Source of the DNA: a virus
Length of the DNA stretch: 64,000 nucleotides
Reading direction: 5' to 3' (one strand)
Virus record (IMG/VR): IMGVR_UViG_3300009124_000009
Coordinates: 7,014-71,013 of that record
A model generated the notes under the pieces. It made no database searches. It saw nothing but the letters and a program-made list of their open reading frames with translations, and was not told where the DNA came from. Below are positions 1 through 64,000 of the stretch, piece after piece. Positions within the stretch are counted from its first letter, which is position 1, and every line of letters begins with the position of its first letter. The translations under genes were made by a program, and so were the position numbers.

Positions 1-3000
1 CAAACCAGTTGCGGTAACATAGTTAGAACCACCAGAAAGAGTACCAAAGTTGAATGTGGCAACTCCACCTGCGTTGGGGTTAGCAATCGTGATGGTATCC
101 GCGATTTCATAATCAGTACCACCAGCATTTACAACTATAGCAGTTACTGCACCAGCAGTAGTTGTAATATCAACTGTCAACCCAGTACCAACACCGTCAG
201 AAGTTGTTGCTACTGCCGTTGCATCAGAGAAACCTCCAATACCATCATTGCTAATAGCACCTGCAGTAACAACAGCACCAGGTGTAGGATCACCCGACAG
301 GTTCAGAGTCAGTGTAGTTGTAGTTGCGAGGTTGTTGAGCATTGCTTGCAGTTGAGCAAATGCGTTGTCCAACTTATCCTGAACTCTTGCTTCTGTGTAG
401 TAGAGGTTAGTTCCCTCAGACAGATCAGAAGTGGTCTTCTGAGAAAGGTCGAGATTTGCACCAGTTGCAGCAGCAACTCTTACATCAGCACGAGCATCTG
501 TATAGTAAAGGTTTGTAGAACCTTCAGACAGATCATCAGTAGTTGCAGCAGCAATCTTAGTATCGAAGGATGCCTCAGCACGAGCGTCTGTGTAGTATAG
601 ATTTGTAGAACCCTCAGACAGATCGTCGGTAGTTGCAGCAGCGATACGAGCATCTGCTCTAGCATCTGTGTAGTAAAGATTTGTAGAACCTTCTGCTACG
701 TCGTCGGTTGTCTTAGTTGCAAGACTTGTATCAAAACGTGTTTCAGTGTAGAAGACGTTGGTAACACCCTCAGTGATGTCATCAGTTGTCTTAGTTGCAA
801 GTTGAGTATCCCATCTTGCAGTGGTATAGTACAGATTTGTGCCTTCTGTCAGGTCATCTGTAGTCTTACCTGCAAGACTTGTGTCGAAGCGACCCTCAGT
901 GTAGAAGATGTTAGTAACACCTTCGGTTACGTTGTCGGTATCAATATCTGCCTGAGTTACACTCAGTTCACCGCCAACGCTAAGTTCAATACCAGTGCCG
1001 TATGTGAAGTGAGTTCTGGTACGAGCAGCAGTGGTAAAGAGATTAGTAACACCTTCAGTTACGTTGTCGGTGTCAATGTCTGCTTGAGTGACGCTTAGTT
1101 CACCTGCATTGAGTTCAATGCCCGTACCATAAGTGAAGTGTGTACGGGTGCGAGCAGCAGTTGTGAAGAGGTTAGTAGTACCCTCAACAACATCGTCAGT
1201 ATCAAACTCGCTGAATTCAGCACTCAGAGTCAGTAGGTTACCTGCATCGTTGTAAGTAGCAGTAATACCAGTACCACCAGAAATCAGAGCAGCAACGCGG
1301 TCATCAACACGCTCATTGGTGTAGTAGAGGTTTGTGCCCTCAGTCAGATCTGTAGTAGAGTGGTTTGCAATGCTGGAAACTTCACCAGTTACATCACCAA
1401 TAACACCACCATTTGCAGTGATTGTACCAGTGAATGTAGAGGTTCCAGTTACTGCCAGAGTGCTGGACAGAGTGGTTGCGCCAGTAACTCCAAGTGTGGA
1501 ACTTAGAGTTGCAGCACCAGTTACGCCAAGTGTATCGGATAGAGTGGTTGCACCAGTAACTCCAAGAGTGCTGCTCAGAGTTGTAGCACCCGTTACGCCT
1601 AAAGTGCTACCGAAAGTTACAGCACCATCGGCATTTAGTGTGCTTGCGGTATCTACAGCACCAGTTGTGCCATCTACAGTAAAGTTATTTGTGTCAACTG
1701 CAATGCCACCATTGGCATTCAGAAGACCCGTGAGGGTGGTTACACCCGTTACACCCAGTGTTCCGCCTACAGTTGCGTTACTGCTTGCTGCAAGCGTTAC
1801 AACGTTGACTGCACCAGCAGCAAAACCACCACTACCATCACGAAGGACGAGGTTGTTTGCAGCGTTTGTGGTAGCAGATAGAATGTTGATCGTTGGATTG
1901 CCTGCAACACCATCACCCTGAGTGACTGTGATACCAGAACCAGATGCAGGAGAGGTAACCAGAGTGCGCTGAGCATAGGTGTTAGCAGCAGTTCTGCTTA
2001 CGAAACCTGTACCAGACATTGCTGCCAGACCATCCATGTCTGCATCATCAAACGTAGTGGTCAGAGTTACGTTCTGAGAACCATCGAAGGATACAGTTGC
2101 ATTGACAACACCATCAATCGTGAAGGTGCGAGCAGTGCGAAGTTCATCAGCAGTTGTTGCGTTACCCTGAATACCTGCGTTAGCACCAATGCCATTGTTG
2201 ACAGTAATTTGATTAGCAGAGAAGTTACCATTAGTTCTGGAAACAACGCTGTTACCAGAAGTGTCAGTGCTGCTTGTGGTTAGACCATCAAGAAGGTCAG
2301 CGTTCAAGTTATTGACCTTTGTATTAGATGCAACAACCAGAGGTGGTTGACCAGTGACTGTAGAAATGATTTGACCATCAACAGTCAGATCACCATTTAC
2401 AATTGCATCAGCATCAACATCGAGGATTGTGCCAGTACCAGTCAAACGCAATTGATTTGCTCTGAGGTTGCCGTCTGTACCAGAGAATACTTCGCTGCTG
2501 TTTGTTGCAGAAGTCAGGAAGACAAACTCGTTAGCAGAGTCGTCATAACCAAAGAAACCAAGTCTAGCACTTCCACTATAATAGCGGAACTCAATACCAC
2601 GATCTTTGTTGTCATCTGATGTAGGAGCACTATCACCACCAAGAGTGAAGATAGGATCATCAATCGTAACCGTGGTGCTGTTTACAGTTGTTGTGCTACC
2701 GTTTACAACCAGGTCACCACCAACAATCAGATTGTTGTGGAACTCACCATTACCTGTGCTGTTGTCAACACTGAATGCAGCACGAGAATTTGCAGCATCC
2801 CAGATGTAGAAGTCGCCACCGATGTAAGCATTCTTCTCTGCTCTGAAACCACCTTCTGTCGATAGAGAAACTGTATTATCAGTATAAGAAGTGATATCAG
2901 AAGTATTACTAATCGAAACACGACCACTGAAACCAGTGTTACCAGACTGAGTTGTGCTACCAGAGATCTCAAAGTCTCCGTAGACACGCATGTTGCCGCC

Positions 3001-6000
3001 AACAGAGAGGTTCTTAGCAACACCTGCACCTCCAGTAATTCTTACGGCACCATCAGCAGCATAGAGTCCTGTGAGTGTTTGGTCAGCAGCATTAGTGAAA
3101 CTGGATACACCAGTAACTCCTAAAGTGTTATTCAGTTGAGTGGCATTGCCAACTGTTAGAGTACCAACGATATTAGTGTTACCACTATCAGAAGCAACGG
3201 TAAATCTATCTACAGCAGAACCATTTTGGACTGCAAACTCTCTACCTGCTTCATTGATGATTAGAGTATCATTGATTACAGTCTGACCCTGAATCGTTAC
3301 CGTACCCTGTATATCAGTATTACCGTTGTCTGTATCTACAGTGAACTTATCTACGCCAGAACCATTCTGAATGGCAAACTCTTCGTTTGCAGCATTGATA
3401 ATTACCGAATCGAAAATAGTCGTCTGACCATCTACAACAAGAGTGCTATTGAAATCAACTGCACCATCTACATTCAGGGTGCTATCAAAGTCTACCGCTT
3501 GGTTGACAGTGACGTTATCAGTGAAAGTAGCGTCAGAGTTGACAGTAAGAATATCAGTATTAGCATTACCTAGAGTAATTTGAGAACCATTGACTGTTAG
3601 ATCTCTATCAAGTAGAGTATCACCATAAACGGTTAGAGTACCTACAGATGCAGTTCCTGCACCAGAGCGACCGATTGTAGTATTACCAGAAGCACCAATA
3701 ACTTGGAAATCGATAGTATCGCCATTATTTTTCTTACCAATAAAGAGATCTTCACCGATATGGAGATCAGTAGCAATACCAGCACCACCATAGACTCTCA
3801 GGTTCGAGGTATCATGTGTTGCATAGGAAGGAGTATATATTGCTCTTGTACCTGTGCGTAACTTATAACGAACTTCCAAGTAGTTCTGTCTGTTATAGTT
3901 CGCGGTAGTATCTTCTTTCTGAATGATCTGACCATTGACGTAAATGTCAGAGTTGTAGAGTGTATCCCCTTCTACATAACCACCACCGTCAAACTTGAAC
4001 GAACCATAATCAGAATTCTGAATGTCATAAAGACCAGTAGATCCATTCAGAGCAATCTGAGGTTCCGCAGTCTTTTCAAGTCTTACAAATTCAAGTACGT
4101 TTAGGGTGTTGTTTAGATCAACAGCATCGGTAACAGTAAGTGTACCTTCAATTTGAGTGTTACCGTTGTCAGTATCTACAGTAAACTTAGATACGCCAGC
4201 ATTGGTTTGAATATCGAACAGCGAGTTGTCGCCATTGATAGTTACGTTTGTTTGGAATGTTGCATCACCATCAACATTCAAAGTGCCATCAATATCTGTA
4301 TTACGCTGTACGTTTAGATCACGAGCAATAACAGTATCCCCAGTAGCAGAAGCAACAGTAAATACGGAATTGATGTCAAAATCATTAGAAATATCGACAG
4401 TACCACCGATATGAACGTTTTCACTGATACCCACACCACCAGTAACAACCAGAGTACCAGTTGTAGCAGAAGTTGACCCAACATTGGAAGTAAGGGCGAG
4501 GTTACCAGCAACCACGCCAGCATCAGTACCAGAGAATACTTCAGCAGTGTTCGTAGCGTCATATAGGAATCGGTAACCACCTGTAGTGCCTGCTAGTGTT
4601 CCGTAGTTGGCATCCCAACCAAAGAATCCTAGTCTTGCTTGACTATCATAATACCTGATCTCGATACCTCGGTCAAGCGTGTCTGGTGCAGTTGGAGCAG
4701 TGTCACCGCCAAGAGTAATTACAACATCATCCACCGTCATGGTGGTAGAGTTTACAGTTGTTGTAGTACCATCGACTTGGAGGTTACCTTTGATCTGAAC
4801 AAGACCAGTATCATCACCCTCAGTTGCAGGGTCAATGATAATAGTGGAATTGTCAGAGGTTATTGCATTTGCTCTGAACCAAATGTCTTCTGCTTTGACA
4901 TAGTTTGATGCGTTTGTGGATGATAGTACAACATCGTTGTCAGCAGTGATATTGATGGTGGCGCTGCCAGCACCAGCGTTGGTACTAACAATATCAAAAA
5001 CTCTATTTGTGGCAGAATTGACGTTGTGGAAAAGTTTGAGTGACCCAGCAGTACGCTCGATAGTTTGGAGAGGAGTTGTACCAGGGCGATCCAGATAGAT
5101 ATTGGCACCACTGATGTGAGTATCAACATTGATATCAACATCACCAGCGCCAGAATTTCCAGTATTATTAGCAGTAAATAGAAGAGAACCACTAGTATCA
5201 TTGACAGTTACATAATTTAGATAGTTGAAACCACGATAACCTGTGGTTGCGGTGAGTTCTTGGTCGAGTTCAAAATCTTCCTTAGTGTTGCCATCTGCAA
5301 AGGAGATTCTGTTGTTTTGAAGTTGAGTATTATCTACACCGAGGGCGGCAATGGTGACGTGCCCGTTGCCGTCAACGTCGAAATCTTCCTGTGCAAAGGA
5401 AGCCAATCCCTTCTGCTCTGTTGCCGCAGCCGCGAGGAACCTCCATCCTCCAGTATCGCTGCTATCAGTATGAGCTGGGGCACCAGCGCCCGCAAGAATA
5501 TCTTGAATGGCTTGATAGACGTTACCACCTTCTTCGATGATGTCATATCGGGAATACGATGTCCCAGCATTGTATGTAGCGTACTTACTGCCTTCACGAG
5601 CAGTAGCAATAGGCACATTTGTTGCGCTTTGCAGACGACCCCTGTCGTCAACAGTAAATTTGACTGCGTTTACGGTCTCTGTACCAAATGGTTCACCTGC
5701 AGGACCGTTAGCAGATACGGAAGTTAGAGATTCTGTGTTGTAATCGCCATCAACAACAGTTGTAGTTGCCAGATCAATCTGTGGGTTGCCAGCAGTACCA
5801 GAACCGTTTGTTACAACAATTTGACCTGCTGTAGAAAGAATGCTTCTAGTTGTCCAGTTACCATCACCAATACGAATACCAATACCAGTAGAGGTAAGAC
5901 CTGCAACTGCATTCAAGTCATTATCATATGGTTGAGCACCAGACCCTTCAATGCTGGTGTCTAGACCATAATCTTGAATAGTTGTTGGGTTTGAAGCGTT

Positions 6001-6459
6001 TGTGATTCTGCCCTTAGCATCAACAACAACACGAGTGTATTGACCACTCGATGTTTGTGTACCATCATAGTGAGGCAATGACGTGATAGTCTGCAGTTCA
6101 GCAGCGAGGTTCAGGTTGGTAGAACCATCAAAAGTACCAGAGGCAACGATATCTTGAGTGATTTGTACCTGTCTGACGTTCGCAAGACGAGACGCAGTAG
6201 AGGCATTACCAATAACCGTAGCAGTAATAGTACCCGCCGAGAAGTTACCGTCAGAGTCTCTCTGAACGAGGGAGTTTGCAGTGTTAGCAACGGATTCGAC
6301 TGGTCTCTCATATGCTAGGGAGTTCCACGCAGTTGAACCATCACCGATCTTGATACGACCAGAGTCTAGGTCAATGCCGACTTCACCCTGTGCCAATACA
6401 GGGTTTGCGTTTCTCCACTCCTGAGATCCGCCACGTCTTAGCTGGATTCTATTTGCCAT
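1..6459 (-). CDS. Long tail fibre / fibre-like virion protein (>2153 aa, 3' end runs off the window)
   Basis: Missing from the ORF track because there is no stop in the window. Manual translation from ATG at 6459 (MANRIQLRRGGSQEWRNANPVLAQGEVGIDLDSGRIKIGDG...) stays open to position 1. The N-terminal IQLRRG...NPVLAQGE...KIGDG motif is typical of phage fibre proteins; G/T/N/D-rich repeats; late promoter just upstream. Confidence 0.9.
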   Translation of the reverse strand, partial: MANRIQLRRGGSQEWRNANPVLAQGEVGIDLDSGRIKIGDGSTAWNSLAYERPVESVANTANSLVQRDSDGNFSAGTITATVIGNASTASRLANVRQVQITQDIVASGTFDGSTNLNLAAELQTITSLPHYDGTQTSSGQYTRVVVDAKGRITNASNPTTIQDYGLDTSIEGSGAQPYDNDLNAVAGLTSTGIGIRIGDGNWTTRSILSTAGQIVVTNGSGTAGNPQIDLATTTVVDGDYNTESLTSVSANGPAGEPFGTETVNAVKFTVDDRGRLQSATNVPIATAREGSKYATYNAGTSYSRYDIIEEGGNVYQAIQDILAGAGAPAHTDSSDTGGWRFLAAAATEQKGLASFAQEDFDVDGNGHVTIAALGVDNTQLQNNRISFADGNTKEDFELDQELTATTGYRGFNYLNYVTVNDTSGSLLFTANNTGNSGAGDVDINVDTHISGANIYLDRPGTTPLQTIERTAGSLKLFHNVNSATNRVFDIVSTNAGAGSATINITADNDVVLSSTNASNYVKAEDIWFRANAITSDNSTIIIDPATEGDDTGLVQIKGNLQVDGTTTTVNSTTMTVDDVVITLGGDTAPTAPDTLDRGIEIRYYDSQARLGFFGWDANYGTLAGTTGGYRFLYDATNTAEVFSGTDAGVVAGNLALTSNVGSTSATTGTLVVTGGVGISENVHIGGTVDISNDFDINSVFTVASATGDTVIARDLNVQRNTDIDGTLNVDGDATFQTNVTINGDNSLFDIQTNAGVSKFTVDTDNGNTQIEGTLTVTDAVDLNNTLNVLEFVRLEKTAEPQIALNGSTGLYDIQNSDYGSFKFDGGGYVEGDTLYNSDIYVNGQIIQKEDTTANYNRQNYLEVRYKLRTGTRAIYTPSYATHDTSNLRVYGGAGIATDLHIGEDLFIGKKNNGDTIDFQVIGASGNTTIGRSGAGTASVGTLTVYGDTLLDRDLTVNGSQITLGNANTDILTVNSDATFTDNVTVNQAVDFDSTLNVDGAVDFNSTLVVDGQTTIFDSVIINAANEEFAIQNGSGVDKFTVDTDNGNTDIQGTVTIQGQTVINDTLIINEAGREFAVQNGSAVDRFTVASDSGNTNIVGTLTVGNATQLNNTLGVTGVSSFTNAADQTLTGLYAADGAVRITGGAGVAKNLSVGGNMRVYGDFEISGSTTQSGNTGFSGRVSISNTSDITSYTDNTVSLSTEGGFRAEKNAYIGGDFYIWDAANSRAAFSVDNSTGNGEFHNNLIVGGDLVVNGSTTTVNSTTVTIDDPIFTLGGDSAPTSDDNKDRGIEFRYYSGSARLGFFGYDDSANEFVFLTSATNSSEVFSGTDGNLRANQLRLTGTGTILDVDADAIVNGDLTVDGQIISTVTGQPPLVVASNTKVNNLNADLLDGLTTSSTDTSGNSVVSRTNGNFSANQITVNNGIGANAGIQGNATTADELRTARTFTIDGVVNATVSFDGSQNVTLTTTFDDADMDGLAAMSGTGFVSRTAANTYAQRTLVTSPASGSGITVTQGDGVAGNPTINILSATTNAANNLVLRDGSGGFAAGAVNVVTLAASSNATVGGTLGVTGVTTLTGLLNANGGIAVDTNNFTVDGTTGAVDTASTLNADGAVTFGSTLGVTGATTLSSTLGVTGATTLSDTLGVTGAATLSSTLGVTGATTLSSTLAVTGTSTFTGTITANGGVIGDVTGEVSSIANHSTTDLTEGTNLYYTNERVDDRVAALISGGTGITATYNDAGNLLTLSAEFSEFDTDDVVEGTTNLFTTAARTRTHFTYGTGIELNAGELSVTQADIDTDNVTEGVTNLFTTAARTRTHFTYGTGIELSVGGELSVTQADIDTDNVTEGVTNIFYTEGRFDTSLAGKTTDDLTEGTNLYYTTARWDTQLATKTTDDITEGVTNVFYTETRFDTSLATKTTDDVAEGSTNLYYTDARADARIAAATTDDLSEGSTNLYYTDARAEASFDTKIAAATTDDLSEGSTNLYYTDARADVRVAAATGANLDLSQKTTSDLSEGTNLYYTEARVQDKLDNAFAQLQAMLNNLATTTTLTLNLSGDPTPGAVVTAGAISNDGIGGFSDATAVATTSDGVGTGLTVDITTTAGAVTAIVVNAGGTDYEIADTITIANPNAGGVATFNFGTLSGGSNYVTATGL
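395..1345 (-). repeat. Coding repeats TDD(L/V)xEGxTN(L/I)(Y/F)(Y/T)T..R in the tail fibre (about 11 copies, with ~130-bp and ~60-80-bp near-duplications)
   Basis: Translation gives TTDDLSEGSTNLYYTDARA twice, TDDVAEGSTNLYYTDARA, and TNLFTTAARTRTHFTYGTGIEL..GELSVTQADIDTDNVTEG twice. Confidence 0.85.
1445..1615 (-). repeat. 36-bp tandem coding repeat (STLGVTGATTLS x ~5) in the tail fibre
   Basis: Unit agagtggttgcaccagtaactccaagtgtg... recurs with a 36-nt period; translation STLGVTGATTLS/STLGVTGATTLS/DTLGVTGAATLS/STLGVTGATTLS/STLAVTG. Confidence 0.85.
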
Positions 6460-6490
6460 TGGGTATCACAACTGGAATTTGCCTCTGAGT

Positions 6491-6497
6491 TATTTAT
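6491..6497 (-). promoter_or_regulatory. T4-type late promoter (ATAAATA)
   Basis: tatttat on + = ATAAATA on -, about 30 nt upstream of the tail fibre ATG; matches the gp55-dependent TATAAATA core. Confidence 0.75.
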
Positions 6498-6503
6498 GCG
6501 TAT

Positions 6504-6527
6504 AAAAAAGAGGGGCAGGTGCCCCTC
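6504..6527 (-). terminator. Rho-independent terminator
   Basis: Minus strand GAGGGGC-ACCT-GCCCCTC followed by TTTTTT, immediately after the stop of 6533..6760. Confidence 0.85.
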
Positions 6528-6532
6528 CCCTA

Positions 6533-6760
6533 TTATTCTGCTGTCACCTCATCAACTTCATCTGGTGGATGAGACATTGTTTCTTCTTCTGCATCATCTT
6601 GATAATAGGACAATGCTTCGATTGCACCTAGCAGTTTCAGTGCAACTCCTTCATTATCTCGAATCTTTTGAGATAGTTTTTGATTCTCCTCTTGGAGAGC
6701 ATCAAACCGCTCGCGAAACTGCTTTAGCATTTCCTCTTGCGAAACTTTTTCAATCGTCAT
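6533..6760 (-). CDS. Small coiled-coil hypothetical protein (75 aa)
   Basis: ORF track; overlaps the upstream gene; heptad-like, acidic. Confidence 0.75.
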   Translation of the reverse strand: MTIEKVSQEEMLKQFRERFDALQEENQKLSQKIRDNEGVALKLLGAIEALSYYQDDAEEETMSHPPDEVDEVTAE

Positions 6761-7001
6761 AATTTAGACCTTTCTGATTTTGAACTAACGTTAGTAAGAG
6801 AGATTTGATATCACTCATCTCAGATTTTAGCACAGCAACATCGTCTTGTAAACGACCGACTTGTGCTTCCTTTGCCTGTTCTGCTTCTAGTCCTGCCATA
6901 TAGGCATCATAGGTAGAACGATTCACCATGGTAATTTCACCGTTGGGTCCCCGAACTAAATCGGGGTCACCCTCAACACGTTGTACTTTTGACCAATCCA
7001 T
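6750..7001 (-). CDS. Small hypothetical protein with C-terminal coiled coil (83 aa)
   Basis: ORF track; start abuts the stop of the 2441-aa gene. Confidence 0.75.
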   Translation of the reverse strand: MDWSKVQRVEGDPDLVRGPNGEITMVNRSTYDAYMAGLEAEQAKEAQVGRLQDDVAVLKSEMSDIKSLLLTLVQNQKGLNYDD

Positions 7002-10000
7002 TAGATAGCGAGTGCAATTGCTCTGAAGTCTTGTAGGACAGGAACTCTAGATTGGTTTGGAGAAGACATAATAATCTTGATCTGATATTGATCAAACTTC
7101 AAACCAGAAATCTCATAAGAATACTCTAGGAATTGCTCATTTCTAGTAGTACCTGGGATAGAAGAAGTATCGTCTTCTGGGAAGAAAGTAAAATCAACTT
7201 CTTCTAGAGACTCTGTAGAACCTACAGGACGTACCCTATATAGTGCTCTAATGTTAGTGTCTTCTGGACGGAATGCCGTAAACACTAGTTTGATAGCACC
7301 AGACTTATTAGAAAGACTTGCGATCTTAGTGATGTATGCAGCATCGTGCGTATCACCAACAAATCTAGTAGCAACGTTGCTATCGCTAGGATCATTGATC
7401 CTGTTCATAGTGGTGATAATAGAAGTTCTATCCAAGTCAATGTATGGAGTTAGATATTCTTTATCACTCTTCATGGTCAATTCCATTCTTAGCGACTTAT
7501 TACCACTGAGTTCTTCAGATTCATTTAGAGCAGAAGCAACCATCTTTGGAGAATCGAAGTAGTTATTCTGATCAAGTACGATTGGAATATAACTTCCATC
7601 GTTTACAAACGACTCCTGATCCAATGATGATGTATTTCCATCACCAATAGAAGTACCACTAATTACTTGAACTCTCGCACCAATATCAGTTTGTGGTAGT
7701 ACAACCTTAGCAAAGGAAGGTGCAATCAAATCAAACTGGATATTTTGAGATGCGGTAACATCATATCCACCACCAGTGATACCGTTTGTTGCAACAAAAC
7801 CAGTGCTTAGTGTGTAACTATCGAGAGTTGGAGACTCAATAGTATTGTGAACTTTGTTGATGGAAGTTAGTGGAATACCATCCAAATTATAACATTGTAC
7901 AATAGCACCTTCAGAGAAGGAAGACGCAGTAGTATTATCTTGTGCTCTTGCAAGTACTGTAATAGTATTGGTGGTCGTATCAATAGCAGAATAACTAATA
8001 ATTTCTTCTGGTGAAAATACTCCAGGAACAGGAACTGGAAGAGCATTTACATCTTGATCAGGACCAACTTTTTCTGCAATAATCTTGATATATCCAGGGT
8101 TCTGGGCACTCACATCATATCCATTGACAACAGTATGGAACTCTGATGCATCAGCAACGACAATTGTAGTATCGGTTGTACCGATGCTGTTAGAAAGAGT
8201 TGTATCGTTCACTTCAGATCTAACGCCACGAATTTGTACATTGTTGCGTGAATCATGCATACAGTGGTTAGAATGATTGATTACAACCTTTCTTTGAGAA
8301 GTTTCATAAGTAACTTCTTGTCCGATTGTTGCGAACACAAAAGCACTGGCATTGGACATATCACCACTAAAGGTGATAGTATCAATTTCTGCACTTCTGA
8401 CATTAGCCTGTTGCTCAATAGCAGTCTTTTCGTTGATTGTTTCACCAGATTCAAACATGTCTGCTGCAGCATTAGCATGTACATACTTCACTACTAGAGT
8501 GTCTGTACCACTATCCCAAGATTGGATTTCTGCTGTCGCATTATTGCTGGTTTTGATGTAGTTACCAACAGTGAAGTCTCCTCCACTATAAGCACCACCA
8601 CCAGTATCAACAACTGTAATTGTTGCTAGAGATTTAGAAGATGTGATTGCTTGGTTGAGAGCAAAGACGCCAGTTACGTCAGTTACTGTGACTACAGTGT
8701 TGCCACCAAGAAGTTCTGATGTCTTGACAGTACCAAAACCGAGATATGTATCACCACCAGAAATAGAAGCAATTCTAGCACCAGGAGTGAAAGGAATAGT
8801 TCCTGACTGAGTTAGAACTAGTTTTTGATCTGGTTTGATTGTCTGAATTGGGTTGTTACCAAGATTCAGAATACCTTTGTTACCATAACCCAGTTCAGCG
8901 TTGTTGAATACTGCTCTACTATTCTTAGTAATATCAAACTTAGCAAGATATGCAGTAAACTTGAGGTCTTCGTACTGGTCAGCAGTCCAAGTAGATGCGT
9001 TCTGAGATTTGAATAGAACACCAGCATAAGGTTGCTCGGAGATCGTTCTATTTCCAGTAACGTCAACTTCACCCATTCGAGATACCCAAACTTGATACTC
9101 GTTAGAGTCAGATAGGAGAACAAAACAATGTTCTACAGACTGAGGCAAGAAGATAGGTGCTTGGAATGTAAATCTAGTTGGAATTGCTGCGTTATCAGAG
9201 ATCTGAACTTGGGTGGGATTTAGAGTAACGTCAGAGAATGGGAGAATCTTCTTGGTTGGATAACCATTCTCCATAGTACGAATCTGACAAGAGATTGGAA
9301 CTCTCGTATCTTTAGTGTAGAAGAATACATCGAATGATGTAATAAAACAACCGCCTGGTTTATCGATGATGAAGGACTGTGCAAGAGGGTCATACCAACC
9401 AATCTGACGAACTTCTTCTCTGGTTGATTGAATTGTACGCTCATCAGTTACAGTATCTCTTACAACCTCAGCATTACGAACAGCAAGAATATTTTCTTGA
9501 ACGACGTTTAGAACACCAGTTGCAGTATAAGTCGTTTCGGCAGAAGACGAGACCTGACCAGCAATTCTACTATCAGTCTCACTAGTAGTAAGACGAACAG
9601 TTCTTCTACCAGTACCCCAACGTGGATTTGTATCAACGTTTGGATCTGGAATAAACATTGCTGCTTTCAAGTTGCCGTATCTGTCGGCAATCAAACGGCG
9701 ATCTTTTACAACTGCACGAGCGCCAGATTCACCAATTAGAACTTCACCAACCTGAATGTTACCATAGTAGTCACCAGTGACTTGAACTGCCATTTGCTCA
9801 ACATCAATGTTTAGGAAAGCAGTAGATGCAGAGTAAGACTCACTCAGTTCAGTATCATTATATGGGTTGAATTCATAACCGTCATTTGGAGCAGCAACTT
9901 TCAGTTTACAACCAGAAGTTTGACCAACAACAGTCTCTCCAATATCAAATGGAATGCCGTTGCTTCTGCTGTCGAGGGTAGAATCCTTTACAAGTTCAAT

Positions 10001-13000
10001 AAGTTTTGGTGTAATATATTGAGTAAACTTATTACTATCGAAGAACATATAAAATCTAGTTCTTGGTTTCAGACGAGAAACATCCATTTGAATATTTCTA
10101 GAACGAATCCAGGGCACAGCGGTGCTAGAAAGAACAGTATCCCCTAAAGATTGTCTATCCAGTCTTGGTACGACACGGGTTCTAGTACCAGTTCTAGTTT
10201 GACGCTCTGTAGTACGAATGGTACGACGTTCGTTGATACGACGAAGACCTTTACCACCCCAAACCCATGGACGTGGAGAACGACCACGGTCTTCTGCCAA
10301 CCATCCAGAGTTACGGAATCTCTCAGTCCTCAAAACTTCACCATCACCAACCCAAGAAGTTCTCCAAGAGTTCCACTGAATAGGTAGGAAACCGTTTTGG
10401 TCGGTATTCATTTCACGTCGAGTTGCCTCAAAGTTACCCTCAATAGTGGTAACGTTTGCAGGTTCTCTTCTAGTTTCTACCCAGTCATCTGTTGCAGGAG
10501 TCAAGTCAATACGACCAATATAGGTGAAAACGTTGAATGGGTTTACGTTTACGACTCTGGATGCATATGGTTGCTTGATAATCTCTTCTTCTTGGAATGG
10601 AAGAGTTACAATTTGACCAGTACGTTGGATATCGTTAGATGCAGGTTCGTTGATTCTTAGACCAATATTAGTTGTGTAATGAGCAGCACGCATTGTACCT
10701 GCTGCAAAGTCTAGAGAAGCACGATAATCTGGGTGAGAGGTGTCGGACTTATCGTGAGAAGTAAAGTCATCAACAACAAAACCATTCTTGAGGCGATCTT
10801 TACCAGATGCATCGAGAATCTTAGTATTTGCAGTCTCACCTTCAAGCAGAGATAGTGCTGTATAGTACTCAACACTGCTGAGACGACGATCGATACTACC
10901 AATATCTCTCATTGTATAGCGACGATTGTCTTCCATAGTCTTGAAGATATCTGCTTCTGGATCGAAACCATATGGTTTCAAAATCATCGTTGCCAGAAGC
11001 ATTGCATTCTTGATACCATCAGGTTCTTGAGGAACTTCCTCGGACTTACCTTCTACAACTTGGAATACACCATCAGAGGACAAGAAGATCTTGTCGATTC
11101 TTGGCATGTAGAAATCAAAGTCACAACGGAAATCTGAACCAATCTTAGGAATATCAAAAATCGTTGCTCCAGTAGAAAATACTCTAGACTTGAAATCTAG
11201 TGTCGAGCAGTTCACATAAGAAGGAGATAGAACCGTTCCTGTTCCTGTATACAGATTCTTAGCAGAAGGACGGAAATCCAGAACATCAGTTAGAGATTGT
11301 TCCTGGTTATAGAATGGAATGTTGTAATAATCTACACCAGAATAGGACTGACCAGCAAAGTAATCGCCAGTTGACTGATGGACCAACCAGTCAAATACTA
11401 CCAAAAGTTTTCTGATTGGAGCAGCTCTGCCAGACTTTCTAACAAGTTTGGATGTGTTATAGAAGAAACCAGTTTGATTCAGTTCTAGGAAATAATCATC
11501 GGTAACAACTTTAGAACCTGCAGTAATTGCATTAGCATCATCATTGATTAGACCCTGCAGTGGTTCATTGCTTGCATTGAAACCATCAATGATTTCACCA
11601 GGGATAAATAGTCCACTAATAGCAACATAATACAGTTTTAGTGTTCCAGTGTTGAAGGAAACAACTTTTGCTTTAGCACCAGAGGTTTTACCAGTGATAA
11701 CCGTTCCAGGTTCAAAGAAAGTTGGTTCAGCAATGGTCAGAGATGGAACTACTGGATCATTTTCATCCAGAGACTCATATACAGCATGTAATTGGAAAGC
11801 ATCCGAAACACCTAGAGAAATGTCGGTGTCTTGAATACGAGTTCCATATAGGTTTGAATACTGGAGACCGTAAAGAGGAACGTCTTTGTCCTCAACAGTT
11901 TTGACAACCTTAGAAATAAACATTTTACTAAGAGTCTTCAGTTTCTTACTGACGACATTCCTAGACAAAGTTGTTGTTAGTTTTACTGAAGTAATATTTG
12001 TAAGGTTATTGACCTGAATAGTAGTTCTATCATTATCAGTAAAATATGCATAACCAAGTTCTGCAGCATCTGAAGCATCTGTCTTCAATTCAATCTGACT
12101 ACCAACAGCGTATGTACCATTGGTAGATGCCAGAACAGTCAATTGGAAAGCATCTCTACTGATTGCAGAGAACTGTTCGTTCTCACCTAGGTCAACGGTG
12201 AAAGAACCTGCAGGAACCGAGATAGAATCGTAAGTTCTTCTTACTGTCATCGATTCGTCAGAAATACTCTTGATGTATTTCTTAGGCATATTGCTGAACA
12301 AGTCATTATTCTCTTGACCTGCCAACTGTGCTCTAACACTAACAACAGTGGTGAAGTCACCACTAGAGATACTACCAGCACCAGTAACAACTTTTACAAC
12401 TTGAGTTGTGTAATTGAAAATAGTTCCCAAACCAGTTGTAGCAAGATCTGTTGGATCAACATTCTGTACTACGAGATAGTCGTTAGCATTGACAAAAAGT
12501 TGATCGCCAGGTCTTAGATCTTTTGCGAAGTTAGAATTGAAACCTGTAAGAGTTCCTGCAACAGAATCATAGGTAAATGTATCGCCATCAATCGTCAGGA
12601 AGTCATCTAGAATGAGGTTACCAGTAAACTCGATATTTGTAGTTGATTCATCTTTAGAAGCAAAGGATCTTGCATCAGAGAATTCGTAGGAGAATACATG
12701 TTCAATGTCACCCTGAGAAACACCATCAACAAAAAGTGTGTCACCAGTCTTGAAATTACCCTTTACCTGATACACTACAATATTAGTAGCAGAAGATTGC
12801 GAACTTACAATCAGAGCAGTTGCTCCAGACGATGCAGTAACTTGAGAACCCTGTAGAATTGTAGCAGCAGTGTCTAGTTCTAAGACAGTCAACATCTGAA
12901 TATCAAAGATATTCATATCATAGAAATCGTCTGTCGTACCAAAATTGGTATCTGCGCCAGTACCTACATGCTCAATAGCAAGTGCTCTAGCATAACCAAT

Positions 13001-14326
13001 TAGATTACCGTTAGTAGCATTATATGGAGATGCAGTAGCAGTGTCATACAGTTCAACTACTTGGTATGCATTAGCAACACTAGAAGAACCAGAGATATTT
13101 GGGAAACCATAAACATTGGTCAGGCGAACTCTGTTACCAACGTTGAATGGAATAATTTGATTTTCAAATGCTTTGGTATCTCTTGGTTTGTTGAAATCAA
13201 TAAACTGGTTTTGTAGAGTTTCAATCTGATAACCATTTACATATGCAATACCAGCACTAATTTCTGCCGTGTATAGATCATCACTAGCAACATTACCAGA
13301 TGCAGTAATAGCACCCGCTTCATAAACACCGTTGATACCATTTTTCAGGTCATCATTTAGGCAGTCTCTAATTGTAATCTGATAGTTTGAGATTGCATAG
13401 TTGCCATTAGTCTCAAAAGTTCTAAGAGCAAGTGCCTTCTCTAGTTCGTTGTATGCAGTCCTGGTTACAAACTTCTCAATACGAGAATTGTTGATTCTCA
13501 GAAGTTCAATGAAGTTTTTATCAGAATCGTCATCAATTGTTTTCTTGACTAGACGAGTGCTAATTTTGAAACGATGGGCACCAGGTGCAGAATAGTTCGA
13601 TGTGCCTGCTGCGTTATCGTTCAGGGAGTCGTCATCCTCAGAGGTAATAATCGACTCGGTAACTTCTAGACCAACTCTATAAGAAGGGTTGCTACCATAC
13701 TGATCCAGAAGAATGTATTGAGATGGTACGTCTACAAAATGCCCTCTGATGTAGTAAACACCCTCTTCAACATAAGCAGAAGAACCTCTACCGATAGCAG
13801 CAGATGGTAGAAGTTGTGCAAATGCAGAACCTGCTTCAATCAGAGTAGTGCCAAAAGTGATGTCAACATCAGTTTGCAACTGTTCGTTATTTTCAAATAC
13901 TTCGATCGTTGCTTCTGCACCACCACTTTCAACATACTTGATATACAGAGTCGCATACCCTTTGTCGGACTCTGCAGCAGAAATGCTATACAGAACTTTT
14001 GCCTTTACCCCAGTATTCAGACCCGTAATCAGTTTGCCTGTAAGTTGATTTCTATAAGACTCAACATCAGCACCCAAGAAACTTGCTTGAAGTTGAATAC
14101 AATCAACTTTAGTGTCATAACCCACCTGACCAGGGATGACCATCGCACCCTCTTTGAAGAAGTGCGTTCCCATGCTTTCGACCTGATTCTGAAGAATCGA
14201 TTGCAACGTTGTAAGTTCCCTCGCTTGCACAGGGAATCCTGGTCGGAACAGAACCTTATAAAAGTTCTTATCCTTATCAAAGTCGTCGTAATAAGGCGTT
14301 ACGTTGAGGTTAGTATTCTGGGGCAT
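7001..14326 (-). CDS. Large virion structural protein, VrlC-like / DUF4815-type (2441 aa)
   Basis: N-terminus MPQNTNLNVTPYYDDFDKDKNFYKVLFRPGFPVQARELTTLQSILQNQ and internal DPLAQSF, GVLFKSQNASTWTADQYEDLKF motifs, characteristic of this cyanomyovirus protein found after gp8. Confidence 0.85.
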   Translation of the reverse strand: MPQNTNLNVTPYYDDFDKDKNFYKVLFRPGFPVQARELTTLQSILQNQVESMGTHFFKEGAMVIPGQVGYDTKVDCIQLQASFLGADVESYRNQLTGKLITGLNTGVKAKVLYSISAAESDKGYATLYIKYVESGGAEATIEVFENNEQLQTDVDITFGTTLIEAGSAFAQLLPSAAIGRGSSAYVEEGVYYIRGHFVDVPSQYILLDQYGSNPSYRVGLEVTESIITSEDDDSLNDNAAGTSNYSAPGAHRFKISTRLVKKTIDDDSDKNFIELLRINNSRIEKFVTRTAYNELEKALALRTFETNGNYAISNYQITIRDCLNDDLKNGINGVYEAGAITASGNVASDDLYTAEISAGIAYVNGYQIETLQNQFIDFNKPRDTKAFENQIIPFNVGNRVRLTNVYGFPNISGSSSVANAYQVVELYDTATASPYNATNGNLIGYARALAIEHVGTGADTNFGTTDDFYDMNIFDIQMLTVLELDTAATILQGSQVTASSGATALIVSSQSSATNIVVYQVKGNFKTGDTLFVDGVSQGDIEHVFSYEFSDARSFASKDESTTNIEFTGNLILDDFLTIDGDTFTYDSVAGTLTGFNSNFAKDLRPGDQLFVNANDYLVVQNVDPTDLATTGLGTIFNYTTQVVKVVTGAGSISSGDFTTVVSVRAQLAGQENNDLFSNMPKKYIKSISDESMTVRRTYDSISVPAGSFTVDLGENEQFSAISRDAFQLTVLASTNGTYAVGSQIELKTDASDAAELGYAYFTDNDRTTIQVNNLTNITSVKLTTTLSRNVVSKKLKTLSKMFISKVVKTVEDKDVPLYGLQYSNLYGTRIQDTDISLGVSDAFQLHAVYESLDENDPVVPSLTIAEPTFFEPGTVITGKTSGAKAKVVSFNTGTLKLYYVAISGLFIPGEIIDGFNASNEPLQGLINDDANAITAGSKVVTDDYFLELNQTGFFYNTSKLVRKSGRAAPIRKLLVVFDWLVHQSTGDYFAGQSYSGVDYYNIPFYNQEQSLTDVLDFRPSAKNLYTGTGTVLSPSYVNCSTLDFKSRVFSTGATIFDIPKIGSDFRCDFDFYMPRIDKIFLSSDGVFQVVEGKSEEVPQEPDGIKNAMLLATMILKPYGFDPEADIFKTMEDNRRYTMRDIGSIDRRLSSVEYYTALSLLEGETANTKILDASGKDRLKNGFVVDDFTSHDKSDTSHPDYRASLDFAAGTMRAAHYTTNIGLRINEPASNDIQRTGQIVTLPFQEEEIIKQPYASRVVNVNPFNVFTYIGRIDLTPATDDWVETRREPANVTTIEGNFEATRREMNTDQNGFLPIQWNSWRTSWVGDGEVLRTERFRNSGWLAEDRGRSPRPWVWGGKGLRRINERRTIRTTERQTRTGTRTRVVPRLDRQSLGDTVLSSTAVPWIRSRNIQMDVSRLKPRTRFYMFFDSNKFTQYITPKLIELVKDSTLDSRSNGIPFDIGETVVGQTSGCKLKVAAPNDGYEFNPYNDTELSESYSASTAFLNIDVEQMAVQVTGDYYGNIQVGEVLIGESGARAVVKDRRLIADRYGNLKAAMFIPDPNVDTNPRWGTGRRTVRLTTSETDSRIAGQVSSSAETTYTATGVLNVVQENILAVRNAEVVRDTVTDERTIQSTREEVRQIGWYDPLAQSFIIDKPGGCFITSFDVFFYTKDTRVPISCQIRTMENGYPTKKILPFSDVTLNPTQVQISDNAAIPTRFTFQAPIFLPQSVEHCFVLLSDSNEYQVWVSRMGEVDVTGNRTISEQPYAGVLFKSQNASTWTADQYEDLKFTAYLAKFDITKNSRAVFNNAELGYGNKGILNLGNNPIQTIKPDQKLVLTQSGTIPFTPGARIASISGGDTYLGFGTVKTSELLGGNTVVTVTDVTGVFALNQAITSSKSLATITVVDTGGGAYSGGDFTVGNYIKTSNNATAEIQSWDSGTDTLVVKYVHANAAADMFESGETINEKTAIEQQANVRSAEIDTITFSGDMSNASAFVFATIGQEVTYETSQRKVVINHSNHCMHDSRNNVQIRGVRSEVNDTTLSNSIGTTDTTIVVADASEFHTVVNGYDVSAQNPGYIKIIAEKVGPDQDVNALPVPVPGVFSPEEIISYSAIDTTTNTITVLARAQDNTTASSFSEGAIVQCYNLDGIPLTSINKVHNTIESPTLDSYTLSTGFVATNGITGGGYDVTASQNIQFDLIAPSFAKVVLPQTDIGARVQVISGTSIGDGNTSSLDQESFVNDGSYIPIVLDQNNYFDSPKMVASALNESEELSGNKSLRMELTMKSDKEYLTPYIDLDRTSIITTMNRINDPSDSNVATRFVGDTHDAAYITKIASLSNKSGAIKLVFTAFRPEDTNIRALYRVRPVGSTESLEEVDFTFFPEDDTSSIPGTTRNEQFLEYSYEISGLKFDQYQIKIIMSSPNQSRVPVLQDFRAIALAI

Positions 14327-14330
14327 CTCT

Positions 14331-15863
14331 TTAGAATTCGATTACGATTTTGATATCTTCGATTTGGTCGCTTGCACGACTAATGGACCTTCTATTATCT
14401 AGGTAAATAATTTCACCTGTGTTGAACGATACTTCTGGTTTTGCATAACCAGAGGTAAATCTCATACCTAGGTCATATTCAGTTCCGTTGATAACACGAG
14501 AAGATGTGTTGGGGACGGAAGGGAAGTTGATGTCAGGTTCTGCAGATGAACCAGACGATGCGCCCTGAATGGGGTTAGATCCATCAAACTCATTCAGAGA
14601 ACCTGTAATTTCTGGGAAGATGCCATCAACTCTGTTTTGATAATACTTCAGAACTTTTGTTGTAGCATTCCAAGAAATAACTCTTGCACGAGATGTAACC
14701 GATGCACCACCAACAATACGAGTTTGGGTGATGATTTCGTCGGGCAGGAAGTTGCCCTGGAAATTGGGGGAGAAGATGACCGCTCTAGTAGTAGATGAAG
14801 TCAGTTCAGAAAGAAGTTCGGTTGTACCAAACTTCAATGGGTTGACAACTAGTCCAACACGACGATAGTCGTTATCAACAGGGAAGTCGCCAGCACCTTC
14901 ATCGTAAGATAGTTTTGCGTTGATCATGACTCGGAAAGCACCAAGTTCAATAACTGACTCAAAACCATGACCACCTGGAGGTGGAATAATAACGTCAATC
15001 TGTGCAGCAGAACCTGTACCAATACCAGCAATTGCGTCAACGCTGATCTTACCAAAAGAGTAACCAGTACCACCAGAGGTTACTGTTGCCGAGATAATTC
15101 TACCACCGTCAACGACGATAGAAACACGACCACCAACACCGTCACCTGCAATAGCAACGTTGTCATATGTACCATTGTTATAACCAGAACCTGCTGAAGT
15201 AATAACAACAGTATCAATTTCACCAATAACAGCATTTGTCTTCACCGATTCATTTGTGAAAACAGGCATGTAATCGTTGGAGAAAAACTTTAGAACCTGT
15301 GCCACGGGGATGGTGTACATGTACTTCCAACGATAACCATCAGCAGTAGTGATAATAGAAGTAGAGGTGCCAGTGGGCTCGATCGTAGAAGGTTTTCCGT
15401 TAGGGTCCGAAGGCGACGTGCCATTGTAGATACACTTGTAAACTTGATAGTTACTGTTTACGACGTAATAGTCTGCATCGTACAATTTAGTAGCACCAGA
15501 TGCTGCTGTGTTAGTTGGAGAGTAGTCATGGCGATACATGTCATATGTAAAACCAAGACCACCAGTGGTCTGCTCAGGAGGAGTCCAGTCGATACGACGA
15601 ACAACTTGAATTGTATCAGATGCCAAGATTCTCTTCATAGAAATCATGTCATCAAACGAATCAGAAAACTGATCGAATGAATCGATTGCTTGAGGAGGTG
15701 AGTTTTCATTGTCCCAAGACTGGGGTCTGCCAATGAAAACATACAAACGATCCCTACTAGTACCAGCATCGGCATCAGACTGTGCCGAATCTGGTCCTTC
15801 AAGAGATTTGATGAACTTCTTCGCAGAGAAGATTCTAAATTGATCTGTGAGTAGGGCTGCCAT
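14331..15863 (-). CDS. gp8: Baseplate wedge subunit gp8
   Basis: Motifs LYVFIGRPQSW, VYKCIYNG, DGYRWKYMYTI and C-terminal GEIIYLDNRRSISRASDQIEDIKIVIEF are typical of T4-like gp8. Confidence 0.9.
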   Translation of the reverse strand: MAALLTDQFRIFSAKKFIKSLEGPDSAQSDADAGTSRDRLYVFIGRPQSWDNENSPPQAIDSFDQFSDSFDDMISMKRILASDTIQVVRRIDWTPPEQTTGGLGFTYDMYRHDYSPTNTAASGATKLYDADYYVVNSNYQVYKCIYNGTSPSDPNGKPSTIEPTGTSTSIITTADGYRWKYMYTIPVAQVLKFFSNDYMPVFTNESVKTNAVIGEIDTVVITSAGSGYNNGTYDNVAIAGDGVGGRVSIVVDGGRIISATVTSGGTGYSFGKISVDAIAGIGTGSAAQIDVIIPPPGGHGFESVIELGAFRVMINAKLSYDEGAGDFPVDNDYRRVGLVVNPLKFGTTELLSELTSSTTRAVIFSPNFQGNFLPDEIITQTRIVGGASVTSRARVISWNATTKVLKYYQNRVDGIFPEITGSLNEFDGSNPIQGASSGSSAEPDINFPSVPNTSSRVINGTEYDLGMRFTSGYAKPEVSFNTGEIIYLDNRRSISRASDQIEDIKIVIEF

Positions 15864-15886
15864 GTTTTAGATCTTTCTTCGTTACT

Positions 15887-15894
15887 TATTTATA
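15887..15894 (-). promoter_or_regulatory. T4 late promoter (exact TATAAATA)
   Basis: tatttata on +, 24 nt upstream of the gp8 ATG. Confidence 0.85.
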
Positions 15895-15897
15895 GTC

Positions 15898-18800
15898 TTA
15901 CGAGGAGAACTCGTTTCTGACCAGGGTTGAATAGACAATATCTTTGACTCTCCACCTAGCACCATTATTACCAATAACTTCTTCACCACCTAGAATTGCT
16001 TCTAAGACCATACCAGATCCTGTCGTATCGCCAGGATCATTCGTCACTGTGACAGTTGGATGCAATACAAACGCATTATCAATTGACTGAGTATAACCAT
16101 AACCCTCTGTAGTAATATTTACAGAATCAATCTGGTCACCACCAGCAGTCATGACTGCGGTAGCAGTAGCATCAAAACCAATTACACTAGATTCAATAGT
16201 GATTGTGGGTACTGCAGTGTAGTTATTACCTGGGTTCACAATCTTCATATCAATGATGCTAGAGTTCTTGGAGAATTTGTAGAACCTACCGTTGACACCA
16301 AGTGCAACGTTACCAGTATCATATGGAGTAATATTTTCGAGAACTAATTCTCTAGTAGCATTGTTCCACGAAACAACTGCTGCAGTGATACCAGACTGTT
16401 GTCCAGTGATAATTTCTCCTGGGAAGAAGTTTTGATTATTTGTATAACGAACATCGAGAATCAATGTTGCCGTTGCTGGATGATCAACACCTTCACTCAA
16501 AGCACCTGCAATATCGATGGTTGCAATTTTTGGAGGAAGACTTGCATCGTTGATGCTATCACCAAGTTGGAATAGAGTTGTGTTTTGTCCACCAACAGTT
16601 TCTTCAATACCATACAAAGAACTGTAGATACCACCATCTAGAGCAATCTGATTTTCAAATTGTGTTCCACTATTATCTAGATCTGGAATATCATTCTCAT
16701 CTGCATCGACATACTTAGTGTCTTGCAAAATAGTAGGAGGTAAGACTTTAGTGTTATAAACAGAGTCACCAACAAATAGAATGATTTGATCACCAGCAGA
16801 AGTTTCTGTGGTATGTGGTAGTTGTGCTGAAAGAGTAGATTCCGCAACACCACCATCAAAAGCAACTGTCTGTTCTTCAGATGATGGAATACCACCATCA
16901 ATGAATGCTAGATCGTCAACTTCAAATTTTACAAATAGTTCTCTACTTTCGGGTTTCCAATCATAAACAATAGCAATTTTGTTATCGGAGTTTTCAACTC
17001 TTCTAATGATTTTGTCGCCAACTTTGAAATTGTATGTTGAAATACCAGTGTCAGCATCATTTTGAGAAGTATCGAGAATTACACGTTGATCAAAACGGAA
17101 ATTCTGACCACGGAGAAGACCAGTAAATCTACCAAATTGTTTTCCAGTATATCTAACGATCTCATTACCAACCATTAGAGTACCAGAACCAGCAAATCCT
17201 TCAGTGCTGTCAACAAACATCTGATCATCATCAGGATCCATTGGAGCAGTCAAACCAGTCAATGTAAAATTGACAGAGTTGTATGATTGACGATTTCTAA
17301 CTTGCCTTTTTAGGGTTACTAGTTTCGTAAAGATAACATTTGGTTGTGATGTATATCCAGCACCAGCTTCAGTAATATTGATTCCTGTAACTCTACCCTG
17401 ACTAATTACCGCTTCTGCTTTAGCACCGAGACCGCCACCACCATCAATTAGAATAAATGGAGGTTCGTTATAGAATTGTCCACCATCATCAACAGATATA
17501 TTAGTAACTTTACCAGTTGTATCGATATATGCAACACCAGTTGCGCCAGATCCACCGCCACCCTGGAAAAATAGTGATGGAGGAGTAGCAAAATCGCGAC
17601 CTTCTTGAAGTAGTGACAAACCAGTTACAGTTTGAGTAACTGGTATACCAACTGCACCGCTTCCTTCACCGCCAAGAATTTCACATCTTGCATCTCCAAA
17701 ATATCCATCTCCATTTGATTTCATACTAATATATGAAATCTCACCACTACCATCATCCTTTAGAACTGCTTCCGCAAAAGCACCTCTAGGACTTTCTAGG
17801 TTTACTGATGGAATAGATTCACCAGGAAGTACTTCTCCGCCAAAGAAAGATCTACCAACAAAATATGGATAGACTGGATTACCCGTTGCATCAATAGTGG
17901 CAAAATATGCATAGGTTCCATTTGGATACTCTGGTGTTACACAATATCTTCCATTATATTCATCCAAATCACCAACTGTGGCATCAAAGATATTATCCTG
18001 AATAAATGTTCCAGATGGATAACCGTCAATAACTAAGCGTTCTGCCATATTTGCATGGTTATAACAGAAATAATACAGTGTAATTGGTGCTTCAATAGGA
18101 ACAGTAATTTCTACTCTTCTCTGGGTAGCACCATTGAATGCATCGATATATCCCTGATATGTAACTTCGCTGTTGTCTAAGAAATATCTAACACCATCTT
18201 GCCATACGACATTGTTATCAAATGGGGTTTGACCAGGCGAATGCCACCCCTGTGCAGTGCTACTTCCGATTTCCGAAAACAGTATTGCATGAGTCGTATT
18301 AGTAGCATCATCTTGACTGAAAACATATGTACTGCCACGCTCAAGATTTAGAAACTGCTTCTCAGCATTCGTGTATCCCCCACCAGTAATATAGTATCGA
18401 TTACCAGTTCCAGTTGTTTGTGCTGGAGCAACAGTAACAGTATAGGTAACTGTAGTTGGGGTGACTACTCTTGGACGAACAGCGTCAATCTCATCACCAG
18501 TTTTCAAACGATATGAAGACTCCATTCTGACTGGAGTCGATGGAATCAGTGGATCGTCATATCCATATGGACCGTAGATAGGATAACCATCATAAGAATA
18601 TCCTAAAACTTTTGAGTGACCATCAGGATGTCTAGCACGATCACCCTGGTAGTTACTATTTTTATAGTACTGTGCAATATTGAATGTACTACCAGTTGCA
18701 TCAAATGCTTCTCTTAGTTTGTATGAAGTATAAAAGTACTTACCTGCAAGTGTAGATTCCTCAGTTGCTGTTCCGCCGTATTGATCAAGACCTAACAATG

Positions 18801-19416
18801 ATGGTGTTTTTACAACATCATAGGTATAGTTTGTAATAGATCTGGATCTTGAGATATCTAAAAACCCACCAGAATGAATTTCTACGCCGTTCGCTGCAAT
18901 GCCAACTCTACTCTCATCGTAGATTTGCCTAGGTTGATTCGGTACTTCTTTACCACCACGATAAATGAAGGTGTGATTATATGCAACTGCATAGATTCCA
19001 TCAACATCATATGGTGCTGGATCGGGAAGATTATTGGTTCTTACATTTAGTCTGTCATACTCCGTAAACTGTCCTGTAGTTACAGATGTATTTGCAGATA
19101 CCCAGATAACGTTTGGATTGAATGTATTGACTCTAGTAACTGAGTCTTGTTTAGGTGTAATTACAACTCTTAGTGGGTCATAACCACTTCCTGCTTCAAG
19201 AACTCTGACATAAGTAATCTTACCAGCATCTCTATCGATAAAGGGATAAAGAACTGCCTCTTGCAAAGGAGTTCCGCAGTTATCAATTACAAGACGTGGG
19301 GGATCATCTGGGTCATACCCACTACCACCATCTTTTACCTCAACAAAAGCAACGCCGAAATCGTCGTTGAAATGAGGTTCAATTATTGCGCCAGATCCAG
19401 GAACTTCTCTTGCCAT
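15898..19416 (-). CDS. Virion structural protein (1172 aa) with a split YHYH-like domain, an inserted cupredoxin-like domain and GxGY beta repeats
   Basis: HSKVLGYSYDGYPIYGPYG and GDLDEYNGRYCVTPEYPNGTYAYFAT (YHYH family halves) flank LERGSTYVF..THAILFS..LYYFCYNHANM; located between gp9-like and gp8. Confidence 0.8.
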   Translation of the reverse strand: MAREVPGSGAIIEPHFNDDFGVAFVEVKDGGSGYDPDDPPRLVIDNCGTPLQEAVLYPFIDRDAGKITYVRVLEAGSGYDPLRVVITPKQDSVTRVNTFNPNVIWVSANTSVTTGQFTEYDRLNVRTNNLPDPAPYDVDGIYAVAYNHTFIYRGGKEVPNQPRQIYDESRVGIAANGVEIHSGGFLDISRSRSITNYTYDVVKTPSLLGLDQYGGTATEESTLAGKYFYTSYKLREAFDATGSTFNIAQYYKNSNYQGDRARHPDGHSKVLGYSYDGYPIYGPYGYDDPLIPSTPVRMESSYRLKTGDEIDAVRPRVVTPTTVTYTVTVAPAQTTGTGNRYYITGGGYTNAEKQFLNLERGSTYVFSQDDATNTTHAILFSEIGSSTAQGWHSPGQTPFDNNVVWQDGVRYFLDNSEVTYQGYIDAFNGATQRRVEITVPIEAPITLYYFCYNHANMAERLVIDGYPSGTFIQDNIFDATVGDLDEYNGRYCVTPEYPNGTYAYFATIDATGNPVYPYFVGRSFFGGEVLPGESIPSVNLESPRGAFAEAVLKDDGSGEISYISMKSNGDGYFGDARCEILGGEGSGAVGIPVTQTVTGLSLLQEGRDFATPPSLFFQGGGGSGATGVAYIDTTGKVTNISVDDGGQFYNEPPFILIDGGGGLGAKAEAVISQGRVTGINITEAGAGYTSQPNVIFTKLVTLKRQVRNRQSYNSVNFTLTGLTAPMDPDDDQMFVDSTEGFAGSGTLMVGNEIVRYTGKQFGRFTGLLRGQNFRFDQRVILDTSQNDADTGISTYNFKVGDKIIRRVENSDNKIAIVYDWKPESRELFVKFEVDDLAFIDGGIPSSEEQTVAFDGGVAESTLSAQLPHTTETSAGDQIILFVGDSVYNTKVLPPTILQDTKYVDADENDIPDLDNSGTQFENQIALDGGIYSSLYGIEETVGGQNTTLFQLGDSINDASLPPKIATIDIAGALSEGVDHPATATLILDVRYTNNQNFFPGEIITGQQSGITAAVVSWNNATRELVLENITPYDTGNVALGVNGRFYKFSKNSSIIDMKIVNPGNNYTAVPTITIESSVIGFDATATAVMTAGGDQIDSVNITTEGYGYTQSIDNAFVLHPTVTVTNDPGDTTGSGMVLEAILGGEEVIGNNGARWRVKDIVYSTLVRNEFSS

Positions 19417-19425
19417 ATCCCTTTA

Positions 19426-20652
19426 TTATTTGATTAGTAGTGTTCCCGCCATGTTTGCGTGAATAGTACACTGATAGTACAGAGTATTTGGTGCGCTCAT
19501 AGGAACGGTAAAATACTGGCGACCCGTTTTATCGCCACTAACACCAAGAGTCCACTCTGAACCAGACAAACCAGTTGTTGACTGAATTCTGAATGGGTGG
19601 TTGACACCAGCATTATTTACAAATACATATGTAAATCCTCTATACAGATGCAATGTTGGGTCATCAGTTTGTACTTGACCAGGACCCTCAATCAAATAGG
19701 AGTTGTTATTCAGACCAACTGAGATGATATACCAAAGAGTTGGCGATGGTTGGTTGATCCATGCAGGAAGAGCACCAGCACCCTGACTGTCATATGTAAT
19801 GGAGTCACCTCTGGTAAGAGTTGTAAAGTTTACATCAGTGAGTTCGGCAAACTCAAAACTGCCGTCTACATTGATAGTAACAGTGTCGCCAGAAATAGAA
19901 GTATTTACATTTGTACCACCAGCAATTGTCAATGTATCCGCAGAAGAATCCGCAGTTGTAGAACCAGTGTCACCAACAATAGTCTGGAAAATATTTTGAG
20001 TTGCAGCACCAGCAGCATCGTCGCCAGGTTGCCATTTACTCGTAGTGGAATTCCATTTCAGAACTTGACCATTCGTAGGTGCTGTTGTTGTGGTATCAAC
20101 ATCAGTAAATGCTGTAATGCTATCGAGTTTTGTGACCAGATCTACAGTTGCATCACCAGTTCCAGTGATGGTCATGTTGACTTTTGGACTGTTGTCTCCG
20201 TTTACAGTAAAGAAGAATCCTTTATGTGTGGAGTTGGATGGCGCATCTCCAACAGTAGGATATTCGTTTTTGTATGTAATTTTGTCAGAGACTTGAACAT
20301 GACCTGTCGAACCATCAAAAACAGTTGACTGACCACCATAACCAACGGTAACATCACCAGTTCCGTTGGGAGCAAATGAAATATCTCCATTGTTACTGGA
20401 GATAATAGAAAAGTTGTTTACATTGAGAGATGAAGTTAGGGAAGAATAGTCTTGAGGAACAAAATTGCTACCGTTCCACCTAAGAACCTGACCCTGTGCA
20501 GCACCAGAAGTGTTGATGGTCAAATCGGTTCCATTACCGATTGAACCATACAGTTCGGTAAAATTATCATTGATTTTATCGCCACCAGCTCTCAAAGAGT
20601 CGCCAGTACCGTCGTTGGCTAATGTGCCAATATTTACAAACTGTTTTGCCAT
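19426..20652 (-). CDS. gp9: gp9/gp10-like baseplate tail-fibre connector with a C-terminal cupredoxin-like domain (408 aa)
   Basis: N-terminus MAKQFVNIGTLANDGTGDSLRAGGDKINDNFTELY matches the T4 gp9/gp10 N-terminal motif; C-terminus NHPFRIQ..LYYQCTIHANMAG. Confidence 0.75.
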   Translation of the reverse strand: MAKQFVNIGTLANDGTGDSLRAGGDKINDNFTELYGSIGNGTDLTINTSGAAQGQVLRWNGSNFVPQDYSSLTSSLNVNNFSIISSNNGDISFAPNGTGDVTVGYGGQSTVFDGSTGHVQVSDKITYKNEYPTVGDAPSNSTHKGFFFTVNGDNSPKVNMTITGTGDATVDLVTKLDSITAFTDVDTTTTAPTNGQVLKWNSTTSKWQPGDDAAGAATQNIFQTIVGDTGSTTADSSADTLTIAGGTNVNTSISGDTVTINVDGSFEFAELTDVNFTTLTRGDSITYDSQGAGALPAWINQPSPTLWYIISVGLNNNSYLIEGPGQVQTDDPTLHLYRGFTYVFVNNAGVNHPFRIQSTTGLSGSEWTLGVSGDKTGRQYFTVPMSAPNTLYYQCTIHANMAGTLLIK

Positions 20653-20670
20653 CAGTCCAATGTTTTTAGT

Positions 20671-20677
20671 TATTTAT
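20671..20677 (-). promoter_or_regulatory. Late promoter (ATAAATA)
   Basis: tatttat overlapping the stop of the YHYH gene, 19 nt before the gp9-like ATG. Confidence 0.7.
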
Positions 20678-21561
20678 GGGTTGCCGCCGCCAGGGGGAGG
20701 GGGTCCACCTGCTTGACGTTGTTGTTTTGTACTAGTACCAAAAATATATGGGTACACAGGACGGTTTTGGGAATCTAACGTTAGGAAGTACGCATAAGTC
20801 CCGTTTGGATACTCTGGTGTTACGCAATAGCGACCATTATGAACATCCAAATCACCTAAGTTTTCAACAAACTCATAGTCATTCACATAAGTTCCTGCAG
20901 GGATATCTGCATACACGGAACCTCTTCCCACAATTGGAGAAGGGAATGCACGATAAGAACTTTGCATTCTTACTGGTTGTGTAAGAGGGTCTAAATTGTT
21001 TTCATAACCAAATGGACCGTATATGGGATAACCATCAAAACAAACTCCAACAATCTTAGAGTGTCCATCTGGATGCCTGAAAAAGTCACCCTGATAGTTT
21101 GTAGAACTGAAATAAGAATTAGAGTTGATTAGTTTAGAACCCCAGCAGTTTACTAGGAAAGAACCAGAGTGGTAATGGTATTCTCCAGACTGCTCTGGAT
21201 GCCCTCCACAAGCGTCTACACCGTATGATTCCTCATTATATACCGCATTGTATGTAAACCCCGTTGGAGGTTGTGTGCTGCTCCCTGGAAGGGGTCCTGG
21301 ACCAGCAGAAGGATTGAACAAAACGGTGCCATTCAAAGCAATCCCCTGTGGACCAAGAGTAGTCTCATGGGGATTTGATGTGTTTGTTCCACCACGATAG
21401 GTGAATGTAAAATCACCATCCTGTGCCGAAATTGTATTTGGACTGCCTGGAAACAACCCTGATCCTAATGGAGTTCCATATAGGGCAGGGTCTGGACGTA
21501 AATCAGATTCTATTTCTAGTTGATTTCCGTCCAGAGTTACAGTTGTGGTCGATATTGCCAT
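20674..21561 (-). CDS. YHYH-domain protein (295 aa)
   Basis: GIALNG, DACGGHP..GEYHYH, HSKIVGVCFDGYPIYGP, DLDVHNGRYCVTPEYPNGTYAYF: the complete YHYH family motif set. Confidence 0.85.
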   Translation of the reverse strand: MAISTTTVTLDGNQLEIESDLRPDPALYGTPLGSGLFPGSPNTISAQDGDFTFTYRGGTNTSNPHETTLGPQGIALNGTVLFNPSAGPGPLPGSSTQPPTGFTYNAVYNEESYGVDACGGHPEQSGEYHYHSGSFLVNCWGSKLINSNSYFSSTNYQGDFFRHPDGHSKIVGVCFDGYPIYGPFGYENNLDPLTQPVRMQSSYRAFPSPIVGRGSVYADIPAGTYVNDYEFVENLGDLDVHNGRYCVTPEYPNGTYAYFLTLDSQNRPVYPYIFGTSTKQQRQAGGPPPPGGGNP

Positions 21562-21583
21562 CTTGTCTTAGAACCCCTCATAG

Positions 21584-21590
21584 TATTTAG
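21584..21590 (-). promoter_or_regulatory. Late promoter (CTAAATA)
   Basis: tatttag overlapping the stop of the 6166-aa gene, 23 nt upstream of the YHYH ATG. Confidence 0.65.
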
Positions 21591-24500
21591 CTGGTGCTGG
21601 ATGACCAAATAGAAGTGATATCAAAGTTGCTGATTGTGTATGCGCTAGTTGGTGCGGTCCAACCAGTCGTTTCTTCCTCAGAAGTACCACCTTCAGTATC
21701 AGTACCACCGCTAGTTTCGCCCGTGACACCACCGCCAGAAGTCGTACCACCCGAAGTTGTTGGAGTGTCATCCACAACACCCGAACCAGCATCAGGTTCT
21801 TGTACTACCTGTCCACCCGAAGAACCAGTTCCAAGTTGGTCAACGACGATTGCGGGGGTGCCATCTGCAGGATAATCTGCAAGATTTGGAGGAGTCCAAT
21901 CATCAGGCACACTAGATTCTGCAATAACAACTGGATACTTATAACCAGAACCTTCGTTAGAGAGTTCAACACGCTCAACACCGATCAGTGCTTTGATATT
22001 AGAATCAAAACCAGAGATCGAGTCTACGCGGACGAGTGGGCGTGAGGTATAACCAGATCCACCCGATGTAACGCGAGCTTCTGTAATTCTTCCTCTGGTG
22101 ATATTTGCAGTTGCTGCAGCATCTTTACCAAAGACAGAACCCAGATAATCGAAGGTGATGAGCGAGTTTGAAGATTCAATAACAGCAACTTCACGGTCTT
22201 CTGTCTCACCCTGAATGTCTAGGATATCGCCAGGTTCAACTGGAGGAACAACAATCTCAGCGTCAACGTCTGCCTCAGAACCAACATAGGAGAATGCCAC
22301 GAACGTGGATCCTACGCGAGGAATCTCAGCAAAGATGATTCTGGAACCAACGATGTTGAACGCAATTCCTGGTTCTTGGATAACACCATTGAGCGAGACA
22401 ACGATGTTGTTTTCTGGTCTTACCGTAGCAGACTGAACGCCATCGGTTAGTGTCAGCGAGTAGAATGTACCACCGCGACGTAGGTTGAATGATTGACGTA
22501 GAGAGTCAAACTCAAACGAAATATCATCCAACTGTCTTAGTTTACCAACGTAGTAACCAGTGAATGAAGCACCAACCTCGGGAGGTTCGCTGAATTGAAT
22601 GTTATCGGAGAATGCCGTATATGCGAACAGAGAACCTGGAGGTTGGAGAATACCATTGATAAAGATGAGTAGATGACCTTCTGGATCTGGGAAGTATGGA
22701 GTGCCGTTTGCAGTAGTAAGTTTGAATGTAGTTTGTACACCATCGAAACCACGGAAAGAACGCTTGACTCTTGCCTTCAATTCAACAACGGTTTCAATTT
22801 GAGCAGCAAATCCAGCACGTCCCTTCAGGGTTTCGCGACTTGTCCAAGTTCCTTTGACCTGCGAGACGAATACACGCTTGCCAGTACCGACCTGCTTGAT
22901 ATCAACAATTCTTGCAGAAGCATTTCCAGCAACTGTTAGATTTGTTTGAATTGTTGCAAAACCGACTGGGAACTCTTCATCTAGAGGACCAAAGTAACCA
23001 ACAGCATCGCCATTATTGAAAGTTCCTAGGAATGGTTGTACATACAAATAACCGTTGTCCAAATCAACTTCGGTAATGATTGCACGCTTGTTAGCATCTC
23101 TAGTGCCAGCAATAATACCGTAAAGTGTGCCACCGACATCAAACTGATCAAGAAGTGCATCAGATACAACACCAAATCTTACATAACCACCAGAAACGAT
23201 ATTTTCACCAACATTCAATTCAAGACCAGCATACTGATTGATATCAAGATAAAGTCTGGAAGATTCTGGATAAACAACGCTGGTTGGTTCAAATGGTCCA
23301 ACCAGAGAATCAGTATCAACGGTTAGTTTACCACCAGTGTTAGAGGTAACTGCTGCCTCAGAACGAATAAAGTTCGTTGTTACGGCACGAACATTACTAG
23401 TGTACGCTTTGAATGGTACGTTGCTTTCAAAACTTCCTCTTAGACCGATGACATGAATTCTCTCTTCGATTGCGTCAATAGTTGCGTAAGCACCTTCGCT
23501 AGTTGTAATTACATCACCAATTGCCCATGGACCAGCAGTGATAATCATGTCAATGTAAGCAAAGTTTTCATCTGAGTAGAAAGCATAGATTGTGCCCGTA
23601 ACTGTAGGAGCACCCTGCTTAGCGGCAGTATCATTCAGTACGAAAGGACCATCAGTGATTCCACTTACAGTCAGGCGTACAAATGATGTTGCAACTTCTG
23701 CTTCATTGATGCTATACGATTCAACCTCAGCGTAGTTGTCTGTGCTTGTTCCATAAACAAACGATGCACCAACAATTTCACCACCAAGAGGAACGGGAAT
23801 ATTTCTAGTTCCATAGGTCTTGGGTTGCAACTCAATGCCGTTATAAACATCGATTGTGCTGTAGTACTCCTGATCTAGAAGTTGATTTCTATACAGACCT
23901 GTGTAATACCCAATCATTGCAATGATGTCTGCTGCAGTGTAATCTGCTGCAAGAGTTGCATTGGTATATGAGGGGAATGTAGTCTGAGGAGATGGATCAA
24001 CTAGTGTCTGGTTGAGTGCAGCAGACATGTAAGTCTCAACCTCATCAATAATATAGTTTCTGATATTGTATGCGTTGTTTGGATAGAACAGAGTACCATT
24101 CTGAGACTCATAGATATCAATATCACCCTTATTGAGTTTAGCACCCCAGAAGAGAACGCCGTTTGTGCCGTCGCCAGCACCCGTAGGTTGGGAACTATTG
24201 TTCATACCAAACATGATTAGTCTGACAGAACTTACACCGAATGGAACATCGAACGAGATGTATGCGCGATACCAACCGTCACCCTGAGCAAAAATGCTAG
24301 ATGCTACGTTTTGAACACCTGCAGTAAAAGTAGATCCCTTTGTTCCAGCAGCAAGATCGAGATTGAAGAATGCATAGTGAGCATCATCCCACTGGAGTCT
24401 AATTCTTGCTCTATCATAACCAGAAGACTTGAAGAATGCTGAGAATGTATACCTTTGAACAGATGCATCAACACCTTCGTCAAAGGTCAGATTACCTGCG

Positions 24501-27500
24501 TCAAAGGACAGATTATCACGGTCAAAGGTAGTATACGCGGTCAGAGCATAATCTCTATACAAACTCTTATCATCATTTGCATTTGTGGATGGAATAAATT
24601 TATCTGCCGTTGCAGTTCCATCAGGTCCGTTTGCAGCATCTACTGTAACAGTGCTAGTTGCAGTTTGGGTCCATCCACTAAAATCTTCAACTGAACCTAC
24701 TGGAATTAGATTGAGTGTTTGCTCAATATCTTGTACAGTAGAAGTTAGTTGTCTGACAGAGTTATAGGTTTGAGTATTTGTATACTCTGCTGTAGTTTGA
24801 TTGGTAATCGCAGTTTCCTGTGTTACCAAAATATCATGAATGATGTCATCAACTAGAGTATCCAAGAATTCATCTTCATTCCAAGAACCCGAACCCCACT
24901 GTGCCAGAACACTTTGCTCGATTTCTCTAGCATAGTAGTTCTTGTTGAATAGAAGCATTTGTGCGGCAGAGCGACCAGTGTCTCCACTAGGTGCAAGAGT
25001 CGCAACCAAAGCAGTAGTAAGGTTGTCAATAGCAGTTTGAACATCAGCACAATCACCAGCAGTGTAGTTTGAAGGATCACCATCATCGTTAGAATCAGTG
25101 ATTGTAAAATCAACATATGCATTTTCTTGCGTGTGTTGAGCAACATAGTGATCATTGGTGATTTGAATGTTGTTTGCTGTCTGTAGAAGGTTGTTTACTG
25201 CCTTCTTGCAAAGGAATGCAATTTGCTCATATGCATAAACTGTTGCTGCTAATTGATCTTCAACAGAGAAGATTTCCAAAGCGGAGTTCAAATACGCTTC
25301 AACTGCTGACAATGTGCTGTTATTACCACCAGTGAGAAGGTCTGCCATAATACCTTCGATGATGTATCCAGCATCACGGATGCACTTGTTTCTACCATCA
25401 ATACTACCACCAGGATAAGTAAAGGATTGATATGTGTTGTTGTTGCTTAGAGTATAGAAGAACTCATCTTCCATCAGACCAACTGCTTCTTCTGCAATAT
25501 AATCTTTATTGAATACAATCAGATTTACAGCATCCTTATATCTGTCACCAACAGGCGATAGAATGTCATTCAGTGTTGTGACTAGGTTGTCAATAGCAGT
25601 CTTGACATCAGCACAACCACCTGGATCATTGGTGATTCCAATGTCAGGAATGATTACAGCATCAGTATACTGAGCACTTGCTTCTAGATCGCCAGTAATG
25701 GCGAGTTTCATCATTTCACCCAGTTGCTCATGGGCATATAGTGAACCGTAGAGTTGGAGTCTGATGTGAATGATCTCATCATTCTGACCCAGATAGAACT
25801 TCGCTGCCTCGGTGGTATAGAAGTTTCCGCCAAATCTCAAGTCTTTTACCATTGCTGCTGTTAGCAGCGATAGGTCGGTCTTACAACGTGCAGTACCACT
25901 TCCAGTGCCATCCGTATTTCTAGGCATTTCGGTGACTAGATTTGGATAGTATGCAAGTAGTCTTCCAGAAGTTTCGTCAATAATCGCCTCAGTATTGAGT
26001 TCAATCAGATTTGCAGCATCTTGGAATCTGTATCTTGTATCATCAATAATCTCATTAGTCCAGAAGAACTTATTGACACCATCAACATATCTTACGGTGA
26101 GATCATCAGATCTGTATGCATAGACTTTAGCACCACCATATTCAAACTCTGCAGAAGTTCTAGTAACTGTTGCCAGGTGATCAACCTGGTTGTTATATGC
26201 CTCGTCTACAGTATCAGCAACAATATCATATAGTGTTGTCAGAGCAGAAGCAACATCAGCACAATATGGAGAAGAGGTATCAATAGTGATTGTAGTATCA
26301 TAATCTGGTGTCAGACCATGGTCACCAACTAAGGTGAGTGTGTCTTGACGCATGATAGCAATCGCAAGATCTCTTGCCTGCTGATATGCATATACAGTTG
26401 CTGCCTCTTCACCAACAACATGGTTGAGTTGGATTGGATTGAGTGTTCTATCAACATAGAAAGCAGCAGCATCCCAAGTTCTTGCATTACCACCATCTCT
26501 GATGTCTCTCATGATCTGACGAGTTACATCTCTAACATCGTCAACACAGTTGATGTATGTTGGATGAGTTCTGGTAATTGTTGCAGCAGAAGATGGATAG
26601 GTTGCAGCATCATTGCCGTCAGGATCCATAATCGTATCCGTGACGATCTGCATTAGTTCATCAATAACTGCTTCAACATCAGTACAACCACCAAAGACAT
26701 ATGTGATAGTTGTATCTTTAGTCTGGGTCAGACCGTGAGTTCCACTAATGGTTACTGTAGTGTTATTGATGATTTGCTTAGCAATATCTCTTGCCTCGTT
26801 GAATACATCAACAGAATCCTGCTCATTTCCAGATAGGTGTTGGATTACAGCACCATCGGTGTATAGATTTGCCGCGTCCCAAGTCTTAGAGTTGAAACCA
26901 TACTTGACGTTGTATGCAATGTTTCTAATAACATCGTAAACATCATCGATACAATCTTGTGATGTTGTTCCAGCTGGAGGGGTTGGAGAGATTCTTTCGT
27001 ATGCTTCATTAGCAATGAAGTCTAGGTTTGCAAACAGTAGGTTGTATGCATCAGCATAACGATCACCAACAATCGTAGATGGGATATGCAGTTTTGGATA
27101 TTGCAGATCTGTACGATGTGCTGCCTCATTTGCAATAAGGTCAATGTTATTGAGAATCTCACTTGCAGCATCATAGTAACGGAAAGCGATTCCAGTGTTT
27201 ACAAACTCATCAGTTTCATTCCAAACAGCAGCACCAGACCAGTCAATCGTATTGGTAGCACCATCTTCTCCATCCATGTGGAGAAGCAGCATTGTATTCG
27301 CATCGCCCTGGAAAATACCAGTTGGTGCAACAAAGTTTGCCGTGTAACGATTGGTCGTACTGACACGAACTTCATCAATAAAACCATTGAAGAAGTTGCC
27401 TAGATTTCCACCAATATAAACATTCTTAGCAGCGAATGAATTGGTATCTGCACCGCCACCACGCTGATCACCATCAATATAAAGTAGAGATTGACCAGAT

Positions 27501-30500
27501 GCTCTAACAATAGCAACATGATACCAGGTATCAACTGCCAAGTTGAGACTGGAAACAGCAATATCGCTACCATTTACATTGTAACGTACTTGAGCACCTT
27601 CTAGATAAACTCGTGCAGCAACCTCAGTTGCAGTTGCACGGAAATCTAGCAAGTTCTGAGTTCCAGTTACCGAGGAAGGTCTTACCCAGAATTCTAGAGT
27701 AAATGAATCAGTTCCAAAAGCAAAGTCAGATGTATTTGTTAGAATCGAGATGCTAGAATCAACACCATCAAATTCTGCAGAAGCAGTACCAAACTTCTTC
27801 TGATCTGTGCTAATAGCAGCACTACCGTTGAAAGTTGCAACATGATAATCAAGACCATTTGCAGAACCTCTACCAGTCTTTCCTAGATACAGGATACCTC
27901 TACCAGCAGCATATCCAAGAACTTCTGCTTTTGCATTGATAGTTCTAATGATTTGCCCAACGCTGAAGAATCCATTACCTTCTTTGTCTTTGATTGCAAG
28001 TTTTCTAGACTGTACAAGTTCATCAGAATCAAAATTACCAGTATCATTACCATACTCAAACTTGTAACTGCGGATAAACTCTCCATCCAGAATATCACCA
28101 GTTTCTTGGTTATATGTGATGACGTAGTTGTTTACAAACTCACCGCCAGGGAAGTTAGCATCGAAAGATACTAGGTTAGTATCATAATCATTGATCTGAA
28201 TTTGAGAATCAGCAATATTATCAAGAACGACGTTTGGATAATTTGGACTAGAGATTCTGTTGAACAGAAGACCGAAGAATGTAGAACCCTCAGAAATAAT
28301 TACCTGAGGAATAACACTACCGTCAACTGGGTTTGTATAGTTGATTGCTCTCTCAACCAAAGAAACTACGCCAGATTTTTGACCAACAATAATATCATAT
28401 TGAGCAATAGAGAATAGACCTGGAGTGGATTGATAAGTACCAGTCGTCTTAGACAGAGTTAGATCATTAGTAACCTCAATTGAAGTTCCATACAGAGGTG
28501 TTGATTCTTGCTGTTGTGCAGGAGTTGTACCAATTTGCCCTCTGAGAACAGTCAATGTAGTGGAATCGGAACCATTTACAACTTCTGTTACCTCAAATAC
28601 TTCAGACCCAAACTGATATCTCTCACCAACCAAGAATGTACCTGGTTCTACTGGAGCAGGAGATATACTTGCATAATCTAGAACTTCAATGGAAGATGTT
28701 GAAACACCAACAGTGTATCTCAATCTAGCAATTGGTCTATCTTGTCCAACTTCTAGGTTGATTTCTTCGATTGTAGCAATCTCAGCATCTAAGTTAGTAA
28801 TAGTCTCTTTGAACTCATACAAATGATCTGTCTGAACATTTGCATTTTTGATTTGAGTAACAGAATCTAGAATGCCCAGGAATCCTGTTGCACCAACGTT
28901 GAATGTTTCACCAATAATGTAATTACCTTCTCCTGCCTCAGATTCAGGAAGACCAGCAAGAGTGTTCAGGTCATCACCAGCAACACCATTGAAGAATACA
29001 TCAATAGTATTTCCACTTGTAGAAATAACAGTTCCTCTCCATCTGCTAGTCAGACCAACAATAGAGAAACCTAGGGTTGGGAAGATACCCGAAACATTAC
29101 TAAATGATAGTCTGTAAACAGATAGGAATCTAGTTTCAACTTGTGCATACTTTACACTAGCAGGAGGTTGAGGTGGTTCTGCAAAAACAATGTTGTTACC
29201 CTGAATTACATAAGATTCTATTGGGGTCTGCACAACACCATTGAGAACAATCATCAACTGGTCTGCTGAAGCAGAAACTGGTTCTAGAGCAACAGATAGT
29301 GGGAAAGAAATTTTCTGACCATCAAATTGATCAGAAATATCATCCAGTCTTTGTACAATCGATGTCAGAATGTTCTCTGAAGAGGTCAATCTCTTTTGAC
29401 GGAACAGAACCTCAGTATTGTTATATTGAGTATAAATTGGTTCTACAAGAGCAAAGTTTTGGATGTTAGGTACAATCGCAGAATCTGCCAGGTTTACAGA
29501 CTTAGTAAGTTCAAAGTCTGTAGTTCTATTTTCAATAGTTGCAGATTCGGTTAGTTGAAGTTGACCAAACAGTTTGAAACCTGCTGGGTGAACATTTGTT
29601 AGTAGTAGATTTCTCCAAGATTCAATCGAGACAGACGACTGAACTGCATAGGAGAACGTCTGATAATAGAAAGAGTCTTGTACTCTCTGAATAATTTCGG
29701 AAAGTTTACCACTATCATCAATAAACTGACCTGTAGTCTTGGTAATAGAGTCAATCTGTAGAACACCACGAGCAACAGAGATAGAAGCAATAACACCAGA
29801 AGACTTAGAAATTCTACCAGTTAGTTTATCGCCAATATTGAACGTTCCAGTATAATCAACTAGTTTCAGAAGTCTTGGTCCAACCAACCAACCATCATTC
29901 TCAGAAACATAACCAATCGCAGTTGGGTTATTGATATCATCCCCCTGATAAATTTCTTCACCCGCTAAGAACCCACCAGTGATAACGTTTGCTCTTGCAG
30001 CACCACCGAACGAATCGGTAAGCAGGATTTGACGACCATTACCAGCGTTTACGAAGGCAATTGCATCGCCAAGTTCAGCGTTTGAAGGAGTAATTGCAAG
30101 TTTTAGTTGATCTGGTTCTAGGGATTGTGCAGTACCAGAAATTGCATAGTATGTGGTTGAAGCATTCAGAGTTCCAGTTGCACCACCTGCAATTGGGAAT
30201 GCACCTTCATCCTCACCATCGTCCTGAACTTGAAGTTGCACTTCAGCACCGTTCTCAATACCATGTGGGAAAGAGAACTGCAGTAGACCCAAATCTAGGT
30301 TGACAACATAGTTGAACGAAGATTTCAGAGAAACAGTAGGTTCAGAAGAATAACCAGCACCAGGATCTTTTACAAAGATTTGATCGATACGACCGTTCTT
30401 GATCGTTGCTTCAGCAATAGCACCAGAACCACCACCACCTTCAATAATGACAGCAGGTGGTTGAGAGTAACCAGAACCAGGATCGGTAACAGTAATGTTA

Positions 30501-33500
30501 TCGAGAATGCTAGTATTGATCAACTGAGCGTTTACTGGGAAAGTAATCTCAGGGCGTAGAGTGTAGTCGTGAGGATAATCATAACCAAAGTTATTGTTCT
30601 TCAGGTTCTTGATCTTACCTACGTTAGTACCTCTAGTAAAGATAGATGCACCAGAACCGAAAGGTGGAATCTCAACTTGCAGTTCTGCACCAGAACCAGT
30701 TAGACCAGGACCAAGAATACCAGGAATTGCCTCAAGATCAATGAATGCACTAGTATAACCCTTACCAGCACTTGTAATCACTACAGATGAGATCTGACCA
30801 GGAATAGTAATTCCCTCTTCATCAGTTCCATCTTCAACTGTAATATTTACACGACCACCTTCACCATCACCAGAAATAGCAACGCCTTCATATACACCAA
30901 CTGCATATTCAGTACCAGGTTCTAGAATGTTTATACGCTCAATTTTTCTAGAAGAAATAATGCCAGAAACAATAGGAAGTTTCTTATAGAATCCACCGCT
31001 ATTGATAATACGAATATCACCGATTTCACCAACAACTTTTTCGGAAGAAGTTGAATATGCGGCATAAACAATATTTGCTGGACCTTCTGGTTCATCATTC
31101 AACGCAAACTTGATGATGTCTGGACCACGAGTAATTGTGGCACCACCCAAGAATCCTACGGTGTGTTCACCCAGATATGGAGAATATGTAACTGCCAGAT
31201 ATGCTTCGGAATCAACTGGAGAATTAGCACCAACTCTAGATGGGTCAAAGTAGTAAGAAATATTGGTAATTTCTGGTTCAGTGACTTTGAACACAACTTT
31301 TGGAGTTGGAGATCCAGTTGCAACAACACCAGGAGTTCCAGTACGAATAATTGAGTTGAACGAATATTCCAGTTTGTTTAGGTTGTCCTTAGAGAAGGAC
31401 AAGAAGTACCCCTGCATCGAAGGATGACTGACATCAAATTCATATTGATGTCCATAGTACATCTTGATAACTGGAGACTTAGCGTAAATGTCTACAGAAC
31501 CAGCAGATACAGCAGGATTGGTTGTAGCAACATCATCTAGTTTATAAATGAACTCTTTGCTACTTACAATAGTATCAACAGGGAATGCACCATCATACTC
31601 ATCATAATCCACATTACCAACAGTCTGAGTTGGGTTACCATCAACAAAGATCATGCTACCAACAGACAAATAATGTCTGTTACTGGTAATTACATAAACT
31701 TCGTCAGTATTTTCTACAGCGGAAACTCTTAGAGTCTTATCGAGAGTTGCAAACAGAGTAATCTTTGTAACACCAGTCAAACCAGTAATTTGAATAGCAG
31801 TATTATCACTATTTGTGAAAGAAAGGTTTCCAGATGGATCTGTTGGAACTTGAGTAATTGGATCAATATAATCGGGAATTGTTACCAGAGAACCCTTTAC
31901 ATATGGAGAAGAACCAGATACTTCATCAATTCTCACTGCATAGTTTTCATCGCTATATGATTTGAACTTAGCAAAATTATTCAGAGTTCCACCTAAGTAG
32001 GAAACTGTGCTCATGTCGATATCAAACTCACCAATCGTGGTATAAGTCGTTTGTGGGAACTCATAACTAACAATCTGGTTTACATCATTGACAGTAGGAC
32101 CAACGATCCCATATGTATCACCTTCATCAAACTGAGAAGTAGACAGCAAACCAGTGTTTAGATCATTAGACCAAGAGTTATTATTTACAGCAAGATAAAT
32201 CTGGTTATTAGTTGTGTCAATGTCAACAATGTAACCACTATTGATAAATGCACCTGCTTCTGTATTCAGAGTCAGTTTTGCTTTTTCGGTGAACTTGAAA
32301 TCCTGATTGATAGTCAGTTTTTGGATGTTATCGATCTTCAGAGTGTCAGCACTCTTGATGAAGAACTTACCAATAACCTTAGCGTCAACTTTGACTTTTT
32401 GAGAACCTGGAGCAGGGACAGTTGCAGTTCTAGAAGACCAAATGTCCTGTCCAAAGGTAGATGTTACTTCATCTACAACATGAGAAGTGTCTGCATTGTT
32501 TAGATCGAGAACTTGCAGACCCGAAGCACCAACTGCCCAGTCGCCAGAACCAAGAGTCAAACTAGAAGGTAGATTTGCAGTTACAGAAGATCTTACTTGC
32601 TTATATCCACTAAAGTTGCTTCCCTGGTTGGGGAAAGTACCAAGTCTAACACTATCGACATTTTTGTCCGACTTGATATAGTCGCCAATGTAGTCGATAT
32701 AATCATACTTCGCAGTATATGCGGTAAAGAACGCAGTGTCAGTAAAGGTATAGTTTTCAGTAGTTGCGCTAGCAATATCAGAAGGAAGAGTGAATGTATC
32801 AATTACTCTATTTCTGAGTTTGATGTTATCAATAGCAAAACTTGCTTGCGTTGCTTGCTCAAATACACCAGCAGAAACAAGACCTGGGAAGTTTCCGACA
32901 TACAGTTCTCTATCGCTCGTAGGAACATCCGCAGAGGTTGCGGTAATAACTGGAGATCCTCCATTGAGATAGACTTTGAAATCATTACCTGTTCTGGTAA
33001 CAGCAATATGATGCCATCTGTCTTGAGTGACAATAGAACCAGTGCTAGATGCAGGAGAAACCGTATCTAAAGCTGTTGTGCTGTTAGCAGCATACAATTC
33101 AAGATCAAAGTTAGCAACATCAATCAAAAGCATTACACCACCATTTTGCTGAGCATCATCGGTGATTGCAAAAACTGTATGGTGAGTTTGAGAAAGATTT
33201 GTAACTCTGGTGGATGGTACAAATACAAATGCTTCAAATGTCCAAGATTCACCATCACCAAAAGCATCTTGCAGTTCAGATCCTACAAATTGCAGATGTG
33301 TTGGTGTATAATTGGTTGTAACATTGTCAATGCCAATGAAACTCAATCTTTCGTTGACTTGCAGAGCAGAATCATTAGTTTGAGTTAGTACTGGGTCAGT
33401 AATAGCACCAGTTACATCGGCAAGAGCATCAGAAGCAAAATCTAGAACAAATTCATTTCTATTCCAAGATGTTTGACCACCGATATAGACATCACCAGAA

Positions 33501-36500
33501 ATATCAGATGCAATAGCGTAAGTTACTAGACCATCCGCACCCTCTTGTACTTTGGTGTTGGAAATAGTAGTAATTTTGCCATCATAACCAAATTTTGCAA
33601 TATCAGTGCTTCTTTCTTTAGTTGTCGAATCAACTTTATTGATAGCAACAGCAACATCGCCAAAAATGTCAATATCTGCGGATGCGATGCTTACACTGTC
33701 AGTGTCAGAAATTGCATATCTGTAGTTCCAGACCAAAACTGCATCTAGATCAAATTTACCAATCCAAACCGCATTAGTTTTTGACTGTGCAATATCATAC
33801 AACGTTGCGGTAACAATAATTTCATCAAACTCATTTAGAGTGAATTTAGCATCTTTGAACCAGTTTGCAGATTGTGTAAACTCTTTAGTCCAAACCAATT
33901 CAATACCAAAAGCAAGAACTTCTAATTTAGAAATTGCAATAGTGGTATTTGTTGAGCTGGCATTTGGAGTAACCTCAAGCAGAGCGTAGATAAATTGATC
34001 TTTTACAAACAGATCAAGTACTTTTTCAGATTTGCTGTCAGAAGAGATTTTTCTCTTAGTGACAAATTCACCATTGTTGCTCATCATAGCAACAAAAGCA
34101 TCATGTGGATAAGTTGAGTTTGTATTAGTGTAACCACCGATAACAAAACGATTATCGCTATATTGAACGATAGAAGATATGTGGTCCGCACGGGTGGCAC
34201 CAGAAATACCTGCCAGACCCTTCTGGAACCCTGTAGAAGCAGACAAACCATCTGCTGCTTCATCATAGCGCACAAAAATTACATCGGGGTTGTAGGCGCT
34301 TTGGATGGTAGTGTTTGGAGATACTTCACCAACAACATATACCTTACGATCGTAATATGCTAGTTTGACGAACCTGAGAGTTCTGGCGCTTGCAACTGGA
34401 GCATTTGGAGATAAAGTCTTTTCCCATTGTTTTGCACCTGTAGCAGAATACTTAGCAACGAAACCAATAATATGACCAGAAGAATTTTTAGTTTCTCCAC
34501 AAACGTAACTAATTTTATTATCGGTTACGAAAATGTCGAGAATCTTAGTGTATTGTTCATTTCTCAGAGATCCCTGGAAATATTCTGCTTTCCTTAGTAC
34601 CTGTGGGTGTGAAATAAGAATTCTTGGGTCTTCAGTAAATCCACTACCAGAATTGACGATGTTGAATTCAGTAACAGTACCAGTTGTAGCATTGATAATT
34701 GGTTCAATTCTTGCATCAATACCATCACCATCAATATCGATAGAAATGGGCACATCATCATTATAACCAGTACCAGGTTGGGTAACCTTTAGAGATTCAA
34801 TACCATTGATAACTCTAACTTTCAGTTGCTTATCAGAGTCTTCTAGTTGTGGTTTATAATCAACCTCAACTTTGTCCCCAATGACAATTTCATGAGGTAC
34901 TGTTGTTTGAATGACACCATAAGGAACGTCATTGATAGTTTCAAAAGTAAACGACTGAATTGTTTTACCACGAATAGTTCTAACTTCAGCAGAAGCACCA
35001 TCACCATCAGTGTCAGTATTATCAAAAACCAAACGGTCTTTTACCTGATAACTAGAACCTGGGTTTTCGACGATAAAACCATCAACTCTAGCATCTTCAA
35101 ACTTCGTTGTTGTTTCAACTTCAATATCAACTCTAGAGTCAAAACTTACTCTTGGGAAGTAGTCAAATACTTCAAGTTTTGCTTCTTCTTGCAGTTGATT
35201 GAGATTATCAATTTCAGTTTGACTAATGGTGCCATCACCATCATCGTCCATAGCATCAAATACAAGAATATCACCATCTTCAGCAGTCAAGAAGTCTGTT
35301 TCTACGTTAGGAGCACGCTCAACATCAATATCAACATCTTCAAATGGATCGCGGAATCTAATGACGCCTTCTGGGATGTTTTGCTGAATAGCGTTACGAT
35401 TCAGGTTCCAAGTATCAACGATAGAGTTCCATGCAGGACCCATAATATATGGGAATTTGGGAACACCATTTTCGGAAGCATCAATAGTTACAAAATAAGC
35501 ATATGTGCCATCTGGATACTCTGGAGTCTTACAGAAACGACCATTGTACTGATCTAGACCACCAAGACCAAAAACATATTCATAGTCTTCAACAAAAAGA
35601 CCGCCAGCAAATTGTGCCAATGGAGGACCATCAGTTCTGACTGGTGTTGGGTTTGTAATAGCATTGTAAACAAGTTCTTGCTTTAGTCTATAACTTGTAG
35701 TAATGCGCTGAATTTCCGATCCCTGATCAGTTGCATCAGAATAACCATATGGACCGTAAATTGGGTTGCCGTCAAATGCCCAACCAATAATAGGGGAGTG
35801 CTCAATACCAGTTTCTGCTTCAAGAAGTCTAGTAGCATCTTCATTCTGTACTACGTTGTCACCAAGAACATAGCGCAGTCTTTGTGGGTTTGAAAGGTGC
35901 CCATATTCACCACCATACTGATTATTATATCCAGAGAATACAGAACCATTCGCTTCATCTACATCAATTTGTTCTTGTAGGTTATAAGTCCACTGGAATA
36001 CATCGGCATCAAACAAAGCACCAGAACCAACCGATACCAGATCAATAGTTGTAGTTCCAGAAGTATATCCAATACCTCTGTTTACGATTTCAATTCTGGT
36101 AACACGACCAGCATTTTCACCATCGGTATCAATAACTGCTCTTGCTTTAGCACCGAAACCAGTTCCACCAATAACTACATTTGGTGCAGTTGTATAACCA
36201 CCGCCAGCATTGACGATAGCAATAGAAATGATTCTACCATTGCTAATAATTGCCTGTGCAACAGCACCTTCACCAGAACTTAGAGAAATGAGTGGTTTGT
36301 CACTATAATCAGAACCAGCATTAGTAATTACTGCTTGCTTGATAGGACCACGAACTTTTGCTTCAGCAGTTGCGCCAGCACCACCGCCACCAGAAATTGT
36401 AATGACTGGTCTAGAGGTATATCCAGTGCCAGGACTAGTAACAATAATTTGAGTTACTCTTCCCTGAGAAACAATAGCAGTTGCTGCAGCACCCTGACCG

Positions 36501-39500
36501 TTACCACCGACAATCGAAACCAAAGGAATTCCAGTATATCCAGAACCACCATCAGTAATATCAATCTCAGTAATACTACCATCAACAGTCACAGTTGCTC
36601 TAGCACCAGAACCAGTCTCTCCTGTTTTGGTCGTGATAGTCATAATTGGTGGACTATCTGCATCATAATCTTGACCAGCATTAGTAAGATTGATCGCAGT
36701 AATCGAACCGTAAGTCTTCTTCTCAGTAGACTTATAAGACCAAACAGAAACACCGTTTACAAATGTACCAATAGGACCAGGAGATGCCTGAGTCTTAGTA
36801 GAAATTGTTTGTACATTCAGTGGGAAACGATTCAGTTTACGCTGGTTGCCTGGAACAAGTGCAGATGCACCAAAAGGACCAATTGGATAGTTTGGAAGAC
36901 CAGTTGATGCAACGTAAACGTAGTCGTCGTTGAAGAATGTATTTTGAATATTTGCGGTATAGTACCTGATCTGGTTGAAGATCGAGATATCAGTGGAACG
37001 ACCTTTGTTTAGGTCAATAGACGCAAGAATAGTACCCTGGGGTGCAATGCCACCCGTATCGGTTTGAGTGAGGTACTGGAACTCTTTACGGTTATCTTTA
37101 TTGATCGAAATAACTGTAAAAGATCCGTTATAAACGATTGGGTTTGCACCGTAGATGGTAACTCGGTCACCAACCAGCAAACCATGATCAACATCACTAT
37201 ATGCAGTAGCAACTCTGCCAGCACCCTGAATTTCAGTAATACCAACCAGTTTCTTGACGTTATATCTCCAAGAATCTAGTTGAGGAGAAGAACCAGTAGC
37301 ACCTAGTTTTGCAACAGTTAGTTTGTCACCAGCAAGATAATAGGATCCTGTGTCAGTTAGGGTCGTCGAACCCGCTTCAGCGATACCTAGAATTTCTAGT
37401 TGAACTTCGTTTGATAGACCTTTGTTTACATAAACTCTAAAGTTGGATTTGACGATCGTGCCAGCATCCCAATCTTCAACAACATTGTTTACAGAACGTG
37501 TACATTCAATAAATTGGTTCAAAGATTTCTCTTTGTACTGAATGAGTTCATCTCCGATAAGAATTTCGCCGTTTCTTTCTGGCCAACCTACAGTAGAGTC
37601 AACTGTAATGATACCATTAGTTTGATTGATTCCTTCTACAAGACGAGTCTTATATGGAATTGCAAATCTACCAAGAATAGTTTCTTCAGAAAGAATTAGT
37701 TCATAAATTGTAAATGTAGAAGTTTCAATCGTAAGATAGTTTTCAATTAGTGCTTGTGCGGCAGTTACATTCGTATCAACCAAGTCTGCTTCTTGAATTA
37801 GAAGACCATCTCTAAGATCTTCTGCATTGCCACTAACAATAGCGGCACGAACAATAGTATCTACTGCCCAAGTAGCATCAGATGGTTTGATAATCTGCTC
37901 TCGTGGATAAGATACACTAACTTCTTCACCATAAAGAAGTCTAAACAGATAATCAATTGCTTGAGTAGTACCTTTAGAATTATAAAAATCTCTAATATTC
38001 TTGACAACGTTATTTACGTCAATCTTTTCAATATCAATGAAAGGAAGATCTGGTAAAAATTGATCAATGAAACTGCTCAGCATCTTCTTGAGGAACAAAC
38101 CATCAAGACAGTCAACCTTTGCTCCAGAAGCAACAGTATGCGTTGCAGCAGAAGTCATAGCTTGGAATTTGATATTACCGATGTTATCAAAACCAATTGG
38201 ACCAGCAACACCACGAGCACACCCTTCAAATTGTGCTTTTCTGTAATTTCTGCCAGATTCAATAATTTCAAAACCAGTTACACCACTAAAAGCAATTTCA
38301 ACCGATGCTTCTGCTTGAGGTGGTCTTTGAATAAAGATTTTTGGTGGATTTGCTGGATCGTATCCCGTACCAAAATTGGTTACGTTGATATCGGTAATCG
38401 AACCGTTGAAAATAGATGCAGTTGCTGTGGCACCACTACCACCAATATAATTTCCTGCAGTGTCTTTTCTGTCATCAACAATGTAGATAGATGGAATATC
38501 TTCAAATCCCAAACCACCATTCAAAAGTTCAATATTAGTGACTCTGCCCAAAGAATCTACTTGAACTTCCAAAACTTGAGCAAGTGTTGGTTCAATAATA
38601 GCAACTCTAGGAGGAGTTACATATCCTCTACCTGGATTATTGATTGTTACACTGTCAACTTCACCCGAAGCATTGATTGTTGTGGTAATCTGTGCTTGAA
38701 TGGGATCACCGCCAGTAGGAGGATCAATATATACCAAAGGTGCAGTGCTGTAGTTTTTACCCGCAGTCAGAAGTTCTACACTACCAACTACAAGTTGACC
38801 ACCAGAAATTGATGGTTGAGAAATTGTTGCACCACCTGGATCTTCAAAAGTAATACGAGGAACAAAAGTATAGTTTGAACCAGAAGAAAGAAGTTCTAGA
38901 GAAGTTACAGAACCATTTTCAACATTTGCTTTGATTTCTGCAGTTTTGCCGCTAACAGGATCTTGGGCAATAACTTTTGGTGGGTTAGATGCAGAATAAC
39001 CACTACCACCTTTCAGCAGACGCATTGTTTTTACGCCACTGACAAGAGAAATTGCCGTTGCACCTGATCCACCACCTTTGGTAATTCTAACCTTTGGTGG
39101 ATTTTGATTTCTATATCCAGTACCAGAGTTTTTTACAAGAATTGAAATAACTTGCCCATTATCATCAATTTTTGCAATTGCCGATGCACCATTACCAAAG
39201 GAAGGAATTGGTGCTTCAATAGAACGAATATGAACGGTTTTACCTAATGGATATGCTTCTTTGAAGATAATTGTAGATTCGTAGATACTGTAGTCTACGT
39301 TAGGAGTCAGAAGATTACCGTCTACAAGAACTACTGTATATTCAGCAGTGACTGGTACATAGGTTTCTCCAGAACGAAGAAGTGCAAACTCTCTTTCAGA
39401 GTTGTCAAAATCAGATTGAATATTATCAGTAACTCTAATAAAATCTTGAGAAAATCCCTTTAGATAAAAAATGCTAACATTACCTATGCTATCAGAAGCA

Positions 39501-40087
39501 GTTGGTGTTCTTGGTGCTTGAGCAAAGACAACATTAGTGCCTTCGATAGTGTAATCAACACCAGGAATTTGATATTCGTCATAAACTTTGATTACCAAGT
39601 GCTCTTGACTTGGAGGAGTGATGGGAAGATCGCCAGATTTTAGTTGGAATGATCTTGTAGTTCCATCAAACTGAAAATATGGATTTACGAGTTCAACCCA
39701 TCTATTGCGGAAAGAATTGTAATCAATACCATCAGTGATAGCAACGTTTGGAGCCTGGGTTGCTCTTTCGTAGAAAATGATTTCGTCGCCAATCTTGATT
39801 GTTCCATTTTCTTCTACAAATCCGTAAACGTCTTCGACAATAATCGTATCAGAAGTCTCATCTACATCTTCAAGAACATATGCACCACCTTCAAGAAGTC
39901 GAAGGTCATATTCGTCAATGTCAAGATAATTTGTTAGGTTGTTGAGAATATTATAACTCAAACCAGTTTTTTCTTGAGACTTGTAATAGTACTCAAGAAA
40001 TTTGACGAGTTGAGGGTTATCCCTGTCTATAAATTCAGGAACCTGTTCCCTAATAGCACGAGAGACCTTATTGATTTCTGTGTTCAT
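21587..40087 (-). CDS. gp7: Giant baseplate wedge initiator (gp7-like), 6166 aa multidomain virion protein
   Basis: Directly follows gp6; N-terminus EQVPEFIDRDNPQLVKFLEYYYKS, IRDFYNSKGT..LFRLLYGE and QDSFYYQTFSY..HPAGFKLFG are gp7-like motifs; contains two LamG-like domains, a YHYH half-domain and helical repeats. Confidence 0.8.
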   Translation of the reverse strand: MNTEINKVSRAIREQVPEFIDRDNPQLVKFLEYYYKSQEKTGLSYNILNNLTNYLDIDEYDLRLLEGGAYVLEDVDETSDTIIVEDVYGFVEENGTIKIGDEIIFYERATQAPNVAITDGIDYNSFRNRWVELVNPYFQFDGTTRSFQLKSGDLPITPPSQEHLVIKVYDEYQIPGVDYTIEGTNVVFAQAPRTPTASDSIGNVSIFYLKGFSQDFIRVTDNIQSDFDNSEREFALLRSGETYVPVTAEYTVVLVDGNLLTPNVDYSIYESTIIFKEAYPLGKTVHIRSIEAPIPSFGNGASAIAKIDDNGQVISILVKNSGTGYRNQNPPKVRITKGGGSGATAISLVSGVKTMRLLKGGSGYSASNPPKVIAQDPVSGKTAEIKANVENGSVTSLELLSSGSNYTFVPRITFEDPGGATISQPSISGGQLVVGSVELLTAGKNYSTAPLVYIDPPTGGDPIQAQITTTINASGEVDSVTINNPGRGYVTPPRVAIIEPTLAQVLEVQVDSLGRVTNIELLNGGLGFEDIPSIYIVDDRKDTAGNYIGGSGATATASIFNGSITDINVTNFGTGYDPANPPKIFIQRPPQAEASVEIAFSGVTGFEIIESGRNYRKAQFEGCARGVAGPIGFDNIGNIKFQAMTSAATHTVASGAKVDCLDGLFLKKMLSSFIDQFLPDLPFIDIEKIDVNNVVKNIRDFYNSKGTTQAIDYLFRLLYGEEVSVSYPREQIIKPSDATWAVDTIVRAAIVSGNAEDLRDGLLIQEADLVDTNVTAAQALIENYLTIETSTFTIYELILSEETILGRFAIPYKTRLVEGINQTNGIITVDSTVGWPERNGEILIGDELIQYKEKSLNQFIECTRSVNNVVEDWDAGTIVKSNFRVYVNKGLSNEVQLEILGIAEAGSTTLTDTGSYYLAGDKLTVAKLGATGSSPQLDSWRYNVKKLVGITEIQGAGRVATAYSDVDHGLLVGDRVTIYGANPIVYNGSFTVISINKDNRKEFQYLTQTDTGGIAPQGTILASIDLNKGRSTDISIFNQIRYYTANIQNTFFNDDYVYVASTGLPNYPIGPFGASALVPGNQRKLNRFPLNVQTISTKTQASPGPIGTFVNGVSVWSYKSTEKKTYGSITAINLTNAGQDYDADSPPIMTITTKTGETGSGARATVTVDGSITEIDITDGGSGYTGIPLVSIVGGNGQGAAATAIVSQGRVTQIIVTSPGTGYTSRPVITISGGGGAGATAEAKVRGPIKQAVITNAGSDYSDKPLISLSSGEGAVAQAIISNGRIISIAIVNAGGGYTTAPNVVIGGTGFGAKARAVIDTDGENAGRVTRIEIVNRGIGYTSGTTTIDLVSVGSGALFDADVFQWTYNLQEQIDVDEANGSVFSGYNNQYGGEYGHLSNPQRLRYVLGDNVVQNEDATRLLEAETGIEHSPIIGWAFDGNPIYGPYGYSDATDQGSEIQRITTSYRLKQELVYNAITNPTPVRTDGPPLAQFAGGLFVEDYEYVFGLGGLDQYNGRFCKTPEYPDGTYAYFVTIDASENGVPKFPYIMGPAWNSIVDTWNLNRNAIQQNIPEGVIRFRDPFEDVDIDVERAPNVETDFLTAEDGDILVFDAMDDDGDGTISQTEIDNLNQLQEEAKLEVFDYFPRVSFDSRVDIEVETTTKFEDARVDGFIVENPGSSYQVKDRLVFDNTDTDGDGASAEVRTIRGKTIQSFTFETINDVPYGVIQTTVPHEIVIGDKVEVDYKPQLEDSDKQLKVRVINGIESLKVTQPGTGYNDDVPISIDIDGDGIDARIEPIINATTGTVTEFNIVNSGSGFTEDPRILISHPQVLRKAEYFQGSLRNEQYTKILDIFVTDNKISYVCGETKNSSGHIIGFVAKYSATGAKQWEKTLSPNAPVASARTLRFVKLAYYDRKVYVVGEVSPNTTIQSAYNPDVIFVRYDEAADGLSASTGFQKGLAGISGATRADHISSIVQYSDNRFVIGGYTNTNSTYPHDAFVAMMSNNGEFVTKRKISSDSKSEKVLDLFVKDQFIYALLEVTPNASSTNTTIAISKLEVLAFGIELVWTKEFTQSANWFKDAKFTLNEFDEIIVTATLYDIAQSKTNAVWIGKFDLDAVLVWNYRYAISDTDSVSIASADIDIFGDVAVAINKVDSTTKERSTDIAKFGYDGKITTISNTKVQEGADGLVTYAIASDISGDVYIGGQTSWNRNEFVLDFASDALADVTGAITDPVLTQTNDSALQVNERLSFIGIDNVTTNYTPTHLQFVGSELQDAFGDGESWTFEAFVFVPSTRVTNLSQTHHTVFAITDDAQQNGGVMLLIDVANFDLELYAANSTTALDTVSPASSTGSIVTQDRWHHIAVTRTGNDFKVYLNGGSPVITATSADVPTSDRELYVGNFPGLVSAGVFEQATQASFAIDNIKLRNRVIDTFTLPSDIASATTENYTFTDTAFFTAYTAKYDYIDYIGDYIKSDKNVDSVRLGTFPNQGSNFSGYKQVRSSVTANLPSSLTLGSGDWAVGASGLQVLDLNNADTSHVVDEVTSTFGQDIWSSRTATVPAPGSQKVKVDAKVIGKFFIKSADTLKIDNIQKLTINQDFKFTEKAKLTLNTEAGAFINSGYIVDIDTTNNQIYLAVNNNSWSNDLNTGLLSTSQFDEGDTYGIVGPTVNDVNQIVSYEFPQTTYTTIGEFDIDMSTVSYLGGTLNNFAKFKSYSDENYAVRIDEVSGSSPYVKGSLVTIPDYIDPITQVPTDPSGNLSFTNSDNTAIQITGLTGVTKITLFATLDKTLRVSAVENTDEVYVITSNRHYLSVGSMIFVDGNPTQTVGNVDYDEYDGAFPVDTIVSSKEFIYKLDDVATTNPAVSAGSVDIYAKSPVIKMYYGHQYEFDVSHPSMQGYFLSFSKDNLNKLEYSFNSIIRTGTPGVVATGSPTPKVVFKVTEPEITNISYYFDPSRVGANSPVDSEAYLAVTYSPYLGEHTVGFLGGATITRGPDIIKFALNDEPEGPANIVYAAYSTSSEKVVGEIGDIRIINSGGFYKKLPIVSGIISSRKIERINILEPGTEYAVGVYEGVAISGDGEGGRVNITVEDGTDEEGITIPGQISSVVITSAGKGYTSAFIDLEAIPGILGPGLTGSGAELQVEIPPFGSGASIFTRGTNVGKIKNLKNNNFGYDYPHDYTLRPEITFPVNAQLINTSILDNITVTDPGSGYSQPPAVIIEGGGGSGAIAEATIKNGRIDQIFVKDPGAGYSSEPTVSLKSSFNYVVNLDLGLLQFSFPHGIENGAEVQLQVQDDGEDEGAFPIAGGATGTLNASTTYYAISGTAQSLEPDQLKLAITPSNAELGDAIAFVNAGNGRQILLTDSFGGAARANVITGGFLAGEEIYQGDDINNPTAIGYVSENDGWLVGPRLLKLVDYTGTFNIGDKLTGRISKSSGVIASISVARGVLQIDSITKTTGQFIDDSGKLSEIIQRVQDSFYYQTFSYAVQSSVSIESWRNLLLTNVHPAGFKLFGQLQLTESATIENRTTDFELTKSVNLADSAIVPNIQNFALVEPIYTQYNNTEVLFRQKRLTSSENILTSIVQRLDDISDQFDGQKISFPLSVALEPVSASADQLMIVLNGVVQTPIESYVIQGNNIVFAEPPQPPASVKYAQVETRFLSVYRLSFSNVSGIFPTLGFSIVGLTSRWRGTVISTSGNTIDVFFNGVAGDDLNTLAGLPESEAGEGNYIIGETFNVGATGFLGILDSVTQIKNANVQTDHLYEFKETITNLDAEIATIEEINLEVGQDRPIARLRYTVGVSTSSIEVLDYASISPAPVEPGTFLVGERYQFGSEVFEVTEVVNGSDSTTLTVLRGQIGTTPAQQQESTPLYGTSIEVTNDLTLSKTTGTYQSTPGLFSIAQYDIIVGQKSGVVSLVERAINYTNPVDGSVIPQVIISEGSTFFGLLFNRISSPNYPNVVLDNIADSQIQINDYDTNLVSFDANFPGGEFVNNYVITYNQETGDILDGEFIRSYKFEYGNDTGNFDSDELVQSRKLAIKDKEGNGFFSVGQIIRTINAKAEVLGYAAGRGILYLGKTGRGSANGLDYHVATFNGSAAISTDQKKFGTASAEFDGVDSSISILTNTSDFAFGTDSFTLEFWVRPSSVTGTQNLLDFRATATEVAARVYLEGAQVRYNVNGSDIAVSSLNLAVDTWYHVAIVRASGQSLLYIDGDQRGGGADTNSFAAKNVYIGGNLGNFFNGFIDEVRVSTTNRYTANFVAPTGIFQGDANTMLLLHMDGEDGATNTIDWSGAAVWNETDEFVNTGIAFRYYDAASEILNNIDLIANEAAHRTDLQYPKLHIPSTIVGDRYADAYNLLFANLDFIANEAYERISPTPPAGTTSQDCIDDVYDVIRNIAYNVKYGFNSKTWDAANLYTDGAVIQHLSGNEQDSVDVFNEARDIAKQIINNTTVTISGTHGLTQTKDTTITYVFGGCTDVEAVIDELMQIVTDTIMDPDGNDAATYPSSAATITRTHPTYINCVDDVRDVTRQIMRDIRDGGNARTWDAAAFYVDRTLNPIQLNHVVGEEAATVYAYQQARDLAIAIMRQDTLTLVGDHGLTPDYDTTITIDTSSPYCADVASALTTLYDIVADTVDEAYNNQVDHLATVTRTSAEFEYGGAKVYAYRSDDLTVRYVDGVNKFFWTNEIIDDTRYRFQDAANLIELNTEAIIDETSGRLLAYYPNLVTEMPRNTDGTGSGTARCKTDLSLLTAAMVKDLRFGGNFYTTEAAKFYLGQNDEIIHIRLQLYGSLYAHEQLGEMMKLAITGDLEASAQYTDAVIIPDIGITNDPGGCADVKTAIDNLVTTLNDILSPVGDRYKDAVNLIVFNKDYIAEEAVGLMEDEFFYTLSNNNTYQSFTYPGGSIDGRNKCIRDAGYIIEGIMADLLTGGNNSTLSAVEAYLNSALEIFSVEDQLAATVYAYEQIAFLCKKAVNNLLQTANNIQITNDHYVAQHTQENAYVDFTITDSNDDGDPSNYTAGDCADVQTAIDNLTTALVATLAPSGDTGRSAAQMLLFNKNYYAREIEQSVLAQWGSGSWNEDEFLDTLVDDIIHDILVTQETAITNQTTAEYTNTQTYNSVRQLTSTVQDIEQTLNLIPVGSVEDFSGWTQTATSTVTVDAANGPDGTATADKFIPSTNANDDKSLYRDYALTAYTTFDRDNLSFDAGNLTFDEGVDASVQRYTFSAFFKSSGYDRARIRLQWDDAHYAFFNLDLAAGTKGSTFTAGVQNVASSIFAQGDGWYRAYISFDVPFGVSSVRLIMFGMNNSSQPTGAGDGTNGVLFWGAKLNKGDIDIYESQNGTLFYPNNAYNIRNYIIDEVETYMSAALNQTLVDPSPQTTFPSYTNATLAADYTAADIIAMIGYYTGLYRNQLLDQEYYSTIDVYNGIELQPKTYGTRNIPVPLGGEIVGASFVYGTSTDNYAEVESYSINEAEVATSFVRLTVSGITDGPFVLNDTAAKQGAPTVTGTIYAFYSDENFAYIDMIITAGPWAIGDVITTSEGAYATIDAIEERIHVIGLRGSFESNVPFKAYTSNVRAVTTNFIRSEAAVTSNTGGKLTVDTDSLVGPFEPTSVVYPESSRLYLDINQYAGLELNVGENIVSGGYVRFGVVSDALLDQFDVGGTLYGIIAGTRDANKRAIITEVDLDNGYLYVQPFLGTFNNGDAVGYFGPLDEEFPVGFATIQTNLTVAGNASARIVDIKQVGTGKRVFVSQVKGTWTSRETLKGRAGFAAQIETVVELKARVKRSFRGFDGVQTTFKLTTANGTPYFPDPEGHLLIFINGILQPPGSLFAYTAFSDNIQFSEPPEVGASFTGYYVGKLRQLDDISFEFDSLRQSFNLRRGGTFYSLTLTDGVQSATVRPENNIVVSLNGVIQEPGIAFNIVGSRIIFAEIPRVGSTFVAFSYVGSEADVDAEIVVPPVEPGDILDIQGETEDREVAVIESSNSLITFDYLGSVFGKDAAATANITRGRITEARVTSGGSGYTSRPLVRVDSISGFDSNIKALIGVERVELSNEGSGYKYPVVIAESSVPDDWTPPNLADYPADGTPAIVVDQLGTGSSGGQVVQEPDAGSGVVDDTPTTSGGTTSGGGVTGETSGGTDTEGGTSEEETTGWTAPTSAYTISNFDITSIWSSSTS

Positions 40088-40107
40088 TCCCTTCTACTAA
40101 GCAGTAA

Positions 40108-42288
40108 TTATGTGAAACAACCTGAACCGACTACTACAGGTGATACAACCGTTGGAATTGGTGTCTGTGGTAGACTCGACTCGAATTGACCTGGCGTGAT
40201 ACTATTTAGTGGGATAGACGAAGGTGGAATAGTGCCAACAGTTGCCACTGTAACTGGTGGTTGTGGGAATGCAATAATAGTTCCTGGAGTTGTTGGAGTA
40301 ATCGTAAAGTTATTGGATGGAATAACAATTACAGGAATAGAAAGATCATTATCGGAGATCACATACGTGTTTCCATCACCCGTTCCTCCAGTACCGCCAG
40401 AAGAACCAGTACCATCGCCAGTCCCGCCAGTGCCCGTACCTCCATCACCGCCAGTGCCCGTAGTGCCACCCCCATCTCCAGCACCACCACTAATAAATCC
40501 ATTGTCTCCAGCAGCAAGTTGATCTACTGCAGTTGGTGGATTATTTTGATCGCCAATAATTGCTACTGGTCCTACAGTAATACTGCCACTTTCATAATCA
40601 ACGGTCCCAAATTGGGGATTGGTCATAACTTGATTGCCACCATCGATATAGAAGGAGTATATATTTCCATAACCATCATCAGTAAAATATTGTTGAGTTG
40701 CTGGTCTATCAGTTGTGTAAAAAGCACCAGATAGAATGACTGGTTCTTTATAGCAGTTGCTACTTACCGCTTTACCAGAAGCATCAACAACTTCTCCCGT
40801 AGTTCCAATATTTTTAGATGGTGAAGTATCTAAAATCGGAGTACCATATTGAAGTGTATACGTATTTGCTAGATTTTTCTCTGGTTCAATATATTTGACT
40901 AGTGTAGTCTGAATTGAAGTACCTTCTAAAGAAGGATCTGCCAAAGAAATTGCACGAAGCAGTTTAGATTGATTATATGAAGCACCAAAGTTGTTTAGAC
41001 CAGTCTGATCAGCAAATTCTGCCAAAGAGTTGTCAACTTTTGCTTGCAACTCAGATGCAGTTAGAGAAGTTTTATTTGGATCGTATGTAGTGAAGATTTT
41101 ATTTGCAATATACAAATAATCTGGATCTGCAATTCTCGTTTCTAGAGATGCCATGGTGTATTTTTGCAAATCTTTAGCAATTTGCAATTTTGTAGCATTA
41201 TTGAGTTTATTGCCACTCTGAGTTTTGATAGCAACGTAAACTTTTCCGTATACTGCTGGTGTAAGTTGATCTCCACCAAATGCAACTACGGAATCTGCGT
41301 TTGGATACACCCGTTTAGTCAGAATCTCATAATCTCTAGTTGTAACTGCTCTGTTTTGGGTTGCATAGTACCTAGGAGCAGCATATTTGATGGATTCCAC
41401 ACTCTCCCTAGGAGAACCCTCTTGAGAACGCTCATAGACGGTTACAGTAACCTGTCCAGCACTGTATTCAATACCGTTACTGTCAATAATTGTTCCTACA
41501 AATCCAATATCCTGAATATCGTTTGCTTCAGAACCATTAGAAACGATATATTCAAATTCAACAATCTCACCATCCTGCAATGCTCTACCAATAACACCAT
41601 CACCGAAGAATACTTCGTATCTAAGGTCTGCTACTTCGTTCAGATAGTAAATTCTAGAGGTATTATTTAGTTGTGTGACAACATCCACCTTATTGTAGGT
41701 ATCAACACTAGTAGACTGTTCGTTGGGTCTTACAGAAACCTTTAGAGTTGCTACATCGACATCTTCATTGGGGATGATGTATCTCTGTCTTTGGAATGTA
41801 TCAACAGTATAAGAGTATGTTAGTAGAGCACCTTCGGTGAAGAGGACTTTATCGAGCACGGCTTTTCCGAGATTGTCTACGGAGAAGGTAATGTCGTTTA
41901 GTGCATTGAAAATATACCCATCACCAGCAACTGCTGCACCTTTTTTCAGCGTTACAAATCTAGGGAACTCTAAATTGCTCTGAATTGTCTGTAGTTCTAG
42001 TTTTACGCAAATTTTTGCCGAAGTAATAGACCTAGGAACATAATTTAGTAGTTTTGCGATATTAGCAACATTTGCTCTTGTAGATGCACTATTGATGAAT
42101 GCTTCATTGATCAGCATATTTGACGTAAACGCCGAATAATACGTGTTATACGCCAGAATATCAATCAGATACGAAAGCGTTGATCCCTCAAAATCATAGT
42201 CCGTAAACTCATCCCGAGTCCTCAGATACGTTTTGATAGATGCTTTGATATCATCAAAATTTAGTGCTGTAAGATTATTTGGTTGCAT
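40108..42288 (-). CDS. gp6: Baseplate wedge subunit gp6
   Basis: LNFDDIKASIKTYL..FTDYDFEGSTLSYLIDILAYNTYY and QNRAVTTRDY motifs; Gly/Thr-rich C-terminal insertion at ~40370-40500. Confidence 0.92.
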   Translation of the reverse strand: MQPNNLTALNFDDIKASIKTYLRTRDEFTDYDFEGSTLSYLIDILAYNTYYSAFTSNMLINEAFINSASTRANVANIAKLLNYVPRSITSAKICVKLELQTIQSNLEFPRFVTLKKGAAVAGDGYIFNALNDITFSVDNLGKAVLDKVLFTEGALLTYSYTVDTFQRQRYIIPNEDVDVATLKVSVRPNEQSTSVDTYNKVDVVTQLNNTSRIYYLNEVADLRYEVFFGDGVIGRALQDGEIVEFEYIVSNGSEANDIQDIGFVGTIIDSNGIEYSAGQVTVTVYERSQEGSPRESVESIKYAAPRYYATQNRAVTTRDYEILTKRVYPNADSVVAFGGDQLTPAVYGKVYVAIKTQSGNKLNNATKLQIAKDLQKYTMASLETRIADPDYLYIANKIFTTYDPNKTSLTASELQAKVDNSLAEFADQTGLNNFGASYNQSKLLRAISLADPSLEGTSIQTTLVKYIEPEKNLANTYTLQYGTPILDTSPSKNIGTTGEVVDASGKAVSSNCYKEPVILSGAFYTTDRPATQQYFTDDGYGNIYSFYIDGGNQVMTNPQFGTVDYESGSITVGPVAIIGDQNNPPTAVDQLAAGDNGFISGGAGDGGGTTGTGGDGGTGTGGTGDGTGSSGGTGGTGDGNTYVISDNDLSIPVIVIPSNNFTITPTTPGTIIAFPQPPVTVATVGTIPPSSIPLNSITPGQFESSLPQTPIPTVVSPVVVGSGCFT

Positions 42289-42725
42289 TATCCGACTGGA
42301 GGTTCGAGGATGAAACTAACTTCTTCTGAGTATGGTGATCCAATAATGGTATATTTCAAATCAACTTGCAAATAATGTTCATCGGGATTGGGTATCACAG
42401 TCAAATTTTCAACTTGTATGCGCTGATCATAATTTCTGATTGTATTTATGATGTCTTGCTTCAATTCAGTTACTGTAAAAGGGTCTAGGGGTTCAAACAA
42501 CAGTTGATACACCCTAGACCCAAAGTCCTGATTATAAAATTTTTCACCTGGTTGCGTTAGAACCAAGTTTTTGATTGATTGTTTGATGGCAACATCATTT
42601 TTTACTGCAGAAACATCTTTAGTTGATGGATGAACAGCAAAAGAGGTAATGATGTCTCTAAATTTTCTAGAAGTTTTAGAAACATCAGAACCTAATAAGT
42701 CTTTTTGTGGTATGTACTGTGCCAT
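42288..42725 (-). CDS. gp25: Baseplate wedge subunit gp25 (GPW/gp25 family)
   Basis: AIKQSIKNLVLTQPGEKFYNQDFGS..LLFEP motif; position upstream of gp6. Confidence 0.9.
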   Translation of the reverse strand: MAQYIPQKDLLGSDVSKTSRKFRDIITSFAVHPSTKDVSAVKNDVAIKQSIKNLVLTQPGEKFYNQDFGSRVYQLLFEPLDPFTVTELKQDIINTIRNYDQRIQVENLTVIPNPDEHYLQVDLKYTIIGSPYSEEVSFILEPPVG

Positions 42726-42910
42726 TATTGATGCCAGCGTTCAACATAATCGTCAAATCCGCCTTTACCTCCACATGGACGTGAATAACGGTCATTTGGA
42801 GGTTGTTTTGATGCTTTAGCAAGATAGTAATCAGATCTAGGATCGGTAATTAGTACCATTCCCGATTTGATGAACTCTTTCCCCTGGTCGGGGATTGGGT
42901 GGTTTGCCAT
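42725..42910 (-). CDS. Small hypothetical protein (61 aa)
   Basis: ORF track; GGAG Shine-Dalgarno-like sequence upstream; abuts gp25. Confidence 0.7.
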   Translation of the reverse strand: MANHPIPDQGKEFIKSGMVLITDPRSDYYLAKASKQPPNDRYSRPCGGKGGFDDYVERWHQ

Positions 42911-42946
42911 GCTCCTCCTACAATAGTAGGGACTAGTGCCCCTTTT

Positions 42947-42953
42947 TATTTAG
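42947..42953 (-). promoter_or_regulatory. Late promoter (CTAAATA)
   Basis: tatttag overlapping the stop of the 49-aa basic ORF. Confidence 0.55.
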
Positions 42954-43099
42954 CGACCCTGCCCACGGTACTTCTTTTTAGCATTATTGCGAGAAGTTGC
43001 CGCATACTTTGTATTCTTAGATGCTCCCTGACGGGTAGACTTTGGTTTTCCTGGCATGAAGTTGACGCCAGAAAGACCTACTTTAGATCGCGTTGCCAT
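42950..43099 (-). CDS. Small basic protein (49 aa)
   Basis: Manual translation MATRSKVGLSGVNFMPGKPKSTRQGASKNTKYAATSRNNAKKKYRGQGR*; fills the gap after the PAAR gene; GGAGG upstream; below the ORF-track cutoff. Confidence 0.7.
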   Translation of the reverse strand: MATRSKVGLSGVNFMPGKPKSTRQGASKNTKYAATSRNNAKKKYRGQGR

Positions 43100-43102
43100 A
43101 AT

Positions 43103-43624
43103 TTAGCCTCCAATAAATACGTTTGCTGATCCTGTGGTAATTTTGCTCAGACAGGGTGGATACATAGGATCTCCAACTCTACACGCTGCCTTCTTCTCGA
43201 TAAATACGGTTTTGCTTGTTGCTTTTGGTGCTCTCTGATGTCCAATACCCCCAGCGTCATCAGCACATGTAAAGACAGATGCATTACATTGAATAGGAAC
43301 AATTGTAGGTTGTTTTTCAGGACATGGGGATGTATTCACAGTGTTCATACATGGACTTTTATGTTCCTGTAAGACATCCCCATCAACAATGGGAGCAATT
43401 TTGTTGATTTTTACCGTAACCGCAATAGGCGTTACTTTAGCAACTAATGGTGCGGGTGGCCATTGAGTGTAACCATCCATTGTCGCAACAGTCTTCTTTG
43501 GGGCAATTGTACAATTACCTCCAGCGGGAACACACTGAATAGTTGCGTGTACTACACCAGGGAGACATTTGCCGTGTCCACTACAGACACCAGCAAAAAC
43601 AGCAGCAGCGGGACCTTTAGGCAT
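43103..43624 (-). CDS. PAAR-like central spike tip protein (gp5.4-like), Cys/His rich
   Basis: CSGHG near the N-terminus; C-terminal SKTVFIEKKAACRVGDP..C..ITTGSANVFIGG is a PAAR-type repeat. Confidence 0.8.
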   Translation of the reverse strand: MPKGPAAAVFAGVCSGHGKCLPGVVHATIQCVPAGGNCTIAPKKTVATMDGYTQWPPAPLVAKVTPIAVTVKINKIAPIVDGDVLQEHKSPCMNTVNTSPCPEKQPTIVPIQCNASVFTCADDAGGIGHQRAPKATSKTVFIEKKAACRVGDPMYPPCLSKITTGSANVFIGG

Positions 43625-46377
43625 TAGTTACAAACTGACTCGAATGGATTTCCAAAAGCTTCGGTAGCACTAACAAATGTGGTAGCTGCTGCCGTCATAT
43701 CATTATATATGTCCACTGTTCCAGATGCAGTAAAACTTGCACATCCTCCAGAGATAGTGGCAGTAGGATATGAAAGTGAGGTCGTAACACCTGCAATTGG
43801 TGTATAACCAGGAGCACCTGGAGTTGGACAGTAATCAGTACAATCCAAACCTGGCATAGTGCAGGTAAGACTGATATTCATCGTAGTTTTAGTCGATGAA
43901 TCGGGTGTGTACTGTCTCACATAGTATTTTAGGAACCGAGAAGCGCAGGGCATACGTGAAAATGACACGTTTACTGTCTGAACTTCCGTCTCATCATACA
44001 CTAATTCTTTGTCCTCGTCAAGTGTTGCGTCAATAGCAGCGTTATAATTGTCCAAAGCAATTTTCATAGAACTATCTAGACCTTCAATGGGCGAAAATTC
44101 TGCGAATTTTTCAGGAGTTTCTGTGGTTCTTGGCATTGCATCAATAGCAGACTGAGGCAAACCTCCTGTTGAGGTCTCAATAACACGTTTTACGCCTGGA
44201 TCTGTGCGTACATTTGTGCTAATATGCTTTCTTTCAGTGATTGTTTGCTGTGCAAACATAGATTCCTTCTGTTTGTAGTACTGATCTTTGCTAGTAGTCT
44301 GCGAAAGATCAATTTTAGTGACTTTTCCGACCAAAGTTTCCTTATTTTTTTGTTGTAAATCCGCTTTATTCTCTGCAATAAGTTGAGATGCAGATTTATT
44401 TTCTAATTTTTCAATTGTGCAGGTGTAACTCTGCCTCTTCATCTCCTTTATAAAGGCATCTGCAGACTCTTGGTCCTGAAAAACCTTACTATATTCCAAA
44501 GTAGAACCGCCTTTTTGCGTATAATTGGTCCCAGGAATCTTATATTCGGCAGGTCTGGAGTATTTTACGCGAATACCAGTGATTGTTTGCGTCCCTACAA
44601 CCTCAGAAACACCATCAAAATCAAATTCTGCCGCTTTTATCTCCCCAACATGATCAAATTTACCCAAATCATTGAAGTCATCCGCCTCTTTTTGTAGATT
44701 TAGCGCAGCATCATCGTCTGGATCGCCCAAACCAGGAAAAGAAGTAACGTCACTATGACCAGTAGTGTCGCCAATACCCAGTACTGGAGGAGTAGAAGAG
44801 GAATATCCGCTACCACCATCAATAATTCTGACTGCAGTGATGCTTCCATTGCTAAATGTTGCTTCTACAACTGCCTGCTTACCACTAGAAATGGCAGGTG
44901 GAGACACACCAACGGTAGGTTCATACCCTAAAATGTTATAACCGCTACCACCATCAATGATATTAGCACCAGTAATCACCCCATTAGACACACTAAACGT
45001 AATATTGGGTTCAACCAAGTCATCATAAACGTGTGGAACATCGGGATCTATTTCTGCAGTGATGAATTGAATGGACTTACCAGGAAATTCATAAAATCCT
45101 ACGATCATTCCACGGTCAGCAATACCCTTTCCTGCGGCAACAGTAATAGAACGTCCCGCAGATGTGGTGTATGATCCATCTTTTGTAAAATTACTTCCAC
45201 TTCCATCTAGTTCTAAGACATGCCAAATAAAGTTTTCAATATCAGTATGGAACGTTCCCACAATAGTATGACCATTTACAGTCTCACCCCTAGAAATTAG
45301 TGTGCCTGTACTACCAGCAGCAACAGTCCTATCAACAACGGAGGTTACATTGAGTGTCCACGAAAACCCTTCTAGAGTGTCACTAAACGTAGAACTAGTA
45401 CTATAACCCGTACCACCACTGATTACTTCTAGGATACTGACTAAACTACCATCATATGTGTATACATTATCGGTAAGATCCGTGATGTTAGGGCGGATAC
45501 TAATCGCATACCTAAATCCATTGGGATCGGTAAACTCTTCAATATACCTCTCACCGAAATCATCTTGCCCCCAGGTTCCAGCACTGATGGTAAATTCACC
45601 ATTAGATGCACCCTCAGACCATGCATTGTATGTGTTACCATCGATGGTAATCGTAAAACTGTCAACTGAGTTAGCCTGAGTAGTAGACAGTCCATTATAT
45701 TTGAAAATAACTGTATTTCTATTTGTACCAGAGGCATAAATGGTAGGGTGTGGTTGATCACCATTACCTGTAAGATTGCCTTCTGGAAGTGAATACGAGA
45801 CTGTAGTACTAGAAGGTACACACTCACCCTCAGAAGTCGTACATGGAATGCACTGCCAGAACGATGAAGACGTACTTGTGGTGGTTGTCGTCGTAATTGT
45901 CGTAGGTTCACCCGTCAATGGATCTTCTGGTCCTTCAGAAGTACTCGTACTACTCGAAGTATCAGTACGAGTAACTAGACGAGTTTGTTTACATGGAGTA
46001 CCAACAAATGAACCTGAAGTGTCCCACATGTACGCAAAGTACATATCACTGTCTAACGGATAAAATGATAGAGCATTGGGCACATGTTCCCACACTCTCC
46101 AATTGGTACTAGTACTACTAGTACCGAATCCAGTGCCTTCAGAACGTTTTAGTTTTCCACAATATGCAGGAGCACTCAATGGATTGCTAGTATCGTCCTG
46201 ACTAACAGCTACTACACTTGACCCGTACATGACCGCATCACGATCTACTGAAGGCCAATAAAAACTTCTATTCTGTTGAGGATACGTCCAAAATTGTACT
46301 CCCATTCCCCCAGTGGGTTGGTAGTTAGAACAATGCCCAGGAGTATCTGATGCAGACCCGTCAGTTTGGCAACCCAT
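43624..46377 (-). CDS. Putative virion structural protein (917 aa), Cys/Thr-rich, with GGSGY repeats
   Basis: ORF track; IIDGGSGY repeats as in the neighbouring baseplate proteins; coupled to the PAAR gene. Confidence 0.75.
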   Translation of the reverse strand: MGCQTDGSASDTPGHCSNYQPTGGMGVQFWTYPQQNRSFYWPSVDRDAVMYGSSVVAVSQDDTSNPLSAPAYCGKLKRSEGTGFGTSSTSTNWRVWEHVPNALSFYPLDSDMYFAYMWDTSGSFVGTPCKQTRLVTRTDTSSSTSTSEGPEDPLTGEPTTITTTTTTSTSSSFWQCIPCTTSEGECVPSSTTVSYSLPEGNLTGNGDQPHPTIYASGTNRNTVIFKYNGLSTTQANSVDSFTITIDGNTYNAWSEGASNGEFTISAGTWGQDDFGERYIEEFTDPNGFRYAISIRPNITDLTDNVYTYDGSLVSILEVISGGTGYSTSSTFSDTLEGFSWTLNVTSVVDRTVAAGSTGTLISRGETVNGHTIVGTFHTDIENFIWHVLELDGSGSNFTKDGSYTTSAGRSITVAAGKGIADRGMIVGFYEFPGKSIQFITAEIDPDVPHVYDDLVEPNITFSVSNGVITGANIIDGGSGYNILGYEPTVGVSPPAISSGKQAVVEATFSNGSITAVRIIDGGSGYSSSTPPVLGIGDTTGHSDVTSFPGLGDPDDDAALNLQKEADDFNDLGKFDHVGEIKAAEFDFDGVSEVVGTQTITGIRVKYSRPAEYKIPGTNYTQKGGSTLEYSKVFQDQESADAFIKEMKRQSYTCTIEKLENKSASQLIAENKADLQQKNKETLVGKVTKIDLSQTTSKDQYYKQKESMFAQQTITERKHISTNVRTDPGVKRVIETSTGGLPQSAIDAMPRTTETPEKFAEFSPIEGLDSSMKIALDNYNAAIDATLDEDKELVYDETEVQTVNVSFSRMPCASRFLKYYVRQYTPDSSTKTTMNISLTCTMPGLDCTDYCPTPGAPGYTPIAGVTTSLSYPTATISGGCASFTASGTVDIYNDMTAAATTFVSATEAFGNPFESVCN

Positions 46378-46654
46378 TCTTACATTCTTTCAACTTACTG
46401 TAAATGAGATCAAAGTTCTCTTTCATATTTAGATAATTCTCTTCACCCTCTGGTCGATACATGATAGCACCACTCAATACCATCTTTTGTAAAGCATTGA
46501 ATGCTTCCTCTAATTGAATGATACGTTGACTAATAATACTAATTGCATCAGCAGTTGTCTTGTGAGCATCATTTACAGTCTGCCAATCAGTTTCTGTAAT
46601 AACCACACCAGGAGGTTTTAGAATCTCTTTTAGGGTCTTGTTAGGATTTTCCAT
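46361..46654 (-). CDS. Hypothetical protein (97 aa)
   Basis: ORF track; overlaps the start of the 917-aa gene. Confidence 0.7.
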   Translation of the reverse strand: MENPNKTLKEILKPPGVVITETDWQTVNDAHKTTADAISIISQRIIQLEEAFNALQKMVLSGAIMYRPEGEENYLNMKENFDLIYSKLKECKNGLPN

Positions 46655-46689
46655 AGTATAAAAATTGGGAACGCGGTGGAGGACACTTT

Positions 46690-46854
46690 TTAGGATTCTA
46701 CTTTCTTCAAAGTAAATGAAAGTTCACTGTCATCCACAGAATACTCTAATTCATCCCCAACTGCCCATCCGAGGTCTTCTATAACTTCATCTGGAATCGG
46801 AAGGATAAGATCTCCGAATTCGTCTTCTTCTAGCGTAACAGTGAATCTTTTCAT
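46690..46854 (-). CDS. AbrB/MazE/SpoVT-family swapped-hairpin DNA-binding protein (54 aa)
   Basis: Manual translation MKRFTVTLEEDEFGDLILPIPDEVIEDLGWAVGDELEYSVDDSELSFTLKKVES*; LxIPxExxxxLGWxxGDxL is the AbrB-fold signature. Confidence 0.75.
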   Translation of the reverse strand: MKRFTVTLEEDEFGDLILPIPDEVIEDLGWAVGDELEYSVDDSELSFTLKKVES

Positions 46855-46858
46855 ATTT

Positions 46859-47074
46859 TTACAATCGATTTACCTGGGGATTGTCTGATGGATTCTCACC
46901 CTTCCACTCTTTCCAGTGTTGGATGACATGAGAGGTGTCAGTGGTGTGCCCAGCACTCGTCAAATAATCTGCACATTCGTACATCCGAGGATCTAAGAAA
47001 TTTTCATATTTTATTAGAGTTTCTAAGACAAACGTCCGTAGATCTTGTCTCTCAACCCTGATAGCATTGTCCAT
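46859..47074 (-). CDS. Hypothetical protein (71 aa)
   Basis: ORF track; GAGG upstream. Confidence 0.7.
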   Translation of the reverse strand: MDNAIRVERQDLRTFVLETLIKYENFLDPRMYECADYLTSAGHTTDTSHVIQHWKEWKGENPSDNPQVNRL

Positions 47075-47240
47075 AAAAAACCTCTGACGGGCAAAAATTT
47101 ACTGGGCGATTTTTTTTATATAGCATGATAACACTCTCGCGTTTGGGAACCTTTGTAGGTTAGGGTAGTTATGCTTTTTTATATACGGCCCGCCCGACCG
47201 CCGAAAACCCGCGCCACGACTGGGATCTGGGGCGAGTTCT

Positions 47241-47375
47241 TTACATTTTATCGCCCTCAATCAACTGCCCAATGTAATCATCAGCATCGCCTAATACGTC
47301 TCCGACCCATTCATCTTCTGGCAGAGTCTCGGTATAAGCGTCGGAGAGGATTTCGGGAGAAAAGTCTTCAAACAT
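47241..47375 (-). CDS. Small highly acidic protein (44 aa)
   Basis: Manual translation MFEDFSPEILSDAYTETLPEDEWVGDVLGDADDYIGQLIEGDKM*. Confidence 0.6.
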   Translation of the reverse strand: MFEDFSPEILSDAYTETLPEDEWVGDVLGDADDYIGQLIEGDKM

Positions 47376-47401
47376 GTGTGTCAGTTAGTGTTAGTTAGTG
47401 A

Positions 47402-47725
47402 TCAGGCGTAGATGTAACCGTTGGTGAAAACACGCTCAACGTTGTTATCTTTGAGATACCAAACATGTTGGCGCTGATAAACACCATCAGTGGCACCATT
47501 GCAGAAGCGGTCGATGATAGCGTTTAGACGAGATTTGGTGGTATTGGATTGCCAACCGCCATCAAAGATCTCCAGAAAATCTTCTCCGAGCACTGCAATC
47601 TTGTTACCATGAAGACGAACGATCGAAGTGTTATTTTCTTCGTTGAATGAAACCGAAGTGTTGCCAGATTGCCAATCTTTGCTGTTAGCGAGAGCGGCAT
47701 TCATTTGCTGTTCGATCTTACGCAT
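47402..47725 (-). CDS. Early hypothetical phage protein (107 aa, MRKIEQQM...)
   Basis: ORF 47402..47776, start re-assigned to ATG at 47725; VRLHGNKIA and DGGWQSNTTKSRLNA resemble a widespread early-phage family; downstream of early promoter copy 1. Confidence 0.75.
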   Translation of the reverse strand: MRKIEQQMNAALANSKDWQSGNTSVSFNEENNTSIVRLHGNKIAVLGEDFLEIFDGGWQSNTTKSRLNAIIDRFCNGATDGVYQRQHVWYLKDNNVERVFTNGYIYA

Positions 47726-47788
47726 GAGAGACGATTTGAGAGGGTTTAGAGTGTGGAGAGAGAGATCGGGTCTCATTCCCCTCCACTC

Positions 47789-48031
47789 CTATAGTATGGC
47801 ACCTCTAGGGGCACTCAGGGGGGTTTGGTGGACACTTTGACCAACTGGCACATCGGTTATTGATAGAAACCATCCGATCTGTTTGATATAATCGAAGGGA
47901 GACATTCTAGGCGTCACAGGATAACCTTCCCCACGTCCTTCTCTAACACCATCGACGAAAATCTCTAGTTCATAAACTGAACGAAATTCCCCAACAAGTT
48001 CATCAGATTCATTATAAAGAAAGTAGATCAT
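47789..48031 (-). CDS. Hypothetical protein (80 aa, MIYFLYNE...)
   Basis: ORF 47789..48076 with a likely ATG at 48031; the C-terminus reads through the promoter repeat (VPVGQSVH...). Confidence 0.6.
   Translation of the reverse strand: MIYFLYNESDELVGEFRSVYELEIFVDGVREGRGEGYPVTPRMSPFDYIKQIGWFLSITDVPVGQSVHQTPLSAPRGAIL
47790..47852 (-). promoter_or_regulatory. Early promoter with upstream palindrome, copy 1
   Basis: Minus strand GTGCCAGTTGGTCAAAGTGTCCAC ... TGC-CATACT. Confidence 0.75.
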
Positions 48032-48035
48032 TTTG

Positions 48036-48242
48036 TCAATCCCCAGTGTGAACGTAATAGAGAAATCCTTCGGCAATCATATACTCCGAAGTTTTCTCTA
48101 TCTTATCACTTAGTGTTTGCTGTTCAGTATCAACCAAGAACTGAAACAGTTTCACTTGCTCATCCACTGTCATTTGCTTGTTTCGCATAAACCTGTGGAA
48201 AAGTAGTTTGTATTCCTCTGGTCCTGTGAATTGCTTTGGCAT
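48036..48242 (-). CDS. Hypothetical protein (68 aa, MPKQFTG...)
   Basis: ORF 48036..48275; ATG at 48242 lies just downstream of a consensus sigma70 promoter. Confidence 0.7.
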   Translation of the reverse strand: MPKQFTGPEEYKLLFHRFMRNKQMTVDEQVKLFQFLVDTEQQTLSDKIEKTSEYMIAEGFLYYVHTGD

Positions 48243-48483
48243 TGTTTTCTGAACCCTGACAGTGTTATTATACATGAGATTGGGGATTTTGTCAAGTGGT
48301 TGTGATAGATTTGGATTCGTGATGTTTAGAGGGTTGACAACTCGTTAGCGAGGATGCTAAGACTACAATTCCTCCGAACATTATCAGAAGAATAACACAC
48401 TCAACCACATTTATTTTGACATTTAGATAAAACCCCGCGTTTTCCACAATGTTAGATTTTCTTGTGGAAAAAGTTGTGGAAAA
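48194..48483. promoter_or_regulatory. Cluster of four TTTTCCACA DnaA-box-like 9-mers
   Basis: TGTGGAAAA at 48194, TTTTCCACA at 48440, TGTGGAAAA at 48463 and 48475. Confidence 0.55.
48267..48295 (-). promoter_or_regulatory. Consensus sigma70-type promoter TTGACA-17-TATAAT
   Basis: tgtcaa at 48290-48295 and attata at 48267-48272 with a 17-nt spacer. Confidence 0.85.
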
Positions 48484-48568
48484 CTATTCTTACTGTTTCT
48501 TTGAGAGTGAGAACAATGTAAGACAATTCCTCTTTGATTGTTGTTTGTGTGTTGTGATTACTTTCCAT
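48452..48568 (-). CDS. Small hypothetical protein (38 aa)
   Basis: Manual translation MESNHNTQTTIKEELSYIVLTLKETVRIVFHNFFHKKI*; overlaps the upstream stop. Confidence 0.45.
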   Translation of the reverse strand: MESNHNTQTTIKEELSYIVLTLKETVRIVFHNFFHKKI

Positions 48569-48794
48569 CTAATAGTATTACCTCGTGCCAATACTCTCTA
48601 AAACATAAGAGACAAACTTCATTGTTTGGTTGTTTAGCATGTGGATCAGGATTAGGGTAAGATCTTATACAAATGGTGATGTATCTGTCATCGATGAATC
48701 TAACAAAACCTTTGAAATCTTTCCACTGAACATGATCATCTAGAGAAAAAGTTGTTGTAGTGGGTTTAGTTTGGGAGGGTGCATTGCTGTCCAT
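48558..48794 (-). CDS. Hypothetical protein (78 aa)
   Basis: ORF track; SH3/KOW-like beta pattern (DHVQWKDFKGFVRFID.YITICI). Confidence 0.65.
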   Translation of the reverse strand: MDSNAPSQTKPTTTTFSLDDHVQWKDFKGFVRFIDDRYITICIRSYPNPDPHAKQPNNEVCLLCFREYWHEVILLDGK

Positions 48795-49042
48795 TTCGTT
48801 GTTAGCGATGGGTCAATGATTGATCCTGGTTTCTTGCTATTGATTGGGGAATGAATAGCACGAGTTTTGTTATGAATAAACCCCCAGATTGTTTGGACTT
48901 GTTCGTTAGTGTAAGTGAACTTATTAGGGGGATGGACTAACCATACAGCAGTGAAAGTTTTATTGAATGGTGTTACTTTGTAGTGATAGTCTTTTGGGGG
49001 TTTGTGTGGTAGAGGGGGATCAATAGCGATTGGATTGTTCAT
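48740..49042 (-). CDS. Hypothetical cyanophage protein (100 aa, MNNPIAIDPPLPHKPP...)
   Basis: ORF 48740..49057; TIWGF..HSPINSKKPG motif. Confidence 0.7.
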   Translation of the reverse strand: MNNPIAIDPPLPHKPPKDYHYKVTPFNKTFTAVWLVHPPNKFTYTNEQVQTIWGFIHNKTRAIHSPINSKKPGSIIDPSLTTKWTAMHPPKLNPLQQLFL

Positions 49043-49178
49043 ACAATTTACGATCAAGATAGTCTAAATGTTGATCGGGCGTCATGTAATCTTCAACACA
49101 ACCAGTATAATATATGTGCGAACGAATAGGGCGAGTGTTGTTACGAACTGAATTGGTTTGGCGTTGTTGACGTGACAT
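49020..49178 (-). CDS. Small hypothetical protein (52 aa)
   Basis: ORF 49020..49241, ATG at 49178 after the upstream stop. Confidence 0.55.
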   Translation of the reverse strand: MSRQQRQTNSVRNNTRPIRSHIYYTGCVEDYMTPDQHLDYLDRKLYEQSNRY

Positions 49179-49182
49179 CGAA

Positions 49183-49395
49183 TCAGGGAAAGTAAGGGGT
49201 GAGAATGTTACGATAGTCGATGTATTTGATACAGAAACCAACAGCAGATGTGATTTCTTCGATTAGATCATCGGGGTCAGATGCTTCCCAATATGATCCT
49301 AGAATCTCCTCGTAGATTTCCTGTTGTTCATTAGGTGAAAGTTCAAAATTGTCATCCTCAAAATCAAATGTGATTTCAGTGATTTGGTATTGCAT
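49183..49395 (-). CDS. Small acidic hypothetical protein (70 aa)
   Basis: ORF track; translationally coupled to the upstream ORF. Confidence 0.7.
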   Translation of the reverse strand: MQYQITEITFDFEDDNFELSPNEQQEIYEEILGSYWEASDPDDLIEEITSAVGFCIKYIDYRNILTPYFP

Positions 49396-49595
49396 TAGTT
49401 GAACAAATCGTTGAGGATAGATTTAGCAGTAGGTTCGGGGCGGATTTGCTCACTTGCCCAGTCTAATCCGTTTGCAATGTTAGAACGAGTGTCAGGGGAG
49501 TTAGCAATCAGAACACCGATGACAATGAGGAGAAGAACTTTCACTTGAGTTGCGTAGAAGTTTGCGGAACGAGATTTAGTGAGTGACTTGAGCAT
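49395..49595 (-). CDS. Small membrane protein (66 aa, MLKSLTKS...)
   Basis: 3' part of ORF 49395..49832; one hydrophobic segment VLLLIVIGVLIA. Confidence 0.6.
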   Translation of the reverse strand: MLKSLTKSRSANFYATQVKVLLLIVIGVLIANSPDTRSNIANGLDWASEQIRPEPTAKSILNDLFN

Positions 49596-49596
49596 G

Positions 49597-49902
49597 TTAG
49601 TAACGAGAATCACCTGCGACGATTGCATCATCCATGCCCGCAACTTCTGCTGCTTGCTCCCAAACATTGTAGAACATATCCCAAGCATAGTTGTCTGCAA
49701 CGAAGGTGGAAATGTCACACATTTCGCATACCCAATCGTATGCCATATCTGCATCTGCATTGTTATCAACGACGAAATCGTAGAGTTGTCCGATAACATC
49801 GCAGAAGCGAGAATCTTCTGCAAGAGAAACAAAGAACTTGCCAGTTTCGTTGTCGATCATGATACGCTTGCCAGTGATGGAGTGTGCAGATTTGTGAGTC
49901 AT
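49597..49902 (-). CDS. Acidic early protein (101 aa, MTHKSAHS...)
   Basis: 3' part of ORF 49597..50049; ATG at 49902 follows promoter copy 2. Confidence 0.7.
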   Translation of the reverse strand: MTHKSAHSITGKRIMIDNETGKFFVSLAEDSRFCDVIGQLYDFVVDNNADADMAYDWVCEMCDISTFVADNYAWDMFYNVWEQAAEVAGMDDAIVAGDSRY

Positions 49903-49950
49903 TTTGTTTGAGGTTAGTGTGTGTGGGGTTCGTTTCCCCCCCGTTGAAAC

Positions 49951-50010
49951 CAATATAGGGCATTTGGGGGGTCTGTGCCAGAAAAGTGGACACCGTGCCG
50001 ACTGGCACAC
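49951..50010 (-). promoter_or_regulatory. Early promoter with upstream palindrome, copy 2
   Basis: Minus strand GTGTGCCAGTCGGCACGGTGTCCAC ... TATATT. Confidence 0.7.
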
Positions 50011-50017
50011 TAGTTCT

Positions 50018-50191
50018 TTACACTGTGGCAGGTGACAGACTAACATCAACTCGCTTTAGATTCAATCCAGCAAGTTGGTCAATCACGCGATCGTGGATCT
50101 TCGTGCAAGCATTTTTTGCACGAGATTGTTCATACCAAATGGTCGTACATCCGTCGTTGGTCTCTACTTGAACGCGAATAGTTTGAGTCAT
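50018..50191 (-). CDS. Small hypothetical protein (57 aa)
   Basis: Manual translation MTQTIRVQVETNDGCTTIWYEQSRAKNACTKIHDRVIDQLAGLNLKRVDVSLSPATV*; ATGA overlap with the upstream stop. Confidence 0.65.
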   Translation of the reverse strand: MTQTIRVQVETNDGCTTIWYEQSRAKNACTKIHDRVIDQLAGLNLKRVDVSLSPATV

Positions 50192-50415
50192 TGGAGTGTG
50201 AAATTGGGGATGAAAGTGAACTCGTATTTACCATCTTGCGGATCAACTCCGCCCACTAACCATTCTTCACAAATTGCAATCGCATCTTCATTGTTTCCTT
50301 CTTTGATACGATCTTGCATTGCTTCAAACAACGTGTCTGCCATGTTGTCGATAGAATGTTCCATTTCAGGGGTTTCGTCGTTGTTAGTGAACAGGTCGAG
50401 AGTTGAATCGTGCAT
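50188..50415 (-). CDS. Small acidic hypothetical protein (75 aa, MHDSTLDLF...)
   Basis: 3' part of ORF 50188..50502. Confidence 0.65.
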   Translation of the reverse strand: MHDSTLDLFTNNDETPEMEHSIDNMADTLFEAMQDRIKEGNNEDAIAICEEWLVGGVDPQDGKYEFTFIPNFTLQ

Positions 50416-50425
50416 TGTTAGAAAC

Positions 50426-50617
50426 TCAGAAAGGATTGGTCCAGTTGTTGTACTGATTCTCGGAAATGTAACCCTCTTTGCAGAGTGAATCAGTGAAGTC
50501 ATTCCATTCGGTACGCTTCCAAACTACGTCATTCTTGAGTTTGGGATGTGCAATAGTGATGACTTTCCAGTTATGACGAAACTGTGAAAGTGCTTGTGCT
50601 TTTGTGATGGTTCGCAT
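50426..50617 (-). CDS. Small early protein (63 aa)
   Basis: ORF track; AGGA upstream; first gene after promoter copy 3. Confidence 0.75.
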   Translation of the reverse strand: MRTITKAQALSQFRHNWKVITIAHPKLKNDVVWKRTEWNDFTDSLCKEGYISENQYNNWTNPF

Positions 50618-50639
50618 TGCGTTCCTTTCGGTTGATGCT

Positions 50640-50702
50640 TATAGTATGGCACACCCTAGGGGCGTTCGGGGGGTTTAGTGTGCAGTTCGGTGATTGGCAC
50701 AC
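50640..50702 (-). promoter_or_regulatory. Early promoter with upstream palindrome, copy 3
   Basis: Minus strand GTGTGCCAATCACCGAACTGCACAC ... TGC-CATACT. Confidence 0.75.
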
Positions 50703-50845
50703 ACGTCATCGTAAGATGCACCTACGGGGATAGATTTGCAGAAACGTTCTAACTTAGCGTCCTGCATTTTGCTGACTGATTGAATGGCAGAAGAACCAAT
50801 CACACCGCCCATGATGAGAACAAAAGCGAGAAGAATGAAGCGCAT
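50675..50845 (-). CDS. Small protein with N-terminal signal/TM segment (56 aa)
   Basis: Manual translation MRFILLAFVLIMGGVIGSSAIQSVSKMQDAKLERFCKSIPVGASYDDVCANHRTAH*; GGAGG upstream. Confidence 0.65.
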   Translation of the reverse strand: MRFILLAFVLIMGGVIGSSAIQSVSKMQDAKLERFCKSIPVGASYDDVCANHRTAH

Positions 50846-51096
50846 CAGATAACCTCCTGTGCCAGGAACTTGTTGATAGTTTCTTCAGGCACGAAATCTT
50901 CACAAAACTCGCGCAACTGTTGCTCGTCTTCCATACAATAGAGAGAATAGATTTCATCTAAAATCTGATAATCGCTGCACGATTGCATGTTATTCTCAAT
51001 AGTATCGATGGCAAAAGATACGAGATCTTGCATATCCATAGCATCAACAATCTGTTGAGCGTAGGTTTCAATTAGTTGTGCGCGTTGCATAGTCAT
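50845..51096 (-). CDS. Small acidic hypothetical protein (83 aa)
   Basis: ORF track. Confidence 0.7.
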   Translation of the reverse strand: MTMQRAQLIETYAQQIVDAMDMQDLVSFAIDTIENNMQSCSDYQILDEIYSLYCMEDEQQLREFCEDFVPEETINKFLAQEVI

Positions 51097-51123
51097 TGTG
51101 GTGAAATAATGCGGAGAAAAGGA

Positions 51124-51360
51124 TCAGCAGCAGGCAGGAGAATAGTTAGAAGAATCAGTCAGAAAGTCTGTGACTTCGTAACCAAGATCAAGACGCGCAT
51201 TTACGGTTTCGATCATCTCTTTACGAGACATAAGACGGATGGATTTAGTCATTTCATCACCCATAAACTTGAGGGTGTAGACAAACTTATCGCTGAGAAT
51301 TGCATGGGGTTGAAACTCAACAACCATAGCGCGGGATTGACCTTTTGAAGTGAGTTGCAT
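51124..51360 (-). CDS. Small early protein (78 aa)
   Basis: ORF track; first gene after promoter copy 4. Confidence 0.75.
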   Translation of the reverse strand: MQLTSKGQSRAMVVEFQPHAILSDKFVYTLKFMGDEMTKSIRLMSRKEMIETVNARLDLGYEVTDFLTDSSNYSPACC

Positions 51361-51382
51361 GTGCTTTGCTTTGTTTGACTCT

Positions 51383-51446
51383 TATAGTATGGCACCCTAT
51401 GGGGCGGAAATCAATCGGTAGTGGACACTTTGACCAACTGGCACAC
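51383..51446 (-). promoter_or_regulatory. Early promoter with upstream palindrome, copy 4
   Basis: Minus strand GTGTGCCAGTTGGTCAAAGTGTCCAC, then TTGATT-17-CATACT with extended TG. Confidence 0.8.
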
Positions 51447-51447
51447 C

Positions 51448-51615
51448 CTAGAAAACATTAGTCCACCTCGCGTGATTTGCTTTGCTGATTCTACCCTCTG
51501 CCAACATATTGTCGCAGACGTTGACAAAGACTTGAAACTTTTCCTCTCTAGTGAGAGAATGTGGTTCAGCAGCAGTAGAAATCACCCTAAGCATTTGTGC
51601 CTTTGATGTAATCAT
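51448..51615 (-). CDS. Small protein (55 aa), apparent paralog of 50426..50617
   Basis: Manual translation MITSKAQMLRVISTAAEPHSLTREEKFQVFVNVCDNMLAEGRISKANHARWTNVF*; ATGA overlap. Confidence 0.7.
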   Translation of the reverse strand: MITSKAQMLRVISTAAEPHSLTREEKFQVFVNVCDNMLAEGRISKANHARWTNVF

Positions 51616-51863
51616 TTGATGGAAACGTTGAAGTTTTGAAGATCAGTTTGTGTGATGGTTTCTTTACCCGAGAGCATCGAAAGATCCTCTCTAAGTGTCC
51701 ACATTTTGTCATCTTGTGCGATAACAGCAAACCCGAAAACACCTGCGGTTGGCATCATGTAGAGACCATGCTTTTCTGCCTGTTTAGCACTACCAAACCC
51801 ACGGGCAGTGATAGTCCAATCTTTACCGAAGTATGCACAAATGAAATCAGTCATTATAATCAA
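51612..51863 (-). CDS. Hypothetical protein (83 aa)
   Basis: ORF track; overlaps its neighbours by 4 nt. Confidence 0.7.
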   Translation of the reverse strand: MIIMTDFICAYFGKDWTITARGFGSAKQAEKHGLYMMPTAGVFGFAVIAQDDKMWTLREDLSMLSGKETITQTDLQNFNVSIK

Positions 51864-52063
51864 CCTCCGAAGTTGTCATCCATGAAGGCAGAATCCTGCC
51901 CACGATCATCACCGAACATTTCAGTGTAGAGGTCAAGATTCTGATTCTTGTACTTCTCGTTGGTCATCCAGATCTCTTGCTCAATCCATGCAAGTTCTGC
52001 GCGTTTCTTTAGCAGTTGCTCACGCAGATCGTAGAGTCGTTGATTGCGTTCGGTTAGAGTCAT
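51860..52063 (-). CDS. Small coiled-coil early protein (67 aa)
   Basis: ORF track; AGGA upstream; first gene after promoter copy 5. Confidence 0.75.
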   Translation of the reverse strand: MTLTERNQRLYDLREQLLKKRAELAWIEQEIWMTNEKYKNQNLDLYTEMFGDDRGQDSAFMDDNFGG

Positions 52064-52085
52064 TTGTGTTCCTTTGTTTGACTCT

Positions 52086-52150
52086 TATAGTATGGCACAC
52101 CTGAGAGGCATCCACAAGCGCCTGTGTGCCACTTTAGGCAACTGTCACAC
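52086..52150 (-). promoter_or_regulatory. Early promoter with upstream palindrome, copy 5
   Basis: Minus strand GTGTGACAGTTGCCTAAAGTGGCACAC, then TTGTGG-17-CATACT with extended TG. Confidence 0.8.
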
Positions 52151-52336
52151 CCCAAACCCTCCTTTATCTTCTTTTTCCATCCTACGGTTAGCATCAACGA
52201 TCTCACGAAGTTTATTCTTCATGAATCTCAACTCTTCCTCTTTGTAGAGAAATGGGTTATCATCACCGTTCTGAATTGCTTTCTTCAGTTTCTTGATTTG
52301 CGATCGAATTGTTGGCATTGGTTTGTAAGAAATCAT
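52145..52336 (-). CDS. Small basic hypothetical protein (63 aa)
   Basis: ORF track; ATGA overlap with the oxygenase stop; ends in KGGFG. Confidence 0.7.
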   Translation of the reverse strand: MISYKPMPTIRSQIKKLKKAIQNGDDNPFLYKEEELRFMKNKLREIVDANRRMEKEDKGGFGV

Positions 52337-52977
52337 CGGACAATTTGTTGCTCGTAATATCCATCGCCCATTATTCCTTTGACAGAATAATTGACAACGA
52401 CATTCAGTCTATCATCATTTGATAGATTTTCTGGTGTTCCATGAAACGTAAATGCAGGAAATATGACCATTGTTCCTGCTTGTGGACTGATAGTCATTTC
52501 ATTAGCATTTAGTTCATTGGATCTTTCTAGTCTGGGTTTCAATGATGGCGTCATCCAGGTATGACGTAGACTCTCTTTTTCAAACTTTAGTCCACCACCA
52601 TCCTCAGGCATTTTAGTGTAAAGTATGCCAGACCAGAGACAATTCTCATGGCAATGTTGTGGAGCAAAGTCTAATGTCTTGTGCCACATTGACCACGAGC
52701 GATTGCAATCTAGTTTAGTTGACTCTTTATCAACTGCCAGGGCATCATACACATAGTGATGCATTTCTGCTTTGATTGCATTAGAAACGTCATCAAACTG
52801 TGGTAGTTTGAGAATCTCTTTGTTGACAGTTGTTTTACCTGTTGTGTTGTTACCCTTTACATCTTCCCACTCAAGATCTAGAAGACGTTTGTTGACATCT
52901 TCTAGATCAAGATTGTACTTTAGATGTATATCCTCTTCGATGTAAAGTGGGATTGCGAATAGTGGTAGAATTGCCAT
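52333..52977 (-). CDS. Putative 2OG-Fe(II) oxygenase (214 aa)
   Basis: HCH..WSGILY, GTMVIFPAFTFHG and distal R (DDRLNVVVN): double-stranded beta-helix oxygenase motifs common in cyanophages. Confidence 0.85.
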   Translation of the reverse strand: MAILPLFAIPLYIEEDIHLKYNLDLEDVNKRLLDLEWEDVKGNNTTGKTTVNKEILKLPQFDDVSNAIKAEMHHYVYDALAVDKESTKLDCNRSWSMWHKTLDFAPQHCHENCLWSGILYTKMPEDGGGLKFEKESLRHTWMTPSLKPRLERSNELNANEMTISPQAGTMVIFPAFTFHGTPENLSNDDRLNVVVNYSVKGIMGDGYYEQQIVR

Positions 52978-52978
52978 A

Positions 52979-53488
52979 TCATTTCATATAAAGGTAACCA
53001 CCTGCCCAGTCTGCTTTCTCATAACACTCCTCGCGAGATTTGTCATCGAGTAGATTATAACGAGCACCCTTTGCAGGAGACTTGAATGATGCAGGTTTGA
53101 AAACATCGCCCGTCTTCTTGTCTACAAAGGCATGAACTGAGCGACTGCTAGAGTTATCCTGCTCCATGATAATCTTATAGTATTTACGTCCTTCTTCAAT
53201 AGGAAATGCAACCTCAGGATCACTATTAGCGATCTGATCTATGCGCTTTTGATGATAGTCTGCCTCAGACATGTTGCCTGCATTGGCAGCAAAGAAAAGA
53301 GAGCGTTTGTGTGATTGCATACAGCGAATCTTATAGTCCATGACTAGATTCTCACACAGCATGAGAGTATAATGATCTACCTGTTCTTGAGTTGATTGGC
53401 GTTCACCTTCGGTTGCACAATACTCAGCAAAAGACATACGTTCTTTCTCTTTGTTGTTGAGATGGATTTGATACTTGATTGCAGACAT
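52979..53488 (-). CDS. Conserved phage hypothetical protein (169 aa)
   Basis: GRKYYKI..SVHAFVDKKTGDVFKPASFKSPAKGARYNL..ADWAGGYLY, a recurring T4-like phage early family. Confidence 0.8.
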   Translation of the reverse strand: MSAIKYQIHLNNKEKERMSFAEYCATEGERQSTQEQVDHYTLMLCENLVMDYKIRCMQSHKRSLFFAANAGNMSEADYHQKRIDQIANSDPEVAFPIEEGRKYYKIIMEQDNSSSRSVHAFVDKKTGDVFKPASFKSPAKGARYNLLDDKSREECYEKADWAGGYLYMK

Positions 53489-53490
53489 AA

Positions 53491-53688
53491 TCAGTTTTCG
53501 TTGAGGAAATCGTGAAGTGCTTCTTGATACTCTTCGTAGGAAGAATAACGATCTTGAAGATGTGCAGGAACTTGCTTTGCAGCAGGTTTCCGACAGTCAC
53601 TGGCATCATAACCAGATTCGATGAGAGTTTGAACGTATGGATTTGAGTGCATTTGTTTCCAGTAATTAGAGTCGAACTTTGGCATCAT
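53491..53688 (-). CDS. Small early protein (65 aa)
   Basis: ORF track; first gene after promoter copy 6. Confidence 0.7.
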   Translation of the reverse strand: MMPKFDSNYWKQMHSNPYVQTLIESGYDASDCRKPAAKQVPAHLQDRYSSYEEYQEALHDFLNEN

Positions 53689-53945
53689 TGGGTTTTTCCC
53701 TTTGATTGCTTAGCAATCTTAGCACCTGGGGACCGCTTTCGGCGTGGTTTGGGTGCAGTTTCAGGATTGGCACACTCTAGTACGAATGTACCTTTCTTCA
53801 ACTTGTATTGTTTGATATACTTTTCCGCGTTCTCTTTGCAGTGGAAAAAGCATAGTTTCATGGGAGGTTTTTTCCTCCCTTCTTTAGGTCCATCCTGGTG
53901 TTCTAGACGCCAGGGCATACTCTCGTAGGGAAACTTTTCAGACAT
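53685..53945 (-). CDS. Small basic hypothetical protein (MSEKFPYE...)
   Basis: ORF 53685..53981; probable ATG at 53945 overlapping the nuclease stop; PWRLE..LCFFHCKENAEKYI motif. Confidence 0.65.
   Translation of the reverse strand: MSEKFPYESMPWRLEHQDGPKEGRKKPPMKLCFFHCKENAEKYIKQYKLKKGTFVLECANPETAPKPRRKRSPGAKIAKQSKGKTQ
53716..53775 (-). promoter_or_regulatory. Early promoter with upstream palindrome, copy 6 (inside the 3' end of the upstream ORF)
   Basis: Minus strand GTGTGCCAATCCTGAAACTGCACCC ... TGC-TAAGAT at the same spacing as the other copies. Confidence 0.65.
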
Positions 53946-54447
53946 ATTCATCCATCCAGTAGAAGTCTTCAGGCATACCATCGAGGAAGAATGTGCCGCT
54001 ATTTACTTTCTTTCCGCCATGCTGATTGTAGATCCATTCATTCTTCTCATTGACAACCATTACATGCTTCTTGATGGTATCTTTGTCAGCATAGAAGAAA
54101 CAAATGCTAGAATGATAGACGGCAACAAATACCATCACATCGTAATCTTGCGCGGGACGGATCTGCTGCCAGCGGAAATGTGTGCCCTTATCCCACATGA
54201 ATGATCCTTTGATCTCTACCTTTAGACCATCAACAATACGATCGTGATCGCTATTCTTGGGTTTCTCTACTTTCTTGCCTTTGCTAACACAATACTCCTC
54301 AAAGATCTTCTCAAAATACTTACCTTTCTTCTTGCTGCTGAGTTGCTTCAGCGGTTGAAATACGCTGCCATGATAGTAGTCATCGTCATGCTCATTGAGA
54401 ATCTCAGCATAACAATCAAGTTTCTGGAATTGAGTGGCGTGAAGCAT
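53938..54447 (-). CDS. Type IIP restriction-endonuclease-like PD-(D/E)xK nuclease, probable MseI (T^TAA) family (169 aa)
   Basis: Catalytic pattern KGKYFE...SDHDRIVDGLKVEIKGS; downstream W..G..F.WQQIR..QDYD and QHGG match MseI as I recall it (SDADRVINGHRIEIKMSTLW..FKFQQIR.QEYD..QHTG); first gene after promoter copy 7. Confidence 0.75.
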   Translation of the reverse strand: MLHATQFQKLDCYAEILNEHDDDYYHGSVFQPLKQLSSKKKGKYFEKIFEEYCVSKGKKVEKPKNSDHDRIVDGLKVEIKGSFMWDKGTHFRWQQIRPAQDYDVMVFVAVYHSSICFFYADKDTIKKHVMVVNEKNEWIYNQHGGKKVNSGTFFLDGMPEDFYWMDEYV

Positions 54448-54466
54448 TGCGAATCTCTTTGACCTT

Positions 54467-54530
54467 TATAGTATTGCACCTTTCACGGTGCTTTGCAAGT
54501 GATAGTGGACAGTTTGACCAACTGGCACAC
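54467..54530 (-). promoter_or_regulatory. Early promoter with upstream palindrome, copy 7 (drives the nuclease)
   Basis: Minus strand GTGTGCCAGTTGGTCAAACTGTCCAC, then TTGCAA-17-AATACT with extended TG. Confidence 0.8.
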
Positions 54531-54730
54531 TATCCCCAGTTTTCCATCCATTCTGCTAAAGTGTAACCTTCATCCGTACAGGTTTCTTCCACTAACTCTT
54601 CGAGAGTTAGTTTCTCTATGTCTGCACGATACTCCTCTGGAGTAGGATCTTCGGGATCATAATCGTCATGGCAGAGATACTCCCACTCTGCCACCAGTGC
54701 ATCAATCAGTTGTTGTTTAGTGTAGTTCAT
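54530..54730 (-). CDS. Small very acidic protein (66 aa)
   Basis: ORF track; 20 of 66 residues are D/E. Confidence 0.7.
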   Translation of the reverse strand: MNYTKQQLIDALVAEWEYLCHDDYDPEDPTPEEYRADIEKLTLEELVEETCTDEGYTLAEWMENWG

Positions 54731-54733
54731 AAA

Positions 54734-55972
54734 TCAGCAATATGCGAGGGGAGGAATACCTTCCATGAAGATCTGGTTGACAACATTCTGCAAACGTGCA
54801 GCGATAGCGTTACCCATCTTGTAACCTGTAGGCATAGTCACGATGCCCTCTTGTTTCTTGTAAAGGTGAAACGCACCAGCAGGAATCAGACCCTGAGCAA
54901 CAGCAGCACGGTCATCTTTGTGGACACGGATAACACGACCGATCGTCTGTGCCATCTCAATGATGGGCAGATTACGCAGCAGAATAGTATGCGTCAGACC
55001 AGGAACATTGATGCCCTCAGAGAGAATGGAATAGTGGAAGATTACAAACTTCTTGCTATCATCAGCACCCCAAGATGTGAGGGTCTGGAAGAACTCTTCA
55101 CGACCAACTTTGCGATCATTGATGATAGCACCAAACTTGCTGGTGATGTGCATCACGTCGTAACCTTTGCGGTAGAAATACTCCAGAATGTCAGTCTGTC
55201 CGAGCATGTTACCCAGCACCTTAGAAGATGGTGCAGCAACCAGAACTTTAGGATTCTGGAAGACATCGAGTTGCTCAAACATATCCTTCAGATTGTCTGC
55301 ATCAACCTCATGTGCGTTATGCTTAGTGCGGGTGCGATTGGTCTCGAAAGGAACAATGCGGGGAGGAACGATTGCACCTGCTTCGATGAGTTCTTGAGCA
55401 GGGACATTGCAGAGAGTGCCACCATAAACGTCGCTATTGTTCATGCCACGAGTTACACTAGTGCCGCGACCAGTGCGAGGAGTTGCAGTAAAATAGTAGC
55501 GACGTTTGGCATACTGTGCGGTAGCATATACAGCACCGAAGAAGTGACGACCGCAACCATTGTGTGCTTCGTCGAAGTAAATGGTATCAATATCGATGCC
55601 ACTATCTACAACACGGGGCAGAGAATGATAGGTGGTAAAGATCAGCGTAGACTTGGCATTACTGCGCCACAGAGTAGCAGCAGAAGCAATCTCTGCTGGT
55701 TTGGTAGTGCTGAAGTGGTGAGTTTCGCCACTGTGAACGTGCATAACGCGAGTCGAAGTAGCAGACACAAACTCCATGAACTCTTCGCACAGTTGATTAG
55801 CGAGAAGAATACGGGGAGCAACAACAACTGTAGTGCTACCCTGTGCAGCACGAGCAAGACAATCAGCGATCATGATGTAAGTCTTGCCACCACCAGTAGG
55901 CACAATGATCTGACCCTTATCGTGCTTCTGCATTGCATCGAAAGCACGTTGTTGATGGGGGCGGAGTTGCAT
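54734..55972 (-). CDS. Superfamily-2 DEAD/DEAH-box helicase, ResIII-like (412 aa)
   Basis: Q motif LRPHQ, Walker A PTGGGKT, DEAH, TAT, LSEGINVP and QTIGRVIR; start re-assigned to MQLRPHQ (55972) downstream of promoter copy 8. Confidence 0.9.
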   Translation of the reverse strand: MQLRPHQQRAFDAMQKHDKGQIIVPTGGGKTYIMIADCLARAAQGSTTVVVAPRILLANQLCEEFMEFVSATSTRVMHVHSGETHHFSTTKPAEIASAATLWRSNAKSTLIFTTYHSLPRVVDSGIDIDTIYFDEAHNGCGRHFFGAVYATAQYAKRRYYFTATPRTGRGTSVTRGMNNSDVYGGTLCNVPAQELIEAGAIVPPRIVPFETNRTRTKHNAHEVDADNLKDMFEQLDVFQNPKVLVAAPSSKVLGNMLGQTDILEYFYRKGYDVMHITSKFGAIINDRKVGREEFFQTLTSWGADDSKKFVIFHYSILSEGINVPGLTHTILLRNLPIIEMAQTIGRVIRVHKDDRAAVAQGLIPAGAFHLYKKQEGIVTMPTGYKMGNAIAARLQNVVNQIFMEGIPPLAYC

Positions 55973-55997
55973 TACGAGTTGATTTCTCAAGTATGCA

Positions 55998-56059
55998 TAT
56001 AGTATTGCATAAAAAAAGTCCCCTGTCAAGAGGACTGTGACGCTTATTCAGGTGGCACA
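55998..56059 (-). promoter_or_regulatory. Early promoter with upstream palindrome, copy 8 (TTGACA-17-AATACT)
   Basis: Minus strand TGTGCCACCTGAATAAGCGTCACA, then TTGACA at 56024-56029 and TGC-AATACT. Confidence 0.75.
56011..56036 (-). terminator. Rho-independent terminator overlapping the -35 box of promoter copy 8
   Basis: Minus strand AGTCCTCT-TGAC-AGGGGACT followed by a T run, just after the stop at 56044. Confidence 0.7.
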
Positions 56060-56250
56060 TTGCGTAAGTGCAGTTTGTCAATGATGTCATCTACTTGTGC
56101 AAAGAGTAAATCATACTCTTCTGATGTAACTGTCTTATCATTGTAATAGTGTTTTTGCAATTCTGCAATATACAAAAACATTGCACGTCTAGCGATTTCT
56201 TTCTCTTCATGTGAGAGAATTGCGGTGCGAAGTGATGTCATTGAAGTCAA
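56044..56250 (-). CDS. Hypothetical protein (68 aa)
   Basis: ORF track. Confidence 0.65.
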   Translation of the reverse strand: MTSMTSLRTAILSHEEKEIARRAMFLYIAELQKHYYNDKTVTSEEYDLLFAQVDDIIDKLHLRNVPPE

Positions 56251-56441
56251 TAGCGGCGGAGAGTCTTCAAATAGTCAAGAACATATGAACGAATGTACAT
56301 AAGTTCGTGATAACATTTTTGGTTGTGAGCACACTGACGCAGTGCTGGATCTGGTTTTAGTACAGATTCGACAAACAAATCAAGTCCTCGGTTGAACTTG
56401 ATGTCTTCGCTTTCGTTTTCAAACATGTGATTTTCATTCAA
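56247..56441 (-). CDS. Hypothetical cyanophage protein (64 aa)
   Basis: ORF track; RGLDLFVESVLKPD..LRQCAHNQKCYHELM motif. Confidence 0.7.
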   Translation of the reverse strand: MNENHMFENESEDIKFNRGLDLFVESVLKPDPALRQCAHNQKCYHELMYIRSYVLDYLKTLRRY

Positions 56442-56494
56442 CCCTTACATTATATCTAGTATGTTAGGGGTTGTCCATGGAGGAAATCTAAAGA

Positions 56495-56596
56495 TTATTC
56501 GTATTCAATGACGCAATCATTAGAAAGTTCATACTCTGGATAATCATCATACTCATCGAGAGTATAAGTATCATCCTCATCCATAGTTTCGTTCAT
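56495..56596 (-). CDS. Tiny very acidic protein (33 aa)
   Basis: Manual translation MNETMDEDDTYTLDEYDDYPEYELSNDCVIEYE*. Confidence 0.5.
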   Translation of the reverse strand: MNETMDEDDTYTLDEYDDYPEYELSNDCVIEYE

Positions 56597-56598
56597 AA

Positions 56599-56787
56599 TC
56601 AATACTCGTAGTTTTCGTAGTTATAGTCTGAGTTGTTGTCCCAGTTTTTGTTCTTACGTTTCTTATTCTTCTGGGCATCAATAGTTTCCCAGTTGTTACG
56701 AGTGCTGCCACGTTGACGCTTTTCTCGCAGTGATTTACTACCGTAGGAATAGTAATCATCTGGATTGCGGCGATAAGTACGACCCAT
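56599..56787 (-). CDS. Small basic protein (62 aa, MGRTYRRN...)
   Basis: 3' part of ORF 56599..56835, downstream of a sigma70-type promoter. Confidence 0.65.
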   Translation of the reverse strand: MGRTYRRNPDDYYSYGSKSLREKRQRGSTRNNWETIDAQKNKKRKNKNWDNNSDYNYENYEY

Positions 56788-56823
56788 CTGTTTGTGTTGT
56801 GTGTTGAATAGACGACAATGTAT

Positions 56824-56852
56824 ATAGTACCCCAATCATGCAGATTTGTCAA
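56824..56852 (-). promoter_or_regulatory. sigma70-type promoter TTGACA-17-TACTAT
   Basis: tgtcaa at 56847-56852, atagta at 56824-56829. Confidence 0.75.
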
Positions 56853-56872
56853 TGATTAGGGTACGGTTACCA

Positions 56873-57103
56873 TCAGTAATCGCAGAGAGGTTGTTCAGTA
56901 AGATACTGACTCGCTTTCACCTCAGTTTTGTCCTCAGTTTCGATCTCAGTATCATTCTGCACGATAAGTTCGTCGAAAACATACCCAGATCCACGCAAGA
57001 AGTCAGCGATGTTTGCTACTGCATCGTCAAGAAATACAGTCTCAAACTTTTTAGTAGTCTTTGCTCCGTCTTCATCAACAGAGGTGAGTTTGAAGGTAGG
57101 CAT
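56873..57103 (-). CDS. Hypothetical protein (76 aa)
   Basis: ORF track; FE...LDDAV..IADFLRGSGY motif common in T4-like phages. Confidence 0.75.
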   Translation of the reverse strand: MPTFKLTSVDEDGAKTTKKFETVFLDDAVANIADFLRGSGYVFDELIVQNDTEIETEDKTEVKASQYLTEQPLCDY

Positions 57104-57126
57104 AAAAGAAATCCGTGGACCTAGGT

Positions 57127-57173
57127 ATCATACCACCTCAGATCCACGGAGTCAATGTTAGTGTGTGCCAGTT
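57127..57173 (-). promoter_or_regulatory. sigma70-type promoter TTGACT-17-TATGAT with a half-site of the early palindrome (copy 9)
   Basis: agtcaa at 57150-57155, atcata at 57127-57132, gtgtgccagtt at 57163-57173; an inverted repeat TCCGTGGA..TCCACGGA brackets the -10. Confidence 0.7.
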
Positions 57174-57174
57174 A

Positions 57175-57654
57175 CTATTCTGGTTTGGGTAACTGGTCCT
57201 TCACACGCTGGTTCAGGTAGTAAAAACGACCAGTCTTAGCATCCTCACCGAACTTTCCTGCTTTGATGTCATCGAACAGAGCACCAAGTTGTGCATCTAA
57301 ACCAGGATATGCTCTGATTCTTTCACGTTGATATTGATCATTAGTCCAACGTGTTCTCAGGATTTCAAGTCTCTCAACTGCCTCATCATAGGAGAATGGT
57401 GGAAGACCTTTCATCAGATTCCATGGGTCTCCAGTAGCAGGATCAATGCCACGATTGAGACCCTGAATCTCATCAGGGATACCATCTCCATTCATGTCGG
57501 TATCAAACCACTTGAATGCTTCTGCCCAGTTGTCTCTAGTAATGTCATACCAGGACAGCATATTAGTGAACTCATACCGCTCACTATCTCTACACAGAGA
57601 TGCAACAGCATCTACAATGTCAGGTTCTTGTAGTTCTAGAGGATTGTAAAACAT
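57175..57654 (-). CDS. Putative tail-fibre assembly/chaperone-like protein (159 aa)
   Basis: C-terminal YQRERIRAYP..QLGALFDDI...VKDQLPKP resembles small proteins following fibre genes in marine phages; contains a DxNxDG motif (DMNGDGIPDE). Confidence 0.55.
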   Translation of the reverse strand: MFYNPLELQEPDIVDAVASLCRDSERYEFTNMLSWYDITRDNWAEAFKWFDTDMNGDGIPDEIQGLNRGIDPATGDPWNLMKGLPPFSYDEAVERLEILRTRWTNDQYQRERIRAYPGLDAQLGALFDDIKAGKFGEDAKTGRFYYLNQRVKDQLPKPE

Positions 57655-57655
57655 A

Positions 57656-58372
57656 TCAATATCTCGTTAGGTTATATGTCGTGAAGTTAGTGGTGTTGAC
57701 CTCCCACACTTCGATACATGAGTTGTTCCAACCATTGCGACGATAGTCATCACCAATACCACAGTTCACACGATAGTTCACATCGTTGTGTCTATCCATA
57801 TAGATTCTATACTTATGGTTCTGTGTATTATTTACAACAGGAACATATGCAAAGAATGAACCAACCTCATACCAGTCACCAAGACCGTTCACATAGTTTG
57901 AGTGAGATCCCATGTCTAGGATTCTAGACCAACCAGCATTATTGACGTTTCTGAATAGACCGAAACCAAATCCGTCAGGGTTAGATGGACCACCAGAGTC
58001 ATCAACAACACTGGACCAATAGATTCTGTGCCAGTTGTTACCATTCTCAGGAATACCACAGTCGATCTCAGTACCATTGATGAACATCATGTTCGATGTA
58101 CTAGTACCACGACGACTAGAGCAGGTTTGATTCACTGTAGTGCCACCATTTGCCCACACTCTTACAATGTTCTGCTGGGCAGTTTGTGGAACCCAAGCAC
58201 TACCATTCCAAGTGAGTTGTTGATTGACTCCAGGAGAACCTGCACTAAGATCTGTTAGATCATTCAGTGCCACATTTTTGGTAGTGATAGCAGTGCCATC
58301 AGTAAACTGAACACCAGTTGCACCTGTTGTAATAGTAGAGGCGTTGACTGTTCCTACATTTAGTTGGGACAT
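57656..58372 (-). CDS. Short fibre-like / receptor-binding virion protein (238 aa)
   Basis: MSQLNVGTVN..GVQFTDGT..LNDLTDL..QQLTWNGSAWVP shaft motifs (also seen in the gp9-like protein) followed by a beta-rich head; own late promoter. Confidence 0.65.
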   Translation of the reverse strand: MSQLNVGTVNASTITTGATGVQFTDGTAITTKNVALNDLTDLSAGSPGVNQQLTWNGSAWVPQTAQQNIVRVWANGGTTVNQTCSSRRGTSTSNMMFINGTEIDCGIPENGNNWHRIYWSSVVDDSGGPSNPDGFGFGLFRNVNNAGWSRILDMGSHSNYVNGLGDWYEVGSFFAYVPVVNNTQNHKYRIYMDRHNDVNYRVNCGIGDDYRRNGWNNSCIEVWEVNTTNFTTYNLTRY

Positions 58373-58391
58373 TTTCTACACGGTTTTCTTT

Positions 58392-58398
58392 TATTTAT
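58392..58398 (-). promoter_or_regulatory. Late promoter (ATAAATA)
   Basis: tatttat overlapping the upstream stop, 20 nt before ATG 58372. Confidence 0.7.
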
Positions 58399-60191
58399 GA
58401 TTCTGGGATAGGTGTAGCATAATCTGCTCGCAAATGCACAGGAATCTCTGGTGCTGGTGGTGCAAACTCATTCTTACCAATCACCATGACCATCACACCA
58501 TTCCACCAACCAAGTTCATCCTCAATGTCTTGAGAACGTAGAACTTTCTTGAATAGTACAGCAAACTTACGATCTTTACAGAGTCTATCTACTGCTTCAA
58601 CAACACCATCAAAGTTACAATCATCCACCACAAGTGTGAACGGATCAGTTGCAAACTGATAGAACTGCGACAGATTCTGATATGTTGACCTAGCATCATG
58701 ATCTGCATCGTAGAAGATCACCTCAGGTGGATACTGTTCATTTAGTTGAGACAATGAAAAGATGTCTCTGTTCATAAACAGAACAGCATTGTCACCCATA
58801 TACTTCTCAGCATTCTTTTTGAACTCAGAGATAGGATCATCAATAGGTTCCCAGGGAATATCATCACGAGCAGGTGCAATGTTCTCCTGACTGTAGTTAT
58901 CAATGGCATATGCTTTCACGTCATTGCCCATTATTGCTGCCCATAGTGTGCTACCTACGAAACAACCTAGGTCAGCATATACTACAGGATTACCATCAGT
59001 GGACTTGCACAGATTGTTGAGCAGGTGTCTAACTTTATTGGAAGATAGACCCTTCACATCATATCCTTCCTCGTTGAAATTAGATTGATGCAGTAGTGCA
59101 TCTTCGATTGCTTTCTGTGCTCTCAATACTTGTGGATGTAACACTTTATTCTGTCTCCTATAATGTGCATCAACAACAGACTCACAATAGTTGCAGTCCC
59201 AACATTCAAACTTACACGTCTTGATCTTCTCTCTCCAGATGTCAATAGGTTTCTCTTCCAGTTGAACATCTTCAATATACTTATCAAACTCAGGGAATAG
59301 TAGTGGTTCACCTTTACTCCAGCGTTCAACAATATCCATCGATTCTTTCAATCGCATCATGCTCTCGCGTCCATGCATCTTGAAACAATCAATACCATAG
59401 TAGTTGATAAACTCGTCCCAATCATCACGCCAGGGCGGCAGGTTTGCTGCTTTTAGTGAGGTAGAACTATCAAGTGAGTCCCACTTCTCACAAGATTGAA
59501 TACTAATCTCATCAGCAAAGTATTGCACATCATTCTCTGGTCCTTTGGTGCAGTTGTAATGGTAGTGCTCATCCATCATGGGACAACCACCCCAACAACC
59601 CTCATTTGTCAGCAGAGATAACTCTACTGGCATACCTTCACGAGCACAGTATTCTTTTGCTTGCCTGATTCTATACAGAGTATCAGCATCACGCATCAAA
59701 TCTCTGTCTAGGTTGATGTAGTGGAATCCTGCCTTTGCTAACTCTACGATCTCCTGTGGTTTAGTTACGTTACGCAGAATGGTATTCTTGATGAATAGAT
59801 CAGGGAAGATCTTTTGGATCATACCAGATGCAACCCAGTGAGTATGTGGTAGCGTTACAATACGAACACCAGCATCATAAACTGGTTGGAAATATCTACA
59901 CCATGTTCTCAGATTATCCATCGTTGGTGGAACATGAATGTTATTGAATGTAGCAGACAGTGGTAGATCACTAAGTTCTGCAATCTTCAATGCATTGATA
60001 GTTGTCGCCTGATACATCTCAGGTTCAGTGTACACATCACCCATCGCATCCTGTGTGAACGGTGGGATCCTACATGTGAAATATAAATCTCTGATGTATT
60101 GATGATTTAGATTCAAGAATGGGACAAATGTCTCCATCATAAACTTCTCATCCATCTTGGGATTGATGGGGAGACTGAACACTTTATTCAT
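58395..60191 (-). CDS. Peptidase-U32-family (Fe-S) domain fused to a class I SAM-dependent methyltransferase (598 aa)
   Basis: N-part: INLDRDLMRD, NEGCWGGCP..EH, FKMHGRE, CKFECWDCNYC. C-part: YADLGCFVGST, AYAIDNY, IFYDADH, LVVDD (Methyltransf_24-like). Confidence 0.7.
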   Translation of the reverse strand: MNKVFSLPINPKMDEKFMMETFVPFLNLNHQYIRDLYFTCRIPPFTQDAMGDVYTEPEMYQATTINALKIAELSDLPLSATFNNIHVPPTMDNLRTWCRYFQPVYDAGVRIVTLPHTHWVASGMIQKIFPDLFIKNTILRNVTKPQEIVELAKAGFHYINLDRDLMRDADTLYRIRQAKEYCAREGMPVELSLLTNEGCWGGCPMMDEHYHYNCTKGPENDVQYFADEISIQSCEKWDSLDSSTSLKAANLPPWRDDWDEFINYYGIDCFKMHGRESMMRLKESMDIVERWSKGEPLLFPEFDKYIEDVQLEEKPIDIWREKIKTCKFECWDCNYCESVVDAHYRRQNKVLHPQVLRAQKAIEDALLHQSNFNEEGYDVKGLSSNKVRHLLNNLCKSTDGNPVVYADLGCFVGSTLWAAIMGNDVKAYAIDNYSQENIAPARDDIPWEPIDDPISEFKKNAEKYMGDNAVLFMNRDIFSLSQLNEQYPPEVIFYDADHDARSTYQNLSQFYQFATDPFTLVVDDCNFDGVVEAVDRLCKDRKFAVLFKKVLRSQDIEDELGWWNGVMVMVIGKNEFAPPAPEIPVHLRADYATPIPES

Positions 60192-60366
60192 GATTATTTG
60201 ATTCTTCTATGTTATCTAGGGTCTTTTTGCAATACTCCATCAGTAGATTGATAAAGTCTTGTTCTGTCCAGTCATTGAATATACTTTCGTAAGGATCATT
60301 CTCATCCCATGAGATTTCAAATGTCCCATCTTCAATTTCTTTCACATCAATCATCTGCACATACAC
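60184..60366 (-). CDS. Small acidic hypothetical protein (60 aa)
   Basis: ORF track; DGTFEISWDENDP..FNDWTEQDFI motif. Confidence 0.7.
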   Translation of the reverse strand: MYVQMIDVKEIEDGTFEISWDENDPYESIFNDWTEQDFINLLMEYCKKTLDNIEESNNHE

Positions 60367-60538
60367 CCTCTCTATTGAACTTCTTGCGACACTTCTTCAC
60401 CTCTTTGAGTTCATCTTTGATCATTTGATATGCATCCTCAGCAGAGATCTTTCGTGCCATTTCCATAGCAGTGATGACCTCCACTCGTGTGCCAAAGTGT
60501 TTGAGTGCTTCTTCAAAACAGTTTAGTTCTTCGTACAT
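60347..60538 (-). CDS. Small conserved cyanobacterial/cyanophage-type protein (63 aa, MYEELNCFEEAL...)
   Basis: 3' part of ORF 60347..60559; F..RV..I.AME...KIS.EDAYQ.IK pattern. Confidence 0.7.
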   Translation of the reverse strand: MYEELNCFEEALKHFGTRVEVITAMEMARKISAEDAYQMIKDELKEVKKCRKKFNREGVCADD

Positions 60539-60540
60539 AG

Positions 60541-61893
60541 TTATGCTGGATAATCCCAATTAGTTATTTGTCTTGTTTTGTAGTCTGGTCCCCATCCGCC
60601 AGTATAGATGAAAGGAGCAGTACGAATGGGGCAACTGTCGCCAGTACAGAGAAGATCATCAACGATCCTCCAGGATTCCATAACTTCATCTGCATGAACA
60701 AAGTGAGATTGGTCACCATGAATAGCATCATACAATAGTTTTTCGTAACCGTCAATAGATCTATCCTCAGGATATGCATGAGTCAGTGTTGCTGTCTCCA
60801 CATCATCATTGAATCCTGGTGCTTTCATATCAATACGAATATCCAGGTGAGGATGTGGTTGTAGACGCATAACAATACGATCATTGTATTCATGACCAGT
60901 GAATAATTGTTGTGGCGGTGATTTCAATTTGATCACAACTTCTACGCATTGATATGGCATTTTCTTGCCAGTCATGACGTGAAAAGGAACTCCCTCCCAA
61001 CGCCAGTTATCGACGAATAAAGTGCCAGCAAAATAGGTAGGAGTACCACTATTAGGATCAACGCCCTCTTCATTACGGTAACCATGGTATTGTCCAAGAA
61101 TAATGTTCTCAGACATTCTAGTGGCGGCAAGCACCTTTGTCTTCTCACGTCTGATTTCCCTGGCATTCATTTTACTTGGTGGTTCCATTGCTACAAGTGC
61201 TAGCACTTGAAGAATGTGGTTCTGTAACATGTCACGAACTTGTCCTGCTGTCTCGTAGTATTGAGCACGACCTTCACAACCAATAGTTTCGGTTGCAAAG
61301 ATTTGCACCTCTTCTACATACTGGCGGTTCCAAAGTGGTTCCAGAAGAATGTTGCTGAAACGAGTAGCAAGTATATTATTGACAGTATCTTTACCGAGAT
61401 AATGGTCAATGCGATATACTTGTTTCTCGCGTAGACATCTAGCAACCACAGTTGATAGACGATCAGCAGATTTATAATCGTGCCCAAAGGGTTTCTCAAT
61501 AACAACACGGGAGAGTTCTGGGTTTTCGAGGAGTCCTGCTTCTTTGAGATTGATGATAGCATTCTCATAGCGTTCTGGGGGTACGGATAAGAAGTAAGTT
61601 GAATCATCTGCATCTGGTAGATTTTTCAATGACTCTGGACTATCCAGATCAGTGCTGATCCAATCCAAGCGATGTAAAAAATCTTCAGGATATTCTCCCA
61701 AAGATTCCACCCATGTTTGTTTTGCGATCTCACGACGAGATGTCCCTACAATCACAAGATTACTTGGAAGTAAATCTTTCTGGTGTAGTTTATACAGAGC
61801 AGGGATTAGTTTTTTCTTTGCCAGATCTCCAGTAGCACCGAAGATTACTATCTGATAAGTAAGTATTTCAGTGAGCGGTGCCGTTTCCGTCAT
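60541..61893 (-). CDS. zwf: Glucose-6-phosphate 1-dehydrogenase
   Basis: GATGDLAKKKL, RVVIEKPFG, YRIDHYLGK, RDMLQNH; start most likely ATG 61893 (the ORF track extends to 61986). Confidence 0.95.
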   Translation of the reverse strand: MTETAPLTEILTYQIVIFGATGDLAKKKLIPALYKLHQKDLLPSNLVIVGTSRREIAKQTWVESLGEYPEDFLHRLDWISTDLDSPESLKNLPDADDSTYFLSVPPERYENAIINLKEAGLLENPELSRVVIEKPFGHDYKSADRLSTVVARCLREKQVYRIDHYLGKDTVNNILATRFSNILLEPLWNRQYVEEVQIFATETIGCEGRAQYYETAGQVRDMLQNHILQVLALVAMEPPSKMNAREIRREKTKVLAATRMSENIILGQYHGYRNEEGVDPNSGTPTYFAGTLFVDNWRWEGVPFHVMTGKKMPYQCVEVVIKLKSPPQQLFTGHEYNDRIVMRLQPHPHLDIRIDMKAPGFNDDVETATLTHAYPEDRSIDGYEKLLYDAIHGDQSHFVHADEVMESWRIVDDLLCTGDSCPIRTAPFIYTGGWGPDYKTRQITNWDYPA

Positions 61894-61999
61894 AGTCGTC
61901 CGAGTCGTAGTAGTCATTTTCACCTTTTCGTATCCCGAAATATATTGTGGATAGTACAAATGGTATTGCTGTCCAAAGTAAGACATCAGCGAATTTCAT
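61868..61999 (-). CDS. Small membrane protein (43 aa)
   Basis: Manual translation MKFADVLLWTAIPFVLSTIYFGIRKGENDYYDSDDYDGNGTAH*. Confidence 0.65.
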   Translation of the reverse strand: MKFADVLLWTAIPFVLSTIYFGIRKGENDYYDSDDYDGNGTAH

Positions 62000-62147
62000 T
62001 ATTCTCATCCAATCCGAGTTCGTTTAGATAATCAATCCACCACTGGGGATTATTCTTAGTTTTCCAATCGGGGACATCTAATCCCCTCTCAGAGTACCAC
62101 TCAAAAAAAGCATTATCTATAATCTGTGCGGTCTGAATAGTCTTCAT
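61986..62147 (-). CDS. Small hypothetical protein (53 aa, MKTIQTAQIIDNAFF...)
   Basis: 3' part of ORF 61986..62225; Trp-rich. Confidence 0.6.
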   Translation of the reverse strand: MKTIQTAQIIDNAFFEWYSERGLDVPDWKTKNNPQWWIDYLNELGLDENNEIR

Positions 62148-62325
62148 CCTCATTATCAACGTCTTCATATGCATTTGCCACATAGGGTCCGTGGGGTCGT
62201 TTTGCATCCCATTTGCCATATTCAACCTCAGCGTTTACTGCTGCAACCCATACAGAGAGTTTCATTATTATGTAGATAACTACTAAAGGTAGGAAACAAC
62301 CGACCAGGATGAGTGTCTGTGTCAT
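62113..62325 (-). CDS. Small membrane protein with acidic tail (70 aa)
   Basis: ORF track; N-terminal TM; ATGA overlap with the gnd stop. Confidence 0.7.
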   Translation of the reverse strand: MTQTLILVGCFLPLVVIYIIMKLSVWVAAVNAEVEYGKWDAKRPHGPYVANAYEDVDNEDEDYSDRTDYR

Positions 62326-63347
62326 CTTACATCGTGTCCTCCAAACATAAATCTCATACCATTCAGAATCTTGGACGCGAAAGCACCAAGACGGCGCGAC
62401 TCAAAGCGCGAATACAGAGCACTGCTGATGACAGGAGCGGGTACGCCAAGATCCACAGCAGCGTGAACCGTCCAACGACCCTCACCACTGTCTGATACTC
62501 CCCCATCGAAGTTGCTAAGTTCTCTATCGTTGCGTAGAACATCAGCGGTAAGATCGAGCAACCAACTACCAACCACGCTACCACGACGCCATAACTCAGC
62601 AACCTTAGCAACGTCAATATCATAGCAATAACTCTCAGGATTTGACATTGGTGCTACCTCAGCATCACCCTCTTTCACATACTTAGAACCAGCATTTGCT
62701 TCATGTAGGATATTGAATCCCTCAGCATATGCTTGCATAATACCATACTCAATACCATTGTGAACCATCTTCACAAAATGCCCTGCACCTGGTCCGCCAC
62801 AATGCATCCAACCGTACTCCTCAGGATACCAAGTGAAGTTGCTGTCAGGTTGAGTCCTGGGGGCAGCATTGTATCCTGGTGCGAGGGCATCAAAAATTGG
62901 GCGACAAACGGAGACCGCAGTATCTCCGCCGCCAACCATAAGACAGTATCCACGCTCCAAACCATAAACACCACCACTAGTACCACAGTCAATATATTGG
63001 ATGCCAAGTTTAGACAACCTCGCTGCCCTCTTGCGAGAGTCTTCAAAATTGGAATTGCCATGATCAATAATAATGTCGCCTTCACTACAATATCGTAGTA
63101 GGTCATTGATAGTATCCTCTACTAATTCTGCTGGAACAACCATCATGTAGACACCAGGACGATTAGCACTAACTACTTGAACAAGATTTTCAATAGAAGT
63201 GGTACATCCACTGATATAACCCTTTTCAAATTGTTCTTCTGCTTTCTGATAATTTCTGCGATACCCATGTACTTCATGTCCTGCTGCGATTAGACGGCGA
63301 GACATACCCTCGCCCATTCTTCCTAAACCGATAATTCCTACTTTCAT
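62322..63347 (-). CDS. gnd: 6-phosphogluconate dehydrogenase (decarboxylating, short form)
   Basis: GIIGLGRMG, IIDHGNS, DCGTSGG, GAGHFVKMVHNGIEYG, DSGEGRWT, MRFMFGGH. Confidence 0.95.
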   Translation of the reverse strand: MKVGIIGLGRMGEGMSRRLIAAGHEVHGYRRNYQKAEEQFEKGYISGCTTSIENLVQVVSANRPGVYMMVVPAELVEDTINDLLRYCSEGDIIIDHGNSNFEDSRKRAARLSKLGIQYIDCGTSGGVYGLERGYCLMVGGGDTAVSVCRPIFDALAPGYNAAPRTQPDSNFTWYPEEYGWMHCGGPGAGHFVKMVHNGIEYGIMQAYAEGFNILHEANAGSKYVKEGDAEVAPMSNPESYCYDIDVAKVAELWRRGSVVGSWLLDLTADVLRNDRELSNFDGGVSDSGEGRWTVHAAVDLGVPAPVISSALYSRFESRRLGAFASKILNGMRFMFGGHDVR

Positions 63348-63478
63348 GGGTTGTGGTTCTTATTTGATTTGATTTGATTATATCCCCAGACTGCTAGGGT
63401 GCCGATACCTAGACCAGCAATACAGCAAAAAAACATATGAATAAGGTGTTCAAAGGTTGAGTGGTCAGCGTGATTCAT
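63344..63478 (-). CDS. Small membrane protein (44 aa, MNHADHSTFEH...)
   Basis: 3' part of ORF 63344..63562; ATGA overlaps on both sides. Confidence 0.65.
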   Translation of the reverse strand: MNHADHSTFEHLIHMFFCCIAGLGIGTLAVWGYNQIKSNKNHNP

Positions 63479-63597
63479 CCGAAATACATTACAGAGAGTG
63501 TGAAGATAACAAAGATGATGATAGTAAACATCATCAATCCTACACCTGCCCAGACGACCCAAGCAGGCATAGGTTCATAGTTGTGATTATGAGACAT
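63475..63597 (-). CDS. Small membrane protein (40 aa)
   Basis: Manual translation MSHNHNYEPMPAWVVWAGVGLMMFTIIIFVIFTLSVMYFG*. Confidence 0.6.
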   Translation of the reverse strand: MSHNHNYEPMPAWVVWAGVGLMMFTIIIFVIFTLSVMYFG

Positions 63598-63910
63598 GTA
63601 CTGTTCCAATCATGCCCGCACCTTTATGGGGAGCACACCAGTAAGTATAATCTCCTGGTTCGGAAAAAGCAATATCAAAACTTTCACCTGGTGCAAATGC
63701 AAGTCCTTCGTGGGAAAGTTCTGGATGGTCTTCTACCACAACATTATGTGGTGGAAGCATGTTATTAACAAAGTGAACTGATTCGCCAGCAGCAATAGAA
63801 ACCTCTGCTGGTTCGAATACTAGGTTGCCATTGGCACCCATCTGGACATCTACAGCCCATGCAGGAAGTGCAAAGAAAAGAGTAGTGAAAAGTGCGAGAA
63901 GAAACTTCAT
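63587..63910 (-). CDS. petE: Plastocyanin precursor
   Basis: Signal peptide ending PAWA, LVFEP, PHNVV, YWCAPHKGAGM type-1 copper ligands. Confidence 0.95.
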   Translation of the reverse strand: MKFLLALFTTLFFALPAWAVDVQMGANGNLVFEPAEVSIAAGESVHFVNNMLPPHNVVVEDHPELSHEGLAFAPGESFDIAFSEPGDYTYWCAPHKGAGMIGTVHVS

Positions 63911-63930
63911 TAAGTTCTAGCAACTACCAC

Positions 63931-63938
63931 TATCTATA
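63931..63938 (-). promoter_or_regulatory. Possible late promoter variant (TATAGATA) upstream of petE
   Basis: One mismatch to TATAAATA, 21 nt upstream of the ATG. Confidence 0.4.
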
Positions 63939-64000
63939 ACTTTTATCGATACTCACTTGCGATTTTGTTTGGTAATCAACATCGTTCCAATGTCTTACTG

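What the first reader, a model, noticed from the sequence alone, without database searches (positions are those of the whole stretch)
1..63764. Near-total absence of the tetranucleotide TTAA across 63.7 kb of AT-rich DNA
Seen: checking every TAA by eye, none is preceded by T before position 63765, while TTAG, TTAC, TTAT, CTAA, GTAA, ATAA, AATT, TATA and TTATAA are all common. At roughly 60% AT, several hundred copies would be expected (0.3^4 x 64000 is about 500, a rough estimate). The avoidance covers core structural genes, the variable early region and intergenic DNA, so it is sustained selection rather than codon bias; even TAA stops are never preceded by T. Inference: lethal selection against this one site, from either the phage's own nuclease or a host MseI-like system.
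Basis: seen in the sequence. Interest (0 to 1): 0.85.

Follow-up and report, generated by a model that had tools for sequence, protein, structure and literature searches.

The report
TTAA-free cyanophage carrying lone restriction enzyme
This marine cyanobacterial virus has purged the four-letter word TTAA from its DNA and carries a restriction-enzyme gene without the usual protective methylase, which suggests that the virus cuts other DNA at TTAA and is safe only because it has no such site itself.

Summary
TTAA occurs twice in the 64-kb window and in the whole 71-kb contig, against about 200-520 expected and 280±11 after synonymous codon shuffling. The contig is a T4-like cyanomyovirus (Kyanoviridae). 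Three complete isolate genomes of its nearest relatives (S-RIM14, S-SSM2, S-ShM2) have 0 TTAA against about 590 expected.

The window encodes a 169-aa Type II restriction-endonuclease homologue at 53938-54447, minus strand. It has a PD-(D/E)XK motif and fold and a predicted homodimer, and no methyltransferase beside it. In 52 viral contigs that carry this gene family, TTAA is the most depleted 4-mer (O/E 0.30 against 1.03 in controls). Thirty of them have an N6/N4 methyltransferase next to the gene. The only other isolate with the gene, S-BM3, has TTAA O/E 0.14 and the matching methyltransferase elsewhere in its genome.

My best reading (about 0.6) is a phage-borne TTAA nuclease, with the phage protected by having no sites. 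The main rival is host restriction. It is supported by family-wide loss of CCGG, RGCY and many 6-bp palindromes. Cleavage specificity has not been tested.

The parts
1..63764 (.). TTAA-free DNA. It continues upstream to the start of the contig, which adds 7,013 nt.
   Evidence: Searches give the counts, another the codon-shuffle null and the codon-context bias.
53938..54447 (-). Solitary Type II restriction-endonuclease homologue (169 aa, PD-(D/E)XK), the proposed TTAA nuclease.
   Evidence: PADLOC PDLC03515 REase_II, E = 6.3e-16. E46, D69 and E78-x-K80 are invariant in 30 homologues. The AF2 model has pLDDT 92.8. The best Foldseek PDB hits are I-Ssp6803I, EcoRV, Eco15I-N, NhoI and PvuII. The homodimer model scores 0.80 against a best control of 0.00. 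No Pfam or NCBIfam family matches. TTAA is depleted wherever the family occurs.
54734..56029 (-). Helicase (ResIII/DEAD), the upstream neighbour of the nuclease gene. Other Kyanoviridae carry DNA methyltransferase genes at this position.
   Evidence: Pfam. Annotated neighbours in S-H35, S-RIM8, S-RIM2 and Syn30.
52979..53488 (-). DUF7717 gene. It sits downstream of the nuclease gene, where 30 homologous loci carry an N6/N4 methyltransferase.
   Evidence: Pfam. Cassette structure. No credible methyltransferase remnant was found: tblastn gave only short matches, with E-values from 0.002 upward.
63765..63768 (.). Residual TTAA no. 1, inside petE (codons GTT-AAT on the minus strand).
   Evidence: S-RIM8 and S-WAM2, which have normal TTAA, carry TTAA at the same alignment column.
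63910..63913 (.). Residual TTAA no. 2, overlapping the petE start codon, 90 nt from the contig end.
63587..63910 (-). petE (plastocyanin), the only gene with TTAA. It is either a recent import or a chimeric assembly end.
   Evidence: Its best nucleotide match is S-RIM8 at 84.5% / 83.5%, a lineage with normal TTAA. Read laying could not settle the junction.
62322..63347 (-). gnd (6-phosphogluconate dehydrogenase). TTAA is avoided here by amino-acid changes.
   Evidence: It is 81% identical to S-WAM2. Where S-WAM2 and S-H9-1 read TTT-AAG, ATT-AAC and TTT-AAC, this gene reads TTT-GAA, ATT-GAC and TTT-GAG.
40108..42288 (-). gp6 baseplate wedge gene, used as the phylogenetic marker.
   Evidence: One search gave the loci. 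In the tree, the TTAA-free loci form one clade of 7 rows (SH-aLRT 100), which needs a single change.

Best explanation
The window is about 40% of the genome of a T4-like marine cyanomyovirus (Kyanoviridae, sister to Ahtivirus). The phage carries a small homodimeric PD-(D/E)XK Type II restriction endonuclease (window 53938-54447, minus strand) that most likely recognises TTAA, like MseI. In most viral contigs this gene sits in a two-gene cassette with an N6/N4 DNA methyltransferase. Here and in Ahtivirus the methyltransferase is missing, so the phage can tolerate its own nuclease only because its DNA has no TTAA at all. Every new TTAA would be a self-inflicted double-strand break, which explains the zero count in coding and non-coding DNA and the amino-acid changes made to avoid the word. 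The enzyme would cut host DNA, which is unmethylated at TTAA, and the DNA of co-infecting TTAA-rich phages, and so provide nucleotides and exclude rivals.

Shown here: the absence of the site, the nuclease homology, motif, fold and dimer model, the lack of a methyltransferase, and the association of the gene family with TTAA depletion.

Inferred: the TTAA specificity, the activity during infection and the biological role.
For: 1. The gene is a Type II REase homologue. PADLOC REase_II PDLC03515 gives E = 6.3e-16, and 2.3e-24 for the S-RIM14 copy. E46, D69 and E78-x-K80 are invariant. The fold hits are sequence-specific PD-(D/E)XK endonucleases, with TM-scores of only 0.35-0.56. The homodimer model scores 0.80 against a best control of 0.00. 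That mark was reached by 20 of 30 proteins solved as pairs of one chain and by 1 of 23 solved as single chains. The runs agree in at least 95% of contacts and the partner pLDDT is at least 90.

2. Among the genomes I held, the gene occurs only in the TTAA-free ones (G000, S-RIM14, S-SSM2, S-ShM2). It is absent from S-H35, S-RIM8, S-RIM2, G001 and G002, whose TTAA O/E is 0.79-1.10.

3. In the 52 IMG/VR loci that encode the family, TTAA is 814 observed against 2755 expected (O/E 0.30). Twenty loci are below 0.15, 14 are at 0.15-0.5, 15 are at 0.5-0.8 and 3 are above 0.8. In 80 control loci O/E is 1.03 (Mann-Whitney p = 1e-16). AATT, TATA and CTAG do not differ between the two sets.

4. In an unbiased scan of all 4-mers, TTAA is the most depleted in these loci relative to controls (ratio 0.28; the next is GGCC at 0.52). 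No further 5-mer or 6-mer signal appears.

5. The depletion holds in both deep branches of the nuclease tree. It also holds on CCGG-free (Kyanoviridae-like) and CCGG-normal backgrounds, for example L262-L266, L269, L272 and L274 at 0 TTAA.

6. The cassette logic fits. Thirty loci have a full methyltransferase downstream, with pooled O/E 0.30. The 17 records without one, which include G000 and the three Ahtivirus genomes, have pooled O/E 0.07. The downstream ORF is PF01555 in 8 of 10 tested.

7. An independent prediction held. Of 50,697 phage records, the only non-Ahtivirus isolate with a clear homologue is S-BM3. Its genome has TTAA 76/552 = 0.14 and carries a methyltransferase 69-72% identical to the cassette ones. 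S-RIM14 has no PF01555 methyltransferase.

8. There is a precedent for protection by lack of sites: the solitary PacI, whose host genome lacks its site (PMC3488263, passages read).
Against: 1. No cleavage data exist. I could not compare the protein with R.MseI, because no reference sequence was available, and the cluster names were uninformative.

2. The contig has two TTAA in petE, which an active solitary TTAA nuclease should cut. They fit the model only if the last 430 nt or so are a chimeric assembly end or a very recent import, and read laying did not settle this.

3. Ten nuclease-bearing loci without a methyltransferase within 2.5 kb still hold TTAA at O/E 0.10-0.56 (L280-L286, L288-L290). 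L287, a 3.7-kb locus with no room to judge, is at 1.02. A distant methyltransferase has been shown only for S-BM3.

4. Only about 40% of this genome is in hand, so a methyltransferase elsewhere cannot be excluded for G000 itself.

5. The same genome also lacks CCGG, RGCY, CAAGG and six 6-bp palindromes, and I found no phage nuclease for any of them. Strong restriction-type selection from outside the phage therefore exists, and it could include TTAA.

6. The association could arise if phages that already avoid TTAA because of host MseI-like systems tend to capture those systems.

7. Many of the 52 loci are close copies of one another (45 distinct of 55 rows), so the number of independent lineages is nearer 20.

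8. A distant homologue in ACG-2014f (24.5% identity) goes with only mild depletion, 38/65 in 18 kb.
Confidence: 0.6

Rival explanations
1. Classical restriction-site avoidance. The natural hosts of this phage clade carry an MseI-like TTAA restriction-modification system, and the unmodified phage escapes by having no sites. The phage-borne nuclease gene is a captured or selfish passenger and is not the cause.
For: The genome shows the textbook signature of Type II avoidance at many other words for which no phage nuclease was found. Six of 36 testable 6-bp palindromes have O/E below 0.2, against 0 of 1835 non-palindromic pairs. In four complete relatives the figures are 10-14 of 42-45 against 0-1 of about 1880. 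CCGG is 11 observed against 607 expected over 80 loci. Other clades have lost other words: CATG in 11 loci, GTAC in 3, TCGA in 3 and ACGT in 2. A viable Ahtivirus keeps one CCGG and RGCY is only partly depleted, as expected for pressure that is met only sometimes. The partial TTAA depletion in many loci is also natural under host restriction.
Against: The published literature I read places marine picocyanobacteria at the bottom of the R-M distribution. [quoted passage not shown] TTAA-rich phages (S-RIM8, S-RIM2, S-H35, with about 630-880 sites) grow on the same laboratory hosts, WH7803 and WH8102, as the TTAA-free ones. The T7-like cyanophages Syn5 and P-SSP2 have normal TTAA. This rival does not explain why the nuclease keeps its catalytic residues while the methyltransferase is the partner that was lost, the opposite of what anti-restriction would select. 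It also does not explain why TTAA, of all 4-mers, tracks this gene family on unrelated phage backgrounds. I could not reach host genomes, so host R-M content is untested.
Confidence: 0.28
2. A mutational or technical cause. This could be biased mutation or repair (for example UV photoproducts at TT/AA, or deamination at methylated sites), codon bias, or a sequencing or assembly artefact.
For: None was found. The idea rests only on the AT-rich, surface-ocean setting.
Against: Codon shuffling gives 280 +/- 11. AATT, which also has TT on both strands, is present 356 times, and TATA 262 times. Zero counts recur in three isolate genomes and in independent metagenome contigs. Avoidance includes amino-acid changes at exactly the positions where relatives have TTAA. 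That m6A is not mutagenic is from recall.
Confidence: 0.02
3. The 169-aa protein is a nuclease with another role (homing, repair, or methyl-directed like Mrr). Its link with TTAA depletion is then a by-product of shared ancestry of the contigs that carry it.
For: One homologue is labelled 'restriction endonuclease Mrr' by a source. The best fold hit is a homing endonuclease, I-Ssp6803I, and two others are methyl-directed enzymes. Several of the loci are close relatives of one another.
Against: The gene is paired, overlapping and co-oriented, with an N6/N4 methyltransferase in 30 loci, which is the layout of a Type II R-M system. A methyl-directed enzyme would not be paired with a methyltransferase in this way. 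The depletion is specific to TTAA and appears in both deep subfamilies and on CCGG-normal and CCGG-free backgrounds. The S-BM3 prediction held.
Confidence: 0.1

Closest known systems
PacI, a solitary Type II restriction endonuclease of Pseudomonas alcaligenes (as described in PMC3488263, passages read)
   Same: It is a restriction enzyme without a cognate methyltransferase. The genome that carries it is safe because it contains no recognition site.
   Different: PacI has an 8-bp AT-only site (site recalled) in a bacterial chromosome, where absence costs little. Here a 4-bp word expected about 590 times per 180-kb AT-rich phage genome has been purged, partly through amino-acid changes. The carrier is a lytic virus.
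MseI (T^TAA) restriction-modification system. The MseI family is listed in the PD-(D/E)XK block of Table 1 in PMC2441816 (passages read). The site and the N6-adenine methylation are recalled.
   Same: The inferred recognition word is TTAA. The fold class is PD-(D/E)XK. The protein is small. In 30 homologous loci the partner is an N6/N4-type methyltransferase.
   Different: Sequence relatedness to R.MseI could not be tested here. Cleavage has not been shown. In this phage the methyltransferase partner is absent.
Chlorovirus-encoded R-M systems, such as R.CviJI (RGCY) and R.CviAII (CATG), which degrade host DNA early in infection
   Same: These are virus-borne 4-bp cutters proposed to destroy host DNA while sparing the virus.
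   Different: Chloroviruses protect their own DNA by methylation. This phage would protect itself by having no sites and no methyltransferase. The host is a bacterium and the virus is T4-like.
Restriction-site avoidance in phages against host R-M, for example the loss of GATC in Staphylococcus phage K and of GGCC in Bacillus phages (recalled)
   Same: There is complete, clade-wide loss of short palindromes at the DNA level. This applies here to CCGG, RGCY and the 6-bp palindromes.
   Different: For TTAA the candidate selecting nuclease is encoded by the phage itself, and the hosts are reported to be poor in R-M systems.

Membership tests
Type II restriction endonuclease, PD-(D/E)XK superfamily (PADLOC REase_II PDLC03515) | Significant sequence match to a curated REase profile | tested here: met
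   E = 6.3e-16 over residues 19-131 for the window protein, 2.3e-24 for the S-RIM14 copy, and 1.6e-14 and 4.8e-16 for two cassette copies. Pfam and NCBIfam give no match.
Type II restriction endonuclease, PD-(D/E)XK superfamily (PADLOC REase_II PDLC03515) | Catalytic E...D...(D/E)xK residues conserved | tested here: met
   E46, D69, E78 and K80 are invariant in 30 sequences (A1) and in 28 sequences that span both subfamilies (A2).
Type II restriction endonuclease, PD-(D/E)XK superfamily (PADLOC REase_II PDLC03515) | Restriction-endonuclease-like fold | tested here: met
   The model has pLDDT 92.8. The Foldseek PDB hits are I-Ssp6803I (E = 7.9e-5), EcoRV, Eco15I-N, NhoI and PvuII. TM-scores are modest at 0.35-0.56.
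Type II restriction endonuclease, PD-(D/E)XK superfamily (PADLOC REase_II PDLC03515) | Homodimer, as expected for a Type IIP enzyme on a palindrome | tested here: met
   The model supports binding but does not show it. The score is 0.80 against a best control of 0.00. The mark was reached by 20 of 30 proteins solved as pairs of one chain and by 1 of 23 solved as single chains. My own alignment was used, so these counts hold only roughly.
Type II restriction endonuclease, PD-(D/E)XK superfamily (PADLOC REase_II PDLC03515) | Cognate methyltransferase gene adjacent | tested here: not met
   No PF01555 methyltransferase is in the 71-kb contig or in complete S-RIM14, and there is no credible remnant. 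The feature is met in 30 homologous loci and met at a distance in S-BM3. The window copy is therefore a solitary REase.
Type II restriction endonuclease, PD-(D/E)XK superfamily (PADLOC REase_II PDLC03515) | Site-specific double-strand cleavage | not testable with these tools
   This needs enzyme assays.
MseI isoschizomer (TTAA) | Recognition of TTAA | tested here: inconclusive
   The support is indirect. TTAA is the 4-mer most depleted in gene-bearing loci. Counts are zero where no methyltransferase is present. S-BM3 is at 0.14.
MseI isoschizomer (TTAA) | Sequence similarity to R.MseI or M.MseI | not testable with these tools
   No reference sequence was available and the cluster names were uninformative.
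Phage restriction-site avoidance against host R-M | Selective loss of palindromic words relative to non-palindromic ones | tested here: met
   O/E is below 0.2 for 6 of 36 palindromic hexamers against 0 of 1835 non-palindromic pairs in this contig.
Phage restriction-site avoidance against host R-M | Hosts encode R-M systems of the avoided specificities | not tested
The literature reports few R-M systems in picocyanobacteria (PMC8262939 and PMC6708340, passages).
Kyanoviridae (T4-like cyanomyoviruses) | Gene content and sequence similarity to named members | tested here: met
   Nucleotide matches of about 80% to S-RIM14, S-SSM2 and S-ShM2. gp6, helicase, Kyano_Gp96, zwf, gnd and petE are present. 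The gp6 tree places the contig beside Ahtivirus.

The most novel reading that the evidence does not exclude
T4-like cyanophages have no modified bases to tell their own DNA from the host's. Instead they solve the problem with methylase-free short-site restriction enzymes plus a genome purged of the site.
Probability: 0.15. Interest if true: 0.9.

Novelty: new variant of a known kind. Interest (0 to 1): 0.72.

Why it matters
1. How cyanomyoviruses degrade host DNA while sparing their own unmodified genome is, to my knowledge (recalled), not explained. A solitary TTAA cutter in a TTAA-free genome is a concrete mechanism that can be tested.

2. It would be a virus-scale example of immunity by absence of sites for a 4-bp word. 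It would also show how an R-M cassette can shed its methyltransferase once the carrier genome is clean.

3. The forbidden-word maps of Kyanoviridae show strong restriction-type selection in hosts that are reported to be poor in R-M systems. They predict enzyme specificities to look for.

4. In practice, forbidden words flag chimeric assemblies and recent recombination in cyanophage metagenomes. The family may also supply small new TTAA enzymes.

In nine full-text searches I found no paper reporting TTAA or CCGG avoidance in marine cyanophages or a cyanophage solitary restriction enzyme. The gene is annotated 'restriction endonuclease' (T4-GC_685) in the S-BM3 record.

Tried and rejected
1. An extra Dam-type methyltransferase beside the helicase as the protector of TTAA in TTAA-normal phages. 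Rejected: G001 and G002 have only the core D12 methyltransferase and still have normal TTAA.

2. Subtractive search for a nuclease among the 29 ORFs of S-RIM14 that are absent from S-H35, S-RIM8 and S-RIM2. The 196-aa ORF between gp44 and the core methyltransferase is only the C-terminal part of an HNH homing endonuclease (phrog_953). The others were SAICAR synthetase, redoxin, 2OG oxygenases and DUFs. The 169-aa ORF had no Pfam or PHROG function and was recognised only later by motif and PADLOC.

3. HpaII-like and MspI-like enzymes in 5 phage records each: none. C5 methyltransferases: none in 5 + 2 records.

4. PADLOC on ORFs next to the helicase-side methyltransferases of S-RIM8, S-RIM2 and S-H35: no REase hit. 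Syn30 gave a weak one. The idea that every clade has its own cassette therefore stays unproven.

Host R-M content and host TTAA frequency were not tested.

6. Read laying on window 61000-64000 with runs X1, X2, X4 and X5. Exact pieces at depth of about 15-18 are listed between 61036 and 63347. No exact piece over petE appears in the part of the table shown. The table was cut, so nothing follows about the petE junction. The best holders were labelled estuary and seawater metagenomes, and I draw no habitat claim from the small shares.

7. Names of distant homologues: only 'hypothetical protein' and one 'restriction endonuclease Mrr'.

8. The ACG-2014f distant homologue is ambiguous (TTAA 38/65).

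9. No methyltransferase remnant was found beside the nuclease gene.

10. UV-dimer and m5C-deamination ideas were rejected by the AATT and TATA counts and by the zero counts.

11. My first 'helicase' query (window 54668-56002, plus strand) was the antisense reading of the real gene (54734-56029, minus strand). The identities are therefore antisense-frame values, and I used them only to pick records.

12. Supplementary tables of PMC2441816 and PMC3488263, which may list MseI-family members and solitary enzymes, were not seen.


Full report
**Observation.** The window (64,000 nt, 41.5% GC) holds TTAA only at 63765 and 63910. The second-order Markov expectation is 197 and the base-composition expectation is 470. 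The window is bases 7014-71013 of a single 71,013-nt contig, and that contig has the same two sites and no others. Shuffling synonymous codons within 66 crudely called ORFs gave 280 ± 11 TTAA, with a minimum of 244 in 200 shuffles. The 2.4 kb called intergenic has 0 against 20 expected.

The avoidance works through context-dependent codon choice:
- Before Lys or Asn codons, Phe/Ile/Val NTY codons end in C 272 times and in T once. Elsewhere T is preferred, 2117 to 938.
- Leu TTA never precedes an A (0 of 454, against 87 of 965 elsewhere).
- None of 22 TAA stops follows a T.

In gnd, where the nearest relatives read TTT-AAG, ATT-AAC and TTT-AAC, this phage reads TTT-GAA, ATT-GAC and TTT-GAG. Even amino acids were changed to avoid the word.

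**What the DNA is.** The contig is part of a T4-like cyanomyovirus, about 40% complete by CheckV. Nucleotide matches of about 80% go to S-RIM14, S-SSM2 and S-ShM2, genus Ahtivirus. The genes include gp6, a ResIII/DEAD helicase, Kyano_Gp96, zwf, gnd and petE.

I built a gp6 tree of 84 rows; 2 of 86 rows shorter than 450 aa were left out. It places the contig in a well-supported clade of 7 rows with S-RIM14 and five IMG/VR loci. All 7 are TTAA-free, and one change on the tree explains the trait.

The complete genomes of S-RIM14, S-SSM2 and S-ShM2 have 0 TTAA against 588, 590 and 586 expected. Other Kyanoviridae are normal. S-H35, S-RIM8, S-RIM2, G001 and G002 range from 0.79 to 1.10. Pieces of Syn30, Syn19, S-WAM2 and S-H9-1 range from 0.64 to 0.95.

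**The wider picture.** TTAA is not the only missing word.
- CCGG is absent from this contig. Over 80 gp6-centred IMG/VR loci (1.05 Mb) it is 11 observed against 607 expected, and only L050 and L069 hold any.
- CCGG occurs 0-1 times in eight complete or near-complete (85-100%) genomes.
- RGCY is depleted about tenfold here.
- Among hexamers expected at least 5 times and free of those words, 6 of 36 palindromes have O/E below 0.2 in this contig, against 0 of 1835 non-palindromic pairs. In four complete relatives the figures are 10-14 of 42-45 against 0-1 of about 1880.
- Other clades have lost other words completely: CATG in 11 loci, GTAC in 3, TCGA in 3 and ACGT in 2. Some have lost non-palindromic 5-mers: TTCAA in one clade, CCAGC in one locus and CAAGG in this contig.
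- The T7-like cyanophages Syn5 and P-SSP2 have normal TTAA, CCGG and mostly normal RGCY.

This is the classical signature of Type II restriction pressure. It is striking because the papers I read place marine picocyanobacteria at the bottom of the R-M distribution (PMC8262939 and PMC6708340, passages). I could not examine host genomes.

**The candidate gene.** I compared S-RIM14 with TTAA-normal genomes and checked which of its lineage-specific ORFs recur in this contig. This pointed to a 169-aa ORF at window 53938-54447 (minus strand), directly downstream of the helicase. Four other Kyanoviridae carry DNA methyltransferase genes at that position. The evidence on the protein is as follows:
- It has no Pfam or NCBIfam family, and its PHROG has no known function.
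- It matches PADLOC's Type II restriction-enzyme profile PDLC03515, with E = 6.3e-16. The Ahtivirus copy gives 2.3e-24.
- Thirty homologues share invariant E46, D69 and E78-x-K80, the PD-(D/E)XK motif.
- The AlphaFold model has pLDDT 92.8. It finds I-Ssp6803I, EcoRV, Eco15I-N, NhoI and PvuII, with modest TM-scores.
- A homodimer model scores 0.80 against a best control of 0.00. That mark was reached by 20 of 30 proteins solved as pairs of one chain and by 1 of 23 solved as single chains. The runs agree in at least 95% of contacts and the partner pLDDT is at least 90. My own alignment was used, so the counts hold only roughly. This supports a dimer but does not show one.

**Association with TTAA.** A profile scan of IMG/VR found 52 loci that encode the family.
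- Pooled TTAA in them is 814 observed against 2755 expected (O/E 0.30, median 0.24). Twenty loci are below 0.15 and only 3 are above 0.8.
- In the 80 gp6 loci O/E is 1.03 (p = 1e-16). AATT, TATA and CTAG are alike in both sets.
- In an unbiased comparison of all 4-mers, TTAA is the most depleted (ratio 0.28; next is GGCC at 0.52). No longer word adds signal, and the residual TTAA sites show no special flanks.
- The depletion appears in both deep branches of the nuclease tree. The copy in this contig and the Ahtivirus copy are only 35% identical and sit in different branches. It also appears on both CCGG-free and CCGG-normal phage backgrounds.
- In 30 loci the gene is followed, usually overlapping, by a methyltransferase. 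The downstream ORF is PF01555 in 8 of 10 tested.
- Loci with the methyltransferase pool to O/E 0.30. The 17 records without one pool to 0.07, including this contig and Ahtivirus at zero.

**An independent check.** Among 50,697 phage records the family hits only 12 Ahtivirus records and S-BM3. Five ACG-2014f records match at 24.5% identity. S-BM3, where the gene is annotated 'restriction endonuclease', has genome-wide TTAA of 76/552 = 0.14. It also carries, 82 kb away, a methyltransferase 69-72% identical to the cassette ones. S-RIM14 has no such gene, and the 71-kb contig has none either.

**Interpretation.** The simplest account is as follows. The family is a TTAA-specific Type II R-M system that circulates among marine phages. 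Genomes that carry it are selected to shed TTAA. Once the sites are gone, the methyltransferase can be lost. That leaves a solitary nuclease in a genome that must then stay at zero.

This matches the known case of PacI, whose host genome lacks its site (PMC3488263, passages). It also matches, functionally, the chlorovirus R-M enzymes that degrade host DNA (recalled). MseI's family is listed among PD-(D/E)XK enzymes (PMC2441816, Table 1, passages). That is compatible but weak evidence.

I put this reading at about 0.6. Its weak points are these:
- There is no biochemical evidence.
- No comparison with R.MseI was possible.
- Ten methyltransferase-less loci still hold some TTAA (O/E 0.10-0.56).
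- Only 40% of this genome is in hand.
- The two TTAA in petE would be cut by such an enzyme.

**The two residual sites.** Both lie in petE, 90-240 nt from the contig end. petE is closest to S-RIM8, a lineage with normal TTAA. The internal site is at the same alignment column where S-RIM8 and S-WAM2 have TTAA. The neighbouring gnd is closest to S-WAM2 and S-H9-1. This fits a very recent recombinational import or a chimeric assembly end. The reads could not decide between them. Such boundaries therefore do occur in assembled cyanophage contigs.

**Rival.** Host restriction remains a serious alternative for TTAA (about 0.28). It is the most economical explanation for the other avoided palindromes, because I found no phage nuclease for them. 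Three points count against it for TTAA:
- The nuclease is retained and the methyltransferase is lost.
- The gene-to-word association is specific to TTAA.
- TTAA-rich phages share the laboratory hosts WH7803 and WH8102.

**Verdict.** The finding is real, is much larger than chance, and is shared by published isolates. In nine searches of the library I found no report of it.

Noticed in passing
whole window; loci L006-L085; complete genomes of S-RIM14, S-SSM2, S-ShM2, S-H35, S-RIM8, S-RIM2, S-BM3, G001: CCGG is virtually absent from Kyanoviridae as a family. It is 0 in this contig. Over 80 loci it is 11 observed against 607 expected. It occurs 0-1 times per 170-180-kb genome. The rare exceptions with normal CCGG are L050 (10/8), L086 (19/15, a Syn19-like contig binned in a bacterial MAG) and ACG-2014f (9/13). 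The T7-like cyanophages Syn5 and P-SSP2 have normal CCGG. No HpaII-like or MspI-like gene and no C5 methyltransferase was found in the phages.
   Followed up: partly
whole contig (window 1-64000): The non-palindromic 5-mer CAAGG/CCTTG is completely absent (0 against 69 expected on both strands). It is normal in every other locus examined, including S-RIM14. No candidate gene was found among the five small contig-specific ORFs.
   Followed up: partly
whole contig and four complete relatives: RGCY (AGCT, GGCC, AGCC/GGCT) is depleted about tenfold. A set of 6-bp palindromes is absent from most of the genomes examined: GACGTC, GTGCAC, TGCGCA, GGTACC, AGCGCT, GCATGC, GTCGAC, GGCGCC and CTCGAG. Their degenerate non-palindromic variants (for example GACGCC and AGCGCC) are normal.
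   Followed up: partly
L030-L033, L036-L037/G001, L042/L050, L062-L083, L064-L085, L070: Other Kyanoviridae clades each lack their own word completely: TCGA, GTAC (plus all forms of YACGTR in G001), ACGT, TTCAA, CATG, and AGCT + CCAGC. S-RIM8 is depleted in GATC (105/676), S-RIM2 in AATT (240/799) and S-H35 in GTAC (98/500).
   Followed up: partly
G002 (record behind L066), 162.7 kb: TTCAA/TTGAA occur at normal frequency in the first 52 kb or so and not once in the remaining 110 kb or so. This suggests a chimeric assembly or a large recombinant. Forbidden words could serve as a chimera detector.
   Followed up: no
L005 (Syn30) 20788-21327, minus strand: A 179-aa ORF next to the Dam-type methyltransferase beside the helicase gives a weak PADLOC REase_II hit (PDLC03493, E = 7.8e-5). 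This may be another phage-borne R-M pair.
   Followed up: no
S-RIM14 159648; S-ShM2 158160; S-SSM2 87300: Each of the three Ahtivirus genomes keeps exactly one CCGG. In S-RIM14 it lies in the primase/helicase gene. A single site is evidently tolerated.
   Followed up: partly
S-RIM14 135850-138562 and the matching regions of S-RIM8, S-RIM2 and S-H35: A D12-class methyltransferase (64-86% identical among the four phages) sits between the clamp-loader genes gp44 and gp62. The gap before it is a variable insertion spot. It is empty in S-RIM8 and holds a 96-aa ORF in S-RIM2, an HNH-endonuclease remnant in S-RIM14, and 192-aa and 249-aa ORFs in S-H35.
   Followed up: partly
window 54668-56002, plus strand: A 444-aa open frame runs antisense through the helicase gene. 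It is conserved as an open frame in relatives. It misled my first query and is probably a shadow ORF.
   Followed up: no
window 21587-40087, minus strand (also 7001-14326 and 1-6459): Very large ORFs of 6,166, 2,441 and more than 2,153 aa lie in the structural region. Relatives annotate similar genes as virion structural proteins.
   Followed up: no
window 63348-63586: The 239-nt stretch between gnd and petE is 96% identical to S-H9-1 and 87-90% identical to several other phages. This is far more conserved than the flanking genes (81% and 78%). It holds a small ORF for a predicted membrane peptide.
   Followed up: no

Follow-up and report, generated by a model that had tools for sequence, protein, structure and literature searches.

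The cyanophage contig described here carries a gene for a protein resembling Type II restriction endonucleases and is almost free of the tetranucleotide TTAA. We consider it likely that this protein is an active, homodimeric Type IIP restriction enzyme whose target is, or contains, TTAA, that it derives from an ancestral restriction-modification (R-M) pair, and that the sites were purged from the phage genome and the methylase lost. Because the nuclease has been kept, the methylase lost and the DNA left almost without TTAA, self-protection apparently relies on the lack of a cut site instead of on a mark placed on the DNA. The analysis shows that the protein has the fold and catalytic motif of a restriction enzyme, that its relatives point to R-M ancestry, that TTAA content goes with the gene and the state of its methylase, and that the orphan nuclease is under purifying selection; TTAA cleavage, early expression and the choice of target DNA are inferred. 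The window (the whole stretch of DNA that was analysed, 64 kb in length) is the last part of a 71,013-bp contig, estimated by CheckV at about 40% of a genome. Its relevant features are collected in Table 1.

Table 1. Features of the window, with positions counted from its first base.
Feature	Position	Strand	Remarks
98-aa ORF	53685..53981	-	Occupies the slot of the cognate DPPY methyltransferase in relatives; not a methylase remnant
Nuclease ORF	53938..54447	-	169 aa, PD-(D/E)XK Type II restriction-endonuclease-like
Promoter-like upstream region	54448..54529	-	TTGCAA, 17 nt that include the inverted repeat GCACC-N6-GGTGC, and AATACT with TG before it
66-aa ORF	54530..54730	-	Between helicase and nuclease
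Helicase, T4-GC 36 type	54734..56029	-	Synteny anchor
TTAA-free stretch	1..63764		No TTAA in the 7,013 contig bases that precede the window either
Sole two TTAA sites	63765-63768 and 63910-63913		One within petE (63587..63910, -) and one at its start; at most 236 bp from the contig end

The nuclease and its gene neighbourhood

An earlier reading, made from the sequence only, had described a 169-aa PD-(D/E)XK protein with the motif SDHDR...VEIKGS, and both the ORF and the motif were confirmed when the sequence was read again. The protein matched the PADLOC REase_II model PDLC03515 (6.3e-16; residues 19-131 on profile positions 27-137 of 186) and PHROG 6927 (2e-21), a PHROG family without known function. 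Profile searches of Pfam and NCBIfam returned no family for it, and the sole match in a PDB sequence search was a chance antibody (E 0.64). Leads from the ESM Atlas consisted of viral clusters without names and a Bsp6I-domain cluster at 0.92. Homologs were named "hypothetical protein" or nothing at all in their sources, the exceptions being a "restriction endonuclease Mrr" and an obviously mistaken "ferredoxin"; since such names are uninformative, no link to MseI was drawn from them.

Residues E46, D69, E78 and K80 showed no variation across 35 close homologs. Among 52 distant homologs K80 was invariant and E46, D69 and E78 were each at least 90% conserved. The putative catalytic residues fit an E...D...(D/E)xK arrangement. 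An AlphaFold2 model of the protein (pLDDT 93.4) retrieved I-Ssp6803I, NhoI, Eco15I-N, PvuII and EcoRV with Foldseek (E 3e-5 to 3e-3). The top structural match was I-Ssp6803I (PDB 2ost; Foldseek E 3e-5; VIA Z 11.2, rmsd 2.6, 110 aligned residues, 21% identity), and in a wide VIA search it was followed by NhoI (Z 10.5) and then by Hjc (about 8). The core is thus predicted to adopt a restriction-endonuclease-like alpha/beta fold. Structurally, the protein is closest to a homing endonuclease and to methyl-dependent enzymes, and the lack of a known TTAA cutter among these neighbours counts against the main reading.

A homodimer predicted from an alignment of our own scored 0.81, compared to 0.00 for the best of three controls, with 100% agreement of contacts between runs and a partner pLDDT of at least 90. 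Among solved proteins, 20 of 30 pairs of one chain attain the mark used for this score, compared to 1 of 23 single chains. Because the alignment was our own and solved dimers of restriction endonucleases exist, the prediction may lean on them and its score may partly mirror known structures. The gene itself is well maintained: dN/dS was 0.12-0.15 against relatives of 83-85% identity, and 0.07-0.16 (at dS 0.5-2.1) for orphan nuclease genes, which are maintained by purifying selection.

It had been proposed that the gene lies behind an early promoter. A GCACC-N6-GGTGCAATACT element is present at 54470-54491 (-), immediately 5' of the nuclease ATG, and the promoter-like motif, allowing up to 3 mismatches, has three matches in the window (54470, 51386 and 47793) where 0.36 would be expected. 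A generic sigma-70 promoter scan, however, made no call upstream of the nuclease. The proposal is confirmed in part, and the nuclease may be expressed early in infection. The order of helicase followed by nuclease homolog is common to S-ShM2 (SShM2_058, then SShM2_059) and locus L059 (2796-4076, then 4139-4576). The 98-aa ORF downstream of the nuclease was considered as a methylase remnant and rejected, as a permissive HMM search of positions 50000-57000 gave no match to the phage methylase profile at E<=5.

In the 71-kb contig, searches for a DNA methyltransferase with PF01555, PF02086, PF00145, PF02384 and PF05869 returned 0 matches each (E<=1). Likewise, no ORF of at least 120 aa in the contig combined [DNS]PP[YFW] with an FxGxG-type motif, and no remnant of the cognate methylase was detected within 3.5 kb of the nuclease (E<=5). 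The earlier statement that no methyltransferase gene lies next to the nuclease or anywhere in the window is therefore borne out, and the absence extends over the 71 kb of the contig. The comparison of gene, methylase state and TTAA content presented below strongly supports the more general idea of an orphan nuclease with immunity by site avoidance, but because the contig is incomplete the orphan state holds here for 71 kb only.

TTAA content and methylase state in related phages

Counting in the window returned only the two TTAA sites of Table 1, as had been claimed earlier. Dinucleotide-preserving shuffles of the same 64 kb had a mean of 331 sites (sd 16), and all 100 shuffles held at least two. 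For the whole contig, 2 sites compare to 219 expected from a Markov-2 model or 519 from base composition. Avoidance depends on codon context, as seen in ORFs of at least 150 codons: none of 431 [F/I/V][K/N] pairs uses an NTT codon, and Leu TTA, although used 84 times, is found in 0 of 514 cases before A. Similarly, 0/16 TAA stops are preceded by T. The two remaining sites in petE, near the contig end, count against the main reading; possible causes are recent recombination, a chimeric assembly where the contig ends, and tolerance of these sites.

The TTAA purge is real, but TTAA is not the only word that has been purged, contrary to what the sequence-only reading implied. Observed/expected counts in the contig were 0/50 for CCGG, 18/159 for AGCT, 5/37 for GGCC, 10/124 for AGCC and 10/47 for GGCT. 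In 77 control loci CCGG (122/620) and AGCT (457/2059) are depleted without the nuclease as well. Depletion of CCGG and RGCY is independent of the nuclease gene, in carriers and non-carriers alike. Since these words were purged with no linked nuclease in view, external pressure can purge sites in these phages. The earlier reading overlooked this gene-independent purge, and it also overlooked that the nuclease descends from an R-M pair.

In related cyanomyoviruses a gene for a DPPY beta-class N6-adenine methyltransferase lies directly 3' of the same nuclease gene, and because of this adjacency we take a phage-borne R-M pair to be the ancestral state. At 29 of 59 phage nuclease loci a 250-aa DPPY...FMGSG methylase begins at the nuclease stop or overlaps it. 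This phage methylase matches PF01555 (8e-47), with M.RsrI, M.MboIIA and CcrM as the closest relatives of solved structure. Distant bacterial homologs of the nuclease have a PF01555-type methylase directly upstream in 35 of 38 cases, the remaining 3 being located at a contig edge.

TTAA content follows the state of these two genes. Loci without nuclease (n=79) had a median TTAA observed/expected ratio (O/E) of 0.84 and none was below 0.25; equal depletion in relatives lacking the gene, which was looked for as a possible refutation, was thus not seen. Loci with nuclease and methylase (n=29) had a median of 0.50 and each keeps at least 2 sites, although 6 of them are already below 0.1. In loci with nuclease where the methylase is lost or decayed (n=23) the median was 0.01, with 13 below 0.1. 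Mann-Whitney p values for the three comparisons were 6e-13, 2e-10 and 1e-4, and they overstate independence because near-duplicate contigs are included. An intact methylase was seen in none of the 13 loci with zero TTAA (4 decayed, 7 absent and 2 ending at a contig edge there). The expectation that presence of the gene predicts TTAA near zero therefore needs amending: the purge is confined to carriers, but it is complete only when the methylase is decayed or gone.

When pooled, 8 orphan or decayed loci held 2 of 516 expected TTAA sites and 77 controls 5452 of 6278, a ratio of 0.004; the second most differential of the 256 tetramers had a ratio of 0.72. No other tetramer sets orphan carriers apart from non-carriers in this way. 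Site avoidance, which is the only basis for assigning a specificity here, gives indirect but strong support to the reading that the nuclease would recognise and cleave TTAA.

Decayed methylases are present in four loci (L023, L024, L027 and L030) with 0 TTAA of 64-80 expected. Their lesions convert DPPY to EPPP or EPPS, delete 14 or 35 aa, and change FMGSGST to FMGDGDT or FVGDGST. As judged from these sequences, the four loci represent an intermediate stage between R-M pair and orphan nuclease. Neutral drift of the decayed methylase was rejected for L023 and L027, where dN/dS was 0.18, and the decayed protein may therefore have another role. The closest relatives of the nuclease studied here (L136, L137, L138 and L139; 83-85% identity) had TTAA counts of 0/26, 0/29, 0/16 and 0/19. 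No methylase was found in the 7.6-12.9 kb around the nuclease in the first three, and L139 ends 440 bp past the gene. A relative of 54% identity (L140) has the methylase and 24 of 26 expected sites.

Larger genomes gave the same picture. The isolate S-ShM2 (179,563 bp) has 0 TTAA vs 586 expected, and the uncultured phage G007 (192,351 bp, CheckV 100% complete) 0 vs 693. Both carry an orphan nuclease and neither complete genome contains PF01555; among these relatives an orphan nuclease at whole-genome level is seen in S-ShM2 and G007 only. G006 has 0 of 321 expected sites in 111,966 bp, and its sole methylase is a decayed copy. S-BM3 has the nuclease and, unlinked to it at a distance of about 80 kb, a cognate methylase (464 bits on the profile), and keeps 37 TTAA sites in 74 kb. 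S-H35, whose helicase is the closest to that of the window (90.6%), has no nuclease and a normal TTAA content (168/201).

Several observations count against the main reading. In six loci (L019, L045, L046, L049, L050 and L051) the nuclease retains its catalytic residues and the locus holds no methylase, yet TTAA O/E is 0.42-0.56. They might be accounted for by a methylase far from the nuclease, like that of S-BM3; PF01555 was not found in the three contigs searched, those of L045, L046 and L049, which are 17-32% complete. A 6-bp site containing TTAA was rejected as the explanation for half-depleted carriers, as the leftover sites span all NTTAAN contexts, and so were dead nucleases in the group resembling S-ShM2 and S-BM3, where the catalytic residues are intact. 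There are also TTAA-rich islands at the ends of the purged contigs L022, L031 and L037, and at least 6 changes of purge status on the nuclease tree, even among close relatives.

A proposed course from R-M pair to orphan nuclease, and other explanations

We propose that the nuclease would have started as the R half of a cyanomyovirus R-M pair, with the beta-class N6-adenine methyltransferase encoded downstream. TTAA would have been selected out of the phage genome in several lineages; the methylase would then have become dispensable, decayed and finally been lost. The end state would be a frequent-cutting nuclease without methylase that spares its own TTAA-free genome but is lethal to any other DNA in the infected cell with unmethylated TTAA, be it the host chromosome or a co-infecting phage.

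Which of these DNAs would be the target is less clear. The sequence-only reading emphasised shredding of host DNA to supply nucleotides, and this may be so, but DNA of rival phages is an equally good target. It is possible, if less probable than our main reading, that with the same enzymology the selected role is phage competition, by killing co-infecting cyanophages that bear TTAA, or post-segregational "addiction", with host DNA breakdown being secondary. Typical cyanomyoviruses, at TTAA O/E of about 0.85, would be cut because they have hundreds of sites per genome, and descent from an R-M pair is in keeping with selfishness or exclusion. The present data do not separate host from rival-phage target. 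Passages of PMC7019647 give a precedent that weighs against a role in competition: the restriction enzymes of chloroviruses, which are 2-4 bp cutters, are credited there with rapid host DNA degradation, while mutual exclusion was reported not to be due to them.

We regard it as unlikely that this phage is not truly an orphan carrier and still has an unlinked cognate methylase in the roughly 60% of the genome that lies off the contig, which would place it at the stage of an R-M pair with a purged genome. S-BM3 provides an example of such an arrangement, the contig is 40% complete by CheckV, and the six intact-methylase loci below O/E 0.1 have purged genomes while still paired. Nevertheless, the complete orphan-nuclease genomes S-ShM2 and G007 lack any PF01555, the relatives L136, L137 and L138 have no methylase around the gene, and no zero-TTAA locus has an intact methylase in view, two of them ending at a contig edge.

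Slightly less probable still is that restriction of TTAA by the host, or from another external source, purged the site and that the nuclease is incidental, being inactive, of other specificity, or captured together with its methylase from such a host. Against this, none of the 79 nuclease-less loci is below O/E 0.25. S-H35 and S-ShM2 are recorded on one host strain, WH8102, yet their TTAA counts are 168/201 and 0/586. In addition, decay or loss of the methylase is confined to purged genomes, in which the nuclease is under purifying selection, and a scan for exact patterns, covering 185,579 prokaryote species with one genome apiece, found no close homolog. As a host with a TTAA R-M system methylates its own DNA, a TTAA nuclease retained by the phage would have no host target. 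The purging of CCGG and AGCT in the controls without any tie to the nuclease does speak for external restriction, as do the switches of purge status among close nuclease relatives and the six half-depleted loci with no methylase in view.

It is very improbable that the protein is a free-standing homing endonuclease like I-Ssp6803I, selfish and with a long target unrelated to TTAA: although I-Ssp6803I is its best structural match, T4-like phages have many free-standing homing endonucleases, and the gene lies between conserved genes and varies in presence among close relatives, nuclease relatives are translationally coupled to a DNA methylase, unlike homing endonucleases, the bacterial ones form M-R cassettes in 35 of 38 loci, the PADLOC REase_II model is matched, and a homing endonuclease would give no reason to expect a 4-bp palindrome to vanish across the genome. 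I-Ssp6803I itself, a cyanobacterial PD-(D/E)XK enzyme with the closest solved fold, is intron-encoded, has a long target, and differs from the phage nuclease in having no methylase partner and no tie to a 4-bp word.

Known systems and significance

Several known systems come close to this one. T4 EndoII and EndoIV (DenA/DenB) attack host-type DNA while the T4 genome is immune through hydroxymethylcytosine throughout; the nuclease studied here would be similar in belonging to a T4-like phage whose own genome is immune, but its immunity would reside in sequence composition with ordinary bases. M.MseI is an N6-adenine methylase. MseI (T^TAA) resembles the cyanophage system in the target inferred for the latter and in the N6-adenine type of the partner methylase in relatives. 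MseI was assigned to the PD-(D/E)XK enzymes by sequence analysis in a classification from 2008 (PMC2441816), which is compatible with, but no test of, homology to the phage nuclease; putative colinear motifs shared with MseI were proposed in the earlier reading.

Chloroviruses are also lytic viruses of a phototroph with frequent-cutting restriction enzymes and adjacent R and M genes (R.CviAII and R.CviJI with their methylases), but they shield their own DNA by methylation, and the same passages describe orphan methylases, not orphan nucleases (PMC7019647). In the cyanophages, by contrast, the methylase decays, protection would come from site absence, and the host is a bacterium. The PacI site is 8 bp long and AT-only, and its absence is cheap in a GC-rich genome. 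PacI of Pseudomonas alcaligenes is a solitary restriction enzyme without cognate methylase, a situation explained by site absence in the carrier genome (Ershova et al., 2012; passages of PMC3488263). It is, however, a bacterial rare cutter with an HNH fold (PMC3488263), whereas the word avoided here is 4 bp in a phage of 41% GC. As for PacI, carriers are without the site or almost so (2/~219 here; 0/586 in S-ShM2, 0/693 in G007 and 0/321 in G006). Because orphan carriers would be expected to have 586-1,414 TTAA sites per genome and 0 are found, sustained selection at hundreds of codon junctions is needed.

A literature search covering listings and abstracts found no published description of TTAA avoidance or of an orphan restriction enzyme in cyanophages, and the terms TTAA, Synechococcus and cyano have 0 occurrences in PMC6286503. 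Virus-encoded restriction enzymes were already known, and so was one bacterial rare cutter surviving without methylase through absence of its site. The new element is a methylase-less 4-bp cutter kept by a virus of about 180 kb, which would place hundreds of codon junctions under selection genome-wide. The loss of TTAA is a countable signature of enzyme specificity and activity available from sequence, and related phages offer a natural series that runs from an R-M pair, through the same pair in a purged genome and a decayed methylase, to an orphan nuclease. Isolates recorded on laboratory Synechococcus strains cover three states: S-ShM2 has an orphan nuclease and zero sites, S-BM3 combines the nuclease with an unlinked methylase and retains some sites, and S-H35 is without the gene and has a normal content. 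Host DNA breakdown, phage competition and the cost of a site are therefore directly testable.

We see about even chances that a TTAA R-M module has repeatedly run a one-way course, from pair through genome-wide purge and methylase decay or loss to an orphan 4-bp cutter with zero sites in a genome of 170-190 kb, serving as a weapon against host and rival phages and acting as a barrier to gene flow. If this is true, the phages would also supply a small enzyme of TTAA type together with its methylase. Imported TTAA-bearing DNA would be cut, so that TTAA content would bar gene flow between cyanophage lineages, and short-word content may then act as a recombination barrier among the cyanophages of the ocean.

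Nuclease family, fold and cognate methylase

The 169-aa open reading frame quoted in the sequence-only reading is present in the window. Searches of Pfam and NCBIfam returned no family match for its product, which matches PHROG 6927 (2e-21), a group without assigned function, and the PADLOC model PDLC03515 'REase_II' (6.3e-16). E46, D69, E78, K80, Q94, Q95, R97 and Q142-H-G-G145 are invariant in a 35-homolog alignment, and the first four of these make up the PD-(D/E)XK catalytic arrangement. MseI was placed in PD-(D/E)XK by sequence analysis in a 2008 classification (PMC2441816). The AlphaFold2 model (pLDDT 93.4) is most similar to I-Ssp6803I (Foldseek E 3e-5; VIA Z 11.2, rmsd 2.6, 110 aligned), with further matches to NhoI (Z 10.5), Hjc resolvases (Z about 8), PvuII and EcoRV. 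The nearest solved folds are thus those of a homing endonuclease and methyl-dependent enzymes and not of a TTAA cutter, a point against the proposed TTAA nuclease. The protein modeled as a homodimer scored 0.81, compared to 0.00 for the best of three controls (own alignment), with 100% of contacts agreeing between runs and partner pLDDT of at least 90. Among proteins solved as one-chain pairs, 20 of 30 attain that mark, compared to 1 of 23 single-chain ones. Because an own alignment was supplied and restriction enzyme dimers have been solved, resemblance to known structures may account for part of this result.

Among 1.84 billion representatives, a profile of the nuclease family matched 847 at E<=1e-3. 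Distant relatives in bacterial MAGs have a PF01555-type methylase directly upstream on the same strand in 35 of 38 loci, the other three lying at a contig edge. From this gene order, the nuclease family is the restriction half (R) of R-M systems of Type II.

Nuclease relatives in phages were collected from 52 viral contigs and 5 metagenome contigs (the latter with close relatives), together with 80 control loci anchored on the helicase gene that neighbors the nuclease. In most nuclease loci the stop of the nuclease coincides with the start of the cognate methylase gene (about 250 aa) or lies within it. The methylase matches PF01555 at 8e-47, and its motifs follow the beta-class order, with DPPY towards the N-terminus and FMGSG towards the C-terminus; the nearest solved proteins are the N6-adenine methylases M.RsrI, M.MboIIA and CcrM. 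All 59 nuclease loci were classed with a profile from 25 cognate methylases: 29 have the methylase, 4 a decayed copy and 19 none (no methylase with at least 800 bp of sequence downstream of the nuclease), and 7 are undecided at a contig end. No methylase remnant was found near the window nuclease. The earlier claim that the window has no DNA methyltransferase held for five Pfam families of DNA methylases across the 71,013-bp contig (about 40% of the genome).

Upstream of the nuclease lies one of three copies of a promoter-like motif, GGTGC[CA]ATACT after a short inverted repeat (three matches with up to three mismatches, 0.36 expected). The motif fits the separate suggestion of shared early promoters, although a generic promoter scan made no call at this position, and the nuclease would be a candidate early gene.

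Coordinates of features in the window and, where a locus is named, in related loci
Feature	Position	Strand	Remark
Nuclease	53938-54447	-	169 aa
Helicase	54734-56029	-	synteny anchor
Promoter-like motif	47793-47814	-	
Promoter-like motif	51386-51407	-	
Promoter-like motif	54470-54491	-	at nuclease
Only two TTAA sites of the window	63765-63913		in and at start of petE (63587-63910, -); 90-236 bp from contig end
Decayed methylase, L023	10426-11094		open frame
Decayed methylase, L027	10438-11094		open frame
Probable distant paralog cassette, L062	7396-9553		normal-TTAA phage
Probable distant paralog cassette, L064	7253-9511		normal-TTAA phage

TTAA avoidance and methylase state

The contig (71,013 bp, about 40% complete by CheckV) derives from a T4-like cyanomyovirus whose neighbors, by DNA and protein, are Synechococcus phages of Kyanoviridae; the window covers its bases 7014-71013. 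It has 2 TTAA, compared to 219 expected (Markov-2) or 519 (base composition). Dinucleotide-preserving shuffles of the window gave a mean of 331 (sd 16) against the two observed, at 63765 and 63910, and positions 1-63764 are free of the word as had been noticed. In ORFs of at least 150 codons, Phe/Ile/Val-Lys/Asn junctions use an NTT codon in 0 of 431 cases, Leu TTA is used 84 times yet in 0 of 514 cases preceding A, and 0 of 16 TAA stops directly follow T. The corresponding figures in S-H35, a Synechococcus phage without the nuclease, are 47/137, 14/156 and 2/5. Avoidance is thus directed at the DNA word and not at amino-acid content. The two sites at petE may represent recent recombination, an assembly chimera at the contig end, or tolerated sites; their persistence counts against an orphan TTAA nuclease.

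TTAA content follows both the nuclease gene and its methylase. Equal depletion in relatives lacking the nuclease was not observed: in 79 loci without a strong homolog, TTAA observed/expected (O/E, Markov-2) has a median of 0.84 and a minimum of 0.31, and 0/79 fall below 0.25. The median is 0.50 (range 0.02-0.91; 6/29 below 0.1) in the 29 loci with nuclease and methylase, and 0.01 (13/23 below 0.1) in the 23 where the methylase is absent or decayed. Mann-Whitney p values for the three-group comparison are 6e-13, 2e-10 and 1e-4, with independence overstated by the inclusion of near-duplicate contigs. All 13 loci with zero TTAA (L023, L024, L026, L027, L030, L033, L034, L035, L059, L136-L139) are without intact methylase, and all 29 methylase-bearing nuclease loci have at least two sites. 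L059, with 0 TTAA of 30 expected, is the sole near-zero locus among the 80 helicase-anchored ones, and no other of the 80 encodes a strong nuclease homolog, which in L059 immediately follows the helicase. In L136-L139, where the nuclease is closest to that of the window (83-85% identity), TTAA counts are 0/26, 0/29, 0/16 and 0/19 and there is no methylase match; in L140 (54% identity), where the methylase is present, the count is 24/26. Pooled counts are 2/516 in eight orphan or decayed loci (leaving out the near-copies L024 and L030) and 5452/6278 in 77 controls (leaving out L059, L062 and L064), a ratio of 0.004, compared to 0.72 for the runner-up among all 256 tetramers.

Several observations count against a phage TTAA nuclease that lost its methylase after site purge. 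Six loci with apparently intact nuclease and no methylase in the locus (L019, L045, L046, L049, L050, L051) are only half depleted (O/E 0.42-0.56). An unlinked methylase, as in phage S-BM3, would be the obvious explanation; PF01555 was not found in the three of these contigs that were searched (L045, L046, L049; 17-32% complete). The nuclease tree shows at least six changes of purge status, and the contig represents about 40% of its genome. TTAA-rich islands (3-7 per kb) occur at the ends of three loci with TTAA-free cores of 10-15 kb (L022, L031, L037), which points to mosaicism of the genomes or to chimeras in metagenome assembly.

Other words are also purged from the contig: CCGG (0/50), AGCT (18/159), GGCC (5/37), AGCC (10/124) and GGCT (10/47), the latter four forming the CviJI-type word RGCY. 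Strong depletion of CCGG and RGCY extends to nearly all cyanomyovirus loci examined (L053-L132 and the window). Since both are low in every locus group, controls included (CCGG 122/620, AGCT 457/2059), these purges are not tied to the nuclease gene; host restriction or other phage-borne systems are candidate causes. SPPY beta-class methylases lie near the helicase in many control loci. L062 and L064 carry a distant nuclease paralog (about 30% identity, E 1e-9 to 1e-11). Behind it lie two genes for PF01555-like methylases, of which one has the SPPY motif, and together they probably represent another R-M cassette of phages, with a different specificity.

Methylase decay and whole genomes (INTERMEDIATES)

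A damaged methylase follows the nuclease in L023, L024, L027 and L030, where TTAA is 0 of 64-80 expected. In place of DPPY it has EPPP or EPPS, with 14 aa missing just behind and another 35 aa deleted, and in place of FMGSGST it has FMGDGDT or FVGDGST; Pfam matches it in two stretches with 96 bits, compared to 160 bits for an intact copy. The frame is still open in all four and is under purifying selection (dN/dS 0.18), and the L023 and L027 copies are 88% identical, as are their nucleases. It may be kept for a non-catalytic role.

Larger sequences fit this picture. The 111,966-bp contig of L024 has only the decayed copy and 0 TTAA (321 expected). That of L033 (192,351 bp, 100% complete by CheckV) has the nuclease, PF01555 nowhere in the complete genome, and 0 TTAA (693 expected). 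In isolate S-ShM2 (NC_015281), SShM2_059 is a 35% identical nuclease homolog directly after the helicase; its whole 179,563 bp lack PF01555 and have 0 TTAA, compared to 586 (Markov-2) or 1,347 (composition) expected. S-BM3 (OQ319121) carries the nuclease and also a methylase (464 bits with the cognate profile) at a distance of about 80 kb. No other of 50,697 phage records has this methylase at E<=1e-30, and S-BM3 has 37 TTAA in 74 kb (233 expected). S-BM3 (L133/L181), S-ShM2 (L180) and S-H35 (L182) also have a second, widespread 'dam' methylase (T4-GC 161), and S-H35 has, at about 4 kb from its helicase, a 'DNA methyltransferase'; both are outside the cognate family.

Selection, host restriction and proposed origin

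Orphan nucleases are under purifying selection, with dN/dS of 0.12-0.15 between the window and L136-L139 (dS 0.75-0.94) and 0.07-0.16 within the L023-L034 clade (dS up to 2.1). With synonymous change this extensive, TTAA would have reappeared unless selected against. S-H35 (NC_055719) and S-ShM2 share their recorded host strain, Synechococcus WH8102. S-H35 retains 168 of 201 expected TTAA (35 kb), has no nuclease homolog, and its helicase is the closest to that of the window (90.6%). In addition, close nuclease homologs were absent from an exact-pattern scan that covered 185,579 prokaryote species with one genome per species. Both observations argue against host restriction as the cause.

Chloroviruses also encode R-M systems (PMC7019647), with the host chromosome as nuclease target, but protect their own DNA by methylation, where these cyanophages would rely on TTAA absence. 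PacI likewise lacks a partner methylase, which is accounted for by a carrier genome free of its sites; the carrier is a bacterium (PMC3488263) and not a phage of about 180 kb. Literature listings, abstracts and term searches yielded no account of a methylase-less 4-bp cutter in such a phage with a decay series in relatives.

A phage TTAA nuclease whose methylase was lost after site purge is thus, in our view, the probable explanation. The core of the sequence-only reading, an orphan restriction nuclease with immunity by site avoidance, is strongly supported by the comparison of relatives. Fold, catalytic motif, R-M ancestry, the association of nuclease, methylase state and TTAA content, and purifying selection are established, while TTAA cleavage, early expression and the target DNA are inferred. 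The nuclease would act as a Type IIP homodimer on TTAA or on a site that includes it, and its ancestor in phage would have had an N6-adenine methylase as partner. TTAA is already selected against where the methylase is present (median O/E 0.50 vs. 0.84); this selection would have emptied some genomes, after which the methylase would decay and be lost. The nuclease left in the end would spare the genome that encodes it and cut any unmethylated TTAA-bearing DNA, either that of the host chromosome, the target in chloroviruses, or that of rival phages.
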